Shown: positions 1 to 38,675 of the stretch, one piece after another | How positions within the stretch are numbered: position 1 is the first letter of the stretch | Layout: every line of letters begins with the position of its first letter | Assembly (NCBI GenBank): GCA_007117285.1 | Contig: SKGW01000053.1 | Span: 1-38,675 of the forward strand | Length of the DNA stretch: 38,675 bases | Source: Bacilli bacterium | GTDB lineage: Bacteria > Bacillota_I > Bacilli_A > RF39 > UBA660 | Direction of reading: 5' to 3' | Made by a program: the position numbers and the translations under genes | The notes under the pieces: generated by a model | What the model was told of the DNA's origin: nothing | Seen by the model: only the letters and a program-made list of their open reading frames with translations | The model's database searches: none

Positions 1-1
1 A

Positions 2-592
2 ATGAACACAAAAGCCGTAATATTTAACAATAGAACTTACGTTCCGCTTTCATTTGTAAGTCAAATTTTCGGAATGCAAGTAAATTGGAATAAAAATTAC
101 TTAGGTGGAGCTGATATATATATTGTCGACATGTATCAGCAACAAGTTAGTCGCGGTACCGAAAGAACCGAAATTTTAAAACCAAATCATATATATTTTG
201 GAAGCAAAGAGATTCGTTACTACGAGGGAGGTCAATCTCAGGGACAGAGCATTATAGATAGATCTCCAAGCGTAGCATCAACATGGGGTGGCACCAAATT
301 TTGGTCACCTTATGATAACCAAAATACACACTTCATTGCTCATTCACATTCCGCTTTCAACGGCCTGTGGAATTTAGTAAGTGGTGATACTGTTAAAGTT
401 ACAGACAGTAGTGGAAAATCATACTCATATAGAGTGGTTGATAAATACATTGTCGATGAATTCGGTCGATCTATATCAACTAATATTAGCTATTATGATA
501 GAATAACCGGTTTAGCTGGAGGAGAAAGAATAACACTGCAGACTTGCCATACAATTGAAGGTCAAAATTGGATAATAGAAGCGGTTAGATAA
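2..592 (+). CDS. Sortase-family transpeptidase, 3' part (5' end outside window), preceded by a copper-amine-oxidase-N-like domain
   Basis: The ORF is open at the window edge. AVIFNNRTYVPLSFVSQIFGMQVNWN resembles the Cu-amine-oxidase N-terminal-type domain common in Firmicute surface proteins. Downstream, HFIAHSH ... GDTVKV ... YSYRVV ... ITLQTCH ... IIEAVR gives the His / TLxTC-Cys / Arg order of sortases. Confidence 0.6.
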   Translation: MNTKAVIFNNRTYVPLSFVSQIFGMQVNWNKNYLGGADIYIVDMYQQQVSRGTERTEILKPNHIYFGSKEIRYYEGGQSQGQSIIDRSPSVASTWGGTKFWSPYDNQNTHFIAHSHSAFNGLWNLVSGDTVKVTDSSGKSYSYRVVDKYIVDEFGRSISTNISYYDRITGLAGGERITLQTCHTIEGQNWIIEAVR

Positions 593-619
593 AACTTCAG
601 AAATGAAGTTTTTCTTTTT
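592..619 (+). terminator. Intrinsic terminator after the sortase-like gene
   Basis: An 8-bp stem (AAACTTCA 592-599 / TGAAGTTT 604-611) with a GAAA loop, followed by a T-rich run. Confidence 0.75.
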
Positions 620-657
620 CAAAAAATATGATATATTTATTCTAGAAAGGAGATAAT

Positions 658-1497
658 ATGAAAAAATTAATTATCTTAACACTTATTTTATTTATTTCTG
701 CTTGTGGTTCTAATGAAACAAAACAAGACCAGGAAAACCCATTGAAAGATATAGATCCTAAAACAGTAGTGGAATTTAAAGACGAAGAATTCGAAAAAAT
801 GATTAGAGAGATGACGTTGAAGCCAGATGGGGACATTTATGCCGAGGATATGGAGGCCTTCGATGAAATCAACTTAAATGCAGTTCAAGTTAGTGATTTA
901 ACAGGTTTAGAGTATGCAAAAAATTTGACCATCTTTTCTGCCAATAAAACTAACCTAAATTCACTGAAACCGCTAAAAAATTTAGAAAAACTTGAGAGAT
1001 TAACAATAAGATATCTTGAATTAGAAGATCCAATTTTAGAATTCTCAAACAATGTCAATCTTAATTACGTTCTTATAATTGAAACCAATATAAGTAATTT
1101 AGACTTCTTAACTAATATGACAAACTTAGATTACCTTACAGTCAACAGAAGTGGGGTAACTAACATTGAATCACTCGAAAAATTAAACAATTTGACACAC
1201 ATTAACTTTCACGGTAACGATATTACCGATATTGAACCACTTAGAGGTAAAACAAAAGTTACCAGCATTAACTTCCAAAGCAATGAAAATCTCGCTAATA
1301 TTGACGCTTTAGAAGAGCTGACAAGTTTAGAATATGTCACCTTGTCATATACTTCTGTGAGAAATTTAAAACCTTTAGAAGAACTAGAAAAGCTAGAAGA
1401 CCTTACAATTTATTTGAACCATGACGTAAAACATATGATTTTTGATCAAATTTCGCTTTTTGAGAATAAGGGCGTTGAAGTTTCGTATCATAGATAG
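658..1497 (+). CDS. Leucine-rich-repeat (internalin-like) lipoprotein
   Basis: AAAGGAG lies upstream of the ATG. The signal peptide carries a lipobox (LILFISAC-GS). About 22-residue LxxLxxLxxLxL/NxL repeats run through most of the protein. Confidence 0.8.
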   Translation: MKKLIILTLILFISACGSNETKQDQENPLKDIDPKTVVEFKDEEFEKMIREMTLKPDGDIYAEDMEAFDEINLNAVQVSDLTGLEYAKNLTIFSANKTNLNSLKPLKNLEKLERLTIRYLELEDPILEFSNNVNLNYVLIIETNISNLDFLTNMTNLDYLTVNRSGVTNIESLEKLNNLTHINFHGNDITDIEPLRGKTKVTSINFQSNENLANIDALEELTSLEYVTLSYTSVRNLKPLEELEKLEDLTIYLNHDVKHMIFDQISLFENKGVEVSYHR

Positions 1498-1517
1498 CAA
1501 GCAAAAGCTTGCTTTTT
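1496..1517 (+). terminator. Intrinsic terminator after the LRR lipoprotein gene
   Basis: A 7-bp stem (AGCAAGC / GCTTGCT) with an AAAA loop, followed by TTTT. Confidence 0.8.
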
Positions 1518-1519
1518 AA

Positions 1520-1548
1520 TTGACCGCACAATGCAAAAGTGGTATATT
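1520..1548 (+). promoter_or_regulatory. Sigma-A-type promoter of the ABC operon
   Basis: TTGACC (1520-1525), a 17-nt spacer carrying TG at -15/-14, then TATATT (1543-1548). About 70 nt upstream of the GTG start, which has an AAAGGAGG RBS. Confidence 0.7.
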
Positions 1549-1617
1549 AAGTAAGAAGAATGCAGAGCGTTAATTTGGCATAAAGTTACCGAAAACAACC
1601 TAAAAGGAGGAAATTAA

Positions 1618-2508
1618 GTGAAAGTTCTAGAAATAAATAATCTCGTTAAAAAATATGGAAAAGTAGTGGCTCTAGATAATATTAACCTAAATGTAAACCA
1701 AGGAGAGGTTTACGGTTTCATTGGACCTAACGGAGCTGGAAAAACAACCACCATTAGACTTATATTAGGAATTTTAAAGGCAAATGAAGGAGAAATAAAA
1801 GTATTTGAAAAAGATGCTTGGAATGATGCGGTTATTATTCATGAAAAGCTTGCATACGTTCCAGGTGAAGTAAGCCTATGGCCCAATCTCACTGGTGGTG
1901 AAATCATTGATTTGTTTTTAAAACTAAGAGGTGAGATCAATTACGAAAAAAGAGATGAACTTGTAAAGCGATTTAATCTCGACACAAGCAAAAAGTGTAG
2001 AACATAATCAAAGGGCAATAGACAGAAAGTTGCACTAATAGCAGCTTTTGCATCTGATGCAGATTTATATATATTAGATGAACCAACATCAGGACTAGAC
2101 CCACTTATGGAAAAGATCTTTCAAGAGTGTGTAAGAGAAGTAAAAAAACAAGGGAAAAGCGTTTTCTTGTCAAGTCACATACTATCCGAAGTTGAAAAAC
2201 TATGTGATCGCGTCAGCATAATTAGAGAAGGTAAAATAATAGAAACAGGAACGCTTGAAGAATTGCGTCACTTAACACAAACAAGCATTTATTTAGAAAC
2301 AAAAAAACCTTTGAATGATTTAGAGAAATTAGAGTATATATCAAATTTTTCTAAAAAAGAAAAAGGAGTTTCATTTCAAGTAGATACCGACAAAATTGGT
2401 GAAGTAGTCAAGTATATAGCCGACTATGAAGTTTTAAAATTTGAAAGCGCTCCACCAAATTTAGAAGAATTATTTATGCGTCACTATGAAAATGACGGGG
2501 GTGTTTAA
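1618..2508 (+). pseudogene. ABC-2-type exporter ATP-binding protein interrupted by one in-frame TAA
   Basis: ORFs 1618-2007 and 2107-2508 are in the same frame. Walker A (GPNGAGKTT) is in the first piece. TAA at 2005-2007 sits where the ABC signature would read (Y)SKGNRQKV. Walker B (LYILDEPTSGLD) follows the stop. Confidence 0.8.
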
Positions 2509-2510
2509 TC

Positions 2511-4118
2511 TTGAAACACTCATATAGCAATGTTTTGAATTTAAGTAAATTAGTTTTAAAAAAAAGCATACTAGGCCTATCAATATGGATTTTTGTTTTA
2601 ACAGTAATTACATTAATAGTGGCAGCAGCGTTTACGAATTTATATTCTGGTCCAGAGGAAGTATTAGCAATAGCAGAAACCATGAAAAATCCAGCAATGA
2701 TCGCAATGGTCGGTCCTGGATATGGGATTGATAACTATACTTCAGGTGCAATGATGGCTCATCAAATGTTACTGTTTACTGGACTTGCTGTGGCGGTAAT
2801 GGCAATAATGTTTGTATCAAAAAACACTAGAGCAGATGAGGAAAGCGGAAAGTTAGAATTAATAAGATCACTACCAGTGGGCAGATTTTCAAATCTTCTT
2901 TCAACTGGTATCGTTGGATTCTTATCATTTTTAACTATGAGTTTACTTATTGCTTTTGGCCTATACTTTTTAAAAATAGAATCAATTGATTTAGAAGGAT
3001 CATTAGTATATGGATTATCTCTAGGAGTTATTGGACTGTTTTTTATGGCGGTTGCCAGCATTTTTGCGCAACTTTCAGAAAACACCAAAGGACTTTTAGG
3101 CTATTCGCTAACTTTTCTAGGAATATCTTATATATTAAGAGGTATAGGTGATGTTAATAGTGAATTTCTTTCTTTAATATCTCCACTTGGACTAATATTA
3201 AGAACTCAAACTTATGTTAATAATTATTGGTGGCCAATTATAATAATGTTTGCACTATCAACACTAATTTTTATAATTGCTATGTACCTAAATTCAATTA
3301 GAGATTTAGAAGCTGGATTTATTCCTTCAAAAGCCGGAAAAAGAAACGCCTCTAAATTTTTATTAAAACCGATAGGATTTTTGCTAAAATTACAAAGAAC
3401 TGGTTTAATCGGATGGACAGTAACGCTTTTTGTTTTAGGAATATCTTATGGTGCAGTTTTTGGAGACTTAGAGATGTTCTTCACAAATAATGAAGTTTTA
3501 CAACAAATGCTGCCGGAAGCAGCGGGAATATCGCTGGCTGAACAGTTTCTAACAATTCTTATGACAATCATTTCTATTTTTGCAACTATTCCTGTTCTAA
3601 TTTCAATGTTAAAAATAAAGTCAGAAGAAAAAAAAGGACGTCTAGAGCAAATATATGCTAAAAAAGTGTCTCGTAATGAAATGTTAACTTACCACTTGAT
3701 AATATCAATGTCACTTACTTTTGCAACAATCTTTTTCTCAGCACTGGGATTGTGGCTTGCATCAACATCTGTGATGAGCGATCCAATATCTTTTCTAAAC
3801 ATATGTAAAAGTGCATTTATTTATGCTCCAGCTATTTTATTTATGTTAGGAGTCACAGTATTTTTAATAGGTGCATTTCCAAGGGCAACTACTTTGACAT
3901 GGGCTTATCTAGCATATTCGTTTATAGTTGTATACTTGGGAAACCTTTTGCAATTCCCAGAATGGCTTGCAAAATTAAGCCCATTTGGTAACATTCCTAA
4001 AATTCCAGTTGAAGAATTGACATTAACCGGTCCAATTATTTTAATCATAGGATTTGTTATATTAACAAGTTTAGGATTTTATACTTATAATAAAAGAGAT
4101 ATAAAAGAAAACCTCTAA
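2511..4118 (+). CDS. ABC-2 family transporter permease (multi-pass membrane protein)
   Basis: TTG start 3 nt after the ATPase stop, with GGGGGTG about 10 nt upstream. 535 aa with many hydrophobic segments in two halves, as expected for the permease partner of this type of ATPase. Confidence 0.75.
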   Translation: MKHSYSNVLNLSKLVLKKSILGLSIWIFVLTVITLIVAAAFTNLYSGPEEVLAIAETMKNPAMIAMVGPGYGIDNYTSGAMMAHQMLLFTGLAVAVMAIMFVSKNTRADEESGKLELIRSLPVGRFSNLLSTGIVGFLSFLTMSLLIAFGLYFLKIESIDLEGSLVYGLSLGVIGLFFMAVASIFAQLSENTKGLLGYSLTFLGISYILRGIGDVNSEFLSLISPLGLILRTQTYVNNYWWPIIIMFALSTLIFIIAMYLNSIRDLEAGFIPSKAGKRNASKFLLKPIGFLLKLQRTGLIGWTVTLFVLGISYGAVFGDLEMFFTNNEVLQQMLPEAAGISLAEQFLTILMTIISIFATIPVLISMLKIKSEEKKGRLEQIYAKKVSRNEMLTYHLIISMSLTFATIFFSALGLWLASTSVMSDPISFLNICKSAFIYAPAILFMLGVTVFLIGAFPRATTLTWAYLAYSFIVVYLGNLLQFPEWLAKLSPFGNIPKIPVEELTLTGPIILIIGFVILTSLGFYTYNKRDIKENL

Positions 4119-4129
4119 TTAGAGGTTTT
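4108..4129. terminator. 22-bp perfect palindrome containing both convergent stop codons; candidate bidirectional terminator
   Basis: AAAACCTCTAATTAGAGGTTTT, with an A-run on one side and a T-run on the other. The + strand TAA (4116-4118) and the - strand TAG (4115-4117) lie at its centre. Confidence 0.55.
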
Positions 4130-4771
4130 TTTGTCGTTATATCTTTCTTGAATGTGACTTGCGTCACAAAACGGCTTATTTTTTGAAGCTCCGCATCTAC
4201 AAAGCGTTACTCTATTTCTTACTGTTAATTCATTGTTTTCTTCATCAATTATAGGAATTCCACCCTTAACAAAAATGGGACCGCTGCATCCTTTTTCGTT
4301 ATCTTGTAAAATTGATATTTCTTGTTCCAGTACTGGTTCGATAACCTCATTATGTTCCTTAACAACCAATCTTCCCGATGGACAGTCATGAGCAAGCTTT
4401 TTAACGACATCAGAATTACCATCCTCAATTAACTTCCAAATGTCGCTGTTGTTAGTAATGCAAAACCTTGCACTTGAACACAGCTTTTTAGTATCTAACA
4501 AAGTTATTTTTTCATTTTCATAAATCGTAGTCTCATGTTCTTCTTCTTGACAACAGTTTCCATTAAAGCCTGCTTTTATATGAGAACCATCACAAAAAGG
4601 AGGATTCTTGCTATGTCCACAACGACACAAAAAATAAGTTTCTTCAACAGGAAAAACTTCCCCCTCGTTATATGAATACTTATCAGCATTAGCTAGTACA
4701 GTTAATTCATTTAAAGGAATGCTTCCTGTAACTTTATACGGACCATTTTTCATTATCTTAATTTTTTTCAT
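4115..4771 (-). CDS. CDGSH-type iron-sulfur domain protein (two CDGSH motifs flanking a Cys-rich middle domain)
   Basis: CRCGHSKNPPFCDGSH and CRCGASKNKPFCDASH motifs. The middle segment has CSSARFC ... HDCPSGR. AGGTGA RBS upstream of the ATG. Confidence 0.85.
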   Translation of the reverse strand: MKKIKIMKNGPYKVTGSIPLNELTVLANADKYSYNEGEVFPVEETYFLCRCGHSKNPPFCDGSHIKAGFNGNCCQEEEHETTIYENEKITLLDTKKLCSSARFCITNNSDIWKLIEDGNSDVVKKLAHDCPSGRLVVKEHNEVIEPVLEQEISILQDNEKGCSGPIFVKGGIPIIDEENNELTVRNRVTLCRCGASKNKPFCDASHIQERYNDKKTSN

Positions 4772-4787
4772 CTAATCACCTTTATAA

Positions 4788-4796
4788 ATTATATCA
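4788..4796 (-). promoter_or_regulatory. Extended -10 box (TGATATAAT) for the CDGSH gene
   Basis: The reverse complement of 4788-4796 is TGATATAAT, about 17 nt upstream of the ATG at 4771 and just before the AGGTGA RBS. Confidence 0.55.
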
Positions 4797-4809
4797 TACA
4801 TCTAAATTG

Positions 4810-4818
4810 TGATATAAT
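4810..4818 (+). promoter_or_regulatory. Extended -10 box (TGATATAAT) for the nitroreductase-TspO-photolyase operon
   Basis: TGATATAAT at 4810-4818, followed by the RBS AGGAGAGG and the ATG at 4841. It mirrors the divergent box at 4788-4796. Confidence 0.6.
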
Positions 4819-4840
4819 TTTTTTATAGGAGAGGATAATT

Positions 4841-5356
4841 ATGGAAGATTTTTTAAAACTAGCACTTACAAGAGAAAGTTGTAGAAATTTTAGCGAAAAA
4901 ATTGTAGAAATTGAAGATATTAAAAAGTGTGTTGAAGCAGCAAGGATAGCACCATCAGCATACAATGAACAACCGTGGCATTTTTATATCATCGGTGAGA
5001 ATAAATTAGAAGATGTATCATCAAACCTCCAGGCCTTCACAAAAAAAGCAGGGGGCTTTATTGTGGTGTTTGAAAAACCAGCATCAATTCCTGTTAAAAT
5101 AACAAACACTATTAAATCTCAAGATTTCACTAAAATAGATATAGGAATAGCTGCGGCGCATATATGTTTAATGGCGACTAACATGGGAATTTCAAATTGT
5201 ATTTTAGGAATATTTAATGAAAAAAAACTAAAAGAAAATCTTAACATTGATAATAAAGATAGAATCAGACTAGTAATAGCGCTAGGTTATTCAGAAACAA
5301 AAACAAAAGAAAAACGACGAAAGGAATTAGAGCAGATTTCAACTGTTCTTGAATAA
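4841..5356 (+). CDS. Nitroreductase-family flavoprotein
   Basis: SCRNF ... APSAYNEQPWHFYII ... LGY pattern typical of the NADH-oxidase/nitroreductase fold. Strong RBS. Confidence 0.8.
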   Translation: MEDFLKLALTRESCRNFSEKIVEIEDIKKCVEAARIAPSAYNEQPWHFYIIGENKLEDVSSNLQAFTKKAGGFIVVFEKPASIPVKITNTIKSQDFTKIDIGIAAAHICLMATNMGISNCILGIFNEKKLKENLNIDNKDRIRLVIALGYSETKTKEKRRKELEQISTVLE

Positions 5357-5357
5357 A

Positions 5358-5810
5358 ATGATAGGATTAATTTTATTTGTAACTAGCGCTTTATTCATTG
5401 GTGGTCTTTCAGGACTTTTCACTAGAAATAGTGCTTCGGTTTATCAAACAATTACTAAACCGCTTTTATCTCCACCGAGTATAGTTTTCCCGGTTGTTTG
5501 GACTATCCTCTATATTATGATCGGAATAAGTGCGGCAATAATTTATCAAAATGAAAAAGATCTATTATCAAGACCATTTATAATTTATTACATACAATTA
5601 TTTCTTAATTTCTTTTGGAGTTTCATATTCTTTAATATGCAAAATTACTTACTGGCATTTATTTGGTTACTTATGCTTTTAATATCGATAATTATTATGA
5701 TATTTGAGTTCTACCAAATAAATAAATTAGCAGCAATATTATTGATTCCATATTTACTTTGGGTTTTATTTGCGGGCTATTTAAATTTATCAATTTACTT
5801 ATTAAATTAG
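5358..5810 (+). CDS. tspO: TspO/MBR family tryptophan-rich sensory protein
   Basis: Five hydrophobic helices. KPLLSPPSIVFPVVWTILYIMIGISA and a W/F-rich pattern typical of TspO. The start is uncertain: ATG 5358 or TTG 5349, which overlaps the upstream stop. Confidence 0.8.
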   Translation: MIGLILFVTSALFIGGLSGLFTRNSASVYQTITKPLLSPPSIVFPVVWTILYIMIGISAAIIYQNEKDLLSRPFIIYYIQLFLNFFWSFIFFNMQNYLLAFIWLLMLLISIIIMIFEFYQINKLAAILLIPYLLWVLFAGYLNLSIYLLN

Positions 5811-5822
5811 AAAAGGTGAGAC

Positions 5823-7163
5823 ATGATTGAAAAAGAAAGAATAAGATTTCTCAACAGTGAAAAAACAAAAGATAGGGAATATGTCGTTTATTGGATGCAA
5901 AATGCACAAAGAATTGATTACAATCACGCTCTTAATTATGCAATTGAAAGAGCGAATGATTTTGAAAAAAAATTAATTGTTTATTTTGGAATAACTGATG
6001 AATATCCCGAAGCTAATGTTCGACACTATGAATTTATGACTGAAGGACTTAGAGAAGTAAAAACTAATTTAGAAAAAATTGGAATTAAATTTTTCATTGA
6101 GCACATATCACCTGATGAGGGAATAATTAATTTAAGCAAAAAAGCCTCTCTAGTAGTTGTTGATAAGGGGTATTTAAAAATTGAAAAAAAATGGAGAGAA
6201 AATGTTTCACAAAACATAGACATTCCGTTGATAGAAATAGAAACTAACTTAACAGTACCTATTGAAACAACTTCGTTAAAAGAGGAATATGGTGCATACA
6301 CAATAAGAAACAAGATATGGAGAAACCTTTTAATAAAAGAAGTTAATAGTAACCTTTTCATAAATTTAAAATCCAATAAGGATAAATTTAGTAATGAGTT
6401 TGATTTAGATGTTTCCAAACTAAATATAGATAGATCTGTTGAAAAGTCGAAATACTTCATCGGTGGTACTTCAGAAGCAAGAAAAAAACTAAAAAAGTTT
6501 ATAAATGAAAAATTAGAATGTTATGAAGAACTTCGAAACAACCCAGAAATGGACTTCCAATCAGACCTAAGTCCATATCTTCATTTTGGTCAAATATCAC
6601 CAATTGAAATATACTTAAAAGTAAAAGATCTTAAAAATTCAGATACTTTCATAGAAGAATTAATTGTAAGAAGAGAACTATCATACAATTTTGTTTATTA
6701 TAATGATAACTATGATAACTTTAATTCACTTCCTAATTGGGCGATTGAAACCTTAGAGACTCATGCAACTGATAAAAGAGAACAAACCTATACAATAAAA
6801 GAATTGGAAGAAGGAAGAACTCATGATATATATTGGAATGCAGCTCAAATGGAAATGAATATTACCGGAAAAATGCATGGATACATGAGAATGTATTGGG
6901 GCAAAAAGGTTATTGAGTGGACTGAAAGTCCAAAAGAAGCATATAAAACTTTGATTTATCTCAATAATAAATATAGTATTGATGGAAGAGATCCCAATAG
7001 CTATGCTGGAATTGCATGGTGTTTTGGAAAACATGATCGACCATGGAAAGAAAGAGAAATTTTTGGTAAAATTAGATATATGAATGCTAAAGGCTTAATC
7101 AGAAAATTTAAAATAGATGATTACGTTAAAAAAATAAATGAATTGAGTGAGACAAATGAGTAA
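5823..7163 (+). CDS. Deoxyribodipyrimidine photolyase, class II type
   Basis: YWMQNAQRIDYNHAL, RRELSYNF, GKMHGYMRMYWGKK and DGRDPNSYAGIAWCFGKHDRPW are class II CPD-photolyase-like motifs. AAAGGTGA RBS. Confidence 0.85.
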   Translation: MIEKERIRFLNSEKTKDREYVVYWMQNAQRIDYNHALNYAIERANDFEKKLIVYFGITDEYPEANVRHYEFMTEGLREVKTNLEKIGIKFFIEHISPDEGIINLSKKASLVVVDKGYLKIEKKWRENVSQNIDIPLIEIETNLTVPIETTSLKEEYGAYTIRNKIWRNLLIKEVNSNLFINLKSNKDKFSNEFDLDVSKLNIDRSVEKSKYFIGGTSEARKKLKKFINEKLECYEELRNNPEMDFQSDLSPYLHFGQISPIEIYLKVKDLKNSDTFIEELIVRRELSYNFVYYNDNYDNFNSLPNWAIETLETHATDKREQTYTIKELEEGRTHDIYWNAAQMEMNITGKMHGYMRMYWGKKVIEWTESPKEAYKTLIYLNNKYSIDGRDPNSYAGIAWCFGKHDRPWKEREIFGKIRYMNAKGLIRKFKIDDYVKKINELSETNE

Positions 7164-7935
7164 AAAAGAATATATTAAAGACAAAGAAATTTATTATAAA
7201 GATACAGCTGTTGTAGAGGAGTACTTGAACTACGCTAAAACTATTTTAGGAGAAGATATGTCTGCACAAGCAAAAAAAATGAATATTAACTTAAGACTTA
7301 TTTTGCTTTCATTATTATTTTCCAACGGAAAAAGAATTGTCTTCGAGGACGTTGTATCACAATTAGCTGGAATAAAAGGATCATTAGTAGCTTATGATCA
7401 CTTTAAAAAAAGGGGATTAAAGGTTGAAAGAGAGACTGTTTTTAAAAATGGTGATGAAATACCAATACCAGTTGATTTAGTTTTTGAAGAAAAAAACATT
7501 AAACATTTATGCGAAGTAAAAACAATTTCCCAAATTCTTTTAACTTCTAAAAATTATAAATTAGTTGACTTTACAGACAATCATGGTAGAATCAGAAGAG
7601 AATTATATTCCTTTAATTTTGAAAATAGGAAAAGAATTTTCTCAAGAACCGGAAAAAAACTATTAAAACAAATGGAAAACCTTTGTTTTTATAGAGATAA
7701 TCATAACAATGTTGAAGTGAACTTAATAGTTATGAAAAATGTATTTATCGATGAGAAAATCAAAAGTCAGTTAAAAGAAAAAAATATTAACATAATAATA
7801 GTGCCAACTGATATAGGAGATGTCTTTGACGAAGTTACGGAAAAATTAGAAAAAATATATCTTTTTGGCAAAAAAATGACTGACAATATCACTTTTCCAA
7901 CAGTCAATATGGCAAAAAAACTAAAATCAAGATAA
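7156..7935 (+). CDS. Hypothetical protein with PD-(D/E)XK nuclease-like core (possible N-terminal winged-helix)
   Basis: The ATG at 7156 overlaps the photolyase stop by 8 nt. AYDHFKKRGLKVERE ... PVDLVFEE ... HLCEVKT follows the YraN/Holliday-resolvase-like pattern of E, hhhD, then ExK 13 residues later. Confidence 0.5.
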   Translation: MSKKEYIKDKEIYYKDTAVVEEYLNYAKTILGEDMSAQAKKMNINLRLILLSLLFSNGKRIVFEDVVSQLAGIKGSLVAYDHFKKRGLKVERETVFKNGDEIPIPVDLVFEEKNIKHLCEVKTISQILLTSKNYKLVDFTDNHGRIRRELYSFNFENRKRIFSRTGKKLLKQMENLCFYRDNHNNVEVNLIVMKNVFIDEKIKSQLKEKNINIIIVPTDIGDVFDEVTEKLEKIYLFGKKMTDNITFPTVNMAKKLKSR

Positions 7936-8013
7936 AAAACAACATATATTAATATTTTGGGAAAACACATTAAATTATTCCGATAACTCGGGAAATGCCT
8001 ATAAAAGCAAGAT

Positions 8014-8108
8014 TTTTGAACAAAGTCTCAAAGTTTTGAACAAAAAAGGTCTAAATTCTTGAAAAAAACCAAAAAACATGACTTTTTTGAACATTTTTTG
8101 TTCAAAAA
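8014..8108. promoter_or_regulatory. Array of TTTTGAACA boxes ending in a 10-bp-arm palindrome; candidate operator/promoter region
   Basis: TTTTGAACAAA at 8014-8024 and 8034-8044. A degenerate copy at 8057-8067. TTTTTGAACA at 8084-8093 faces TGTTCAAAAA at 8099-8108 across a 5-nt spacer. The array sits directly upstream of the ORF starting at 8144. Confidence 0.6.
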
Positions 8109-8143
8109 GAGATATTTTGCATAAAAGAAGAAGAGGTGATTAT

Positions 8144-8338
8144 ATGGCATATAAAATAAAAAAAGATGAAAGAGATGAAGAGTTAATTGGAAAAAAAATC
8201 AATAAATTAATTATTGATAGTGATTCTGAACGACCTTTTGAAATTGTTTTTGAATATGAAGCTCTAAAAGAAGAAGATATAGTTGAAAATAAAAAGCGGA
8301 AAGAGGAAAAGAAAAATGATGAAAAACCTTCAAGTTAA
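8144..8338 (+). CDS. Small (64 aa) highly charged Lys/Glu-rich hypothetical protein
   Basis: ATG preceded by AGAGGTGA. MAYKIKKDERDEEL... The upstream part of the track ORF (from 8078) runs through the operator palindrome and lacks an RBS. Confidence 0.5.
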   Translation: MAYKIKKDERDEELIGKKINKLIIDSDSERPFEIVFEYEALKEEDIVENKKRKEEKKNDEKPSS

Positions 8339-9977
8339 CGAAATCAATTCCTTTATTTCCGACGTGAAATTAAATAATCTCAATTCCAGAGAAATTTATC
8401 GCAAATTACTACAGTACAAAGTAGATCCTGAATACGTAAATAGAGATATGACCTCTCTTAGAGATTTCTGCTCAAACATTCCCGAGGTTTTAATCTCCCA
8501 AATCGAAGAAAAAAGAAAAACAAGTAGCGAATATGATCTTTTTAGATCATATATCAAACTTCAAAGTCCCGAAAAATATACATTTAAACATATAAATGCC
8601 TCTTTTAATCATAAGAATGAAGCTGGTGTAAGAGATATAGTTAAATTATATATACCGATTCATTTTAAGCACCTACCCGAAAGTCTTTCCAAGATTTATC
8701 AATTTCTTTTTGATAATAAAATAGATTTTCAATCAAAAATAGCTGGCGAAATTAGATCGGACTTATTTTGCTTGCGAGTAAATTCCAAAGAAAATGCCAA
8801 AAAAGTAATAGATTTTTGCAAAAAAGACAAGCAAATAAGCGGAAATTATACCAAACTCAATCCATTCTTAGCTCAATCTGATGGAATTGGTGTTGCACAA
8901 GACACATATCACCAAAGTTATAATGAGTATGTATCTAGAATATTGGAAGAATATAAAAAAAGAACTCCAAAAATTAGTAATGCATCATTCGACTTGCAGG
9001 ATTTTGTAAAAACTAAGTATTTAACTGCAAAAGATACTCGTAACAAGTATATGTCGAGTGTGTTTTTGAGAAATCTTGAATCAATAAACAGCCGGACTGA
9101 TATTTTTGTTTATTTAAAAGATAAATACAACATTACATTCGATGCAAATCTATTTTACCAATATGAAAGATTTCATGACGGTAAGAACTATTTTTATAAA
9201 GATGAGTCAGGAACAACAATATCAAAAGATACAAATCCAGAATTATATCTTAAACTCCAGGCCAACAATTTTCTACATAAAATTCATTTGAACTATTATA
9301 AAGAAAATCCTGAAAAAGATTTCGTGTTAAATGAAACAATTTCAAAACAAATTTCGCAAAGATTAGACGATATCCTAGACCTAAATTTGAAATCACTTTC
9401 AAATTGTGAAATAAATGCTATATACGATGATCCTAAAATAGCAGAACTAACACCATACTTTTATGCGAACTTTGCAAAAGAGCATAAATTTACCAACTCC
9501 TATGAAACATACCAACTAATTAATCATATTCAGAAAAGTGTTGTAAAAAAAGAAGATGAAAGAATAAAGCAAGAAACAAGCAAAAATCTTCCAAACTATG
9601 TAATAAGTGTAGCAGACGGAACAGTTGTGATAAATAAAACCTCCGAAAACATGTGTAATATATTACTAAAAAAAGCCGATAAAATTAAAAGATATCGAAA
9701 TGTTTCACTTGAATTAAATGATGAATTAATGAAGGAAATTAGCGACATCTCCAAAGCATATCGTTCTTCTATCGCAAGCATTTTATTAGATGAAGAGAGA
9801 AATCAACGAATGATAAACGATAGAAAGGGCCATTTCGGAATATTTGAATATAATCCTCATGAGAAAAATGTTGCTAAGTTTTATGATCCAGAATCAATTA
9901 GAAAACTATATGCTGAACGAAAAGGAAAGAACCTGGAAATAGAAGTGGAAGAAGAGATTGCTTCAAAAGCAAGATAA
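8316..9977 (+). CDS. Large orphan hypothetical protein (~553 aa)
   Basis: ATGATG at 8316, with AAAGAGGA 8 nt upstream, overlaps the 3' end of the small ORF by 23 nt. I have no confident family. The N-terminal third (VKLYIPIHF ... FQSKI ... IRSDLFCLRV ... NPFLAQSDGIGVAQD) is faintly reminiscent of the HopA1 / LanKC-N lyase-like family. Confidence 0.7.
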   Translation: MMKNLQVNEINSFISDVKLNNLNSREIYRKLLQYKVDPEYVNRDMTSLRDFCSNIPEVLISQIEEKRKTSSEYDLFRSYIKLQSPEKYTFKHINASFNHKNEAGVRDIVKLYIPIHFKHLPESLSKIYQFLFDNKIDFQSKIAGEIRSDLFCLRVNSKENAKKVIDFCKKDKQISGNYTKLNPFLAQSDGIGVAQDTYHQSYNEYVSRILEEYKKRTPKISNASFDLQDFVKTKYLTAKDTRNKYMSSVFLRNLESINSRTDIFVYLKDKYNITFDANLFYQYERFHDGKNYFYKDESGTTISKDTNPELYLKLQANNFLHKIHLNYYKENPEKDFVLNETISKQISQRLDDILDLNLKSLSNCEINAIYDDPKIAELTPYFYANFAKEHKFTNSYETYQLINHIQKSVVKKEDERIKQETSKNLPNYVISVADGTVVINKTSENMCNILLKKADKIKRYRNVSLELNDELMKEISDISKAYRSSIASILLDEERNQRMINDRKGHFGIFEYNPHEKNVAKFYDPESIRKLYAERKGKNLEIEVEEEIASKAR

Positions 9978-10002
9978 TTAATAATTTCTTGCTTTTTTAT
10001 TG
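9879..10002 (+). repeat. Direct repeat copy 1 (124 bp): 3' end, stop and terminator of the orphan gene
   Basis: Matches 14127-14249 with 3 substitutions and one 1-nt indel. Confidence 0.95.
9967..9999 (+). terminator. Intrinsic terminator spanning the stop codon of the orphan gene
   Basis: Stem AAGCAAGA (9967-9974) / TCTTGCTT (9987-9994), an AT-rich 12-nt loop, then a T-run. Confidence 0.65.
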
Positions 10003-10017
10003 GCAATAAACCGGTTA

Positions 10018-10027
10018 TTTTGAACAA
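10018..10027 (+). promoter_or_regulatory. Additional TTTTGAACAA box upstream of the glycosylation cassette promoter
   Basis: Exact 10-mer shared with 8014 and 8034. It lies 16 nt after repeat copy 1 and about 24 nt before the TGCTATAAT box. Confidence 0.45.
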
Positions 10028-10050
10028 CATAGTATTAATTTGTACTCTTG

Positions 10051-10059
10051 TGCTATAAT
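10051..10059 (+). promoter_or_regulatory. Extended -10 box (TGCTATAAT) of the glycosylation cassette
   Basis: TGCTATAAT at 10051-10059, about 77 nt upstream of the ATG at 10136. Confidence 0.55.
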
Positions 10060-10135
10060 GAAATTAATAATTGCATAATATGTGATGTAACGTATAAATG
10101 ATTTGAGTGTCCTGCATATTTTGAAAGGAGCAAAT

Positions 10136-11062
10136 ATGAAATTAATCATTCAAATTCCCTGTTATAACGAAGAAAAAACATTAGCAAAAACAATTAGTGA
10201 TTTACCAAAAAAAATAGAAGGAATAGATACAATAGAAATCGTAGTAATTGATGATGGTTCCAATGATAAAACAAGTATAGTGTCAAGTGAATTAGGTGTG
10301 AATTATGTTGTTAGTTTAAATAGAAACAAAGGTTTAGCAACTGCTTTTCAATGTGGAATTGATAAATGTTTGGAACAAGGAGCAGATATTATTGTGAATA
10401 CTGATGGTGATAATCAGTATAAAGCAAAGTATATTAAAGAGTTAATAAAACCTATCTTAGATAAGAAAGCAGATATAGTAATTGGGGATCGTCAAGTAAT
10501 GAAAAACAGAAATATGAATTTGACTAAAAAAATTTTTCAAAAGTTGGGCTCATTGGTTGTAAGCAGATTGGCTCGGAGTAAAATACCTGATGTAACAAGT
10601 GGCTTTAGAGCTTATTCTAGAGATGCAGCTTTAAATATCAATGTTAACTCTGAATATTCTTACTCATTAGAGACGCTAATTGATTCTGGAATTAGAAAAG
10701 AAAAAATCATATCAATACCTATTGAAACAAATCCCAAAACAAGGGAGTCAAGATTATTTAAAAACAATATATACTATATTAAAAAATCAACCTCAACAAT
10801 AATTAGATCCTTCTTATATAATAAGCCGTTAGGGGCTATTTTCACTAGTTCCTTGGTTTTCTTTGGATTAGTTATTATTATGCTTTCGTTATACTTGAGA
10901 AATGAGAGCATTAATTTTCTAATATTAGCACTCCTTTTTTTCATAACAGGAACACAACTAGTCATATTTTCTTTTATTGCAGATTCGATAGCTAACAATA
11001 AAAAAACAAATGATAAAATACTATATAGGATTAAAAAAAATGATTACAAAAAAAACAATTAA
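10136..11062 (+). CDS. GT2 glycosyltransferase, GtrB/CsbB-like polyprenyl-phosphate sugar synthase
   Basis: ATG with an AAAGGAG RBS. IQIPCYNEE, VVIDDGSNDKT and NTDGDNQY (DxD) motifs. Two C-terminal hydrophobic helices, as in GtrB-type enzymes. Confidence 0.85.
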   Translation: MKLIIQIPCYNEEKTLAKTISDLPKKIEGIDTIEIVVIDDGSNDKTSIVSSELGVNYVVSLNRNKGLATAFQCGIDKCLEQGADIIVNTDGDNQYKAKYIKELIKPILDKKADIVIGDRQVMKNRNMNLTKKIFQKLGSLVVSRLARSKIPDVTSGFRAYSRDAALNINVNSEYSYSLETLIDSGIRKEKIISIPIETNPKTRESRLFKNNIYYIKKSTSTIIRSFLYNKPLGAIFTSSLVFFGLVIIMLSLYLRNESINFLILALLFFITGTQLVIFSFIADSIANNKKTNDKILYRIKKNDYKKNN

Positions 11063-11495
11063 TCAATTTTTGAAATATCATTTTATTTCCGGAATAGGGT
11101 GGATTTTAAATTTATTGATTTTCCTGTTTTTCCTAAAAAAATTCAATATTTTTGTATCCAATATTTTATCCACTTATATAACAATAACAGCCGTATTCAT
11201 ACTATCGGTATATAAAGTGTTTGATAGTACAGTTGATAAAAAGTCGATTAACTACGTTATATATTTGATATATAAAGTTTTATCAGTATTTATTTTTTCC
11301 TATGTTCTAGTAATGATTTATAATCTTCTATCAAAGGTTTTAGATAATCCTGTAATATTATCTAAAATACTAATCACCCCCTTAATTTCTTGTAGTAATT
11401 TTTTCGCATTAAAAATAATTATAGAGGAATTTGCCAAAAATAAGATAAAATGCTATTATTTAGAAAATAATGTAAAGGAGAGTAATTTGTATTGA
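11040..11495 (+). CDS. GtrA-like small polytopic membrane protein (putative lipid-linked sugar flippase)
   Basis: About 150 aa with four hydrophobic segments. Sits immediately after and overlaps the GT2 gene. The start is ambiguous (ATG 11040 or ATG 11010). Confidence 0.65.
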   Translation: MITKKTINQFLKYHFISGIGWILNLLIFLFFLKKFNIFVSNILSTYITITAVFILSVYKVFDSTVDKKSINYVIYLIYKVLSVFIFSYVLVMIYNLLSKVLDNPVILSKILITPLISCSNFFALKIIIEEFAKNKIKCYYLENNVKESNLY

Positions 11496-11515
11496 AAGTA
11501 AGGAATAATTTCACG

Positions 11516-12571
11516 ATGATCAAAAAGCTTGAAAAAAAAATCAAAGGTTTTACATTAATAGAGTTACTTGCGATTATTGTTATAATTGGTCTGCTAATAT
11601 TAGTAATTGTACCGGCGGTATCTGATGTAATTGAACATTCTAGAAAGAAAACTTTTCATTCCAGTATATCTAGCTTGGTTAAAATTGCCCAAAACACTTG
11701 TGCCGAAAGGGTGGCATTTGGTCAGGAAAAAGATGTTACTTATACTTTTGAAAACGGTATTCAAACAACTCACCCTAGCAATCAATCAAAATTATCATTT
11801 GCGGGAAAAGCTCCTCACGCTGGATATTTAATTATAAATGGGGACTGTGAGATAAGATTGTCGCTTTCAAACGGGAAATATTTTATTGAAAAGAGTTTTG
11901 AAAGCACGCTAAATCAGCCTGTTGCTTATGACGATCAAGATTTAGAGGCTCCTTATCTGAAGGCACCTTGCCGGGGAATGACTAGCATAGTTGATCCAAG
12001 AGATTCTAAAGAATACAAAATAGTTGAAATTGGAGATCAATGTTGGTTTGCTGAATATTTAGATTATGAAGATCCTCTTTGTATTTCAAATCCAATTGAT
12101 CATCCGTCAGCAACGGGTTGCAGAAGAAATAACAATATAGTTTATTACCAATTCGATGCCCTAATGAATGGCGAAACCACAGAAGGTAGTCAAGGAGTTT
12201 GCCCTACAGGCTGGTACGTTCCTACGGATGACGACTTTCATGCATTAGAAATTTACTATGCCGTCGATGAATGTTCTGCAACAAGAATAGGTTTGCATGG
12301 TTCTGGATCTGAGTCTTCATATGATTGTTCACCGGCAGGGTCAGCGCTAAAACACACTAATTATTTTAATGCGGAATTAGTTGGCTACGTTATACCTTAT
12401 TCGGGAAACCTCTTTAATTATGGTTTTGATGCACTACTAGTTAGTTCAAGTGAATATTATAACGATTACTCCATAGTCAGAATTGTTTCCGAATCTTCTG
12501 ATGCCATTAGTCGAGCCTATACTTCAACGTATAATTTGTTACCCTTGAGGTGCATAAAGAGCAGTCAATGA
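11516..12571 (+). CDS. Prepilin-type leader protein with pilin-like head and C-terminal Fibrobacter-succinogenes-major-paralogous (FISH) domain
   Basis: MIKKLEKKIKG/FTLIELLAIIVIIGLL is a class III signal (G/F with Glu at +5). C-terminal DPRDSKEYKIVEIGDQCWFAEYL ... CPTGWYVPTDDDF ... LPLRCIKSS matches the FISH-domain pattern. Ends with TGA. Confidence 0.85.
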   Translation: MIKKLEKKIKGFTLIELLAIIVIIGLLILVIVPAVSDVIEHSRKKTFHSSISSLVKIAQNTCAERVAFGQEKDVTYTFENGIQTTHPSNQSKLSFAGKAPHAGYLIINGDCEIRLSLSNGKYFIEKSFESTLNQPVAYDDQDLEAPYLKAPCRGMTSIVDPRDSKEYKIVEIGDQCWFAEYLDYEDPLCISNPIDHPSATGCRRNNNIVYYQFDALMNGETTEGSQGVCPTGWYVPTDDDFHALEIYYAVDECSATRIGLHGSGSESSYDCSPAGSALKHTNYFNAELVGYVIPYSGNLFNYGFDALLVSSSEYYNDYSIVRIVSESSDAISRAYTSTYNLLPLRCIKSSQ

Positions 12572-12581
12572 GGTTTTCATT

Positions 12582-14225
12582 ATGAAAAAGAAAAATATAT
12601 TTTTAATGATATCGTTATTAATAGCTCTAAAATTTGTTCTAATTACTAGCAATATAACACCTTACTTTAGAATGATGCGTTTTGATGAGTTGCTCTATAT
12701 TGATCAAACATATAATTTGTTTAATGGTAATTTCTTAGGAGTTTATAACGAATACACTTTAACTAAGGGGTATATATTCCCTCTTTTTGTTTTGTTTTTC
12801 AACGTTTTTAAAATATCGTATGTTATGGGACTCGAAATATTTTATGTAATCACATTATTGTTATTTTTTCGCGCTTTAAGATACTACACAGACAAGGAGA
12901 TTGTTAAAATATCAATTTTTGCAGTTTTGCTTTTTTCACCAGTCATAGTTACTTGGGAAATGTCGAACATGTTTTATCGGAACGGCTTGAGTCTAGTCTT
13001 GGCCTTTCTTTTGTTTGTAATTTTTTTAGAAATATATAACAATTCTAATAACCAAAAAAATTATTTTCTATTTGGCATTGTTGCAGCATTATTTATGCTT
13101 AATAGAGAGGATTTTTATTGGTTTATTCCCATCTTTATATCACTTTTATTTATTAAAACTAAAATCACTAACAAGATTGTGCCGATAGTAATTATTGCCT
13201 GTTCTTTTTTTATAGTCGCAACAGTTAATTATTATTATTATGATACTTTTATAGTGAACGAATTGAAATCTGGTCAATTTAAAAATACATATTCACTAAT
13301 GATGAGCGTCAAAAGAAAAAATGACTCAAACCTAATATTTAGCGAAAGAATTGAGTTAGTAAAAGAGTACAGTCCAGCTTTCAATTCTATTTTTAAAGAT
13401 GATAATTTCGGCACATATATGTCTTTAAAAGGAAATGTAGAGAGTTATAAGGATTTAGAAGATAGAGGAATACCTAATCACTTTTTTTGGATCTTTCGAG
13501 AAAGAGTTCAACAGTTGGGGTATTATGAAAGTGCAAACGAAGCCGAACTATTTTATAAAAGAATATATGATGAAATAAAAAAGGAAATCGATGATGGTAA
13601 TTTAACAAAAGAAAAAACAATTTCGACAGGGATGGCCTTGCCTATATATTTAGATCAGATAAACCTTGAATATTTAGGTGCCGTTTCTGGTAGGCTTGCC
13701 ACTTCTTTCAAGATGTCAGCTACTTATGATGGTATAAAATATGTTGAACCTTGCTCGCCTAAATATTTTGGATATGAAAAAAAGTTTGAAAAAATCACAA
13801 ATGTTGAAAACAAGAAATTTTTATGTTCTGAAAAAACAAGAAATTATAACCAAACGACGATAGTGAAAATAGAAAGAATAAGAAAAGTTTATGCTATAGT
13901 TACACCGTTTTTGCTTCTTGGAGGATTTGGATCCTTGATAGCTTTGATTTACAAGAAAAAGGATATCTTTGCAGAATTGGCAATATTTTTAGCAGTAACT
14001 TTGCTTGCACTTGGAGTGTCGTTTGCAGACTACACTTCGTTTTACGCTTTGCGGTTTTATTATCTTGCACCACTGTACTTTTTTCTTCCAATAGCTAGTA
14101 TTTTGTTAATATTGAAATTAATAAAATTTTATGATCCAGAATCAATTAGGAAACTATATGCTGAACGAAAAGGAAAGAACCTGGAAATAGAAGTGGAAGA
14201 AGAAATTACTTCAAAAGCAAGATAA
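12582..14225 (+). CDS. GT-C-fold-like polytopic membrane glycosyltransferase (GtrC/YfhO/ArnT-type role) with a chimeric C-terminal tail
   Basis: Multi-pass membrane protein. A DELLY motif lies after the first helix (DExxY first-loop signature of GT-C enzymes). It has a soluble insert of about 200 aa and further helices. The last 32 aa are encoded by repeat copy 2. Confidence 0.6.
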   Translation: MKKKNIFLMISLLIALKFVLITSNITPYFRMMRFDELLYIDQTYNLFNGNFLGVYNEYTLTKGYIFPLFVLFFNVFKISYVMGLEIFYVITLLLFFRALRYYTDKEIVKISIFAVLLFSPVIVTWEMSNMFYRNGLSLVLAFLLFVIFLEIYNNSNNQKNYFLFGIVAALFMLNREDFYWFIPIFISLLFIKTKITNKIVPIVIIACSFFIVATVNYYYYDTFIVNELKSGQFKNTYSLMMSVKRKNDSNLIFSERIELVKEYSPAFNSIFKDDNFGTYMSLKGNVESYKDLEDRGIPNHFFWIFRERVQQLGYYESANEAELFYKRIYDEIKKEIDDGNLTKEKTISTGMALPIYLDQINLEYLGAVSGRLATSFKMSATYDGIKYVEPCSPKYFGYEKKFEKITNVENKKFLCSEKTRNYNQTTIVKIERIRKVYAIVTPFLLLGGFGSLIALIYKKKDIFAELAIFLAVTLLALGVSFADYTSFYALRFYYLAPLYFFLPIASILLILKLIKFYDPESIRKLYAERKGKNLEIEVEEEITSKAR

Positions 14226-14249
14226 TTAATAATTTCTTGTTTTTTATTG
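14127..14249 (+). repeat. Direct repeat copy 2 (123 bp)
   Basis: Same sequence as 9879-10002. It includes 32 codons, the TAA and a weakened hairpin/T-run. Confidence 0.95.
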
Positions 14250-14275
14250 ATAAGAATTGGTTGCTATGTTATACT
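14247..14275 (+). promoter_or_regulatory. Sigma-A-type promoter of the 586-aa gene, with its -35 box straddling the end of repeat copy 2
   Basis: TTGATA (14247-14252), a 17-nt spacer with TG at -15/-14, then TATACT (14270-14275). The RBS AGGAGG precedes the ATG at 14301. Confidence 0.65.
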
Positions 14276-14300
14276 TTTTATTAGAGTAGGAGGATTTTAA

Positions 14301-16061
14301 ATGGAAAAAAAATACATTATAATGCTAAGAATAGCATCGGTTGTACTTATTGTTTTACTGGGAGCAATAGCGTACATTTCACTATCAGTTAATCCAAAAA
14401 GCGTTTTTATTGCATCAATTAATAATACATACACACAAATGTCAAATGTGATGAGCGGATTAAGAGAAAGCAAATTTGCAACACTCTCAAGAGAAAAACC
14501 AGTGTCGCTAATTACTGAAGTTGATTTTGAATTCGGTCATTCAGAAGGTCTTCAAGAACTAGAAATGATCGCAGAAATGCTTGAAGGCTTAGGAATTAAT
14601 TACTCAATTGAGCAAGATTTATTGAATAAAAAATTATATATGGATTTTCGAGCTTTATTTGAAGAAGAGAAAATTTTAGGAGCAAATGTTTTTGCCGAAG
14701 ACGGCGTTACATACTTCTTTATACAAGAATTTTTTGATCATTATGTAGGTGTTGATGATATCGATTTATTTCAAGAAGATGAAACTGATGTAGTTGAGTT
14801 GCTTGATGATGTTGAAATATTAGTTGAAAAGACTAAAACACTATTTTTGAAAAGTTTGAAAAATGATTACTTTTCTTCAGAAAAAACAGATATTACATTA
14901 AATGGAGAGCAAGTATCTGTAACTAGAAATACCTTTGATTTAGATGAAACTAGAATTAAAGAGATGTTGGAATATGTAATTAATGGATTGAAAAAAGATG
15001 AAAAAGCACTTGAATCACTTAAAAACATAGCAAATTATAGTTCGAATGAAAATCTATCAAAAGAAGAAATTATCGAAGGACTTGATGAAGCAATAGCAGA
15101 AATTCCAAATTTAGATTTAGATGGATTTGAAATGTCTTATTCAATCTATGTTAAAGGCCTTTTAAATAAAATAGTTAAACATGATTTCATGATTTCATAC
15201 AATGACTACAATGGAGCACAAACAGTAAACATAATTAACTATAATAGAGATAAAATTAACGTGTTTGAATTTTACAATAATGATGAAATGGTTTTGAGTT
15301 TTGAACTATTAGAAAATGATGAAGAAACATCAAAATTTGGAATATTTGTTTATGAAAATGGTGAACAAATATTTGCAATTGAACTTGAAATGAAATTCAC
15401 AGAAACCGAAATAGAAAAAGATAAGCATTACGAAAGTGAACTTAATTTAAATCTGAAAGTTACAATGGAAGATGATAATATAATTTTTGGAATGAATGCA
15501 ATAACAGAACTGGAAGTACTTGAAAGAATTTATGAACCATCAAGAGGTGTTTTAATAAAATATGATGATATGACAGAAATGCAAATAGAAAACATGGAAC
15601 AAACTTTAGAAGATTTATTTGGCGGAATTGCAGAAATGCTATTCCCTGGAGCTTTTGAAGCAATCGACGACGCTCAAAAAGGAGCTTTTAATGCAACAGG
15701 ATATGGATTGGTAAGAGCAGCAGAAAACGAACATATGAGAAGAGCTTTAGGCGGCGAAACCCTCGAAATTCGCTATGAATTTAAGCTTGATGGTACCAAC
15801 ATGGGAACAAACGGAACAAGTTTAGATTTTAATGGACAACAACCAATTATCGGTTCAATAGTTGTAAAAGAAGATGGACTAGTATATATGGCCGTGTCAG
15901 ATGGAACATATTGCTTGGTGTCAGCAGGAAATAGAGAAGAAGTCTTCACGTATGATGAATATGAATTGATGTCACAATATGCTGTTGATAGTATCTATGA
16001 CTGCACAGTTGAAGGTTTGAACCTTCGATTAAATATTAACAATTTACATTTTGAACGTTAG
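14301..16061 (+). CDS. N-terminally anchored acidic protein ending in a pilin-head-like module (no prepilin leader)
   Basis: One N-terminal hydrophobic helix (IASVVLIVLLGAIAYISLSV) and a long D/E-rich region. The last ~150 aa align by eye with the head domains of the two prepilin proteins (AFNATGYGLVRAAE ... LDFNGQQPIIGSIVV ... SDGTYCLVS). Confidence 0.7.
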   Translation: MEKKYIIMLRIASVVLIVLLGAIAYISLSVNPKSVFIASINNTYTQMSNVMSGLRESKFATLSREKPVSLITEVDFEFGHSEGLQELEMIAEMLEGLGINYSIEQDLLNKKLYMDFRALFEEEKILGANVFAEDGVTYFFIQEFFDHYVGVDDIDLFQEDETDVVELLDDVEILVEKTKTLFLKSLKNDYFSSEKTDITLNGEQVSVTRNTFDLDETRIKEMLEYVINGLKKDEKALESLKNIANYSSNENLSKEEIIEGLDEAIAEIPNLDLDGFEMSYSIYVKGLLNKIVKHDFMISYNDYNGAQTVNIINYNRDKINVFEFYNNDEMVLSFELLENDEETSKFGIFVYENGEQIFAIELEMKFTETEIEKDKHYESELNLNLKVTMEDDNIIFGMNAITELEVLERIYEPSRGVLIKYDDMTEMQIENMEQTLEDLFGGIAEMLFPGAFEAIDDAQKGAFNATGYGLVRAAENEHMRRALGGETLEIRYEFKLDGTNMGTNGTSLDFNGQQPIIGSIVVKEDGLVYMAVSDGTYCLVSAGNREEVFTYDEYELMSQYAVDSIYDCTVEGLNLRLNINNLHFER

Positions 16062-16067
16062 AAATAT

Positions 16068-16110
16068 AAAAACAGTTTTTACTATTTTAGTCAAAATACT
16101 GTTTTTTTTT
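16068..16110 (+). terminator. Intrinsic terminator (long imperfect hairpin plus T9)
   Basis: AAAAACAGT (16068-16076) pairs with ACTGTTTTT (16098-16106). The T-run extends to 16110. Confidence 0.6.
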
Positions 16111-16118
16111 GCTCTTTT

Positions 16119-16127
16119 TGATATAAT
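16119..16127 (+). promoter_or_regulatory. Extended -10 box (TGATATAAT)
   Basis: Located 26 nt upstream of the ATG at 16153. The RBS GAGGAG lies in between. Confidence 0.55.
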
Positions 16128-16152
16128 TTAATTAGTTTGAGGAGAGTTTTTT

Positions 16153-17547
16153 ATGAAAAAATACGATTTTATTATAGTTGGTGCAGGACCTAGTGGAATA
16201 TTCACTGCCTTTGAATTGCTTAAAAACGAAAAAAATCTAAAAATTTTAATGATTGAAAAAGGTAGATCAATAAAAAAAAGAATCTGTCCCAAAAGAACAA
16301 ATCACAGTTGCGTAAATTGCGTACCGTGTAATATTACTACAGGATTTTCTGGTGCTGGAGCATTTTCAGATGGAAAATTAAGCATTAATGAACACGGCGA
16401 AGTAGGTGGCAACTTAATTGATTATTTAGGAAAAAAAGAATTTGGAGAAATTTTGAAATATACAGATGATATTTATATAAATTTTGGAGCTGATCAAAAA
16501 GTATACGGACTTGAACGTAACGGTGAATCAGAATTAATTAGAAAGCGAGCAATCGAGTGCAACTTAAAACTAATTGAATCTGGTGTTAGGCACTTAGGAA
16601 CTGAAAAAGCTTTTGAAATTTATACAAAACTTCAAGAATACCTAACTGAAAAAGGTGTTGAAATTTTATTTGAAACACCCGTAACAGAGTTCATTATTGA
16701 AGAAAACATTGCAAAAGGTGTTGAGACTAAAGATTCAAAATATTATGCAGATAAAATAGTTGTAAGTGCAGGTCGTGAGGGCTGTTCATGGTTAAACCAT
16801 ATGTGCTCTAAAAATAAAATCAAAACAGAATCTGGTGTTGTTGATATTGGTGTTCGTGTTGAATGTGACAGTACAATAACTCAAAAAGTTGATGAAGTAA
16901 GTTATGAAAGTAAATTAATTAACTACACAAAAACATTTGACGATAAAGTAAGAACCTTTTGTTGGAATCCAAGAGGTGAAGTGAGCGAAGAACGATATGA
17001 TAAAAACTTAGCGCTTGCAAACGGTCACAGTTATAAAGACGAAAAGCTCAAAACTCACAATACAAATTTAGCATTGCTAGTTTCTAAAAAATTTACAGAA
17101 CCATTTAAAACACCTATTGAATATGGAAGACATATTGCTAGATTAGCAAATATGCTTTCTGGGGGCAAAGTTTTAGTTCAAACTTATGGAGATTTTAAAA
17201 GAGGCAGAAGAACTACACAACAAAGACTCGATAGAAATAATACACAACCAACTTTAAAAGATGCTGTTGCTGGGGATTTAAGCCTAGTACTACCATATAG
17301 AATTATGTTGGATATAAAAGAAACAATTGAAGCTTTGGATCACTTGATGCCAGGATTTGCTGGAGATGGAACATTAATATATGGTGTTGAAGTAAAATTT
17401 TATTCAAATAAAATAAAATTAAGCAAAAACTTTGAAACAAGCATAAAAAACTTATACGCACTAGGCGATGGAGCAGGAATAACTAGAGGTTTGATGCAAG
17501 CCAGTATGAATGGTGTAGCATTTGCAAGAAATTTAAAAAGCAACTAA
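16153..17547 (+). CDS. FAD-dependent oxidoreductase-like protein
   Basis: N-terminal dinucleotide-binding motif YDFIIVGAGPSGIF. Cys cluster CPKRTNHSCVNCVPC. C-terminal LYALGDGAGITRG. Confidence 0.75.
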   Translation: MKKYDFIIVGAGPSGIFTAFELLKNEKNLKILMIEKGRSIKKRICPKRTNHSCVNCVPCNITTGFSGAGAFSDGKLSINEHGEVGGNLIDYLGKKEFGEILKYTDDIYINFGADQKVYGLERNGESELIRKRAIECNLKLIESGVRHLGTEKAFEIYTKLQEYLTEKGVEILFETPVTEFIIEENIAKGVETKDSKYYADKIVVSAGREGCSWLNHMCSKNKIKTESGVVDIGVRVECDSTITQKVDEVSYESKLINYTKTFDDKVRTFCWNPRGEVSEERYDKNLALANGHSYKDEKLKTHNTNLALLVSKKFTEPFKTPIEYGRHIARLANMLSGGKVLVQTYGDFKRGRRTTQQRLDRNNTQPTLKDAVAGDLSLVLPYRIMLDIKETIEALDHLMPGFAGDGTLIYGVEVKFYSNKIKLSKNFETSIKNLYALGDGAGITRGLMQASMNGVAFARNLKSN

Positions 17548-17556
17548 TTAGTTACT
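17539..17556. terminator. Imperfect palindrome around CTAATTAG between convergent genes (weak bidirectional terminator candidate)
   Basis: AACTAATTAGTT (17542-17553) is a perfect palindrome flanked by an A-run and a T-run. It contains the + strand TAA stop. The convergent pgm-like gene stops 17 nt further on. Confidence 0.35.
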
Positions 17557-17564
17557 TTTTTCTG

Positions 17565-18914
17565 TTAATTTATCAATTTTTCAATGTTTTCCGACCATTT
17601 TCTTCTAATTTCTTCTAATTTTTCATTAGAAACAGCCTCAAATCGCGCTGTAAGGTTAGGTCCAGTATTAGAAGCTCTAATTAATGCAAAACCATCTTCA
17701 TAAATAATTTTACACCCATCCAATGTAATAACATCAAGTCCTTCTTTTTCAGCAACCTCTTTAATTTTTTCAATAACTGAAAATTTAATTGAATCTTCGG
17801 TTTTGAACTTTAACTCCTCGGTTGAATAGTAATTGTTAATTCCTTTCAAAAGAGAACTAACAGGAACTTTTTTTCTACTAATAATTTCCATTAATCTAAG
17901 CGAAGCATATATTCCATCGTCATAACCCAAAAATTTATCATTAAAAAATATATGTCCGGAAAATTCTCCTCCAAAAAGGATGTTTTCCTTTGAAATTGCT
18001 GATCTCAAATATGAATTTCCAGTTCTTGACAAAACAGGAATACCTCCCAATTTGTTAATTTCATCTTCTAGTGCCTTAGAACACTTAACATCAAATAAAA
18101 TTCTTTTATCTTTAATTTTTTCTAAAATGTCTCGAATAACAATAATCATTAATTTATCGGGCTCGATAATATTTCCCAATTCATCGACCATGCCAATTCG
18201 ATCAGCGTCTCCATCTAGAGCAAAGCCAACATCAGCACCTGTTTCAAGCACCTTATCAGATAAATCTTTTAAATTCTCCGGTACGCTTGGGTCAGGGTGG
18301 TGGTTTGGAAAAGAAGGATCTGATTCAAAAAACAAAGGCGTATATTTGATTGGTAATCTTTTTAAAATATCTTCGATAACAATTGAACCGCTACCATTTC
18401 CAACATCAAAGACCACATCTAAATTACCGATTTCAACATCTTTAAGAAGAAAATCCATGTAATGCTCTTTTATATCAACCTTTTTACAAGTTCCTTTTCC
18501 AGAGTTGAAATTTTTACTTTTAATAAGTTCTTTAAAATCTTGGATTTCTTGTCCGTGAGAATTATATTGGCCGTTAAAAGAAAACTTAAAACCATTATAC
18601 TCCTTTGGATTGTGAGAAGCGGTAATCATAATACCTGATTTTGATTTAAAAAAATGCCAAGAAAAATAATACATCGGAGTTGTAACAAGTCCTAAATTAA
18701 TTACATCAATTCCGCTGTCCATAATACCCTTGCTTAAAGCAGCAAAAAGATTTTCTGATGAATCGCGATTATCATAGCCAATAGTAGTAAACTCCTGTCC
18801 ATCATTGCCAATCCACGTGCCAAAAGCACGCCCTAAGTTATAGGCCATATCCTCATTTACTTGACTTGGATATACGCCTCTAATATCATAAGCTCTAAAA
18901 ATTGTTTCATCCAT
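17565..18914 (-). CDS. Phosphomannomutase/phosphoglucomutase (alpha-D-phosphohexomutase family)
   Basis: ITASHNPKEYNGFKF (active-site Ser loop), FALDGDADRIGMVD (metal loop), GGEFSGHIFF. The start is taken as ATG 18914 with a GGGTGA RBS. The GTG used by the track lies inside that RBS. Confidence 0.9.
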   Translation of the reverse strand: MDETIFRAYDIRGVYPSQVNEDMAYNLGRAFGTWIGNDGQEFTTIGYDNRDSSENLFAALSKGIMDSGIDVINLGLVTTPMYYFSWHFFKSKSGIMITASHNPKEYNGFKFSFNGQYNSHGQEIQDFKELIKSKNFNSGKGTCKKVDIKEHYMDFLLKDVEIGNLDVVFDVGNGSGSIVIEDILKRLPIKYTPLFFESDPSFPNHHPDPSVPENLKDLSDKVLETGADVGFALDGDADRIGMVDELGNIIEPDKLMIIVIRDILEKIKDKRILFDVKCSKALEDEINKLGGIPVLSRTGNSYLRSAISKENILFGGEFSGHIFFNDKFLGYDDGIYASLRLMEIISRKKVPVSSLLKGINNYYSTEELKFKTEDSIKFSVIEKIKEVAEKEGLDVITLDGCKIIYEDGFALIRASNTGPNLTARFEAVSNEKLEEIRRKWSENIEKLIN

Positions 18915-18930
18915 AGTATCACCCAAACAA

Positions 18931-18939
18931 ATTATAACA
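18931..18939 (-). promoter_or_regulatory. Extended -10 box (TGTTATAAT) for the phosphohexomutase gene
   Basis: The reverse complement of 18931-18939 is TGTTATAAT, about 17 nt upstream of the ATG. Implies a short leader. Confidence 0.5.
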
Positions 18940-18948
18940 TATAATTGT

Positions 18949-18977
18949 TTGAAAAATTAGACTAAACTGTGTATAAT
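18949..18977 (+). promoter_or_regulatory. Sigma-A-type promoter of the glucan synthase gene
   Basis: TTGAAA (18949-18954), a 17-nt spacer, TATAAT (18972-18977). GGAGG at 18995-18999 and ATG at 19005. Confidence 0.65.
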
Positions 18978-19004
18978 GTAAATGTATGTAACGTGGAGGT
19001 AATT

Positions 19005-22000
19005 ATGAAAAACACATCGATTAGAAATGTTAGAAAAAACATGAAATTTATTACAAATTATTATAAAAAACTAACAACTTATACCAAACAAACAAAAAGT
19101 GTCGGTAGTATAAACGAATGGATCGTTGATAATTACTACTTATTGAGTGAGCAAGAACAAACGATAAATCACGAATTAAGTAGTTTAAAAATACTTCAAA
19201 TTAAACCAAAGCGAAAGCAATATCTAGACAACTTAATTTGTTCATATTTAGAACAAGAGAATTTTCGATTAGATACAAACTTGCTATTTAAGTTTCTTAA
19301 TAATTATCAATTAGAAAATGATGATTTTTTTACGTATGATGAAATTGATTACATAAATAGTTCTATAAAATGTAACATAATTTCAAAATTAAGAATTTTA
19401 AGCGAAAAATTAAAATATAAATTTTTAGAAAAAGAAAAAATAGATCAATGTTTCAAAAAAATATCTAGCCAACTCGAGAAGGACAGCGAAGCAAGCATAG
19501 ATAACTGCCTACCAATAGATAAATCATTAATTGGTTCTCATTTTAAAATACTTGAGATTAACCACAGACTAAACAGCTTGGGCGAAAGATCAGAAGAAAT
19601 ATTTGTTAAGTTAAACGAGTTATTGATTTCTAACAATACCTCATTAAAAGAAATAATTAACGTAGAGCATGATGAAAGATCAAATGAAAACATACTAATG
19701 GTAAACTTAATTTCATCTTTTAAAGTTGCTATCAAATTTAAGTTAGAAGACTTGTATGCCAAAATAAGCTATGTTGAAAAAGCTTTAATTAACGAAAAAG
19801 CAGAAGTTTATGACACAATGTATGAAGTTTCAAAAATAGAGTATAGAAGTGAAATAAAAAAACAAGTAAAAAAGAAAAAAATAAGCGAGTACGAATTCGC
19901 TAAAAATTTGTTGGAAAAAGCGGGCGAGGAGCACGTTGGTTTTCACCTTTTTAAAAAGAAAAGATATAAAGCGCGAGCATATTTGTATGTGACGGCTGTT
20001 TTTTTAGTCGCTCTTTTTGTTAATTATGCGATATATATTGAATTGGGACTTTTAGCATTCATTCTTTTCCTATTACCAATGATAGGATTTTCGGTTGAAG
20101 TTATAACGCAAATTTTAATGAAAAATGTTGATACTCAAACGTTATTTAGAATAAAACTGGAAAATCATCTTCCTCAGAAGTACAGTACAATGGTTGTTAT
20201 TCCAACTATCTTAAAAGATCCAGACAAAGTAAATCAAATGTTTGATAACTTAGAGTTGTATTATTTATCAAACAGAGCACAAAATTTATATTTTTGTTTG
20301 CTTGGCGATGTTACTAGTGAATCAACTGCTAAAACAAAAATGGATGATAAAATTTTAAATGCTGGTCTTGAACGAGCAAGAAAGTTAAATGAAACATACG
20401 GTAAAAATATTTTTCATTTTGCTTATCGTAATCGTTTTTTCAATCCAAAAGAGGGATCGTTTTTAGGATACGAGAGAAAAAGAGGAGCACTCCACCATTT
20501 CAATCAGGCCCTATTGGGGAAATTATCTTTATCAGATCAAGAAAAATATTTTAAAGGGCATACGCTAGCTCCTTTAGAGGGGAAAATCAAGTATATAATA
20601 ACACTTGATGCCGACACAAAATTACTATTAAACACAGCATTAAAATTAATAGGAACAATGGTTCATCCAATGAATAAACCAATTCTTTCTGATGATGGAA
20701 GAAAAGTAGTAAAAGGTCATGCAATAATGCAACCGCGAGTCAGTATAGATGTCGAAGTAACAAATATATCAGAATACTCTCAATTGTTTGCTGGACTTGG
20801 TGGACTCGATATTTATTCAACAAAGCAATTTGATTTATATCAAGATGTTTTTGGTGAAGGAAGTTTTACAGGAAAAGGGATTTACGATTTAGAAATTTTT
20901 GATAAAGTTTTAGGAGATACTTTTCCAGAAAATTTAATCTTAAGCCACGACCTTTTAGAAGGTAATTACCTTCGTTGTGGATATATAAGCGATGTTGAAT
21001 TATTTGATGGATTTCCTTCAAAATATTTAAATGATGCAATGCGTCATCATAGATGGACTAGAGGAGATTGGCAGATAATTGGTTGGCTTAAAAAATATGT
21101 TAAAGATCATAAAAATGATTTAGCATTGAATCCTTTAAATTTAATAAGTCGATGGAAAATATTTGATAACTTAAGAAGAAGTTTAAGAAGTCCATTATTA
21201 TTTCTTATTGTTTTATTTGGGTTTGCATTAACTGATCGACCGACATTAGTTATGGGAATTGTTTTTATAATAATTGCTGTTCCTATTTTCTTCTACCTAT
21301 TGCATCAATTACTAGCAAGACAAAAATATGATATTTTACTTAGATACTATATGAGAATAATATGGGGATTAATGGCTGTTATTGCAAAATCTTTATTAGT
21401 TTTTGCACTACTTCCATACGAGGCCTTCCTATACATGAACGCAATTGTAAAAGCTTGTTATCGCATGCTTGTGAGTAAGAAAAACTTGTTAAACTGGGTT
21501 ACTTCTGAAGAAGTTGAGGCAACAGCAAAAAATACGCTAGGAAATTACTTTAAAAATTTCAAAGTTAATTACGTTGCAGCAATAGCAATTCTTTACTTTG
21601 CTAAAGATTTATCGATGGAGCATGTGTTTTTATCATACTTAGTAGCATTTATATGGTTAATTGCTCCGTTTTTGATGTACTTTGTTAGTAGAGATATTAA
21701 AAACGAACAAGAACAACCAGGAAAGAGAATGGAAAGCGATGTTCGTGAAATAGCACAACAAACTTGGGCTTATTTTGATAAAACATTAACAAAAGAAAAC
21801 AATTTCTTAGTTCCTGATAACTTTCAATTAAATAGAAATCAAAAATTTGATTCTAGAACCTCACCTACAAATATAGCATTTTCATTAACGGCTGTAATTT
21901 CAGCTTTTGAATTAAAATTAATAAGTAAAAACAGTGCTATAGATAAGATTAATAATATAATTAAAAACGTTGAATCTTTGAAAAAATGGAATGGACATTT

Positions 22001-25000
22001 ATACAATTGGTATGATATTAAAACAAAAAAAGAACTTCCACCACATTTTATTTCAACAGCTGATAGTGGAAACTTCATTTCGACTTTATATGTGGTAAAA
22101 GGATTTTTGAGTAAATGTTCTGGTTACAACTCTTTGAAGTATAGAATTCAAAAACTAATTGATAAAACAGACTTTTCAAAACTATATAACGAAGAAGGCG
22201 ATGTATTTAGTATTGGTTATGTAGTTAACGAAGGAACTTTGGTTCCGTATAACTATAATAACTTTTTATCAGAAGCGAGACTTGCTAGTTTTGTAGCTAT
22301 TGCAAAAGGTGATGTTCCTTTTAAACACTGGTTTAGATTGGATAAAACTTTGACAAAGCATAAATGGTATAAAGGAGTAGTTTCTTGGTCGGGAACGATG
22401 TTTGAATACTACATGCCACTTATTTTCATGAAAACATTTGAACACACATTACTTGATGAGACATATGCTTTTGCTTATTACGCTCAAAAAGAATTTGTTA
22501 ATGAAGTAAGTTCAAAAATACCTTGGGGTATTACTGAGTCAGCATACAATGAATTAGATGATTCGCAAAATTACAAGTATAAAGCATTTGGAATTCCTTA
22601 TTTGAAATTCCACGATAGTGAAATACCACAAATAGTAATATCACCATACGGTTCGATTATGGCTTTGACTAAATATCCGGTTGAAGTTTATAACAATATT
22701 AAAAAAATGAAAAAAATTGGTATGCAAGGTGAGTTCGGACTTTACGAGGCCTATGACCACGAAGATGGAGCTATAGTTAAAGCTTACTACGCTCACCATC
22801 AAGGAATGATTTTAACAAGTATAACTAATTATTTAAAAAACAATATAATCCAAGAGTATTTTCATGCCGACAAAAATATACAATCAGTTGAAATACTTTT
22901 AAAAGAAAAAGTTCAAATCAGAACATATATTGATTTGAAAATAGCTAGATATAAAAAATACAATTATAAGAGAGATGTTATCGATAGTGATATGCGAGAA
23001 CAGGAAGGAATTATGCCAATTCCTGAGGTTGGGGTATTATCAAATGGATTTTATTCAACTTTCATAAATGATCGAGGAATAGGATTCAGCAAATATAAAA
23101 ACTTACAAATAAATAGATACAGAAAAATAACTGATGAAAATCATGGATTGTTTGTTTATATTAAAAACACAAAAACTAATAAAATTTATCCTAACACTTA
23201 CAGTCCATCTTGCACGGAGCCCGATCACTATCATGTTGTCTTTGCATCGGATAGAATAAAATTTGTTCGTGAAGATGAAGATCTTATAACAACAACTGAA
23301 ATTACAGTTGCTAAGGATCATAATGCAGAAATTAGAAAAATCAAAGTTGAAAATACTTCACAAGAAAGCGTTGAGTTAGAATTAACTTCATATGGTGAAG
23401 TGATAATGGCTCGTCCTGAAGAAGACATAGCACACCCTGTTTTTAATAACGTTACAATTAAAGCTGAGATTGATGAAGTTACTTCCTCTTTAATGTTCTC
23501 AAGACGTTCAAGAACAAAAGAAAACACAAAATATTTTGTTATTAATCGCTTTTTTGCAGAAGAAGATGACGGTGTTTTTGAGTATGAAACTTCAAGAATG
23601 AATTTCTTAGGAAGAAACAACACAACTCTTAATCCAAGTAAAATAGTTAAAAATGAATCATTATCATCAGATTGCACACAACTATTAGAACCGATAATGA
23701 GTATTAGAAAAAAAATAACATTAAAACCAAACTCTAAAAAAACTTTATACTTACTTGTTGGATTTGGTAAATCTAGACAACAAGTTATGGAAATTGTTAA
23801 TGCTTACAACAATGATAAAAAAATTGAAGCAGCCTTTGATAAGGCCACTGTTTTAAACAATATGCGTAATAGGTATGCTGGTCTAAGCGGAATTGAAACT
23901 AGAGCTTACAATAGCCTCTTAAAATACGTCTACCAGCCAACTTATGAAGCAGGAAGATCTAATTTACTAAGAACTAATATTTTAACGCAACAAAACTTGT
24001 GGAAATTTGGAGTTTCGGGAGATCTTCCAATTATAGTCGTTGATGTTTTTAGTGCTGAGAATTCAGGGTTTATAAAAGATATACTTAGAGCATATGAGTT
24101 TTATAAAAGCAGAGCAATTTATATCGACATAATTATTATAAACAATGAAATTGATGAGAAAAAAGAAATTGTAAATAAATATGTTGAAAGATTACTTTAT
24201 CGAATTAACAATTTAAATTATTTCGAGGACTCTCCTGGTAGTGTCAAAGTAGTAAGTGATATTACCGAAGAAGAGAGAACTCTTCTAAAAATGGTATCCA
24301 GCTTATACTTTGATGGATCTCAGAGAAAACCTTTAACGGATCAAATATATGAAATGGAAGCTACAAAAACTTCAATTTCTAGACTTTGTTTCAAAAAAGA
24401 TATGATTCCATTGGGAAATAAAAATTCAAATGAGTACGGAAAATTTAGTGAAGATGGAAAAGAATTTACAATAAAAACAATGGATACACCAATGCCGTGG
24501 TCAAATGTTATTGCAAACGAAGAATTTGGTAGTGTTATTACTAATAACTTCGGTGGTTTTACATATGCTCATAACAGTAGAGAGTTTAAGTTAACTTCTT
24601 GGAGCAATGATCCAGTGGTTGATCCACCTAGTGAATCAATTTTCATAGACGGACTTAGATTAGTTCCGAGTGAAGTAGTTCATGGATTTGGATATTCTAA
24701 ATTTATTACGAAAACAGAAAATTATGATATTGAAACTACTGTTTTTGTTCCAACTAATGATAATGTCAAAATATATGATGTTTTAATTAAATCCAAAAAT
24801 AGAAAAAGATGCTTGGTGGAATTCGATATTAAACCGGTATTGGGAGTTAGCGAAGAAACTACAAACAAATATATTTTATCGGAATTTGATCCAGTGCATA
24901 ATTGTTTATTTATGAGGAATACATATAGTAAAATTTTCAAAAATGAAAAAGTCTTTGTTAGTAGTTCAAAAGATATAAGTAGTTGTAATCTGGAGGATAT

Positions 25001-26576
25001 TAACTCTAAGTCAATTATGGTAAATCTTGATTTAGAAAATGAAAACAGAGTTAGCTTTATGTTGGGGTGTGGTGATTTTGAAAACGTTATACCAAAGTAT
25101 AGAGATTTTGAAAATATCAACAATGAACTTAATAATGTCAAAAAATATTGGGATTCTAAGGTTGGTAATATAACTATTGAAACACCTGATAAAGATCTTA
25201 ACAATATGGTTAATGGTTGGATACTCTACCAGGCCTACGCGTCGAGATTATATTCAAGAGCGGCGTTTTATCAAGTTGGTGGAGCAACTGGTTTTAGAGA
25301 TCAACTTCAAGATTCGCTTTGTCTTCTATACAACAATCCAGAATATGCAAGAAAACAAATTTTAGAGCATGCAAATCATCAGTTTGCTGAAGGCGATGTT
25401 CTTCACTGGTGGCATGAAGATTTAAGATTTGGAGCAAGAACAAGGTTTTCAGACGATTATCTTTGGCTTGTGTATTGTACTTATGAATATGTTAAAGCAA
25501 CTAATGATTACTCAATATTAGAAGAAAAAGTAGGTTTTGTAGAAGCAGATCAACTTCAAGAATCAGAATCAGAAAAAGGTGTTGATTTTACTTATTCTGC
25601 ATCAAAGGAAACACTATACTATCACTTGAAACTTGCAATTAATAAAGCTGTTTCTCAATTTGGGAAAAACAAACTTCCGTTAATGGGCAGTGGTGACTGG
25701 AATGATGGTATGAGTAAAGTAGGTCATTTAGGAAAAGGTGAGAGTGTTTGGGTTGGATTTTTCCTTCATGAAAACCTTGAACGAATGAGTGAAATGACCG
25801 AAGATGCGGAATTTAAAGAAATGTGTATGGCAAAATCTCGTGAATTAAAAGAGTCAATTAATGAAAACGCTTGGGATGGAGCTTGGTATACTAGAGCGTT
25901 CTTTGACGATGGAACACCTATGGGAACATCTGAAAACAAAGAATGTCAAATAGATCTAATCTCTCAAGCATGGAGCATTATTACTGATGTTGCGCCAAAA
26001 GATAGAAGAAAATCAGTTATTTCTGCTGTTGAAAATCAACTTGTTGATAAAGAAGTAGGACTAATTAAACTTTTAGACCCAGCTTTCACAGGACTTGAAA
26101 ACAATCCAGGATACATAAGCGATTATCTTCCTGGTGTTCGTGAAAATGGTGGTCAATATACTCATGGAGCGCTTTGGTATATAATGGCTTTGGCAAAACT
26201 TCGAGATCCAAGAGCGTATGAACATTTTAAAATGATAATGCCAAGTGGTAAGGACTCCGATGTTTACAAGGTTGAACCATATGTCATTGCGGCAGATATA
26301 TATTCTAATCCTGCTTTCAACGGTCACGGTGGATGGACTTGGTATACAGGTTCTGCCAGCTGGGCCTACAAAGTTGCTTTGGAAGGAATATTAGGCTTTA
26401 AAAAAGTTGGAAACACTTTAGTTATAAAACCTAATTTCCCAAAAAAGTGGGGAAGTATAAAAATTTCTTATGAGTATTTTGAAACAACATACAATTTAGA
26501 AATTAACTATAAGGATGAAGAATCTATTATCGAACTAGAAAATGACAAAAAAATACATGATATAGTTTTAAAGTAA
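19005..26576 (+). CDS. cgs: Cyclic beta-1,2-glucan synthase-like giant protein (membrane GT84-type domain, glucoamylase-like middle region, GH94 phosphorylase-type C-terminus)
   Basis: 2523 aa from ATG 19005. GT84-like motifs: ERKRGAL, ITLDADT, MQPRV, GKGIYD, LSHDLLEG, RHHRWTRGDWQ, flanked by hydrophobic helices. GH94-like motifs: GATGFRDQLQD, HWWH, GSGDWNDGM, RENGGQYTHGALW, WYTGSASWAY. Confidence 0.85.
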   Translation: MKNTSIRNVRKNMKFITNYYKKLTTYTKQTKSVGSINEWIVDNYYLLSEQEQTINHELSSLKILQIKPKRKQYLDNLICSYLEQENFRLDTNLLFKFLNNYQLENDDFFTYDEIDYINSSIKCNIISKLRILSEKLKYKFLEKEKIDQCFKKISSQLEKDSEASIDNCLPIDKSLIGSHFKILEINHRLNSLGERSEEIFVKLNELLISNNTSLKEIINVEHDERSNENILMVNLISSFKVAIKFKLEDLYAKISYVEKALINEKAEVYDTMYEVSKIEYRSEIKKQVKKKKISEYEFAKNLLEKAGEEHVGFHLFKKKRYKARAYLYVTAVFLVALFVNYAIYIELGLLAFILFLLPMIGFSVEVITQILMKNVDTQTLFRIKLENHLPQKYSTMVVIPTILKDPDKVNQMFDNLELYYLSNRAQNLYFCLLGDVTSESTAKTKMDDKILNAGLERARKLNETYGKNIFHFAYRNRFFNPKEGSFLGYERKRGALHHFNQALLGKLSLSDQEKYFKGHTLAPLEGKIKYIITLDADTKLLLNTALKLIGTMVHPMNKPILSDDGRKVVKGHAIMQPRVSIDVEVTNISEYSQLFAGLGGLDIYSTKQFDLYQDVFGEGSFTGKGIYDLEIFDKVLGDTFPENLILSHDLLEGNYLRCGYISDVELFDGFPSKYLNDAMRHHRWTRGDWQIIGWLKKYVKDHKNDLALNPLNLISRWKIFDNLRRSLRSPLLFLIVLFGFALTDRPTLVMGIVFIIIAVPIFFYLLHQLLARQKYDILLRYYMRIIWGLMAVIAKSLLVFALLPYEAFLYMNAIVKACYRMLVSKKNLLNWVTSEEVEATAKNTLGNYFKNFKVNYVAAIAILYFAKDLSMEHVFLSYLVAFIWLIAPFLMYFVSRDIKNEQEQPGKRMESDVREIAQQTWAYFDKTLTKENNFLVPDNFQLNRNQKFDSRTSPTNIAFSLTAVISAFELKLISKNSAIDKINNIIKNVESLKKWNGHLYNWYDIKTKKELPPHFISTADSGNFISTLYVVKGFLSKCSGYNSLKYRIQKLIDKTDFSKLYNEEGDVFSIGYVVNEGTLVPYNYNNFLSEARLASFVAIAKGDVPFKHWFRLDKTLTKHKWYKGVVSWSGTMFEYYMPLIFMKTFEHTLLDETYAFAYYAQKEFVNEVSSKIPWGITESAYNELDDSQNYKYKAFGIPYLKFHDSEIPQIVISPYGSIMALTKYPVEVYNNIKKMKKIGMQGEFGLYEAYDHEDGAIVKAYYAHHQGMILTSITNYLKNNIIQEYFHADKNIQSVEILLKEKVQIRTYIDLKIARYKKYNYKRDVIDSDMREQEGIMPIPEVGVLSNGFYSTFINDRGIGFSKYKNLQINRYRKITDENHGLFVYIKNTKTNKIYPNTYSPSCTEPDHYHVVFASDRIKFVREDEDLITTTEITVAKDHNAEIRKIKVENTSQESVELELTSYGEVIMARPEEDIAHPVFNNVTIKAEIDEVTSSLMFSRRSRTKENTKYFVINRFFAEEDDGVFEYETSRMNFLGRNNTTLNPSKIVKNESLSSDCTQLLEPIMSIRKKITLKPNSKKTLYLLVGFGKSRQQVMEIVNAYNNDKKIEAAFDKATVLNNMRNRYAGLSGIETRAYNSLLKYVYQPTYEAGRSNLLRTNILTQQNLWKFGVSGDLPIIVVDVFSAENSGFIKDILRAYEFYKSRAIYIDIIIINNEIDEKKEIVNKYVERLLYRINNLNYFEDSPGSVKVVSDITEEERTLLKMVSSLYFDGSQRKPLTDQIYEMEATKTSISRLCFKKDMIPLGNKNSNEYGKFSEDGKEFTIKTMDTPMPWSNVIANEEFGSVITNNFGGFTYAHNSREFKLTSWSNDPVVDPPSESIFIDGLRLVPSEVVHGFGYSKFITKTENYDIETTVFVPTNDNVKIYDVLIKSKNRKRCLVEFDIKPVLGVSEETTNKYILSEFDPVHNCLFMRNTYSKIFKNEKVFVSSSKDISSCNLEDINSKSIMVNLDLENENRVSFMLGCGDFENVIPKYRDFENINNELNNVKKYWDSKVGNITIETPDKDLNNMVNGWILYQAYASRLYSRAAFYQVGGATGFRDQLQDSLCLLYNNPEYARKQILEHANHQFAEGDVLHWWHEDLRFGARTRFSDDYLWLVYCTYEYVKATNDYSILEEKVGFVEADQLQESESEKGVDFTYSASKETLYYHLKLAINKAVSQFGKNKLPLMGSGDWNDGMSKVGHLGKGESVWVGFFLHENLERMSEMTEDAEFKEMCMAKSRELKESINENAWDGAWYTRAFFDDGTPMGTSENKECQIDLISQAWSIITDVAPKDRRKSVISAVENQLVDKEVGLIKLLDPAFTGLENNPGYISDYLPGVRENGGQYTHGALWYIMALAKLRDPRAYEHFKMIMPSGKDSDVYKVEPYVIAADIYSNPAFNGHGGWTWYTGSASWAYKVALEGILGFKKVGNTLVIKPNFPKKWGSIKISYEYFETTYNLEINYKDEESIIELENDKKIHDIVLK

Positions 26577-26601
26577 GGAGTATGCTCTTTACTTTTTTCA
26601 A

Positions 26602-26630
26602 TTCACAAAATAAACAAATAATGGTATACT
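26602..26630 (+). promoter_or_regulatory. Sigma-A-type promoter of pgi
   Basis: TTCACA (26602-26607), a 17-nt spacer with TG, TATACT (26625-26630). ATG at 26651. Confidence 0.55.
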
Positions 26631-26650
26631 TTTATAAAGGTAGTGATTAT

Positions 26651-27802
26651 ATGAAAATTGATTTTAAAACATATTCAAATATTGATATAGATAAAGAATT
26701 AGAAAAGCATGATTTTTCTAAATTAGGTAGTTTTTTTGAAAATCATTCGAATTATACTGGGTGGTTAAATAGTAATTTAAATTTAGAAAAAACAAAAGAA
26801 AAGGGTAACTTTTTCAAAAAAGAATGTGACATATTATTAGTCGTGGGAATAGGCGGTTCATATCTAGGCGCCAAGGCCATAATAGATGCGCTAAGTGTTG
26901 AAAACAAAGTGGAAATCTTGTTTGTCGGAAACACTTTATCAACTGATGCTCTAGTTAATGTAAAGAAAAAAATAGAAAATAAACGAGTTGGAATTAATTA
27001 TATTTCCAAATCTGGTGAAACATTAGAAACGCGAATTATTTTTAATGAATTAATGAAAGTGATGAAAATAAAATATTCTGATGATGAATTAAAAAAGAGA
27101 GTTGTTTATACAACGGGGAATAAAGAAATTGTTCCGAGCGGATATGATTATTTTTTAATTCCCGATAACATAGGCGGTCGATATTCTGTATTTACAGCAG
27201 TTGGTTTTCTACCAATATATGTTGCGGGTATTGATGTGGATAATTTGTATTTAGGATCTCAAAGCAGTGAAATAAGTGAAGATGTTAAAAAATATGCTAT
27301 TTTTCGAAAGAAAATGCAAGATGATGGGAAAAAAATTGAAGCGTATGTTACTTATAATCCAAAACTATTCTTTTTAATTGAATGGATTAAGCAACTATAT
27401 GCCGAATCGCTGGGAAAAGAAGGTCAAGGAATTTTTCCGGTAGGGCTTATAAATACGACCGATCTTCATTCAATTGGTCAGTTCATGCAAGAAGGCTCAA
27501 AGATTACATTTGAAACGGTAATTAATTTTGAAGAAAAAAAAGAAATATACATTGATGAGTATTCTAAATATTTAAGTGAAATTAATGAAATAGCTCAAAC
27601 CTCAACTTCAAAAGCTCATTATGAGGCAGAAGTTCCTAATATCATTATTAACAATGGAGAGTTGAATGCTAAGAATTTAGGTTATTTAATGAAGTTTTTA
27701 ATGATGTCTTGTGCTGTTAGTGGATACTTGGAAAATATCAATCCATTTAATCAAGAAGGAGTTCAAGTTTACAAAAAAGAAATGTTAGATAAATTAGTTT
27801 AG
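26651..27802 (+). CDS. pgi: Glucose-6-phosphate isomerase (short form)
   Basis: VVGIGGSYLGAKA, SKSGETLET, GGRYSVFTAVG and ESLGKEG motifs. The ATG at 26651 has a GGTAGTGA-type RBS. The upstream track extension overlaps the promoter. Confidence 0.9.
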   Translation: MKIDFKTYSNIDIDKELEKHDFSKLGSFFENHSNYTGWLNSNLNLEKTKEKGNFFKKECDILLVVGIGGSYLGAKAIIDALSVENKVEILFVGNTLSTDALVNVKKKIENKRVGINYISKSGETLETRIIFNELMKVMKIKYSDDELKKRVVYTTGNKEIVPSGYDYFLIPDNIGGRYSVFTAVGFLPIYVAGIDVDNLYLGSQSSEISEDVKKYAIFRKKMQDDGKKIEAYVTYNPKLFFLIEWIKQLYAESLGKEGQGIFPVGLINTTDLHSIGQFMQEGSKITFETVINFEEKKEIYIDEYSKYLSEINEIAQTSTSKAHYEAEVPNIIINNGELNAKNLGYLMKFLMMSCAVSGYLENINPFNQEGVQVYKKEMLDKLV

Positions 27803-27816
27803 TCTGTATATGTTTG

Positions 27817-27825
27817 TGTTATAAT
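27817..27825 (+). promoter_or_regulatory. Extended -10 box (TGTTATAAT)
   Basis: Part of the 14-mer TTTGTGTTATAATA, which recurs at 32067-32080. The RBS AGGAG and the ATG at 27847 follow. Confidence 0.55.
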
Positions 27826-27846
27826 ATAAAAAATAGGAGTGATTTT

Positions 27847-30501
27847 ATGAATAAAAAAGGTTTTACGTTGGCAGAGTTACTAGCGGTAATAGTTATAATT
27901 GCATTAATTATATTAATCATTGTTCCAATAATGGGAGAGGTTTTATATGAGGCGCGAAGAGATTCATTTCAAAATGATGTTTCTTCACTTTTTAATGTAG
28001 CTTCAATTGAAAACTCAAGTAATAGTAGACATAAAACATTTTTATTAAAAGAAAGAAAACTACACTCAGTTGAGGGCAACAAGGAAATTCAATTTCGCGG
28101 TAATGTTAACGGCTCGGGGTATATTTATATAAGCCCAGAAAAAGAAGCTGCTTTTATTTGTAATGACGCTTGGTGCGTTGAAAAAATTGGTGAAAATTTT
28201 GTTGTTACTGAAGTCGATGAAAACCTAGCTTTTTCAACAAAAGCCCTATTAACTTATAATGAGTTAGATGAAAATGAAAACTTTAATTCTTTATTTATGG
28301 TTTTTTCGGAAAACACTATAACTGAAATGAAATATATTATTAACAGAAGTGCAACTCCGTTGATTTCAACTTCTCCTCTTTGGGATACGGCTAATCACAT
28401 ACCAGAAGCTTTTAGCAATGTTGAATTAGGCGTTGCAGAGGCTGGTGTTTATTATGTTCACACGTTAGCTGTCGATTCTTTAGCAAACCGAACTGTAAAC
28501 GTATCAGATCCAATCTTTATGAATCCAAATGATGAGAACAGAGTTGCAGAGCTAGTTCAGTTAAGAGACTTTATTGGAGCTGCTGTAACACCAAATAGAG
28601 ATGTTAGATATGATATGATCGATCCTAGTCGATATGAAAATTCAACAATACCCGAAATCATAAAAGACTTTAAATTACTTCAAAGAGCGGGGTATGATGG
28701 TGTTGTTGTTGAAAAAGTAGGAATGGCAAGTGGCGGAATCGGTGATGCTTCTTTAAATATTAATACAGCATGGTATAACATCGGTGAATCTATTTATTCA
28801 GGAAGTACAACTAAATACAGCGTAATCGAAAAAATTATGGAAGCCGCAGAAACAACTGGTATTCAAGTATTTCTTGGAAACGTTGCAATAAAGGACTGGT
28901 CAAATCCAAATGTTATTTCGAATTTGGATTGGCAAAATGCAATAGCACAAATGTTTATAAGTGTTAATACAGAATTGCACACATTGTATTCTGGAAGTTC
29001 ATCATTCGCAGGGTTTTACTTCAATAACGAGATTTTTACAAACAATATAAATTTAGAAAGTTACTGGGCGAACGTCATAAATCAAGTAGTGGTAAACGTT
29101 AATTCATTGGCGGGCTCTCCCACTTTTAAAGTTGGAGCTCACATTTCCGGAAAGTATAACGCTACACCAGCGGAAGTGCAGTCAGGGTTTACTAGCTTAG
29201 TTAGTGGTGTTGGTTTTAGAAATGGTGATCGAATTTTATTAAAAGACGGGTTTGGGTTAGGGCATTACAAGCCAATTGATGTATTTGCGCATGCCGAAGC
29301 TATCCAAACAGCAGTAGCAACTTCAGCAACCACTTTATCTTTGAACTTTGTTGTTGAAAATGGTAGTTATTCGGAAAAAAACGAAATTGCTTCAATTGAA
29401 AGATATAAAGAACAACTTAACACTGTAGCTAGATTTGGTGGAGATTTTTATTCATACTCGTATTTAGAAAATTATAATTTCTTTGCTAAAGATAATTTAA
29501 ACGAAAAAATATCTACAAGTTATGATAAGGGATTTAGAGAATTCATAGGACAGGACACTTCGGCTGATTCAGCGATAACAGCGCTTTATGCTCCAGCGGG
29601 AGGATCTGTATTTGTCGATGTGGATGGACGTGAAGCTCCAGTTCCGGCAGGTTTCAATGTCTCTTTAAGTTTAGATGAAAGAAAAATAGAAAATGGTTTA
29701 GTTATTCACGACTCTCTAGGTAATCAATTCGTTTGGGTTCCTGTTGATTTAGGAGTTAAAGCAAAAGGTTATAATTATGGAAGTAATGAAACAGATAAAG
29801 TCGCGTATGCTAGATATTTAACGAACGGAATAACAGACCTAGCTCCACTTAATTCACATACAATGCCAACAGGAGTTACTTCTGAGGCGGCACAAATAGA
29901 AAAATATAGGGGGTTTTATATTGGAAGATATGAATCAACTTATGAACATAGTGGTGGAACTAGAAGAGTTATGATAAAGCCAACAACAGATGACAAAATA
30001 AGCACATCATTTGCATGGGCTAGTGCAACAATAGCTAATGACGGATACTTATGGAATAACATAACTTATGTTGATGCCAAAGCTAAAGCTGAGGCAATGC
30101 GCACTCACTACGGTTATACACCAAGAACAGGTTTGGTTACAGGAACACAGTGGGACACTTTCTTAAGATGGATTTATGTTAATAATCAAGAAAAAACGAT
30201 AATTGATGACGGTCGAGGTTGGGGTAATTACAACAATTCAGTATTCCCGGCATCGGGAGGTAATTATCAAGTGGGAACTTTAAAAGGAACCGGAACAAAT
30301 GATACATGGTATATTAACAATGTTGCCGATGTTGCCGGAAACCTTCGTGAGTGGACTGCTGAAACAAATGGTAGTCAATACGTAATAAGATCAAACGGAT
30401 ACGACGGAAGCGGATTGTCTGGAGGACCATCTTACTCCGTGTTGAGCAATTCAACAGCTACGGCTAACACGGGATTTAGAGTAGTGCTATATATTGATTA
30501 A
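27847..30501 (+). CDS. Prepilin-type leader protein carrying a pilin-like head, an Ig-like spacer, a DUF4434-like TIM-barrel region and a C-terminal FGE/SUMF1-like domain
   Basis: MNKKG/FTLAELLAVIVIIALIILIIVP is a class III signal. The middle region has RAGYDGVVVEK ... IQVFLGN ... FAGFYFNNEI (glycoside-hydrolase-like TIM-barrel pattern). The C-terminus has GFYIGRYEST, TGTQWDTFLRWI, GNLREWTAE and GFRVVLY (FGE-sulfatase / C-type-lectin-fold pattern). Confidence 0.8.
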   Translation: MNKKGFTLAELLAVIVIIALIILIIVPIMGEVLYEARRDSFQNDVSSLFNVASIENSSNSRHKTFLLKERKLHSVEGNKEIQFRGNVNGSGYIYISPEKEAAFICNDAWCVEKIGENFVVTEVDENLAFSTKALLTYNELDENENFNSLFMVFSENTITEMKYIINRSATPLISTSPLWDTANHIPEAFSNVELGVAEAGVYYVHTLAVDSLANRTVNVSDPIFMNPNDENRVAELVQLRDFIGAAVTPNRDVRYDMIDPSRYENSTIPEIIKDFKLLQRAGYDGVVVEKVGMASGGIGDASLNINTAWYNIGESIYSGSTTKYSVIEKIMEAAETTGIQVFLGNVAIKDWSNPNVISNLDWQNAIAQMFISVNTELHTLYSGSSSFAGFYFNNEIFTNNINLESYWANVINQVVVNVNSLAGSPTFKVGAHISGKYNATPAEVQSGFTSLVSGVGFRNGDRILLKDGFGLGHYKPIDVFAHAEAIQTAVATSATTLSLNFVVENGSYSEKNEIASIERYKEQLNTVARFGGDFYSYSYLENYNFFAKDNLNEKISTSYDKGFREFIGQDTSADSAITALYAPAGGSVFVDVDGREAPVPAGFNVSLSLDERKIENGLVIHDSLGNQFVWVPVDLGVKAKGYNYGSNETDKVAYARYLTNGITDLAPLNSHTMPTGVTSEAAQIEKYRGFYIGRYESTYEHSGGTRRVMIKPTTDDKISTSFAWASATIANDGYLWNNITYVDAKAKAEAMRTHYGYTPRTGLVTGTQWDTFLRWIYVNNQEKTIIDDGRGWGNYNNSVFPASGGNYQVGTLKGTGTNDTWYINNVADVAGNLREWTAETNGSQYVIRSNGYDGSGLSGGPSYSVLSNSTATANTGFRVVLYID

Positions 30502-30521
30502 GAGGTTAGCGCCTCTTTTTT
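30500..30521 (+). terminator. Intrinsic terminator
   Basis: AAGAGG / CCTCTT stem with a TTAGCG loop, followed by T5. Confidence 0.8.
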
Positions 30522-30558
30522 ACTTGTGGTTAACTTTCTTACGTTTTCTTTTTATCAG

Positions 30559-30567
30559 TGATATTAT
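30559..30567 (+). promoter_or_regulatory. Extended -10 box (TGATATTAT) of the two-component operon
   Basis: Located 23 nt upstream of the TTG start at 30590. The RBS GGGGTGG lies in between. Confidence 0.5.
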
Positions 30568-30589
30568 GTAAAAAATCCGGGGTGGTACA

Positions 30590-31291
30590 TTGATTCGGTT
30601 TGTTATATATGAAGACAATGAAAAATTTTCTAAAATGATTTCGAAAAAAATCGATGAAATCATGTTTCGGAAAAACATGAGGTTTTCTAGCGAAATATTT
30701 TTTGATTATAATAACAAATTAGAAAAAATAATAAACAATGGTGAAACAAAAATATACCTACTAGATGTAAAAGGTCCTAGTATAGATGGAATTCAAGTGG
30801 CTAAAAAAATAAGAGGTGTTGATTCTCGGAGTCAAATAATATTTTTAAGTGCAATTGAAGCAGCAATCAAAGAAATTTTATTTATGGAGTTAATGGTGTT
30901 AACATTTATTTCTAAAAATGAAAATTGTTTTGATAGATTATATAATGCTGTTGATAAGGCACTTTTTTTGTTGGATTGGGAAGAAAAAGTATTCATTAAA
31001 TCCGGAGGAATTACCTATCAAATTTTATTGGATGATATCAATTATATATATCGTGATACATTTACAAGAAAAAGCGTTATTGTTGGCGATAATATTTGCA
31101 TAAAATCCAACAAACCGCTTTGTTATTTTGAAGTAAGTTATCGTCCATTTTTTAAAAAAACGCATCGGGCTTGTCTTGTTAATATGAAAAAAGTAATTAG
31201 TTTTGATTTTCAAAAAAACATAATTGTTTTTAAAAATGGTGAAAAATGTACATTGCTAAGCAAAGGATTTAAAAGTGAAAAACATATTTAA
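30590..31291 (+). CDS. LytTR-family response regulator (AgrA/ComE-like)
   Basis: Receiver domain (VIYEDNE ... IYLLDVKGPSIDG ... IIFLSA) and a C-terminal LytTR pattern (INYIYRD ... FFKKTHRACLVNMKKV). Confidence 0.85.
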   Translation: MIRFVIYEDNEKFSKMISKKIDEIMFRKNMRFSSEIFFDYNNKLEKIINNGETKIYLLDVKGPSIDGIQVAKKIRGVDSRSQIIFLSAIEAAIKEILFMELMVLTFISKNENCFDRLYNAVDKALFLLDWEEKVFIKSGGITYQILLDDINYIYRDTFTRKSVIVGDNICIKSNKPLCYFEVSYRPFFKKTHRACLVNMKKVISFDFQKNIIVFKNGEKCTLLSKGFKSEKHI

Positions 31292-32051
31292 CTTTGTAAG
31301 TAAAAAAACAAAGAAGCTGATATTAATGTATAACTGCTTGTTTTTATGTGTTATTTATAACATCAGCATTTACAAGTTAGTTGTAATTGATAATGAGAAA
31401 CTTTCTTTTTTTCTTTTGGGATTATTTATTTTCGAACTGCTTTTTGTTGTAGATTATATAAAAAATATTAAAAAGCTTAATAGAGTCGAAAAATTTAATT
31501 TAATTAGTGAAGAGCAGTTAGAAAGACTACACGATTCACAAAACGAAATAATGGTCTTGCGAAGCCTGCTGGAAACCAAAAGAATAATGATAAAAAAATT
31601 AGATGATGAATGTTCCAAAATAAGTAGCAAAGCGATTAAAAACATTATTATTCAAAAAATAAATCAAACGAGATTTTCACAAATTGACTACGATATAAAA
31701 ATCAGTACATACTCCTATAATGAAATTAATTTAATGTTGGAAAAAAGTGTTTGTAAAATGGTAAATATTTTTCTTGATAATGCAATTGAATCTTGTCAAA
31801 ATTCTGGGAGGAAAATAATTGCGATTTCAATTTTCGAAGGATATAAAAAAATTGAAATCGGTATCGCCAATTACCTTACCAAACCGGTTGATTTAAATTT
31901 AATTTCTGTTAAAGGTTTTTCAACAAAAGGGAATAAAAGAGGCTTTGGTCTTTTTGAGGCAAGTAAAATTGTTTCTAACAATGTTAAAATCAGTAATCAA
32001 ACGAAAATTGTTGGTGATGTTTTTTTGCAAATAATTGAAGTTGAAATTTAG
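31275..32051 (+). CDS. GHKL-type sensor histidine kinase, AgrC-like catalytic core with a short two-helix N-terminus
   Basis: GTG start overlaps the regulator's stop. Only two hydrophobic helices. Candidate H-box RLHDSQNEI. C-terminal NAIESC ... GFSTKGNKRGFGLFEASKIV is typical of AgrC/ComD-type ATPase domains. Confidence 0.75.
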   Translation: MKNIFNFVSKKTKKLILMYNCLFLCVIYNISIYKLVVIDNEKLSFFLLGLFIFELLFVVDYIKNIKKLNRVEKFNLISEEQLERLHDSQNEIMVLRSLLETKRIMIKKLDDECSKISSKAIKNIIIQKINQTRFSQIDYDIKISTYSYNEINLMLEKSVCKMVNIFLDNAIESCQNSGRKIIAISIFEGYKKIEIGIANYLTKPVDLNLISVKGFSTKGNKRGFGLFEASKIVSNNVKISNQTKIVGDVFLQIIEVEI

Positions 32052-32070
32052 TTAAAAATTTAATAATTTG

Positions 32071-32079
32071 TGTTATAAT
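32071..32079 (+). promoter_or_regulatory. Extended -10 box (TGTTATAAT), upstream hpf promoter candidate
   Basis: Same 14-mer as at 27813-27826. A second box, TGATATAAT, at 32106-32114 lies closer to the ATG at 32137. Confidence 0.45.
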
Positions 32080-32136
32080 AGTTACTGTTATGATTTTACA
32101 AAATATGATATAATTTATATAGAAGGGAATGATGAT

Positions 32137-32679
32137 ATGAAATTTAATATTAGAGGAAGTAAAATGAAAATAACCCCTGCAATTAATGATTACATCGAAG
32201 ATAAAATTGGAAAATTAGAAAAATATTTAGAATACTCTGAAGAAGTAACAGCAACTGTTGTTGTTCGTTCTAGAGGTAAAGATAAAATTGTGGAAGTTAC
32301 AATGCCTATTAAAAAGGCTATACTGCGCGGTGAGGAAAATCACGAAGATTTATATGCAGCAATTGATTTGGTAAGCGAAAAAATTGAAAGACAAATTCTT
32401 AAAAATAAAACAAGAATGAAGAAAAAAGTAAATTATGAAGTTTTACGTAATTTTAAAACTGGAAAAGAACTTGTTGATGCACCAATTGTTGATGACGATA
32501 AGGAAAAAATAGTTAAAAGAAAAAAACTAGAAATGAAACCAATGGATGAGGAAGAAGCAATTCTTCAAATGAATTTATTGGGTCATGACTTCTTTGTTTA
32601 TCACGACTTTAAACTTAAAACAGTATGTGTTGTGTATAAAAGAAAAGAAGGCGGTTACGGTTTAATTGTAACTGGATAA
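32137..32679 (+). CDS. hpf: Ribosome hibernation promoting factor, long form
   Basis: MKFNIRGSKMKITPAINDYIEDKIGKLEKY N-terminus and a C-terminal dimerisation-type extension (KPMDEEEAILQMNLLGHDFFVY). The ATG at 32137 has a GAAGGGAA RBS region. Confidence 0.9.
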   Translation: MKFNIRGSKMKITPAINDYIEDKIGKLEKYLEYSEEVTATVVVRSRGKDKIVEVTMPIKKAILRGEENHEDLYAAIDLVSEKIERQILKNKTRMKKKVNYEVLRNFKTGKELVDAPIVDDDKEKIVKRKKLEMKPMDEEEAILQMNLLGHDFFVYHDFKLKTVCVVYKRKEGGYGLIVTG

Positions 32680-32704
32680 AAGTTGCTCAGAAAGGTAAGA
32701 TACA

Positions 32705-35191
32705 ATGAATATTATAAAAAAAATATTTGATCACGAATACAAAGAATTGGAAAGATTTAAGTCCATAGCTGAAAAAGTTATGGCTTTAGATTTTGAAATG
32801 GTAAATTTAAGTGATGCAGATTTAAGAAATAAGACAGATGAGTTTAAACAAAGACTTGAAAAGGGCGAAACTCTTGAGGATGTTTTGGTTGAATCTTTTG
32901 CAGTTGTTAGAGAAACAGCTTTTAGAATTATAGGAGAAAAACCATATTTCGTCCAAATTGTTGGTGGACTTGCACTTCACTATGGAAATATAGCTGAGAT
33001 GAAAACTGGTGAGGGAAAGACATTAACATCAACGATGCCTGCATATTTGAATGCATTATCGGGCAAAGGTGTTCACATAATTACAGTTAACGATTACCTT
33101 GCTACTCGTGATGCTGAATGGATGGGATCTATTTATAGATTTTTAGGTTTGACTGTTGGAGTGAATTCTCGTGAATTAAGTCCACAAGAGAAAAAAGAAG
33201 TTTACAATTCTGATATAACATATTCAACTAATAACGAGCTTGGGTTTGATTATTTACGTGATAACATGGTTGTTAAAGCGGAAGACAGAGTTCAAAGAAA
33301 ACTAAGTTTTGTAATAATTGATGAGGTTGACTCGGTTTTAATTGATGAAGCTAGAACTCCATTAATTATTTCAGGTGGTTTTTTGAAGTCAGCTAATTTA
33401 TATATTGATGCTGATCGTTTCGCAAAAAGCCTAAAGGAAGATAATGGTTATATTTATGATGAAAAAACTAAGGCTGTATCGTTAGATGCGGTAGGTATTC
33501 AAAAAGCGGAAAAACATTTTAATTTAGATAATTTATATGATATTAAAAATTCTAATTTAGTACATTTTATAAATCAGGCACTAAAGGCAAATTTTGCAAT
33601 GAAACTTGATTTTGATTATGTTGTACAAGAAGAAAAAATTATAATAGTTGACCAATTTACTGGACGATTAATGCACGGTAGAAACTATTCTGATGGTCTT
33701 CATCAAGCAATTGAGGCAAAGGAAAATGTTCCAATTGGTGAGGAAACAAAAACTTTGGCAACAATAACTTTTCAAAATTTATTTAGAATGTATGAAAAAA
33801 TATCAGGTATGACAGGAACAGCAAAAACCGAGGAAGAAGAATTTAGAGAAATCTATAATATGTTTGTTATTTGTATCCCTACTAATGTTCCAGTTGTTCG
33901 TGTTGATCATGGAGATTTATTATTTTCAACTAAAGATGGAAAATACAAAGCAATTGTTGAAGCGATTGCTGAGAAATACGAGAAAAAACAACCAGTACTT
34001 GTTGGTACGGTTGCTGTTGAAACAAGTGAATTAATTAGTTCAATGCTTAAAAAAAGAGGCGTTCCTCACGAAGTTTTAAATGCTAAAAACCACTCAAGAG
34101 AAGCTGAAATTATAGCAAAAGCTGGTGCGTTGGGATCGGTTACAATTGCAACTAACATGGCTGGTCGTGGTACTGACATTAAACTTCCAAAAGAGGCCAA
34201 AGAATTAGGTGGACTTTTTGTACTTGGTACTGAGAGACACGAATCACGAAGAATTGATAATCAGTTAAGAGGTCGTTCGGGTCGTCAAGGTGATCCAGGT
34301 GAGTCTCAATTTTGTATATCTTTTGAAGATGAATTGATGGTTAGATTTGGTACTGAAAGAGCTAAAGCAATGCTTGAAAAAGTTGGTTTCCAAGGTGAAA
34401 ATTCTTTAAGAAATCCAATGTTTTCAAAAATGGTTGAATCAGCTCAGAAAAAAGTTGAGGGAAATAACTTCGACATGCGTAAAAATTTATTGAAATTTGA
34501 TGATGTTGCAAATAAACACAGAGCAATAATTTATGAAAAAAGAAATGAAGTTTTGGATAGTGAATCAATTCACGAAACTGTTCTTAATATGATTATGGAT
34601 CATATTGACTTGATTGTTGGAAATCATAGTGATGATGGAGTTATTACTGAATTTCATTTATCTGAGTTACTTGAAGATGTTAATACAAGATTACTTAAGA
34701 AAAATATCGATATAAATGATGTTAGAGAACTTAGCGAAGATGCTTTAATTGACTTTATATATGATAGAGTAATCGGTGAATATGAAGAAAAACTTACGGA
34801 AGTTCCAAATGAAATAGTTAACGAGTTTGAAAAGGCTATTGTTCTTAGAGTAATCGATACATATTGGATGGAACATATCAATACGCTATCACATTTAAAA
34901 GAAGGAATTTCTCTTCGTGGTTATGCTCAAGAGGATCCGGCAAGAGCTTATACAAAAGAAGGATTCATTTTATTCGAATCAATGTTAAACAACATTGATA
35001 AAGATATAACGTCTTATTTAATTAAAGCTCAGATTAGGCAAAATGTTGAAAGAAAAAAAGTTGTTGATAATGAAGTAACAAATGAGGACAAAACAGTTGT
35101 TTCTAAACCTAAAACAGTTAAAAAAATAGGAAGAAATGATTTGTGTGATTGCGGCAGTGGTAAAAAATATAAACATTGTTGCGGAAAGTAG
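32705..35191 (+). CDS. secA: Preprotein translocase ATPase SecA
   Basis: MKTGEGKTL (Walker A), IIDEVDSVLIDEARTPLIISG, TNMAGRGTDIKL, and the C-terminal zinc motif CDCGSGKKYKHCCG. Confidence 0.97.
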   Translation: MNIIKKIFDHEYKELERFKSIAEKVMALDFEMVNLSDADLRNKTDEFKQRLEKGETLEDVLVESFAVVRETAFRIIGEKPYFVQIVGGLALHYGNIAEMKTGEGKTLTSTMPAYLNALSGKGVHIITVNDYLATRDAEWMGSIYRFLGLTVGVNSRELSPQEKKEVYNSDITYSTNNELGFDYLRDNMVVKAEDRVQRKLSFVIIDEVDSVLIDEARTPLIISGGFLKSANLYIDADRFAKSLKEDNGYIYDEKTKAVSLDAVGIQKAEKHFNLDNLYDIKNSNLVHFINQALKANFAMKLDFDYVVQEEKIIIVDQFTGRLMHGRNYSDGLHQAIEAKENVPIGEETKTLATITFQNLFRMYEKISGMTGTAKTEEEEFREIYNMFVICIPTNVPVVRVDHGDLLFSTKDGKYKAIVEAIAEKYEKKQPVLVGTVAVETSELISSMLKKRGVPHEVLNAKNHSREAEIIAKAGALGSVTIATNMAGRGTDIKLPKEAKELGGLFVLGTERHESRRIDNQLRGRSGRQGDPGESQFCISFEDELMVRFGTERAKAMLEKVGFQGENSLRNPMFSKMVESAQKKVEGNNFDMRKNLLKFDDVANKHRAIIYEKRNEVLDSESIHETVLNMIMDHIDLIVGNHSDDGVITEFHLSELLEDVNTRLLKKNIDINDVRELSEDALIDFIYDRVIGEYEEKLTEVPNEIVNEFEKAIVLRVIDTYWMEHINTLSHLKEGISLRGYAQEDPARAYTKEGFILFESMLNNIDKDITSYLIKAQIRQNVERKKVVDNEVTNEDKTVVSKPKTVKKIGRNDLCDCGSGKKYKHCCGK

Positions 35192-35197
35192 GTATTT

Positions 35198-36388
35198 ATG
35201 AAAGAAAAAAATAGATTTTATTTAGTAGTAGGAATTTTTGTGCTTTTAGTGCTAATTGTTCCAATCTCTATGATGTTTAATAGTGAAGCATCAGGAAGTG
35301 TTGAAGACGTTAAAGAATTAATTGCTAAGGAAGAACTTAGCTTAGTTTATTTAGGAAGTGCAACATGTCCTTGGTGTGAAAAGTACAATCCCGTTATAAG
35401 CGGTCTTGCTGATAAGGAAGATTTTGATTATTTGTATATCGATATGGACACTTTAACACAAAGTGAAAATGAAGAGCTAAGAGGTCTGGTTGTGGGTGAT
35501 TCTTCATTTGGAGTTCCACTTACACTGATTGTCGGTTATGGTGAAATAATCGATGATTTGAAGGGATTTAATGAAGAAGAAGCCTTGTATGATTTTTTAG
35601 AAAATAATGGTTTTTTTGAGCAAGAAAGAGTGGCTATTGGATCAGATGAAGCACCACAAGCTATAACAGGCAATGTGGTTGAAGCAATTCAAGAAGTATT
35701 TGATTCGAAAGAAATGAACCTTATTTATTTAGGAAGCGCAACATGTCCTTACTGCTCGCAGTATAATCCGGTAATTAAAAGAGTTGCCGCATCTGAAAAT
35801 TTTAATATTTATTATGTTGATCTAAATGATTTGAGTGAAGAGGAAACATTTGGTCTTGTAACTGTTTTGGGAAAAGCAGAAGAATCATTTGGAGTTCCAC
35901 TGACATTACTTGTTCAAGACAGCAAAGTAGTTGCAGAACTGCCTGGTTTTAATGAAGAAACAAATCTTCGTAACTTCCTTGCTTCAAACAATTTTATCGA
36001 CGGAGCGAATATTCCGAGTGGGGAAACTGAAGAAATTAACTATCCAGATGAAGTAAATGAAGAACTTGTTGCTAAACTTGAAAATTTATATAATGGAAAT
36101 ACTAGAGAAGTTTTATATTTAGGCGCAAATTCATGTCCTTGGTGTGTAAAATATAATCCAATTATTAAAAGTGCATCTGAGAATAACAACTTTGAATATC
36201 TTTATGTTGATTTAGACAATGAGTCTTTTGAAACATTTATGGCAATTATGGATATTATAGGTGAAGAAACTGTTGGAACACCATATACATCTGTTGTTGG
36301 AAATGGTCAGACTTACGACGTTCTTGGCGGAATGGTTGAAGAAGATGTTCTTGTAAACTTTTTAAAAGCGAATAAAGTGTTAAACTAG
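35198..36388 (+). CDS. Membrane-anchored protein with three tandem thioredoxin-like domains (CPWC / CPYC / CPWC)
   Basis: N-terminal hydrophobic helix followed by three units of about 107-110 aa (about 35300-35617, 35678-35998, 36056-36385). Each has YLG(S/A)xxCPxCxxYNP ... Y(I/V)D(M/L)(D/N) ... G(V/T)P. The CxxC codons start at 35366, 35744 and 36134. Confidence 0.8.
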   Translation: MKEKNRFYLVVGIFVLLVLIVPISMMFNSEASGSVEDVKELIAKEELSLVYLGSATCPWCEKYNPVISGLADKEDFDYLYIDMDTLTQSENEELRGLVVGDSSFGVPLTLIVGYGEIIDDLKGFNEEEALYDFLENNGFFEQERVAIGSDEAPQAITGNVVEAIQEVFDSKEMNLIYLGSATCPYCSQYNPVIKRVAASENFNIYYVDLNDLSEEETFGLVTVLGKAEESFGVPLTLLVQDSKVVAELPGFNEETNLRNFLASNNFIDGANIPSGETEEINYPDEVNEELVAKLENLYNGNTREVLYLGANSCPWCVKYNPIIKSASENNNFEYLYVDLDNESFETFMAIMDIIGEETVGTPYTSVVGNGQTYDVLGGMVEEDVLVNFLKANKVLN

Positions 36389-36397
36389 GAGGTCTTT

Positions 36398-36835
36398 ATG
36401 AAAAATAGTGTTTATGAAAAAGCAATGGAGTTTAAGAGGAAATATCCCTCTACTATTGCTTGGAGAATTAAAAAACATTGTGATGTAATTCAGGGTCATT
36501 TAAATCCTGGGGAAGAAGTTAAGTATGTTTTTGTGGCTCAAAATGGTCAAAGTCCATTTGAAGTCTTCAATACTTACGCGTGTGTTTTAACTAATAAAAG
36601 GTTACTTTTTGCAAGAAAAAGATTACTTTGGGGCTATTTCTTTTTATCGGTAACTCCAGATTTGTTTAATGATATGAGAGTTAAGAGACGTTTGATTTGG
36701 GGGTTGCTTGTAATTGATACTGTTAAAGAAGTTATAAAACTATCTAACATTTCAAAGCATGCACTTATTGAACTAGAAACACAAATTTCAAGTTATATGA
36801 TGGAAGAAAAGAAAAAATATAAGATTATGAAGTAA
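36398..36835 (+). CDS. Hypothetical protein, bacterial PH-domain-like
   Basis: AGGAGG RBS. GEEVKYVFVAQNG ... CVLTNKRLLFARKR resembles bacterial PH (YdbT/DUF304-like) domains. The function call is weak. Confidence 0.6.
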   Translation: MKNSVYEKAMEFKRKYPSTIAWRIKKHCDVIQGHLNPGEEVKYVFVAQNGQSPFEVFNTYACVLTNKRLLFARKRLLWGYFFLSVTPDLFNDMRVKRRLIWGLLVIDTVKEVIKLSNISKHALIELETQISSYMMEEKKKYKIMK

Positions 36836-36854
36836 CTCGAATCTCGAGTTTTTT
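36834..36854 (+). terminator. Intrinsic terminator
   Basis: AACTCGA / TCGAGTT stem with an ATC loop, followed by a T-run. Confidence 0.8.
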
Positions 36855-36891
36855 CTTTGATATATTTATTTAAAATCTTAATTGATTTTAT

Positions 36892-36920
36892 TTGTAAATT
36901 ATTTATATAAGTGTTAAAAT
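36892..36920 (+). promoter_or_regulatory. Sigma-A-type promoter of rpiB
   Basis: TTGTAA (36892-36897), a 17-nt spacer with TG, TAAAAT (36915-36920). The RBS AGGTGA precedes the ATG at 36937. Confidence 0.6.
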
Positions 36921-36936
36921 ATTTGTAGGTGATAGA

Positions 36937-37380
36937 ATGAGAGTAGGAATTGCAAGTGATCATAGAGGCGTTCGAATAAAAGAAGAATTAGTTAGCTACT
37001 TAGAAGAGCTGGGCTATGAGATTTTGGATTTTGGACCAGCGATTTTAGAAAGCACAAATTATCCGCATTATGCGTTTTTAGTTGGTGAAAAGGTAGCCAG
37101 TCAAGAAGTTGATTTGGGTGTTCTAATATGTGGTACAGGGATTGGTATGTCAATTGCTGCAAATAAGGTTAAAGGGGTTAGATGCGCTAAGGTAGATAAT
37201 ATGCGCGAGGCCGTTTTGGCTAGAAGTCATAATAACGCTAATATAATTGCTTTATCTGCTGAGTTGAAAATCAAAGATTTGAAAAATTTAGCCAGATTAT
37301 TTTTAGAGGCAAGTTATACTTTTGAAGATCGTCATAATACTAGAATTCAAATGATTTCGGAGTATGAAAATGGAAATTAA
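36937..37380 (+). CDS. rpiB: Ribose-5-phosphate isomerase B (RpiB/LacAB family)
   Basis: MRVGIASDHRG ... GVLICGTGIGMSIAANKVKGVRCA ... SHNNANIIAL. Confidence 0.93.
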   Translation: MRVGIASDHRGVRIKEELVSYLEELGYEILDFGPAILESTNYPHYAFLVGEKVASQEVDLGVLICGTGIGMSIAANKVKGVRCAKVDNMREAVLARSHNNANIIALSAELKIKDLKNLARLFLEASYTFEDRHNTRIQMISEYENGN

Positions 37381-37567
37381 AGTAATCCTTTATATTTTAA
37401 TAACGCCCGTTATTATATGGGCTGCTGATTCTATCGATATTAATAAAATTTTTAAAAAAAATAGAATTTATCAAGCAACATTTTTATATGTTGTCTTTGT
37501 TCTTTCTCTAGCATATTTAACAGTTAATTTTTTATACGACTTTTTTACTTATGCACGATTTATATGA
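37364..37567 (+). CDS. Small two-helix membrane protein, DUF1146 (YwzB)-like
   Basis: Overlaps the rpiB 3' end by 17 nt. IIWAADSIDINKIFKKNRIYQATFLYVVFVLSLAYLTVNF resembles the YwzB-type pattern. Confidence 0.6.
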   Translation: MKMEIKVILYILITPVIIWAADSIDINKIFKKNRIYQATFLYVVFVLSLAYLTVNFLYDFFTYARFI

Positions 37568-37581
37568 AATGAGGGTGGAAG

Positions 37582-38577
37582 ATGTTTTCAAAAGATATTG
37601 GAATAGATTTAGGAACTGCTAATGTTCTTATATATGTTAAAGGCCAAGGAATTGTTTTAGATGAGCCTAGTGTTGTTGCACTTGATTCTGAAACTAGAAA
37701 GCCTTTAGCTGTTGGAAAAGAAGCGAGAGAAATGCTTGGAAGAACTCCGGGCAAGGTACAAGCAATTCGTCCAATGAAGGATGGTGTTATTGCTGATTTT
37801 GAAATAACTGAAACAATGTTAAATCACTTTATTCGTAAGGTTAATGGAAAAAGTTTCTTTTCTCGTCCGAGAATTTTGATTTGTTGTCCATCTAATATTA
37901 CACAAGTTGAAAAAAACGCTATTAAAGAAGCAGCTGAGCGAACTGGAGCAAGAAGAGTTTATTTAGAGGAAGAGCCCAAAGTTGCTGCTGTTGGAGCTGG
38001 ACTTGATATTTCAAAGCCAAGCGGAAATATGGTAATTGATATTGGTGGAGGAACTACTGATATTGCAATTTTATCTTTAGGCGATATGGTAACAAGTACG
38101 TCTATTAAAGTTGCCGGAAATGTTTTTGATAGCGACATAATTAAATATATTAAAGATAAATATAAACTTTTAATTGGTGATCGAACTGCTGAAGATATTA
38201 AAATAACAATTGGAACTGTTTATAAGGACAGCCGTAATGAAAAAATGCAAGTTAGAGGAAGAGACTTAGTAACAGGACTTCCTAATACAATAACATTGAC
38301 TTCAAAAGAAGTTGAAGAAGCGCTTCGAGAAAGTGCGTACTGTCTTGTTAACGAGGCCAAAAATGTTTTGGAAGAAACACCTCCGGAATTATCTGCCGAT
38401 ATAATTGATAAAGGAATTGTTATTACCGGTGGAGGAGCATTAATTTATGGTTTTGATCTTTTGCTAGCTAAGGAATTAAAGGTCCCGGTCTTTATTGCAG
38501 AATCACCATTAACGTGTGTTGCAGAGGGAACAGGAATCCTTTTAGACAATTTAGATTATTTAGATAAGAGAAAATAA
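37582..38577 (+). CDS. mreB: Rod-shape-determining actin homologue MreB
   Basis: DIGIDLGTANVLIYVKGQGIVLDEPSVVA, VIDIGGGTTDIAILS, VITGGGALI. GAGGGTGGA RBS. Confidence 0.97.
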   Translation: MFSKDIGIDLGTANVLIYVKGQGIVLDEPSVVALDSETRKPLAVGKEAREMLGRTPGKVQAIRPMKDGVIADFEITETMLNHFIRKVNGKSFFSRPRILICCPSNITQVEKNAIKEAAERTGARRVYLEEEPKVAAVGAGLDISKPSGNMVIDIGGGTTDIAILSLGDMVTSTSIKVAGNVFDSDIIKYIKDKYKLLIGDRTAEDIKITIGTVYKDSRNEKMQVRGRDLVTGLPNTITLTSKEVEEALRESAYCLVNEAKNVLEETPPELSADIIDKGIVITGGGALIYGFDLLLAKELKVPVFIAESPLTCVAEGTGILLDNLDYLDKRK

Positions 38578-38593
38578 AGCTTCGGCTTTTTTT
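38576..38593 (+). terminator. Weak intrinsic terminator after mreB
   Basis: A 5-bp stem (AAAGC / GCTTT) with a TTCG loop, then a T-run. Confidence 0.45.
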
Positions 38594-38614
38594 CTTTTAT
38601 AAGTATTTTAAAAA

Positions 38615-38623
38615 TGCTATAAT
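38615..38623 (+). promoter_or_regulatory. Extended -10 box (TGCTATAAT)
   Basis: Followed by the RBS AGGTGA and the ATG at 38640. Confidence 0.5.
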
Positions 38624-38639
38624 TGTTTTAGGTGATAAC

Positions 38640-38675
38640 ATGAATGTTGAAATTTTGTATAAAATGCTTTTAATT
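38640..38675 (+). CDS. 5' end of an unidentified ORF running off the window (MNVEILYKMLLI...)
   Basis: ATG with an AGGTGA RBS 5 nt upstream. Only 12 codons are visible. Confidence 0.4.
   Translation, partial: MNVEILYKMLLI

Follow-up and report, generated by a model that had tools for sequence, protein, structure and literature searches.

The direct repeat that flanks a glycosylation operon in the window, the whole 38,675-nucleotide stretch of DNA analysed here, which comes from an uncultured low-GC bacterium, is probably the scar of an insertion specific to this lineage that duplicated its target, in formal terms a Campbell-type insertion-duplication, and left the tail of an orphan gene's product fused to a transferase. 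A repeat search and MAFFT alignment placed the two copies at 9876/9879-10002 and 14124/14127-14249, offset by 4248 bp (these and all other features described below lie on the forward strand). Over 9879-10002 the copies agree at 120 of 124 positions (96.8% identity), the remainder being three substitutions and one indel, and the longest exact word common to both is 53 nt, compared with 15-18 nt in 20 shuffled windows, so the repeat is not a chance match. Similarity drops sharply at both borders, beyond which the outer flanks are no more alike than shuffled sequence (p = 0.66 and 0.24), and the left breakpoint is ambiguous across 9875-9878 (TAAG versus TAAA). With this degree of match, sharp borders and a similarity far beyond that of shuffles, the direct repeat reported by the first-pass annotation is real.

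Alignment and folding also agreed with that annotation on the content of each copy, namely 32 codons (FYDPESIRKLYAERKGKNLEIEVEEEI[A/T]SKAR), a TAA stop codon and a hairpin with a T-run. Copy 1 (9879-10002), whose left flank is collinear with that of a related locus, L002, holds the orphan gene's final 32 codons and TAA (9975-9977), a terminator stem (9965-9974 / 9987-9996) and the T-run, and ends in ATTG. Copy 2 (14127-14249) is fused in frame to a GT-C-like gene, with the stop codon at 14223-14225 and the terminator stem at 14213-14222 / 14235-14244, and its terminal TTG also begins the -35 box of the next gene. As had been claimed, two of the three substitutions from copy 1 to copy 2 are synonymous (A to G at 9902, AGA to AGG; G to A at 9956, GAG to GAA), while the third, G to A at 9960, converts GCT to ACT and Ala to Thr. 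A single C at approximately 9994 is found in copy 1 only, and because its loss changes a G-C pair to G-U, the copy 2 hairpin folds at -7.9 kcal/mol, a weakened terminator, versus -15.7 kcal/mol (z -3.8) for copy 1.

Ownership of the shared tail

The orphan gene (8316-9977) encodes 553 aa from the ATG at 8316, or 564 aa when the ORF is called mechanically from a TTG at 8283. Its product matches no family in Pfam, NCBIfam, PADLOC or PHROG, and only five homologue clusters were found among 5.8 billion proteins. Directly upstream, and overlapping the orphan start, lies a small acidic ORF (8144-8338; 64 aa as called in a second contig, L001). A gene is predicted at this position in L001, L003, L004 and L005, and the four products align weakly. 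The tail is kept in orphan homologues that are only 29-36% identical: P0005 (29%) ends in KFYDPDIIQNLYARK...VVEEKVSKFRR and P0004 (36%) has a homologous C-terminal end. As homologues this distant carry the tail, sequence comparison indicates that its 32 residues are native to the orphan family.

The same 32 residues form positions 516-547 of the 547-aa GT-C-like polytopic glycosyltransferase (12582-14225), of which residues 1-515 are native, while copy 2 supplies the end together with its stop codon and terminator. This protein has no Pfam match and is placed as a GT-C enzyme by its predicted fold, since the top Foldseek PDB matches to its AF2 model (pLDDT 79, pTM 0.83) are all GT-C enzymes (AglB, STT3, PglB and ArnT). 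HMMER recovered 1979 relatives, the best at 33% identity. Homology to the best full-length relatives ends at approximately query residue 512-518, and the aligned relatives terminate within approximately 25 residues of the last membrane helix. The first-pass annotation had held that GT-C orthologues with the same tail in genomes lacking the orphan gene would speak against an insertion; none of the aligned relatives from this set carries it, while the distant orphan homologues do. That relatives end shortly after the last membrane helix, without the tail, identifies the tail by alignment as foreign to the GT-C-like protein, whose gene, on the same comparison, is cut approximately 5-25 codons short of its native end and then continues in frame into copy 2. 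No selection is required to explain a fusion in this frame, because the other two frames into copy 2 would stop as well, after 20 aa or 1 aa.

The inserted operon and the empty site

The inserted DNA (10003-14126; 4124 bp) was recognized by three-way junction alignment and blastn as missing from the L002 locus. It constitutes one operon with its own leader and probable promoter, the latter an extended -10 element, TGCTATAAT (10051-10059), read from the sequence only and passed over by the consensus scan, as no -35 box stands at the canonical distance. The reading of this DNA as a single operon of GT2, GtrA-like, prepilin/FISUMP and GT-C-like genes was borne out by Pfam families for three of the four ORFs and by fold for the fourth, with no space left for another gene. 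The first gene (10136-11062) encodes a GT2 enzyme of GT-A fold (PF00535, 1e-24), a membrane-linked polyprenyl-phosphate glycosyltransferase of the GtrB/CsbB/AglJ/PgfS type, with sub-threshold NCBIfam matches to AglJ, dolichyl-phosphate hexose transferase, PgfS and ArnC, and nearest relatives that are just 54-56% identical. It is followed by a GtrA-like small membrane protein (11040-11495), a putative flippase for the lipid-linked sugar, whose PF04138 score of 26.1 bits equals the gathering cut-off exactly; the precomputed table flags this match as weak. The third product (11516-12571) is a prepilin-type protein with an N-terminal methylation motif and a FISUMP / Fib_succ_major domain (PF07963, PF09603, TIGR02145 at 2e-21, and pilin N-terminal matches), and may serve the glycosylation system as acceptor or partner. 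The base composition of the cassette is not unusual and matches the rest of the window, and so provides no independent sign of foreign origin.

From what is known of these families (PMC8035078), the GT2 enzyme would attach a sugar to undecaprenyl phosphate, the GtrA-like protein would flip the lipid-linked sugar across the membrane, and the GT-C enzyme would then transfer the sugar outside the membrane, where the acceptor may be the pilin-like protein of the same operon. The combination of a membrane GT-A/GT2 enzyme, a GtrA-type flippase and a GT-C-fold transferase in a horizontally variable module that modifies the cell surface is shared with the phage-borne gtrABC serotype-conversion cassettes of Shigella and Salmonella and with the multi-component transmembrane glycosylation systems of CsbB/GtcA/YfhO type in Gram-positive bacteria (PMC8035078, PMC7389260). 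Unlike these, the operon in the window lies outside a prophage and adds a prepilin/FISUMP gene, and its GT-C member belongs to no named family and has a chimeric C-terminus. A pilin-type gene also adjoins a GT-C-fold membrane glycosyltransferase in the TfpW pilin glycosylation system of Pseudomonas aeruginosa (bioRxiv 10.1101/2020.04.19.049825), a likeness of gene arrangement, and the pilin-like protein of the window differs in its large FISUMP domain. That this protein is the glycosylation acceptor is a conjecture on our part.

To the right of the insertion lies the gene for an uncharacterized 586-aa protein (14301-16061), preceded by a promoter-like site (14247-14275; TTGATA-17-TATACT, with TG before the -10 box) in the consensus scan. 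The insertion point, between ATTG and ATAAG, falls inside the -35 hexamer of this site. The scan and the equivalent TTGATA-17-TATAAT in L002 thus uphold the earlier observation that a -35 box, TTGATA at 14247-14252, straddles the end of copy 2. The first-pass annotation had also proposed a search of relatives for an empty-site allele, and L002 contains one, in which a single Logan contig runs straight through the insertion site from the orphan homologue (81% aa identity) across 75 nt to the homologue of the 586-aa protein (68% aa identity). L002 is collinear with the window both to the left of copy 1 and to the right of copy 2. This empty-site relative is the only one (n=1) and is distant, with approximately 80% nucleotide identity; none of the more distant orphan loci has a cassette downstream. 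Each window copy is approximately 80% identical to the single L002 copy, a level matched by the flanks, and as the two window copies are 96.8% alike, the sequences indicate that the duplication most likely arose after the split from the L002 lineage.

Origin of the duplication

Campbell-type insertion-duplication is the single-crossover integration of circular DNA with a target fragment, and is used for mutagenesis in Streptococcus and Bacillus. As in the window, the insert comes to lie between two direct copies of the homology segment, the product can revert via these copies, and the target gene stays intact because the segment includes the gene's 3' end; the event in the window differs in being natural and without a plasmid backbone, and its circle is postulated only. 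Under such a model the ancestor would have carried the orphan gene, 75 nt and then the 586-aa gene, an arrangement that survives in L002. The complete, promoter-bearing glycosylation operon would have entered within the -35 box of the 586-aa gene, leaving the 124 bases of the target that precede the insertion point on both sides of the insert. This layout exactly matches the product of one crossover between the chromosome and a circle in which the cassette is joined to a 124-bp copy of the orphan 3' end; the crossover was most likely the work of host homologous recombination, since the cassette encodes no recombinase. The first junction between cassette and orphan tail could have been made by an illegitimate joint at TAA[G/A] or by a staggered break. 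L001 and the window differ by 2.9% in a tract just left of copy 1 (9528-9806), close to the 3.2% divergence of the copies, which faintly suggests that a diverged donor allele supplied one of them. The model leaves the origin of a circle bearing the 124 bp unexplained. Both repeats are long enough for RecA-type recombination to remove the cassette precisely; such loss, which the first-pass annotation took as a possible on/off switch, is plausible but would be one-way for a cell lineage.

Two alternatives deny that an insertion occurred in this lineage. The window is a metagenome-derived contig and could be chimeric at the repeat, with the copies really at unlinked places, but we regard this as highly improbable. 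The filled structure recurs in L001, 99.89% identical over 19,977 bp and with both copy-specific variants present, although L001 and the window are possibly not from independent samples. If, as we infer, k141 in the contig name k141_320415 is the MEGAHIT final k-mer size, a 141-mer would span the whole 124-bp repeat. In a third (Logan) assembly, contigs of the cassette-bearing sample break at the repeat and its unitigs break exactly inside it: L040, which spans 9962-14149 at 100% identity, links the copy-1 variant to the cassette, and L042, which begins at 14210 and runs on into the 586-aa gene, links the copy-2 variant to that gene. Mis-assembly is unlikely given that L001 repeats the structure with both variants and that the Logan unitigs break in the repeat; the copies differ at four positions, and each variant is tied to its own flank in all three data sets, L002 independently shows the outer flanks adjoining, as insertion predicts, and even a chimera would leave a tail common to both proteins. 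It is also improbable, if somewhat less so, that the cassette and both repeats are ancestral, with gene conversion keeping the copies alike and the L002 lineage having lost the cassette. Recombination between the 124-bp repeats would give exactly the L002 arrangement, and the cassette is like the rest of the window in composition; however, 96.8% versus approximately 80% identity would need sustained conversion between short, equally deletion-prone repeats, the tail of the GT-C-like protein is in none of its aligned relatives, and the more distant orphan loci lack the cassette.

Two further alternatives accept the insertion and differ from the Campbell-type reading in its mechanism. A one-step illegitimate insertion at a staggered break or during fork repair, in which opposite-strand nicks 124 nt apart receive a linear fragment and fill-in yields identical copies that then drift, is possible, though we consider it doubtful. 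It accords with the sharp borders, with a right junction that shows no more than 3 nt of microhomology (TAA) and with the lack of a recombinase, and with L002 as outgroup the change at 9956 falls in copy 1 and the loss of the C in copy 2, which fits independent drift. Against it, the fragment would have to happen to be a whole operon, from promoter to a few codons before the end of the last gene, and we know of no documentation of target duplications longer than 100 bp as a routine outcome of staggered breaks in bacteria; with one instance, the two routes are indistinguishable. Less probable again is a non-autonomous integrative element (a CIME or satellite) moved by a tyrosine or serine recombinase encoded elsewhere, with the repeats as attL and attR and a replacement 3' end as for phage 21 and e14 at icd. 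Direct repeats that restore the target 3' end are typical of such elements, CIMEs by definition have no integrase genes (PMC5704250), an empty site exists, the insert is a tidy, complete, promoter-bearing operon, and the few differences between the copies could distinguish donor from recipient. But Pfam scans detected no integrase or transposase, nor a remnant of one, in the cassette or the surrounding 38.7 kb, consistent with the first reading of the sequence, and transfer genes are likewise absent from both; the repeat exceeds the 8-60 bp usual for tyrosine-recombinase att repeats (PMC5704250); no second cassette or repeat came to light in viral contigs or phage or plasmid records; and the right junction falls within the coding sequence of the cassette's last gene and cuts it short, as an evolved att site would not be expected to do. 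Terminal inverted repeats are absent from the cassette (p = 0.21), the window contains no tRNA gene or Rfam match, and phages, plasmids and viral contigs gave no match. No sign of mobility, such as a circular form, a second insertion site or a deletion allele, was seen, the deletion check being of low power at strain level, nor was a donor found, the nearest GT2 being 56% identical and the nearest GT-C relative 33%.

The suggestion of an insertion into the orphan 3' end with duplication therefore stands, on the L002 empty site and the ownership of the tail, while its likening to integrative elements holds as a formal resemblance only, given the lack of a recombinase and the 124-bp repeat. Like IMEs, ICEs and prophages, including phage 21 and e14 at icd, and like decayed CIMEs (PMC5704250), the window shows flanking direct repeats of which one completes the target, an empty site in a relative and an adaptive surface-modification module as cargo; unlike them, it has no integrase, excisionase, transfer gene or remnant, and its right junction truncates and fuses the last cargo gene. 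The displaced C-termini and orphan 3' fragments of Rhs, CDI and T6SS effector loci have been attributed to homology-facilitated illegitimate recombination (PMC5361080), and there too modules enter beside a conserved gene and leave duplicated or displaced 3' fragments with no dedicated recombinase. At those loci, however, the incoming DNA replaces the resident 3' end and the leftover is an orphaned toxin or immunity piece, whereas in the window the resident gene remains intact and it is an unrelated gene that acquires the duplicated fragment as its end. Taken together, our analysis suggests a clean but fairly ordinary insertion scar, made without a visible recombinase; as the sequence itself shows, the orphan gene retains its intact 3' end and terminator and the 586-aa gene its promoter, while the GT-C-like gene takes its last 32 residues, its stop codon and its terminator from foreign sequence.

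Repeat pair, its assembly and the empty site

Self-comparison of the window, a complete metagenome-derived contig at NCBI (38,675 bp, ~30% G+C), showed that a single direct repeat stands out, its copies at 9876/9879-10002 and 14124/14127-14249 lying 4248 bp apart. Over 9879-10002 the two copies are identical at 120 of 124 positions and differ by three substitutions, two of them synonymous, and one single-base indel in the T-run. The longest exact word common to both copies is 53 nt versus 15-18 nt in shuffles of the window, which excludes chance or low complexity as the source of the repeat. The borders are sharp, with the adjoining 50-100 nt on either side aligning no better than shuffled sequence, and a longer, decayed duplication reaching past the repeat ends was thus also excluded. 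Each copy consists of 32 codons (FYDPESIRKLYAERKGKNLEIEVEEEI[A/T]SKAR) followed by TAA and a hairpin with a T-run, and copy 1 completes the 3' end of an orphan gene (8316..9977). Copy 1 is distinguished by A9902, G9956 and G9960, and copy 2 by absence of the C; the terminator hairpin of copy 1 has a folding energy of -15.7 kcal/mol (z -3.8), while that of copy 2 is weaker (-7.9 kcal/mol) because the lost C changes a G-C pair into a G-U pair. All factual statements of the first-pass annotation were upheld.

It is very improbable that this layout is a product of mis-assembly, as it recurs, together with exactly the same four copy-specific differences, in a second contig (L001; ENA ERZ27301260, k141_320415, 43 kb) that is 99.89% identical to the window over 19,977 bp. 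By the MEGAHIT naming convention, the name k141_320415 would denote a final k-mer of 141, longer than the repeat. Logan unitigs from a further cassette-bearing sample (SRR7083930) break exactly within the repeat, one covering 9962-14149 (L040) and another 14210-18110 (L042), and they link each copy variant to its own flank, the copy-1 variant running into the cassette and the copy-2 variant into a gene for a 586-aa protein (14301..16061). As L042 has the alleles of L001, at least a second strain is represented by the window. Over 19,977 bp, no more than 22 positions distinguish the window from L001, and of these 7 lie within 43 bp (358-400) and 8 within 279 bp just left of copy 1 (9528-9806; 2.9%). 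Both clusters look like short recombination imports from a lineage diverged by ~3%; for the 9528-9806 tract, alleles matching a more distant relative, L002, are split evenly between the window and L001.

This 3564-bp Logan contig (L002; SRR34579705) carries the closest relative of the orphan, with an identity of 81% at the amino-acid and 79% at the nucleotide level. Downstream of the orphan homologue, and separated from it by 75 nt, lies a 585-aa gene with 68% identity to the 586-aa gene of the window; in the window, a gap of the same length separates the stop codon of the last cassette gene, encoding a GT-C-like transferase, from the start of the 586-aa gene. The L002 contig passes through its site unbroken. 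In a three-way alignment, the left flank of copy 1 and the right flank of copy 2 each run collinear with L002, in which the 124-bp segment is present once. The insertion therefore comprises 10003-14126 (4124 bp) together with a single repeat unit. Its position, ATTG|ATAAG, lies within the TTGATA -35 hexamer of a promoter-like TTGATA-17-TATACT with TG; the matching promoter-like site in L002 reads TTGATA-17-TATAAT. Because the duplicated segment ends in TTG, the promoter-like site is restored at copy 2. Identity is 96.8% between the two copies and ~80% between each of them and the L002 copy, the same level as in the 300-bp flanks; judged by these identities, the duplication would postdate the separation from the L002 lineage by a wide margin, provided that the copies have not been kept similar by gene conversion. 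When the copy differences were polarised with L002, only two of the four were informative, and these point to opposite copies. Both checks by which the first-pass annotation proposed to refute its own reading came out in favour of that reading, as L002 has the empty site and the aligned GT-C relatives show no tail. These results support a lineage-specific insertion of the cassette into the 3' end region of the orphan gene, in which this end was duplicated.

Ownership of the shared C-terminus and content of the cassette

The orphan ORF spans 564 aa, or 553 aa from the ATG at 8316, and its family is very rare, with five clusters among 5.8 billion proteins and only two short, distant contigs recovered in a metagenome scan with the orphan family. 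Two distant homologues retain a clearly homologous C-terminus, namely P0005 (29% identity), which ends ...KFYDPDIIQNLYARK...VVEEKVSKFRR, and P0004 (36% identity), and since both carry the tail it is native to the orphan family. The 547-aa polytopic protein encoded at the other end of the cassette matched only itself in a word-based search; an exhaustive HMMER search returned 1979 relatives, the best at 33% identity. Homology to the best full-length relatives stops at about residue 512-518, the aligned relatives end ~5-25 residues past the last membrane helix, and none of them has the 32-aa tail, which excludes the tail as a native part of the GT-C family. As the tail is native to the orphan family and missing from the aligned GT-C relatives, sequence comparison indicates that the transferase is a chimera, native over residues 1-515 and with a borrowed end made up of residues 516-547, the stop codon and the terminator. 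The alternative reading frames at the fusion would terminate after 20 and 1 codons; as these two frames terminate as well, the in-frame fusion requires no special explanation.

Directly upstream of the orphan there is always a small acidic ORF (52-64 aa) that touches or overlaps its start, the pair occupying 8144-9977 in the window and, in three more distant orphan loci, 9850-11671 (L003), 529-2293 (L005) and 997-2942 (L004). The best match to an AF2 model of the orphan (pLDDT 71) was the LxmY chain of the lexapeptide (class V lanthipeptide) dehydratase complex (9dk1_B; E 5.5e-3, probability 1.0, 145 columns), with weaker matches to class III lanthipeptide synthetases. The small acidic ORF and the orphan may together form a two-gene module for peptide modification.

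The inserted DNA forms a single, closely packed four-gene operon encoding a membrane-linked GT2 (10136-11062), a GtrA-like small membrane protein (11040-11495), a prepilin-type protein with a FISUMP domain (11516-12571) and the polytopic GT-C-like transferase (12582-14225). The GT2 matches PF00535 at 1e-24, and its best named matches are polyprenyl-phosphate sugar transferases; the best NCBIfam matches (AglJ, dolichyl-phosphate hexose transferase, PgfS and ArnC) all fall below the equivalog cut-offs, and hydrophobic C-terminal segments are visible in its translation. The GtrA-like protein scores 26.1 bits against PF04138, a value equal to the gathering cut-off. In a Foldseek search with an AF2 model of the transferase (pLDDT 79, pTM 0.83), the top 16 PDB matches were all GT-C enzymes (AglB, STT3, PglB, ArnT, ALG9), with modest scores (probability as high as 1.0, yet E no better than 2e-3 and TM ~0.36). 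One of ten members of the transferase family has a PMT_2 match, D35 is invariant and D36 nearly invariant just past the first helix, and the relatives often adjoin a GT2 gene. Multi-component transmembrane glycosylation starts with a GT-A enzyme that charges undecaprenyl phosphate with a sugar; a GtrA-type protein then flips this sugar, and its transfer outside the membrane is the task of a GT-C enzyme (PMC8035078). The gene set of the cassette matches that of these systems; of the parts of a three-component Gtr-type system, the GT2 is present, the GtrA-type flippase is present at a borderline score and the GT-C-like transferase is a candidate for the GT-C-fold enzyme. The co-encoded pilin-like protein is a candidate acceptor, by analogy with pilin glycosylation by TfpW (bioRxiv 10.1101/2020.04.19.049825). 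Elsewhere in the window, a second prepilin-type protein with an N-terminal methylation motif (27814-30501; 895 aa) contains a DUF4434 domain, and together the DUF4434 and FISUMP prepilins suggest that pilin-like anchors serve this organism to present large enzymes or binding domains.

Read from the sequence, the cassette leader contains a perfect extended -10 element, TGCTATAAT, at 10051-10059. The exact 12-mer TGAAATTAATAA occurs only twice in the window, in the 10055-10070 and 14109-14124 regions, the first lying 56 nt in from the left boundary of the insert and the second at its very right edge, and the match grows to a 16-mer with one mismatch. The left copy makes a mini-ORF, MKLIIA*, which echoes the GT2 start MKLII at 10136. 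Shuffling gave p ~0.001 for this pair, a value to be read in light of the several such tests that were run and the AT-rich DNA.

Formation and possible loss of the insertion

Domain searches of the cassette and the whole window detected no tyrosine, serine or DDE integrase or transposase and no remnant of one, confirming an earlier reading of the sequence, and the four ORFs of the cassette fill the insert, leaving no space for a further gene. DDE transposons and IS-bounded units have a transposase, terminal inverted repeats and a target duplication of 2-14 bp. The cassette has no transposase, no terminal inverted repeats (p = 0.21) and a 124-bp duplication, and an origin of this kind was rejected. 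A tRNA or structured RNA as the insertion target was likewise rejected, as the window contains no tRNA gene or Rfam family. The 8283-16061 region was unmatched in phage records, the orphan family and the repeat sequence in viral contigs, and the orphan protein in plasmid records. Likeness to site-specific integrative elements, as suggested by the first-pass annotation, holds only formally: flanking direct repeats that complete the target 3' end and an empty site in L002 were found, but a recombinase or its remnant was not found in the window. The topology is the same as that of integrase-driven elements, yet tyrosine-recombinase att repeats are usually 8-60 bp (PMC5704250), compared with 124 bp here, and it is integrase genes, or traces of them, that define these elements or their decayed forms (CIMEs) (PMC5704250). 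CIMEs are decayed derivatives of ICEs or IMEs and depend for their movement on a related element at the same site (PMC5704250). In form, with repeats and no recombinase, the cassette would fit a CIME; however, no decayed-element remnant was found, and neither the window nor the phage and plasmid searches yielded a partner element.

The insert lies between two direct copies of a single contiguous stretch of the target, and its outer flanks are collinear with the empty site; this is the arrangement of a Campbell-type insertion-duplication. On the sequence evidence, the layout would formally be the product of a single crossover with circular DNA, in which a circle carrying the cassette and a 124-bp copy of the orphan 3' end recombined with the chromosome. 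The first joint between cassette and tail could have arisen as one illegitimate joint at TAA[G/A] or through a staggered break with fill-in. That the donor allele was itself diverged is weakly hinted at by the 9528-9806 tract, whose 2.9% divergence compares with 3.2% between the copies. No donor or circular junction was found: the cassette genes have their nearest relatives at 33-56% identity (56% for the GT2), and a scan of species-representative genomes did not recover the window's own genome. No foreign base composition was seen in the cassette, with a tetranucleotide distance within 1 SD of the window mean and ordinary GC3, and its neighbours in the window are housekeeping genes (secA, mreB, a hibernation factor gene, rpiB and a phosphoglucomutase gene). 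We conclude that the locus is an insertion scar with a gene fusion as by-product and a variant of known insertion-duplication architectures, notable for its lack of a recombinase, its unusually long duplication and the undamaged state of both neighbouring genes. A further reading, which we consider unlikely, is that the cassette is a recombinase-free mobile module that captured a 124-bp homology handle from its target gene for use by the homologous recombination of the host. If so, the handle would allow insertion without harm to neighbours, circular excision and passage from strain to strain, and a surface-glycosylation trait could be gained or lost at the population level without a dedicated recombinase; a circular or tandem form, if real, would join the end of the GT-C gene, via a repeat, to GCAATAAACC.

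Turning from insertion to loss, recombination between the 124-bp direct repeats could delete the cassette precisely and leave an L002-like arrangement; such a deletion would be one-way rather than reversible within a cell lineage. The recombinant orphan proteins predicted from this event (ending ...EEITSKAR) were absent from a collection of 15 billion proteins, a low-power check, and only the filled state was seen in the species of the window (window, L001 and Logan unitigs). The on/off switch proposed in the first-pass annotation is speculation.

Related loci, neighbouring genes and significance

Self-comparison of 38 related loci for long repeats flanking GT-C cassettes yielded one look-alike, an uncultured Tenericutes MAG contig (L019; CAMYRF010000015.1) with a 143-bp repeat of 92% identity around a GT-C / GT2 / 569-aa cassette. 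This 143-bp stretch encodes a sortase-type VPSTG sorting signal, a membrane anchor and a terminator. The repeat-bearing genes (2243-3112 and 7195-8103) are paralogous surface-protein genes with 44% identity over their full length, the cassette adjoins a sortase gene, and the paralogues may be glycosylated sortase substrates. As full-length paralogues represent a different phenomenon, a general habit of long repeats around GT-C cassettes was rejected. On a TARA ocean scaffold (L039) encoding a GT2 that is 56% identical to that of the window, a 55-bp stretch at the 3' end of the GT2 gene is repeated 114 bp downstream at 98% identity (4732-4786 and 4846-4900), and a gene fragment of an rve-family integrase lies upstream on the same contig.

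Several further features of the window were recorded. An ABC-transporter ATPase is seemingly split into a 129-aa ABC_tran ORF (1618-2007) and a 133-aa DrrA C-terminal ORF (2107-2508), ~100 nt apart; the split is also present in L001 and may reflect a pseudogene or frameshift. A giant 2535-aa ORF (18969-26576) with Glycoamylase, GH94 beta-supersandwich and GH94 domains, a make-up like that of cyclic beta-1,2-glucan synthases or phosphorylases, adjoins a phosphoglucomutase gene and a PGI-domain gene. Within a 396-aa thioredoxin-domain ORF (35198-36388), an internal 87-nt repeat (35364-35450 and 36132-36218; 70% identity) probably represents duplicated thioredoxin-fold modules.

Unless mobility of the cassette is demonstrated, the locus is an evolutionary footprint and not a new mechanism. 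It provides a worked example of a whole surface-modification operon entering a chromosome without visible mobile-element machinery and with its neighbouring genes unharmed, and of a protein end made by insertion, through which the last 32 residues of a membrane glycosyltransferase, along with its stop codon and terminator, came from a soluble protein unrelated to it. For annotation, it serves as a warning that a C-terminus common to unrelated proteins can be an insertion scar and not a functional domain. It also marks a strain-variable glycosylation locus in uncultured low-GC gut or environmental bacteria, whose inherent potential for precise deletion may be of consequence for phage or host recognition.

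Follow-up and report, generated by a model that had tools for sequence, protein, structure and literature searches.

A repeat-flanked cassette predicted to encode a lipid-carrier glycosylation pathway and a cargo-bearing pilin-like protein in a Bacilli bacterium

The DNA analyzed here (the window) is a 38,675-nucleotide contig of an uncultured Bacilli bacterium (SKGW01000053.1). Between positions 10136 and 14225 it contains four tightly packed genes, all on the + strand, in the order GT2, GtrA-like, prepilin/FISUMP, and polytopic 547-aa protein. We propose, at a probability of roughly 0.45, that these genes specify a complete lipid-carrier pathway of extracytoplasmic glycosylation (Gtr/Arn type) and that the surface protein encoded alongside, which is pilin-like and bears a cargo domain, is its probable client. 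In the leading reading, this co-encoded protein would be the sugar acceptor. Judging from homology, the following steps can be envisaged. (i) At the cytoplasmic face, the GT2 enzyme would load undecaprenyl phosphate with a single sugar taken from a housekeeping nucleotide sugar. (ii) The lipid-linked sugar would cross the membrane with the help of the GtrA-family protein. (iii) Outside the membrane, the GT-C-fold polytopic protein would then hand the sugar on to an acceptor, using the acidic pair D35/E36 of its first outer loop. (iv) The acceptor would most probably be the prepilin-type protein. A prepilin peptidase from elsewhere in the genome may cut this protein behind Gly11, and the protein would be either held in the membrane or polymerized through its N-terminal helix, displaying its FISUMP ligand-binding domain.

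Gene content and genetic structure of the cassette

ORF analysis and gene calls recovered all four genes of the preliminary description. The first (10136 to 11062, +) encodes a GT2 polyprenyl-phosphate sugar synthase of the GtrB/ArnC/DPMS type, composed of a GT-A catalytic domain and two C-terminal transmembrane (TM) helices. It matched the Pfam profile Glycos_transf_2 at 9.7e-25, and the two hydrophobic helices were located at residues 230 to 285, as had been claimed. The best NCBIfam matches were AglJ, Dol-P-hexose transferase, PpgS, PgfS, and ArnC, and the best PDB matches were DPMS (Dol-P-Man synthase, 5mlz; 4.6e-17), ArnC (6e-11, full length), and GtrB (4e-9); the closest solved relatives are all polyprenyl-phosphate glycosyltransferases. 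The second gene (11040 to 11495, +; its ORF opens at 11010) encodes a small membrane protein, putatively a helper in lipid-linked sugar translocation. The four helices ascribed to it were found as four hydrophobic segments, and its PF04138 score of 26.1 bits equals the curated cut-off exactly, making it a borderline member of the GtrA family.

The third gene (11516 to 12571, +) encodes a modular type IV pilin-like protein. It opens with a class III leader (KKIKG|FTLIELL) that would be cut behind G11; a short pilin module (~125 aa) comes next, and a linker joins this module to a FISUMP (Fib_succ_major) domain, rich in Cys, that spans residues ~155 to 351. The presence of a prepilin signal and of a Fib_succ_major domain was confirmed by Pfam matches to N_methyl (22.7 bits) and Fib_succ_major (1.4e-14), and by NCBIfam matches to TIGR02145 (2.2e-21) and, at the N terminus, to GspG/ComGC; the protein also matches pilins in the PDB. 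In the AlphaFold2 (AF2) model, the FISUMP part reaches a pLDDT of ~85 to 95. The label "lectin-like" previously given to this domain is without structural confirmation. Motifs of Fib_succ_major overlap the C-type-lectin-fold variable regions of DGR targets, an overlap suggestive of ligand binding (PMC5758913). The same architecture is shared by P0003, P0005, P0009, P0018, P0022, P0023, and P0025. Outside the cassette, the window encodes a second modular pilin-like protein (27847 to 30501, +), in which a prepilin leader (N_methyl, 22.7 bits) and a pilin module of the same family are joined to a DUF4434 cargo (1.4e-11). No genes for pilus assembly or prepilin peptidase were found within the window, a point against the proposed reading.

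The GT2 and GtrA-like genes overlap by 23 nt, and the following junctions are gaps of 20 nt (11495 to 11516) and 10 nt (12571 to 12582), in agreement with the short spacing noted before. These 10- to 20-nt gaps indicate cotranscription of the four genes, each of which is preceded by a Shine-Dalgarno-like motif. A candidate extended -10 promoter element, TGcTATAAT (10048 to 10059, +), lies upstream of the GT2 gene in cassette-specific DNA; it is a consensus match only and does not appear in the promoter scan list because a -35 element is absent.

On either side of the cassette lies one copy of a 122-nt direct repeat; the two copies are 96% identical and spaced 4,248 nt apart. The left copy (9876 to 9997, +) takes in the 3'-terminal 32 codons of the upstream gene (8316 to 9977, +; 553/564 aa, no known domain) with their stop codon and a terminator hairpin (-12.7 kcal/mol, z -3.4); this gene therefore marks the insertion site of the cassette. 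From the right copy (14124 to 14245, +), the polytopic gene receives its final 32 codons along with stop codon and terminator. Alignments of polytopic homologues end at residues 512 to 518 of 547, and five homologues of the upstream gene indicate that the tail FYDPE..SKAR is native to the upstream-gene family. The polytopic gene thus has a chimeric 3' end, with these 32 codons, the stop codon, and the terminator borrowed from the upstream gene. Expression of the cassette would rely on its own promoter region and on a terminator that duplicates that of the neighboring gene. The downstream gene (14301 to 16061, +; 586 aa, N-terminal TM helix) has a 585-aa orthologue (68% identity) in locus L020, where it directly follows the orthologue of the upstream gene, beginning 76 nt past it. 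A three-way alignment showed L020 to be an empty site with adjacent flanking genes and a single repeat copy. As read from this alignment, positions 9876 to 14245 are an accessory cassette of ~4.1 kb that is flanked by repeats, is absent from a related genome, and either arose by insertion or was lost there by deletion. The cassette is not phage-borne. Neither the repeat bracketing nor the chimeric 3' end was mentioned in the preliminary description.

The polytopic protein and its fold

The fourth gene (12582 to 14225, +) encodes a 547-aa protein that spans the membrane with ~10 TM helices; a soluble insert of ~200 aa (about residues 221 to 416) lies on the extracytoplasmic side. Right behind TM1, in extracytoplasmic loop 1, is the motif F-D35-E36-L-L-Y. 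The protein belongs to a family without a Pfam model, of which 1,979 homologues were retrieved at an E value of ≤1e-3 (~2,000 representatives). The residues D35, R133, R175, N216, and E331 are invariant across 26 family sequences. The helix of the first outer loop begins with an invariant acidic residue, as it does in GT-C enzymes. The profile search, which covered PMT_2- and YfhO-type GT-C domains, gave no Pfam match for this protein, and neither NCBIfam nor PDB returned one at the sequence level, nor was there any sequence-level tie to a characterized GT-C. One family member matches PMT_2 at 2.3e-5. The AlphaFold2 model is confident (pLDDT, 87.1; pTM, 0.89), and the 18 top Foldseek matches in the PDB were all GT-C enzymes, namely, STT3, ArnT, ALG9/12, AglB, PglB, EmbA/B, Pmt4, and DPY19 (E values, 0.035 to 1; TM scores, 0.27 to 0.37). 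The GT-C enzyme with a first-loop DELLY motif that had been claimed for this gene thus retains its motif, a confident model, and an exclusive set of GT-C folds at the top, whereas the scores are weak and a sequence match is missing. The GT-C label is the soft point of the proposed pathway, since it rests on predicted fold rather than on sequence.

Scores in this range, together with the missing profile and PDB matches and the faint Wzy_C matches of two family members, would also suit another membrane enzyme or scaffold, such as a polymerase, a ligase, or a pilus-biogenesis factor, whose likeness to GT-C enzymes is a generic similarity of helical bundles. We regard this explanation as very improbable. 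It is opposed by the uniformity of the 18 top matches, the next ones having a probability of ≤0.04, by the GT-C-style position of the invariant acidic residue, by the PMT_2 match, and by a persistent gene linkage, described below, with polyprenyl-phosphate GT2 enzymes as well as GtrA or ArnE/F-type partners.

Gene neighborhoods and the candidate acceptor

A GT2 gene is the commonest neighbor of the polytopic family: of ~29 distinct loci, at least 15 have one beside the polytopic gene (adjacent or nearby in L006, L008, L009, L013, L014, L016, L019, L022, L023/L026, L025, L027, L028, L032, and L033). The flippase-type partner is interchangeable by nonorthologous replacement: a GtrA gene adjoins the polytopic homologue in L008 (95.7 bits), P0109 is a GtrA-polytopic fusion, and pairs of ArnE/F-like EamA half-transporters lie directly 3' of the polytopic gene in L027 and L028. 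In the clusters of the closest relatives, no GtrA was found. The three-component scheme of the preliminary description is supported by the kinship of the GT2 with DPMS, ArnC, and GtrB, the GtrA-family protein, the GT-C-like fold with its invariant first-loop Asp, and the recurrent GT2 pairing.

Five loci, each arranged differently, have a prepilin-type gene with FISUMP or BspA-LRR cargo in one directon with a polytopic homologue, namely, GT2-GtrA-pilin-POLY (window), pilin-POLY (L005), POLY-GT2-pilin (L022), pilinLRR-5xx aa-nitroreductase-GT2-POLY (L006/L023/L026), and pilinLRR-POLY-GT2 (L032). Of the 10 prepilin-type genes in 362 kb of retrieved DNA, 8 have a polytopic homologue no more than 4.5 kb away. 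Since this partnership is kept in related bacteria, pilin-like proteins of this kind are the probable targets of the pathway. Shared ancestry may inflate the association, because the organisms with pilin-linked loci are related. Of the link hypothesized earlier, the prepilin-type cargo within the same cluster has thus held up, in five arrangements, but the exact four-gene order was found in no other locus examined and GtrA is absent from the closest relatives.

The uniqueness of this order would be in keeping with the pilin-like gene being a passenger, with pilin and glycosylation genes of this lineage both belonging to variable surface islands that tend to gather at the same hot spots. So would the occurrence of the pilin module on unlinked genes (27847 to 30501 in the window and L004) and the FISUMP pilins P0009 and P0003, which have no GT2, GtrA, or GT-C neighbors. 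Given the proximity of most prepilin genes to a polytopic homologue in five arrangements and the short gaps in the window, we consider this unlikely.

A more serious alternative, possible although less probable than a pilin-like acceptor, is that the same pathway modifies a cell-envelope glycopolymer (teichoic acid or secondary wall polysaccharide), as do GtrC or YfhO. The FISUMP and LRR pilin-like proteins would then be coexpressed adhesins or binders that recognize the modified envelope, or are displayed through it, rather than substrates. Most loci of the polytopic family have a GT2 without a pilin, and at ~20 more distant loci no pilin neighbor was found; the polytopic family as a whole is therefore not dedicated to pilins. 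Further hints are an LtaS-type Sulfatase-domain gene directly 3' of the polytopic gene in L007, a GH25 muramidase gene adjoining it in L014, the ligand binding suggested by the overlap of Fib_succ_major with the C-type-lectin fold, and P0122, a family member with a fused Acyl_transf_3 domain. Domains of this type usually have glycans as substrates, a hint that glycopolymers are the acceptors in at least part of the family. However, a constant pilin module is combined with either FISUMP or BspA-LRR cargo, which is unexpected if binding of a specific glycan were conserved. Moreover, polymer-synthesis genes are absent from the cassette, and the pilin linkage survives five rearrangements.

Comparison with known systems

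In architecture, the putative acceptor resembles PilB and PilC of Streptococcus sanguinis, which are modular, cargo-bearing type IV pilins in which a class III leader/pilin module is followed by a functional or adhesive module at the C terminus. The plan of leader, pilin module, and C-terminal module is shared, but the cargo here is FISUMP or BspA-LRR, and the pilus machinery is not visible in the window. To our knowledge, no modular pilin of this kind has been described with a glycosylation partner of its own.

The Gtr, CsbB-GtcA-YfhO, and ArnC-ArnT-ArnE/F systems have in common with the cassette a GT2 synthase with C-terminal TM helices, a small GtrA-family protein (or an EamA pair), and an outer transferase of GT-C fold. 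These systems are known to modify O-antigen, teichoic acids, or lipid A, whereas here a pilin-like gene is embedded in an operon that is not phage-borne, and the polytopic protein matches no YfhO, PMT_2, ArnT/PMT, or GtrC type.

Protein glycosylation by a GT2 Und-P-sugar synthase and a GT-C-fold enzyme is known in streptococci, where GtrB and PgtC2 (YfhO family) add single sugars to extracytoplasmic proteins (PMC12041528), and PgfS and PgfM1 serve in protein O-glycosylation (PMC5856776). These are likewise Gram-positive pairs, and PgfS is among the best NCBIfam matches of the cassette GT2. The streptococcal transferases belong to the YfhO/Pgf families, and their targets are Ser/Thr-rich disordered regions of proteins that are not pilin-like; no linker of this type was found in the FISUMP pilin sequence, which counts against the pilin-like protein as acceptor.

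The closest precedent for a pilin client is TfpW of Pseudomonas aeruginosa, a GT-C arabinosyltransferase that is encoded immediately downstream of pilA and glycosylates the group IV pilin (doi 10.1101/2020.04.19.049825). The initial statement that no Gtr-type module dedicated to a pilin-like protein had been described was therefore too strong. TfpW uses a lipid-linked D-Araf donor on a polyprenyl-phosphate carrier and requires an acidic DDX-type motif (doi 10.1101/2020.04.19.049825). Both systems thus place the gene of a polytopic GT-C-type transferase directly beside a type IV pilin gene and share an acidic motif and, as predicted for the cassette, a polyprenyl-phosphate donor. TfpW differs in carrying a C-terminal TPR domain and in adding Araf oligomers to the major pilin of a Gram-negative retractile pilus. 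In the cassette, by contrast, the transferase is apparently of a different family, one that lacks a Pfam model; the host is a low-GC Gram-positive-type bacterium, the pilin-like protein bears a large cargo domain, and the donor synthase (GT2) and GtrA are encoded within the cassette itself.

Composition of the four-gene cassette

ORF and gene calling placed four co-directional genes on the forward strand of the window at 10136 to 14225, with the coordinates and spacing reported in the preliminary description. The first gene (10136 to 11062) encodes the GT2 enzyme, for which the Pfam match (Glycos_transf_2, 9.7e-25) and the two hydrophobic C-terminal transmembrane helices (residues 230 to 285) agree with the initial annotation. 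Its top NCBIfam models were AglJ, dolichyl-phosphate hexose transferase, PpgS, PgfS, and ArnC, and the protein scored under the equivalog cut-off of every named model. The closest relatives in the PDB were the Pyrococcus Dol-P-Man synthase DPMS (4.6e-17), ArnC (6e-11), and GtrB (4e-9); the alignment to ArnC is full-length and includes the membrane part. DPMS, ArnC, and GtrB each load polyprenyl phosphate with a single sugar. The second gene, with a called start at 11040 and thus a 23-nt overlap with the GT2 gene, encodes the small four-helix GtrA-like protein. Its assignment held by a narrow margin: four hydrophobic segments were found, and the match to GtrA_DPMS_TM (PF04138; E value of 1.1e-5, profile positions 115/117) reached 26.1 bits, which is exactly the gathering score and hence a borderline pass. 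A Shine-Dalgarno-like motif lies 5' of each of the four starts, and a promoter and terminator scan of the window gave counts equal to the shuffled expectation.

The third gene (11516 to 12571) encodes the pilin-like protein with a Fib_succ_major (FISUMP) domain. Both features previously read from the sequence were recovered, namely, (i) a class III leader, KKIKG/FTLIELL (in the N-terminal sequence KKIKG/FTLIELLAIIVIIGLLILV), with an N_methyl score of 22.7 bits against the Pfam cut-off of 21.2 and an N terminus that resembles the GspG/ComGC models of NCBIfam and solved pilins in the PDB, and (ii) a C-terminal FISUMP domain (PF09603, 1.4e-14; TIGR02145, 2.2e-21) that keeps the conserved Cys, Trp, and Gly columns. 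In the AlphaFold2 model, the FISUMP part is confident, and the pilin head and linker are poor. A Foldseek search with the FISUMP domain gave no significant match, the top one being a snake-venom C-type-lectin-like protein with a probability of only 0.10. The FISUMP motif has been grouped with the CLec2-type (C-type-lectin-fold) variable regions of diversity-generating retroelements (DGRs), with little functional information (PMC5758913). The lectin-like label given in the preliminary description is therefore tentative. Domains of this type are known as DGR targets, but the window contains no template repeat, and a role of this gene as a DGR target was rejected.

No pilus assembly machinery or prepilin peptidase was found among the ORFs of the 38.7-kb window; since only this stretch is visible, both could lie in other parts of the genome. 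The window encodes one more prepilin-type protein with a cargo domain (27847 to 30501; N_methyl and DUF4434, ~885 amino acids [aa]). The short pilin module of the FISUMP protein is present on this unlinked gene, with DUF4434 as the cargo, and on another in the comparison locus L004. In this lineage, the pilin module apparently serves as an all-purpose anchor to which varied extracellular domains are joined.

The fourth gene (12582 to 14225) starts after a gap of 10 nt and encodes a polytopic protein of 547 aa that is matched by no Pfam, NCBIfam, or PHROG model. A word-indexed homologue search recovered nothing beyond the query. In a full HMMER scan across 1.84 billion representatives, 1,979 relatives were retrieved at an E value of ≤1e-3 and 1,182 at ≤1e-10, of which the nearest are ~33% identical and have ~500 aa. 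The family comprises ~2,000 representatives at 50% identity, and no curated domain library includes it. Five residues (D35, R133, R175, N216, and E331) do not vary in a 26-member alignment. Position 36 is almost always D and otherwise E, as in the window protein, which accounts for the "DELLY" motif initially noticed. When 96 relatives were compared with Pfam, a single weak PMT_2 match (2.3e-5) and two faint Wzy_C matches (0.0033), the latter in a set of 26 of these relatives, were obtained, and no YfhO or further GT-C model was matched. When PDB sequences were searched with profiles from 26- and 70-member alignments, no GT-C enzyme was retrieved.

The alignment-based AlphaFold2 model of this protein (pLDDT of 87.1, pTM of 0.89) has a first transmembrane helix at residues 3 to 21, a loop helix beginning with F34-D35-E36, about nine more membrane helices, and a soluble insert at ~221 to 416. 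Foldseek matches to the PDB at ranks 1 to 18 were all GT-C glycosyltransferases, including STT3, ArnT, ALG12, ALG9, AglB, PglB, EmbA/B, Pmt4, and DPY19, with probabilities of up to 0.96 as opposed to ≤0.04 at later ranks, the E values (0.035 to 1) and TM-scores (0.27 to 0.37) being weak. We therefore accept, on the basis of the predicted model, that the protein has a GT-C-like fold, and by its sequence it belongs to no named GT-C family. Of the proposal that it is a GT-C transferase with an acidic first-loop motif, the fold, at these weak Foldseek scores, and the motif, with its invariant D35, are retained, whereas membership of the PMT_2 or YfhO sequence families is not. The three features of a Gtr-type system, namely, a GT2 enzyme, a GtrA-family protein, and a GT-C-fold transferase, are all present in the cassette, the latter at the level of fold only.

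Genomic partners of the polytopic family

Using a 6-sequence alignment of the polytopic family, we sought related loci and compiled 14 from species-representative genomes (Bacilli, "Tenericutes," Lachnospiraceae, and Oscillospiraceae metagenome-assembled genomes) and 11 from metagenomes, to which the contigs of the closest polytopic proteins were added. In at least 14 loci besides the window (L006, L008, L009, L013, L014, L016, L019, L022, L023/L026, L025, L027, L028, L032, and L033), the polytopic homologue has a GT2 gene next to it or close by. Among 109 neighboring ORFs counted across 13 distant loci, Glycos_transf_2 was the most frequent family (10 ORFs). The membrane partner varies. L008 has a strong GtrA match (95.7 bits) 3' of its GT2 gene, adjacent to the polytopic gene, and GtrA is absent from the clusters of the closest polytopic relatives. 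At other loci, GtrA is replaced by half-size EamA proteins (~120 aa, ArnE/ArnF-like), two of which are encoded directly 3' of the polytopic gene in L027 (6586 to 7294) and L028 (6588 to 7296); L033 has one such gene (2335 to 2688). The polytopic gene followed by the EamA pair in L027 and L028 has the same order as in the arnC-arnT-arnE-arnF pattern. Such non-orthologous replacement of the membrane partner is expected if a flipped polyprenyl-phosphate sugar is the substrate of the polytopic enzyme. Fusions were also found in the family, one joining GtrA to the polytopic protein (P0109) and one joining Acyl_transf_3 to it (P0122).

Several further observations concern these loci. L027 encodes a 721-aa DUF7657/DUF7654 protein 5' of its GT2 gene, and L009 (3124 to 9480) has three tandem paralogous polytopic genes and two GT2 genes. 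In two distant loci, the gene 3' of the polytopic homologue encodes an LtaS-type membrane protein with a Sulfatase domain (L007, 2143 to 3711) or a protein with a GH25 muramidase domain (L014, 7978 to 8781), which hints at cell-wall or teichoic-acid contexts for other polytopic clades.

The exact order GT2-GtrA-pilin-polytopic was found in none of the other loci examined. Prepilin-type genes nevertheless accompany the closest polytopic relatives, in differing arrangements: (i) L005 has a pilin-like gene directly 5' of that of P0029; (ii) L022 has the order polytopic-GT2-pilin; (iii) L006 (1806 to 7404), L023 (1 to 5558), and L026 (609 to 6449) share a five-gene cluster encoding a pilin-BspA-LRR protein, a 515- to 522-aa protein, a nitroreductase-like protein, a GT2 enzyme 42 to 52% identical to that of the window, and the polytopic protein; and (iv) the more divergent L032 encodes a pilin-like BspA-LRR protein, the polytopic protein, and a GT2 enzyme, in that order. 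The 515- to 522-aa protein has no domain and a faint GH88 match. The polytopic gene thus adjoins the pilin gene across a 10-nt gap in the window; in L005, L022, L006/L023/L026, and L032, the two are neighbors or share a directon. Overall, of the 10 prepilin-type genes in 362 kb of fetched DNA, 8 are no more than 4.5 kb away from a polytopic homologue, and about 20 more distant polytopic loci have no prepilin neighbors. The cargo varies between FISUMP and BspA-LRR domains, and the short pilin module is alike. Two other FISUMP pilins (P0009 and P0003) have no glycosylation genes in their neighborhood, so the link follows the polytopic clade and not the FISUMP domain; judged from these gene neighborhoods, the association is thus one between a single polytopic clade and pilin-like proteins in general.

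A direct repeat flanking the cassette

A 122-nt direct repeat that is not mentioned in the preliminary description brackets the four genes (9876 to 9997 and 14124 to 14245; 96% identity). Within each copy, 32 codons and their stop are followed by a terminator hairpin with a trailing T-run; the hairpin is AT-rich and was seen on separate folding. Because the repeat carries these codons and the stop, the last 32 residues of the upstream 564-aa protein are also those of the polytopic protein (FYDPESIRKLYAERKGKNLEIEVEEEI[A/T]SKAR). This tail is native to the family of the upstream protein; no polytopic homologue has it, the homologue alignments ending at residues 512 to 518. In L020, a related contig, an upstream orthologue (81% identical) is followed after 76 nt by a downstream orthologue (68% identical), with an empty site at 1588 to 1722 that contains a single repeat copy and no cassette. 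The cassette is accordingly an insertion or deletion flanked by repeats. The two window copies are far more similar to each other than either is to that of L020, which indicates that the duplication arose in or near the window's own lineage. Homologous recombination between the repeats would excise the cassette cleanly.

Two other origins were considered and rejected. An integrase-mediated island was discarded because the cassette consists of the four genes only and contains no recombinase. A phage origin, as in classical gtr clusters, was discarded because the flanking genes have no PHROG matches and both the cassette relatives and the repeat are absent from IMG/VR. The base composition of the cassette is not distinct and does not mark it as foreign.

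The flanking genes (8316 to 9977, soluble, 553/564 aa; 14301 to 16061, 586 aa with an N-terminal transmembrane helix) have no domain matches, and the family of the upstream one is tiny (five proteins among 5.8 billion clusters). Elsewhere in the window, a glucan-metabolism cluster near the cassette includes a 2,535-aa protein (17565 to 27802) with GH94/glycoamylase-type domains of the cyclic/linear beta-glucan phosphorylase or synthase type, flanked by phosphoglucomutase and phosphoglucose-isomerase-like genes. An ABC ATPase is seemingly split into an N-terminal ABC_tran part (1618 to 2007) and a DrrA C-terminal domain (2107 to 2508) ~100 nt apart, which may reflect a frameshift, an interruption of the gene, or an error in assembly. 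At the left end (2 to 1497) are genes for a leucine-rich-repeat protein and for a protein that combines a sortase domain with a Cu_amine_oxidN1 fragment; the presence of a sortase indicates that the cell has a wall and is of the Gram-positive type.

Proposed function and relation to known systems

The cassette would encode a lipid-carrier monosaccharide pathway in which the GT2 enzyme, the GtrA-like protein, and the GT-C-like enzyme act in succession, and in the polytopic clade of the window the leading candidate for the client is the co-encoded pilin-like surface protein. A serious rival is that the acceptor is a glycopolymer and that the FISUMP or LRR domain displayed on the pilin is a binder or a co-regulated adhesin. 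Three observations count against the pilin as acceptor: (i) no Ser/Thr-rich disordered tract or linker that could serve as an acceptor site was found in the FISUMP pilin, (ii) most of the wider polytopic family has no pilin neighbors, and (iii) an Acyl_transf_3 domain is joined to one member of the family. The partnerships with GT2 and prepilin-type genes recur among the loci compared. The original idea of pilin-linked glycosylation is thus partly supported and sharpened by the comparative evidence, whereas the exact four-gene order is not. We consider it possible, with a probability of roughly one in three, that this polytopic clade is a dedicated glycosyltransferase for cargo-bearing pilin-like proteins of uncultured low-GC Bacilli, with its own Und-P-sugar synthase and encoded in small accessory cassettes that are gained or lost when long direct repeats recombine.

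To our knowledge, GT-C-dependent lipid-carrier glycosylation of pilins is so far known essentially from TfpW. If the dedicated-transferase reading is true, this would be the first such system outside the Proteobacteria, and a family of ~2,000 members would be assigned a function, its first functional handle. With the pilin-like protein as the acceptor, such glycosylation would be extended from Pseudomonas to Gram-positive-type bacteria and from structural pilins to "modular" pilins showing adhesin or lectin domains. The compact four-gene unit is suited to direct testing in a heterologous host. Furthermore, the presence/absence polymorphism of the repeat-bounded cassette suggests that an adhesin and surface glycosylation are exchanged as a unit, which bears on how bacteria of gut and environmental communities evade phages and immunity.

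Several described systems resemble the cassette. In Gram-positive bacteria, GtrB with PgtC2 and PgfS with PgfM1 O-glycosylate extracytoplasmic proteins (PMC12041528), in parallel to the pathway proposed here. TfpW of Pseudomonas aeruginosa group IV is a GT-C enzyme encoded immediately 3' of pilA, and its DDX motif is required for pilin glycosylation (doi 10.1101/2020.04.19.049825). In that system, as in the cassette, a GT-C-type gene adjoins a pilin gene. In the Pfam scan, the polytopic protein showed neither the TPR found in TfpW nor the Wzy_C domain of TfpO/PglL. Taken together, the gene content indicates that the arrangement is a variant of the known three-component and pilin-glycosylation systems, apparently built on an unannotated GT-C-like family and a repeat-bounded accessory cassette.

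Follow-up and report, generated by a model that had tools for sequence, protein, structure and literature searches.

Three genes on the forward strand of the window, the whole 38,675-nucleotide stretch analysed here, share a homologous pilin-type module. We refer to their products as protein A (11516..12571, 351 aa), protein C (14301..16061, 586 aa) and protein B (27847..30501, 884 aa). BLASTP aligned A residues 38-130 with C residues 446-537 (E 3e-9) and matched A to B (E 2e-4); pairwise BLASTP alone gave no significant match between B and C. A profile HMM was then built from 31 outside pilins, with A, B and C left out. It covered the pilin head in all three proteins and matched exactly three ORFs on the whole 43-kb contig (the window plus 4.35 kb upstream), with E-values of 6e-39 for A, 8e-26 for B and 1.5e-22 for C. 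Both searches bear out the preliminary description of this DNA in its claim of a module common to the three genes. In type IV pilins this head is globular, with α1C lying against an antiparallel β-sheet. Profile matches of the head to PDB entries were confined to α1.

A prepilin signal opens with a short basic leader that ends in Gly. Position +1 is then Phe or Met, position +5 is Glu, and α1N contributes some 20 hydrophobic residues. Glu5 of pilins matters for filament assembly. A and B carry the canonical prepilin motif G|FTLxE together with Pro22, and in a motif scan they were the only two of the three proteins to have the class III motif with both Glu5 and Pro22; C lacks this signal. The leader of A reads MIKKLEKKIKG|FTLIE (cleavage context KIKG|FTLIELLAIIVIIGLLILVIVP) and that of B reads MNKKG|FTLAE (KKG|FTLAELLAVIVIIALIILIIVP). 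The A/B signal scored 22.7 bits with N_methyl against a cut-off of 21.2 bits and was also matched by TIGR02532. Modular pilins combine an N-terminal pilin module with at least one domain that is not specific to type IV filaments, an arrangement found in A and B. C falls outside this definition, its pilin module sitting at the C-terminus and carrying no signal.

Protein A has an N_methyl plus Fib_succ_major architecture with a single transmembrane (TM) segment at residues 14-32. Its pilin head (approximately residues 1-140, nt 11516-11941) is followed by a Fib_succ_major (FISH) domain at approximately residues 165-351 (nt 12008-12568; Pfam 1.4e-14, TIGR02145 2.3e-21). A TTG at 11492 is another possible start of this gene. 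Protein B begins with the head (nt 27847-28236) and then an unassigned spacer, continues with a TIM-barrel-like DUF4434 domain (about nt 28666-29466; Pfam 1.4e-11) and ends in a Cys-free, FGE-sulfatase-like domain of C-type-lectin fold within nt 29557-30498. The cargos had been listed beforehand as a FISH domain in A, an Ig-like spacer with TIM-barrel-like and FGE-like regions in B and an acidic anchored region in C. All of these were recovered except the Ig-like domain, for which the best Pfam match in the spacer had an E-value of 0.23.

The assignment of the C-terminus of B came from its family. The last 314 residues gave no direct Pfam match themselves; they have 927 homologues, and PF03781 was present in about 20 of the 120 best. 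Among PDB entries, a profile of this family matched SUMF2, FGE, PorK and TvpA with E-values of 1e-7 to 1e-5 (SUMF2 1y4j 1.2e-7; FGE 2e-5), the match spanning only the last ~60 profile positions. These profile matches and the PF03781 homologues place the domain in the FGE-sulfatase fold. The active site of FGE is formed by a catalytic cysteine pair. Cysteine is entirely absent from the C-terminal 314 residues of B, so that B is ruled out as a sulfatase-maturing FGE enzyme and is instead taken as a TvpA/pFGE-like binding module. [quoted passage not shown] Besides B, only one protein, itself N-terminally incomplete (P0152), was found to join DUF4434 and an FGE-like domain to a pilin.

Sequence elements around B suggest a promoter of its own. 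An extended -10 element, TGtTATAAT, was read at 27817..27825 (+), and a Shine-Dalgarno sequence, AGGAG, is placed 8 nt 5' of the ATG. An intrinsic-terminator-like hairpin with a T-run follows directly 3' of the gene (30500..30517, +), and B thus appears to have its own promoter and terminator. An element like the -10 of B (repeat D10) also occurs 5' of the hpf gene.

Protein C is not a prepilin. Its sole TM helix is an N-terminal signal anchor (residues 6-24), followed by a strongly acidic extracellular region (residues 36-440; 89 D/E vs 34 K/R), and the pilin-derived domain lies near the C-terminus at residues 446-550 of 586 (nt 15636-15950). The match to the family HMM covers positions 24-128 only, and motif scan, TM prediction and the HMM together showed neither a cleavage motif nor a hydrophobic α1N in this domain. 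The idea of one N-terminal carrier used three times therefore does not hold for C. An AF2 model of residues 421-586 (pLDDT 90.2) has a helix (6-63) and 4-6 strands; the alignment behind it consisted mostly of true pilins and the model leaned on them. Foldseek of the model against the PDB gave no significant match. As modelled, the domain would retain the family α1C and β-sheet and have lost the cleavage site and the hydrophobic α1N. Comparison with the orthologue on a related contig, L009, gave a dN/dS of ~0.19, the same in the pilin-like domain as in the rest of the protein. The C-terminal domain is under purifying selection and is therefore not a decaying remnant.

The L009 contig (76-79% nucleotide identity) further revealed the boundaries of an indel around A. 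It aligned to positions 8282-10011 and 14124-16104 of the window with nothing in between; gene C is kept and the whole cassette carrying pilin A is missing. This 4.25-kb insertion (9998..14245, +) encodes, in order, a GtrB-like GT2, a GtrA-family protein, pilin A and a putative GT-C-like membrane protein, with neighbouring genes abutting or overlapping. A repeat search identified 122-bp direct repeats (family D1; 96% identity, spacing 4248) at 9876..9997 and 14124..14245, both on the forward strand. The left copy contains the 3' end of the ORF at 8283-9977 and a terminator-like hairpin; the GT-C-like ORF ends within the right copy, which provides its last ~33 codons and stop codon. The location of A within a GtrB-GtrA-pilin-GT-C-like cassette that is flanked by direct repeats and missing from a related contig is the new point of this analysis.

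The first two cassette genes are the hallmark pair of a Gtr-type system, encoding a GtrB-like GT2 whose C-terminus carries TM helices and a GtrA-family protein. The GT2 (10103..11062, +), of the polyprenyl-phosphate hexose synthase type, matched Glycos_transf_2 (1.1e-24) and, over its full length, PHROG 841 'GtrB-like O-antigen conversion' (3.2e-28), and has two C-terminal TM helices (243-261 and 274-292). The small GtrA-family membrane protein (11010..11495, +), a putative flippase with ~4 TM helices, matched GtrA_DPMS_TM (E 1.1e-5) at 26.1 bits, which is exactly the gathering cut-off. The 547-aa putative GT-C-like protein (12582..14225, +) starts 11 nt after pilin A and was classified by topology and remote homologues: it has ~9-11 TM helices and a ~220-aa loop ahead of the last three, and an FDE/YDD motif lies in its first external loop, where Asp35 does not vary across the family alignment. 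It had no Pfam or PDB match, its AF2 model reached a pLDDT of 41.7, and one remote homologue of its family matched Wzy_C at a non-significant E of 0.078. On a Citrobacter plasmid, a homologue of this protein directly follows a GtrA gene, which would make the pilin gene here an addition to an otherwise canonical cassette.

Sugar-related genes do lie nearby, as the preliminary description stated; they encode the GtrB-like GT2, GtrA, PGM/PMM, a GH94/Cgs-like giant protein and PGI. The giant protein (18969..26576, +, 2535 aa) is Cgs/NdvB-like by its domains. Proteins of that type are very large membrane proteins in which a glycosyltransferase domain is combined with a GH94 phosphorylase module at the C-terminus. 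It comprises a GT2-like region, TM helices (6 segments), a glucoamylase-like region and a GH94 phosphorylase module (Glyco_hydro_94 4.7e-106, GH94_b-supersand 3.4e-82, Glycoamylase 2.2e-22); its GT2-type match was below the cut-off (22.4 vs 27 bits). The flanks of the sole cgs relative found (35% identity) contained no pilin. The window was also correctly described as free of pilus-assembly genes, and the same is true of the 4.35 kb of upstream contig: T2SSE, T2SSF and Peptidase_A24 were all absent from the 43 kb. Genes for MreB and a sortase on the contig do not fit the 'wall-poor' cell that had been envisaged.

The head of A, B and C belongs to a Firmicute-type pilin family with varied cargos. 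This family is very large: an exhaustive profile search found 3036 representatives at E<=1e-10, with top matches 116-1419 aa long. N_methyl was detected in 99 of 103 long relatives, and Fib_succ_major was their commonest cargo (13), followed by LRR_5 (12), DUF285 (10) and Glug (9). Homologues of the B cargo often have pilin-like N-termini without Glu5. Family genes are mostly scattered amid housekeeping genes, with one member (P0002) immediately preceding genes for T2SSF and Peptidase_A24; for this reason the absence of machinery from the window is not informative. Another member, P0006, adjoins an EPS cluster. Elsewhere, loci often hold more than one family pilin (three each in L094 and L078, two in L067).

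Homologues of the Gtr genes (GT2/GtrA) or of cgs flanked none of 80 related metagenome pilin or FISH loci. Together with the missing cassette in L009, the apparent promoter and terminator of B and the pilin-free cgs relative, this speaks against a three-gene unit with Gtr and cgs, and a single system of A, B, C and the sugar genes is not supported. The preliminary description had itself named a lack of conserved co-localisation in relatives as evidence against its proposal, and L009, with gene C and no cassette, is such a case. The tie to neighbouring sugar genes holds for A only. A real link to glycan biology is possible, given the close integration of A into the Gtr operon and the position of P0006 beside an EPS cluster.

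Judged by their architecture, A and B do not represent a new system but fit a design already described. We take IPR011871 to be Fib_succ_major and IPR005532 to be the sulfatase-modifying-factor domain. The preliminary description was not aware of such a system being reported as a unit; modular pilins were defined by Raynaud et al., 2021 with >1200 proteins in 264 architectures, and Dataset S1 of that study lists 40 IPR012902-IPR011871 and 8 IPR012902-IPR005532 proteins (PMC8179133), the architecture types of A and B. Such proteins polymerise via the pilin module (PMC8179133, PMC9934059), as exemplified in Streptococcus sanguinis by PilB, whose extra module is a vWA, and PilC, which bears a lectin (PMC8179133; Shahin et al., 2023, PMC9934059). 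Monoderm organisms and lectin-type cargos are common to both cases. The S. sanguinis genes, however, are part of the pil locus alongside the machinery, which is absent within 43 kb here, and DUF4434 with an FGE-like domain sets B apart. For the locus reported here, homology, domain content, motifs, the indel and the lack of machinery genes on the contig are direct results, from which processing, filament incorporation and binding are inferred.

Parts of the locus resemble other known systems. The cassette shares with GtrA/GtrB/GtrC and CsbB/GtcA/YfhO (PMC8035078, PMC11127046) the GtrB-like GT2 with two C-terminal TM helices, the GtrA-family protein, a putative third component that is polytopic and has an acidic motif in its first external loop, and its behaviour as an indel; it differs in having a pilin gene between GtrA and a third component that belongs to an uncurated family. 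In Pseudomonas aeruginosa pilA-tfpW and pilA-tfpO, a pilin gene is immediately followed by that of a polytopic membrane glycosyltransferase using a polyprenyl-phosphate-linked donor, as pilin A is followed by the gene of the putative GT-C-like protein. Here, by contrast, donor-synthesis (GtrB-like) and flippase (GtrA) genes are inside the cassette, and the 547-aa protein gave no match to Wzy_C-type O-OTases and is likened to TfpW by gene order. The variable or binding proteins of the FGE-sulfatase and Fib_succ_major/DUF1566 classes (TvpA, LdtA; PMC5758913) also display C-terminal C-type-lectin-fold domains on the surface, including FGE-like members without catalytic function, but are anchored by a lipoprotein signal rather than a pilin module; the contig has no reverse transcriptase or template repeat and no sign of DGR diversification. 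In the Sulfolobus bindosome (PMC3047682), non-pilin functional proteins, namely sugar-binding proteins with class III signal peptides, reach the surface by a pilin-type signal and assembly pathway; that system is archaeal with dedicated Bas machinery, and its substrates have no conserved globular pilin head.

We consider it likely that A and B are bi- or multimodular type IV pilins and C, a type II membrane-anchored, strongly acidic protein, a paralogous re-use of the pilin fold, and that the three genes do not form one conserved system with the sugar genes. A and B would insert into the membrane through the class III signal peptide and hydrophobic α1N and be cut after the Gly by a prepilin peptidase encoded elsewhere. 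The small pilin module would then permit incorporation by a type IV filament machine, also encoded elsewhere and assumed to exist in the host organism, probably at low abundance or at the tip. Exposure of the grafted modules would follow: Fib_succ_major in A, and the DUF4434 TIM-barrel-like and Cys-free FGE-like domains in B. Both terminal domains would serve in ligand binding or adhesion because of their C-type-lectin fold, not in sulfatase maturation. Surface display via the pilin pathway, as originally put forward, is thus the natural reading for A and B, which are pilin-type proteins with non-pilus domains. The position of C would be ancestral, and A would have been gained here, or lost in the L009 relative, together with the three-component Gtr-type cassette as a 4.25-kb indel. 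Against this explanation speaks the size of B, whose 884 aa would make for a very large filament subunit.

The size of B can be accommodated if the class III signal and pilin module are a mere anchor or export device that leaves A and B unpolymerised on the cell surface, akin to the archaeal bindosome and nearest to the earlier notion of surface display. We regard this as improbable. The contig without machinery, the scattering of family genes, cargos of up to 1419 aa in relatives, the Sulfolobus precedent and the frequent lack of Glu5 among B-cargo homologues would all agree with it. However, A and B retain Glu5, Pro22 and the whole globular head beyond the TM helix, which speaks for packing between subunits; those modular pilins that have been characterised form part of filaments (PMC8179133, PMC9934059), and P0002 adjoins PilC and PilD genes.

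A slightly better, still doubtful, case can be made for the cassette as a self-contained pilin glycosylation unit, or for binding of a cassette-made glycan by the FISH lectin. The GtrB-like enzyme would make a polyprenyl-phosphate hexose, GtrA would flip it and the GT-C-like protein would transfer the sugar onto A or proteins with the same head. The four genes move as one indel, the order of pilin and GT-C-like genes mirrors pilin glycosylation loci (TfpW: bioRxiv 10.1101/2020.04.19.049825), the Citrobacter arrangement marks the pilin gene as the inserted element, the GT2 weakly matches PgfS, and Firmicute Gtr-type systems do glycosylate proteins (PMC12041528). Yet monoderm targets are usually teichoic acids and wall polysaccharides (PMC8035078), the GT-C fold is putative, A has no evident Ser/Thr-rich linker, and the linkage was observed once only, with no GT2/GtrA homologue at the 80 related loci. 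Finally, the clustering could be meaningless, with three paralogues of an abundant surface family in an envelope neighbourhood and C a decaying fusion remnant. Loci with several family pilins and the unconserved co-localisation in L009 are compatible with this, but we find it highly implausible given the purifying selection on the pilin-like domain of C and the embedding of A within an operon, which is more than mere proximity.

The window spans positions 4351-43025 of a metagenome contig 43 kb long (ENA ERZ27301260 k141_320415). At about 30% GC, the window carries long intact ORFs under code 11 and no tRNA or rRNA genes. A pilin-head module is shared by three ORFs, of 351 aa (A, 11516-12571), 586 aa (C, 14301-16061) and 884 aa (B, 27847-30501). 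Exact look-ups found no identical entry for the LRR protein or for B read from either of two starts, and for MreB and SecA there was no relative with at least 90% identity. The preliminary description had allowed for a wall-poor cell; the MreB and sortase genes on the contig instead argue for a walled monoderm, and we infer a low-GC, code-11, walled monoderm host.

A and B begin with class III signal peptides (KIKG followed by FTLIELLAIIVIIGLLILVIVP in A, KKG followed by FTLAELLAVIVIIALIILIIVP in B), both have Glu5 and Pro22, and each passes the Pfam N_methyl cut-off; a six-frame scan of the window revealed no further class III motif. By BLASTP, residues 38-130 of A align to residues 446-537 of C (E 3e-9) and A matches B (E 2e-4), while direct comparison of B with C was not significant. 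A head HMM was built from 31 short family members from elsewhere, with the window sequences left out, and searched against every ORF of at least 50 aa on the whole 43-kb contig. It matched exactly three ORFs: A (6e-39), B (8e-26) and C (1.5e-22). The head core follows the motif L[DE]F.G..P..G.I.[VI]...G.[VI]....[DN]G.[YW]C, upstream of which lies an alpha1C segment with an invariant Phe; the pilin-head profile has no solved relative outside alpha1. The three copies noted from sequence are thus real by HMM, and the head is an N-terminal carrier in A and B only.

Protein C deploys the head differently. Positions before 24 of the HMM are unmatched, so that the cleavage site and alpha1N are missing; the alpha1N-equivalent stretch, TLEDLFGGIA-EMLFP, is shortened and non-hydrophobic. 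The sole TM helix of C spans residues 6-24 with Lys/Arg before it, and the ~400 residues that follow are strongly acidic (89 D/E versus 34 K/R). AlphaFold2 modelling of residues 421-586 with a family alignment, which consisted mostly of true pilins, gave a pLDDT of 90.2 and a 58-residue helix followed by a β-sheet, the shape of a pilin. A Foldseek search of the PDB with this model returned nothing significant (top E 0.18, LolA). The pilin domain shows a dN/dS of ~0.19 against the orthologue on a related contig, L009, as does the rest of the protein, indicating a maintained domain rather than debris; a pseudogene remnant was rejected on this ground. C is a surface protein with a conventional anchor and a pilin head recycled at its C-terminus, and it cannot be processed by prepilin peptidase.

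The head belongs to a large family. An exhaustive profile search over 1.84 billion representatives (50% clustering) recovered 21,807 proteins at a cut-off of E<=1e-3, of which 3036 passed E<=1e-10. Among the best 150 matches, lengths run from 116 to 1419 aa and almost every sequence starts with MKKKGFTL[IV]ELLAVI. N_methyl was present in 99 of the 103 top matches longer than 230 aa. Extra domains in these 103 proteins included Fib_succ_major (13), BspA-type LRR_5 (12), DUF285 (10), GLUG (9) and Flg_new (7) as well as Gly_rich_2, RCC1, GH16 and others, so that one head with many cargos is the normal condition of the family. In InterPro terms, we take IPR011871 to be Fib_succ_major, IPR026906 BspA-LRR and IPR005532 the sulfatase-modifying-factor domain. 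Modular pilins, consisting of a pilin 'carrier' module joined to 'effector' modules, have been defined in monoderms and diderms, with 264 architectures across over 1200 proteins (Raynaud et al., 2021, PMC8179133); Dataset S1 of that study lists IPR012902-IPR011871 in 40 proteins, IPR012902-IPR026906 in 18 and IPR012902-IPR005532 in 8. A minor pilin bearing a lectin has also been characterised (Shahin et al., 2023, PMC9934059). The display design, of which the preliminary description was aware of no account as a unit, was therefore already on record with matching architectures, and A and B are additional modular pilins of this known class.

The cargo of A is Fib_succ_major (Pfam 1.4e-14; TIGR02145 2.3e-21) and that of B includes DUF4434 (1.4e-11). 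An Ig-like spacer proposed for B received no support in the Pfam search (best E 0.23). The last 314 residues of B had no direct Pfam or PDB match. Searching with the cargo alone retrieved 927 homologues, and PF03781 is annotated in about 20 of the 120 best; a full-length search returned essentially just the query. The resulting family profile matched SUMF2, PorK/GldK, TvpA, FGE and EgtB at 1e-7 to 1e-3, so the earlier 'FGE-like' assignment is correct at the fold level. The region contains no cysteine and hence cannot be a formylglycine-generating enzyme; judged from its sequence, it is a TvpA/pFGE-type module. FGE-sulfatase and Fib_succ_major/DUF1566 domains are C-type-lectin folds presenting ligand-binding surfaces (Wu et al., PMC5758913), which makes the terminal cargos of A and B one kind of module rather than unrelated passengers. 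DGR diversification of these lectin domains was considered and rejected, as the contig contains no reverse transcriptase or template repeat. Most homologues of the FGE-like domain (P0153-P0271) are proteins of 400-450 aa whose pilin-like N-termini lack Glu5 (KGISLIVLVITIIVIIILAG or KGITLIALVITIIVLLILAGV) and which may be pilins, pseudopilin-like anchors or plain signal anchors. Clostridia MAGs carry them as tandem arrays amid housekeeping genes (for example at L097 8200-13008), and one such MAG has three in tandem.

T2SSE, T2SSF and Peptidase_A24 were all absent from the window and from the extra 4.35 kb of contig, and a scan for Walker-A/GGGDxK motifs was negative, bearing out the observation that no pilus-assembly genes are encoded in the window. 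At 12 metagenome loci with family pilins (115 ORFs), 19 N_methyl and 5 Fib_succ_major proteins were found, and the remaining ORFs were housekeeping genes (for example PBPs, EF-P, endonuclease IV and tRNA synthetases). Family pilins elsewhere thus mostly have housekeeping surroundings, and the missing machinery is not diagnostic. One head + LRR_5 protein (P0002) is encoded directly upstream of T2SSF and Peptidase_A24 genes; the context of the head + FISH relatives P0057 and P0018 was confined to contigs of 1.4-4.6 kb.

Pilin A resides in a cassette (9998-14245) encoding a GtrB-like GT2, GtrA, A itself and a GT-C-like protein of 547 aa. A is separated by 21 nt (GtrA end to ATG) from the gene before it and by 11 nt (stop to start) from the GT-C-like gene that follows. 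In L009 (76-79% nucleotide identity), the orthologue of the ORF at 8283-9977 is followed directly by that of C, and the 4248 bp holding the four cassette genes are missing. Direct repeats of 122 bp, 96% identical, flank the cassette at 9876-9997 and 14124-14245. What they duplicate is the 3' end of ORF 8283-9977 together with its terminator, and the right copy supplies the last ~33 codons of the GT-C-like ORF, to which the tail ...FYDPESIRKLYAERKGKNLEIEVEEEI.SKAR is thereby fused. The gap in L009 and the flanking repeats show that A and C are neighbours through an indel, not through ancestry. At this length, far beyond that of a transposon's target duplication, the repeat suggests recombination that was either homologous or of the Campbell type. 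A phage origin was rejected: the sole phage-family match was a GtrB-like PHROG, and no phage genes were found. ORF 8283-9977, whose 3' end is the recombination site, encodes a cytoplasmic-looking 564-aa protein with no family assignment and is conserved in L009 (phmmer E ~1e-298; 79% nucleotide identity).

The sugar-gene neighbours are as originally described, namely the GtrB-like GT2, GtrA, PGM/PMM, a 2535-aa GH94/Cgs-like protein and PGI, but the proposed three-gene unit partnered with Gtr and cgs is not conserved. None of the flanks of 80 A-related metagenome loci contains a homologue of GT2, GtrA, the GT-C-like protein, cgs or PGI. Among 185,579 species genomes, the cgs gene (18969-26576) has a single relative, in a Clostridia MAG (35% identity), too few for a co-occurrence analysis; no pilin motif lies near it. 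B appears to have its own Shine-Dalgarno sequence, its own terminator (30500-30517) and an extended -10 (TGtTATAAT, 27817-27825) that was read by hand; in a sigma-70 promoter scan, shuffles of this AT-rich DNA scored as well. The L009 indel, the 80 bare loci, the pilin-free cgs relative and the signals of B together argue against one system. Display via the pilin head holds, in a known design and without a conserved Gtr/cgs unit.

Several features adjoin these genes. The Cgs/NdvB-like protein comprises a GH94 phosphorylase module, a glucoamylase-like region and ~6 TM helices, and lies on a contig of low-GC monoderm type. Two similar 36-nt stretches (repeat D10; 27791-27826 and 32045-32080), each ending in the extended -10 TGTGTTATAATA, precede pilin B and the hpf gene, respectively, which may share a promoter type. 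Immediately past the terminator of B, at 30590-32051, are genes for a LytTR-type response regulator and a short GHKL kinase (HATPase_c_5, AgrC/ComD-like), possibly regulating surface or competence-type genes.

Within the cassette, coupling between pilin and glycan merits separate consideration. The GT-C-like protein has ~9-11 TM helices and an invariant Asp in the first external loop. Searches that included tblastn on plasmids and phages identified distant homologues in Citrobacter, Enterococcus, Subdoligranulum and Listeria-associated records, at 22-26% identity and with E-values from 1e-12 to 1e-25. On the Citrobacter plasmid, the homologue directly follows a GtrA gene and precedes a glycosyltransferase; in Subdoligranulum variabile (L102 3824-6556), it is followed by a UbiA-family prenyltransferase (PF01040, 1.3e-26), an order reminiscent of polyprenyl-phosphate pentofuranose three-component systems. 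Analogy suggests that this uncurated membrane family may use lipid-linked sugar donors. The family profile has no solved relative, and AlphaFold2 without an alignment gave an unusable model (pLDDT 41.7); the GT-C fold is putative. That the cassette serves pilin glycosylation, or pairs a lectin with its ligand, is a reasonable minority hypothesis, given that the order of a pilin followed by a polytopic putative glycosyltransferase recalls pilA-tfpW and that proteins of streptococci can be glycosylated by systems of the Gtr type (PMC12041528), although its basis is a single locus. A further elaboration strikes us as improbable: the cassette would be a portable lectin-tipped pilin with its own extracytoplasmic glycosylation, A acting as glycan acceptor or receptor, and C would act as a 'pilin mimic', anchored in the membrane and not polymerising, that docks through its head on the same filament or its subunits, together a glycan-linked pilus accessory module undescribed in monoderms.

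That bacteria widen type IV filament function by attaching modules for binding or enzymatic activity to a small pilin carrier is an established idea, and A and B accordingly open no new category. What is added is the size and cargo diversity of one Firmicute-type head family (the 3036 representatives at 50% clustering), a rare pairing of DUF4434 with an FGE-like cargo, a C-terminal pilin fold under purifying selection in a protein with a conventional anchor, and a clean presence/absence case of a pilin gene travelling within a Gtr-type glycosylation cassette. If functional, the coupling would bear on pilin glycosylation in Gram-positive bacteria.

A second case of pilin-polysaccharide adjacency was seen at L006 1278-15765 (and L007), where two adjacent modular pilins (N_methyl + GLUG, 688 aa; head + LRR_5, 749 aa) are encoded immediately upstream of an EPS cluster (Wzz/CpsD/Polysacc_synt_2/Bac_transf). 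On the present contig, the extra stretch (L095 1-4942) and window positions 2-592 form an additional surface-protein cluster encoding, in this order, a 928-aa VWA + zinc-ribbon protein, a 390-aa sortase carrying a Cu_amine_oxidN1 domain and an LRR lipoprotein. An ABC-transporter ATPase appears to be split into 1618-2007 (N-terminal part with ABC_tran, 129 aa) and 2107-2508 (DrrA1-3_C, 133 aa) by a 100-nt gap; the split recurs in an independent Logan assembly (L096), which makes a genuine pseudogene or frameshift more probable than an error of assembly. Directly past secA, 35198-36388 encodes a secreted or anchored protein of 396 aa with three tandem thioredoxin-like repeats, each bearing a CPWC/CPYC motif (DNA repeats D2 and D11).

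Follow-up and report, generated by a model that had tools for sequence, protein, structure and literature searches.

Gene, start site and expression signals

The window analysed here is a stretch of 38,675 nt, and the gene under study occupies positions 27,847–30,501 of its forward strand (stop codon included), where the list of open reading frames (ORFs) and their translations gives a modular pilin of 884 amino acids. The longest ORF at this place spans 27,814–30,501 and opens at a TTG codon (27,814). The ATG at 27,847 is preferred over this upstream TTG because a ribosome-binding site, AGGAG (27,835–27,839, forward strand), lies 7 nt before it. An extended –10 element, TGnTATAAT (27,817–27,825, forward strand), can be read from the sequence within the 14-mer TTTGTGTTATAATA, which confirms the proposal in the initial annotation that the gene has an extended –10 box of its own; no match to a –35 element was found for this promoter. 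The identical 14-mer occurs again before hpf (32,067–32,080), against a chance expectation of 0.12 matches. At the 3′ end, a hairpin followed by a U-run resembles an intrinsic terminator (30,500–30,525, forward strand; hairpin proper, 30,500–30,517). It has a 7-bp stem and a 4-nt loop (–8.5 kcal/mol, z –1.44) and is real but modest; the terminator first described as strong is present, and its strength had been overstated. Upstream of the gene lie cgs and pgi and downstream a LytTR/GHKL pair, so that its position between glucan-synthesis genes and a two-component system stands, and all seven of the sequence motifs quoted in the initial annotation were found at the positions given for them.

The prepilin leader and pilin module

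The protein begins with a short leader peptide, MNKKG (27,847–27,861, forward strand), for which cleavage by PilD is predicted after Gly5. The class III signal peptide and the start of the mature pilin read MNKKG↓FTLAELLAVIVIIALIILIIVP, with Gly at position –1, Phe at position 1 and Glu at position 5 of the mature protein. Pfam N_methyl (PF07963; residues 2–25, 22.6 bits, cut-off 21.2) and TIGR02532 (22.5 bits, cut-off 16.3) both match above their cut-offs, which bears out the prepilin leader proposed earlier. The pilin module (27,862–28,221, forward strand) is delimited by secondary structure in an AF2 model and by similarity to other pilin heads. Phe1, Glu5 and Pro22, numbered from the first mature residue, lie in its hydrophobic α1 helix; Pro22 was identified in the sequence itself. 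The AF2 model, a single one built from 13 sequences from which both the pilin-head fold and that of the following spacer are taken, at pLDDT 65–90 over these two parts, has a 49-residue N-terminal helix (residues 8–56) and a β-sheet head (63–122) with pLDDT 65–86. The head holds the sole cysteines of the 884-aa protein, arranged as Cys105-x4-Cys110. Pfam and PDB sequence searches with the N-terminal 219 aa returned only noise. The module is 32–58% identical to other pilin heads of the same genome, with similarity reaching to about residue 120, and heads matching it occur in 23 of the 24 family relatives.

The genome of this uncultured bacterium is 769 kb in size and encodes the prepilin peptidase PilD (Peptidase_A24; contig C3), two PilB/T ATPases (T2SSE; C14 and C45) and PilC (T2SSF; C3 and C10). 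It also contains 22 ORFs with prepilin leaders, which take up 3.9% of its bases and many of which carry adhesin-type cargos, namely GLUG, BspA-type LRR, Fib_succ_major, CBM96, DUF285 and Listeria–Bacteroides repeats. The spending of about 4% of a 0.77-Mb genome on pilin-borne surface modules suggests an attachment-based lifestyle.

The spacer and the DUF4434 barrel

The pilin module is followed by a β-sandwich spacer (residues ~126–228; 28,222–28,530, forward strand), the strands of which run from 129 to 226 in the AF2 model with pLDDT 76–91. Secondary structure points to an Ig-like fold class, and the spacer is kept among full-length homologues at 25–35% identity.

Residues ~245–545 (28,579–29,481, forward strand) form a DUF4434 (β/α)8 barrel according to Pfam, profile and Foldseek comparisons. 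Pfam DUF4434 (PF14488), of the Glyco_hydro_tim clan, matches residues 274–540 with 45 bits (cut-off 30), covering profile positions 24–273 of 283, and a search of the whole genome recovers the same match. The AF2 model of the barrel has eight β–α units between residues 253 and 543; Foldseek aligns it with BT_0435 (PDB 4h41; E 7.5e-9, TMt 0.70) and with Cwp19 (TMt 0.56), and further matches are to GH66, GH5, GH2 and GH42 barrels. The family profile reaches 4h41 in the PDB at 5e-13. The DUF4434-type TIM barrel that had been recognized from sequence pattern is therefore upheld both by the Pfam cut-off and by the fold of BT_0435. The isolated barrel, used as the query of a word-index homologue search, found nothing. 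In the AF2 model, Asn394–Glu395 lies at the end of strand 4 (387–397) and Glu504 at the end of strand 7 (498–504). By homology and in the models, the barrel appears to have the clan GH-A arrangement of candidate catalytic residues, with Asn–Glu395 and Glu504 in these places.

BT_0435 of Bacteroides thetaiotaomicron is the structural representative of DUF4434. It belongs to the same Pfam family, and both candidate catalytic Glu residues align with it. Unlike the modular pilin, it stands alone (~340 aa) without pilin, spacer or lectin, and identity between the two is ~12%. It was deposited as a “putative alpha-L-fucosidase,” a predicted activity. From sequence and models, the barrel of the modular pilin may be a retaining glycosidase whose target is an external glycan, from a host, a partner cell or a food polymer.

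The C-terminal lectin-fold domain

The last domain of the protein (residues ~586–884; 29,602–30,498, forward strand) ends in GFRVVLYID and is assigned as a non-catalytic FGE-type C-type-lectin-fold domain from AF2, profile and homologue comparisons. PF03781 matches neither the whole protein nor the isolated C-terminal domain, with E values of up to 10 allowed. Searching Pfam and the PDB by sequence with the isolated domain returned only noise, and PHROGs gave no match in the analysis of the modular pilin. Placement in the FGE/C-type-lectin fold is indirect and comes from three lines of sequence and model comparison. First, PF03781 is matched by 35 of 56 aligned homologues (best E 4e-10). Second, the family profile finds pFGE (1y4j, 2e-6) and TvpA (2y3c, 4e-6) in the PDB, and also PorK, EgtB and FGE. 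Third, the AF2 model (pLDDT 94.8) is matched by Foldseek to TvpA (3.5e-5) and also to PorK, TaqVP, PvdO, human FGE and EgtB.

The domain shares its fold with FGE/SUMF1 and EgtB/OvoA, and the motifs GFYIGRYE, TGTQWD, GNLREW and GFRVVLY correspond to FGE consensus blocks. Unlike FGE and EgtB/OvoA, it lacks a PF03781 match, a Cu-binding Cys pair and a DinB domain and is predicted to be extracellular. Residues 571–884 contain no cysteine, and the FGE active-site Cys pair (Cu(I), substrate binding) is absent; because it has no cysteine, the domain is not a formylglycine-generating enzyme. Of the label “FGE/SUMF1-like” given initially, the fold is retained on the evidence of AF2/Foldseek and the profile, whereas the enzyme is not, and the HMM comparison with PF03781 yields no match.

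An FGE-type lectin fold without the Cys pair is likewise found in TvpA (2y3c) of Treponema denticola, TaqVP (5vf4) of Thermus, PorK/GldK (9mzu) and pFGE/SUMF2 (1y4j). Matches to the fold are mostly non-catalytic binders and phage fibre tips, and the viral matches to the domain are phage tail-fibre proteins. As in the SUMF-like tips of phage tail fibres and in the TvpA/TaqVP group, where the fold serves in binding, it occupies the C-terminal, distal end of the protein. By analogy with phage tail fibres and the variable proteins of DGRs, the domain may be a targeting or adhesion module for the barrel. It carries a subfamily-specific, strongly conserved long loop of the form WGNY...GNY...TG.N..W. 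The FGE-like surface-domain family is large and unannotated, with 2,272 protein clusters (50%-identity representatives) and up to 32 matches within one 1.5-Mb genome.

A probable modular pilin with an enzyme-like cargo

We read the protein, with a probability of roughly 0.55, as a modular type IV (minor) pilin whose displayed cargo is a retaining-glycosidase-like barrel and a targeting lectin; on this reading the gene was probably acquired and is not tied to cgs. Prepilin peptidase would cleave after Gly5, the α1 helix would keep the protein in the membrane, and the type IV pilus machinery of the genome could load it into a filament, the tip of which is the likeliest position because the cargo of ~760 aa is bulky. 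The C-terminal lectin-fold domain would then target or attach the protein, and the barrel would cleave an external glycan. The gene, which has a promoter of its own, would stand by itself and be functionally separate from cgs.

Counting one representative per cluster at 50% identity, the barrel-plus-lectin unit is found in 19 or more protein clusters, and the N-termini that precede it are prepilin leaders, pilin-like segments without Glu5, or plain transmembrane segments. The N-termini vary, and therefore extracellular anchoring is the common requirement. The full-length homologues P0003 and P0004 start with a plain transmembrane segment, and P0007 and P0008 carry a leader, G↓ITLIAL, in which Glu5 is missing. 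Judged from the first two of these sequences, the cargo can evidently work on a plain transmembrane anchor, without a pilus. Pilus assembly would then be dispensable for the function of the family, as expected if the present protein were a membrane-anchored ectoenzyme that is never polymerized and uses its prepilin leader only as a signal-anchor, remaining in the cell wall or membrane as lipoproteins and type II membrane proteins do. We nevertheless regard such an ectoenzyme as unlikely, since this copy keeps all pilin hallmarks (Gly–1, Phe1, Glu5, Pro22 and the predicted β-sheet head with its Cys-x4-Cys loop) and the genome, despite extreme reduction, retains a full pilus machinery and ~21 other ORFs with prepilin leaders.

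The present copy also differs from its family on the catalytic face of the barrel, where five family-conserved residues are replaced (Q259D, Q289E, Q466K, H541E and Y542N). With these replacements, the specificity could have changed or the activity been lost. If activity is lost, the protein would be a pure adhesin, with a TIM barrel that binds glycan or acts as a scaffold and a cargo that serves attachment alone. The other pilin cargos of the genome are all binding modules, in keeping with such a role, and no published activity was found for any DUF4434 member in the literature on DUF4434, PF14488, BT_0435 and 4H41. Against it, this copy still has E395 and E504, the candidate catalytic pair, together with the Asn that precedes E395; all three are invariant across 19 aligned family members, and the two Glu align with Glu residues of BT_0435. 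A purely adhesive role is accordingly judged improbable, and a glycosidase-like barrel displayed on a pilin remains the preferred reading.

Relation to the glucan-synthesis genes

The initial annotation had linked the protein to β-glucan or another surface glycan, and in the form considered here it would belong to the cgs–pgi unit as an accessory and trim, remodel or bind the β-1,2-glucan that the adjacent Cgs produces. The arrangement of the locus lends itself to this idea: the modular pilin gene shares the strand of pgi, only 44 nt separate it from the pgi stop codon, no terminator-like hairpin lies in that interval, and the upstream protein shows the Cgs-type architecture (GT2, Glycoamylase and GH94). 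Comparison with other genomes argues otherwise. None of 77 homologue loci has a cgs match nearby, in flanks of at most 10 kb that end sooner where the contig does, and the neighbourhoods of P0004, P0006 and P0010 consist of housekeeping genes. Conversely, pgm–cgs–pgi is conserved in three relatives (G007, G005 and G030), and unrelated housekeeping genes follow pgi in G007 and G005, the two for which DNA past pgi is available, the G030 contig stopping at pgi. Gene order downstream of pgi differs among all relatives examined, and neither cargo domain is securely found in 150 genomes of the same family. The gene’s own extended –10 element also counts against an accessory role. The established β-1,2-glucanases (GH144, GH162, GH186 and GH189) are not known to be DUF4434 barrels. 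The homologue loci and the pgm–cgs–pgi context in relatives rule out conserved synteny with cgs, and the proposed link to β-glucan is abandoned as very improbable.

The remaining candidate, a DGR variable protein with a hypermutated C-terminal lectin fold, was prompted by best fold matches that are DGR variable proteins (TvpA and TaqVP) and by one reverse transcriptase in the genome (C29:1862–2503), and it can be dismissed, as the assembly holds no template repeat of the gene’s 3′ 960 nt (best match, 45 nt at 78% identity), no repeats flank the lone reverse transcriptase, which is on a different contig, and the C-terminal domain is the best-conserved segment of the protein (41–54% identity), not the most variable part of the family. 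The modular pilin thus differs from the TvpA/TaqVP group in having no DGR and no variable region, in its own conserved loop and in its fusion to an enzyme-like barrel.

Comparison with known modular pilins

Modular pilins are an established class, with a catalogue of more than 1,200 proteins and 264 architectures (PMC8179133), which already includes pilins joined to an FGE domain (IPR005532; 8 proteins) and to Fib_succ_major (40 proteins). The modular minor pilins of Streptococcus sanguinis are PilB (pilin and vWA) and PilC (pilin and concanavalin-like lectin). A literature search for FGE-sulfatase with pilin found nothing relevant. Like PilB, PilC and the catalogued proteins, the present one has a small class III pilin module that displays a bulky cargo, in a monoderm host with type IV pilus machinery. 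Unlike them, it carries a tripartite cargo (spacer, enzyme-like TIM barrel and lectin fold), and its incorporation into a pilus is only predicted. Peptidases are the only enzymatic modules named in the text of PMC8179133, and within the available part of the catalogue DUF4434 (IPR027849, PF14488) is absent from the modular-pilin architectures, as are the GH5, GH16, GH18 and GH25 entries that were looked for. The initial remark that the combination of pilin, DUF4434 and FGE-type fold is unusual agrees with the absence of DUF4434 from these architectures, as far as the available part of the source extends. What is new here is the cargo of DUF4434 barrel and lectin fold; display on a pilin is already known.

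Modular pilins account for new functions of simple filaments, and nearly all of their characterized or catalogued cargos bind. A pilin with a glycosidase-like barrel and its own targeting lectin would widen the concept to carbohydrate-active enzymes, and DUF4434 and the FGE-like surface-domain family would gain a testable function. A more far-reaching picture, which we hold to be doubtful, is that of a retractile type IV pilus tipped with a working glycoside hydrolase, in which the lectin docks on a specific glycan at the surface of another cell or polymer, the barrel cuts it at a distance and the filament then retracts. If true, it would be a horizontally acquired enzymatic “harpoon” of an ultra-small bacterium that is probably dependent on a host or partner, and the first enzyme-tipped pilus that acts on carbohydrates.

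Composition and origin

The cargo had been suspected of being compositionally foreign from the G+C counts of two sequence lines, 32/60 at 29,581–29,640 and 15/60 at 31,381–31,440, both of which are correct. The GC content of the gene is 0.359, compared with 0.351 expected from its amino-acid composition and the codon usage of the genome. It is GC2 that drives the rise; GC3 stands at 0.238 (z 0.78), and codons are chosen as elsewhere in the genome. The rise is explained by amino-acid composition with host-like codon usage, the outcome that the initial annotation had itself named as refuting its idea, and the GC2-driven rise, the host-like GC3 and the synonymous codon choice together rule out compositional foreignness. 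The case for a foreign origin comes instead from distribution: because neither cargo domain was securely found among the 150 same-family genomes, the cargo was probably acquired horizontally. In their database records, the homologues are assigned to Bacillota or Clostridia MAGs.

Domain architecture of the prepilin-leader protein

A single long open reading frame occupies 27814–30501 on the forward strand of the window. Within it, the ATG at 27847 is the credible start, with AGGAG at 27835–27839, 7 nt 5′ of the ATG, and translation to 30501 gives a product of 884 aa. The stretch from TTG 27814 holds promoter DNA with an extended −10 box (TGnTATAAT, 27817–27825, forward strand). The 14-mer TTTGTGTTATAATA occurs identically at 27813–27826 and 32067–32080 (two matches vs 0.12 expected by chance), where it makes up the extended −10 regions of this gene and of hpf, respectively; at both genes, the ORF finder starts its prolonged frame at the TTG within the 14-mer. 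The terminator-like hairpin with a U-run at 30500–30525 (forward strand; 7 bp, −8.5 kcal/mol, z −1.44 vs shuffles) is of modest strength.

The initial annotation had read the product as a pilin carrying a TIM barrel and an FGE/SUMF1-like domain, and each motif it quoted was found in its place. The prepilin leader is confirmed by Pfam N_methyl (22.6 bits vs a cut-off of 21.2) and by TIGR02532, which also passes its own cut-off; the leader, MNKKG↓FTLAELLAVIVIIALIILIIVP, has Gly-1, Phe1, Glu5 and Pro22. An AlphaFold2 model of residues 1–571 (built from 13 sequences; mean pLDDT 83, pTM 0.74) contains an N-terminal helix of 49 residues, a β-sheet head (residues 63–122) with the only cysteines of the whole protein (C105-x4-C110), a β-sandwich (residues 129–226) and an eight-fold β/α barrel (residues 253–543). 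The DUF4434-type barrel also holds up: DUF4434 is matched at 45 bits (cut-off 30), a search with the family profile recovers 4h41 (BT_0435), a DUF4434 structure, at 5e-13, and 4h41 is the best single-domain Foldseek match (TM 0.70 on the target), followed by Cwp19 and then GH66, GH5, GH2 and GH42 barrels.

For the C-terminal domain (residues ~586–884), the proposed FGE/SUMF1-like identity stands as a fold, although the domain itself has no Pfam match, even at E≤10. PF03781 is matched by 35 of 56 aligned homologues, and the family profile finds pFGE (1y4j, 2e-6), TvpA (2y3c, 4e-6), PorK, EgtB and FGE in the PDB. The domain model (pLDDT 94.8) matches the folds of TvpA, PorK, TaqVP, CalU17, PvdO, FGE and EgtB and, in a viral library, the SUMF-like tips of phage tail fibres. 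Cysteine is absent from the domain, which therefore lacks the Cys pair that binds copper in true FGE. Its identity to relatives is the highest of the protein (41–54% vs 22–33% for the barrel), and it is read as a predicted lectin-like binding module with a conserved ligand.

Predicted display on a pilus

Models and homology show the predicted outward order along the chain as spacer, barrel and lectin-fold domain. PilD would cut after Gly5, and the α1 helix would anchor the protein and enable loading by the pilus machinery. With a cargo of 760 aa, the filament tip would be the likeliest position, an argument also made for modular pilins in the available text of PMC8179133. The barrel would hydrolyze a glycan outside the cell, with the lectin-fold domain as its targeting or attachment module.

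The source genome (769-kb assembly, with the window an entire contig; GC 30.7%, completeness rating 94.6%) has genes for a prepilin peptidase, for two ATPases of the PilB/T type and for platform proteins of the PilC type; the window itself has none of these assembly genes. Its 22 prepilin-leader ORFs total 10,028 codons (3.9% of bases), with examples on other contigs at C16:10557–13703, C55:14994–18035, C15:3682–6246, C68:1291–3645 and C59:194–2452. Surface-binding or repeat modules are recognizable in eight of the ten largest others (GLUG repeats, Listeria-Bacteroides repeats, BspA-type LRR, two Fib_succ_major, CBM96 and DUF285), and a further Fib_succ_major ORF lies at 11492–12568 in the window, where a prepilin-leader ORF is placed at 11516–12571. 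The pilin head appears to be the organism's general surface-display carrier, and among the pilin genes scanned, only that at 27847–30501 has an enzyme-like cargo. Three small tandem pilins at C55:24664–26335 resemble major subunits.

The barrel-plus-lectin unit is common to at least 19 protein clusters, each counted as one 50%-identity representative, with 28–37% overall identity. Their N-termini include canonical prepilin leaders (P0057/L009, P0058, L010), a pilin-like G↓ITLIAL leader lacking Glu5 (P0007, P0008) and plain transmembrane anchors (P0003, P0004). Since the N-termini vary, what the members share is a need to be anchored in the membrane by the N-terminus and to hold the cargo outside the cell; the pilin form is one anchoring option. 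An anchored ectoenzyme that never polymerizes would fit the plain anchors, and the genome's pilus machinery fits polymerization; we regard the non-polymerizing form as unlikely. The lectin-fold module alone occurs in 2,272 representative clusters (E≤0.001), mostly at the extreme C-terminus and repeated in some proteins. The Clostridia MAG STCSWMC_228 (G525, 1.5 Mb) has 32 cargo matches, 31 of them the FGE-like module alone and mostly in open frames of ~360–450 aa; L014 (426 aa), the only match whose frame was read throughout, carries a pilin-like leader. A second MAG (G524, locus L010) carries a tandem pair of full-length DUF4434+FGE-like genes. These copies show that an unannotated family of surface proteins has undergone large paralogous expansion in small-genome Firmicutes.

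The InterPro entry IPR005532 is, from its number, presumably the FGE domain. The nearest known kind of protein is the modular type IV pilin, such as S. sanguinis PilB and PilC and those in the PMC8179133 catalogue, whose available text lists >1,200 proteins in 264 architectures, including pilin+IPR005532 (8 proteins) and pilin+IPR011871, Fib_succ_major (40 proteins). That text names peptidases as the sole enzymatic pilin cargos; DUF4434 is absent from it, as are the four glycoside-hydrolase entries sought (GH5, GH16, GH18 and GH25). Against the catalogue text available, DUF4434 plus a lectin fold is therefore a new cargo on a known design and not a new kind of system, pilin display itself being known.

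Candidate catalytic site

Strand 4 of the barrel ends in Asn394-Glu395 and strand 7 in Glu504; both glutamates are invariant in 19 protein-family members and align to Glu in 4h41. This placement is consistent with the clan GH-A arrangement of a retaining glycosidase, and from it we predict catalysis; a literature search turned up no DUF4434 protein with a reported activity. Five catalytic-face positions conserved in the family (same residue in ≥83% of other members) are substituted: Q259D (28621–28623), Q289E (28711–28713), Q466K (29242–29244), and H541E and Y542N (29467–29472). The substitutions suggest that the specificity has changed or that the site is weakened; both candidate catalytic glutamates are retained despite them, and the substrate may have shifted. 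A cargo serving adhesion alone, its barrel catalytically dead, would agree with a weakened site, but not readily with the retained pair, and we consider it improbable.

Genomic neighborhood

Upstream lie pgi and a gene for a 2535-aa Cgs-type protein (GT2 + Glycoamylase + GH94); downstream are genes for a LytTR regulator and a GHKL kinase, then hpf and secA. The initial annotation had suggested a functional link to the glucan genes. The 44-nt gap from pgi lacks a terminator, so read-through is possible and co-expression with pgi in the source organism would be allowed. However, cgs was matched near none of 77 homologue loci (flanks up to 10 kb where the contig allows), and three homologue contigs with precomputed annotation have housekeeping neighbors only. 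The pgm-cgs-pgi genes are kept in two same-family genomes and one same-class genome (together G007, G005 and G030), and the pilin gene is absent from both readable flanks: HU and gatCAB follow pgi in G007 and RNase J and ftsY in G005, with the G030 contig ending at pgi. The proposed link is not borne out, and a role as a Cgs accessory is very improbable. The divergent pgm / cgs-pgi arrangement (17565–27802 in the window; L107 in G007, L108 in G005, L111 in G030), with a Cgs-type synthase of ~2500 aa at 49–52% identity, is kept in reduced genomes of 0.8–1.1 Mb in two families of the class, for which such a synthase is a large investment.

A variable protein of a diversity-generating retroelement (DGR) was rejected: no template repeat was found across the assembly, the C-terminal domain is conserved rather than variable, and the genome's sole reverse-transcriptase ORF (C29:1862–2503, L089; 327 aa, RVT_1 62.5 bits) has no direct repeats ≥40 nt within 3.6 kb, so that no template/variable pair is visible there.

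Composition and origin

The gene's GC of 0.359 is at the 95th percentile among the genome's long ORFs, and the initial annotation had suggested that the cargo may be compositionally foreign. The excess falls in codon position 2 (0.397; GC3 0.238, z 0.78), amino-acid composition with genome codon usage predicts 0.351, and synonymous codon choice is 0.4 SD off the genome mean, which, by the initial annotation's own yardstick, removes that ground for a foreign origin. Among 150 same-family genomes (one per genus), whole-cargo and PF14488 searches returned nothing and the lectin-domain search one marginal match (2e-4); the matches in 399 same-class genomes came to just five for DUF4434, all weak and stand-alone, and one that was FGE-like. 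Pilin-head relatives, unlike the cargo domains, occur in 23 of 24 family genomes. This phyletic pattern argues for probable acquisition of the cargo. Contamination is unlikely, as the gene sits within a contig whose flanks are syntenic to relatives. Elsewhere in the genome, two long minus-strand ORFs, on C58 (427 aa) and C67 (416 aa), are very atypical in synonymous codon choice (7 to 10 SD under the genome mean); the genome's highest ORF GC, noted with them, is 0.58. Contaminating contigs, spurious ORF calls across RNA genes or foreign DNA gained recently could explain the two ORFs.
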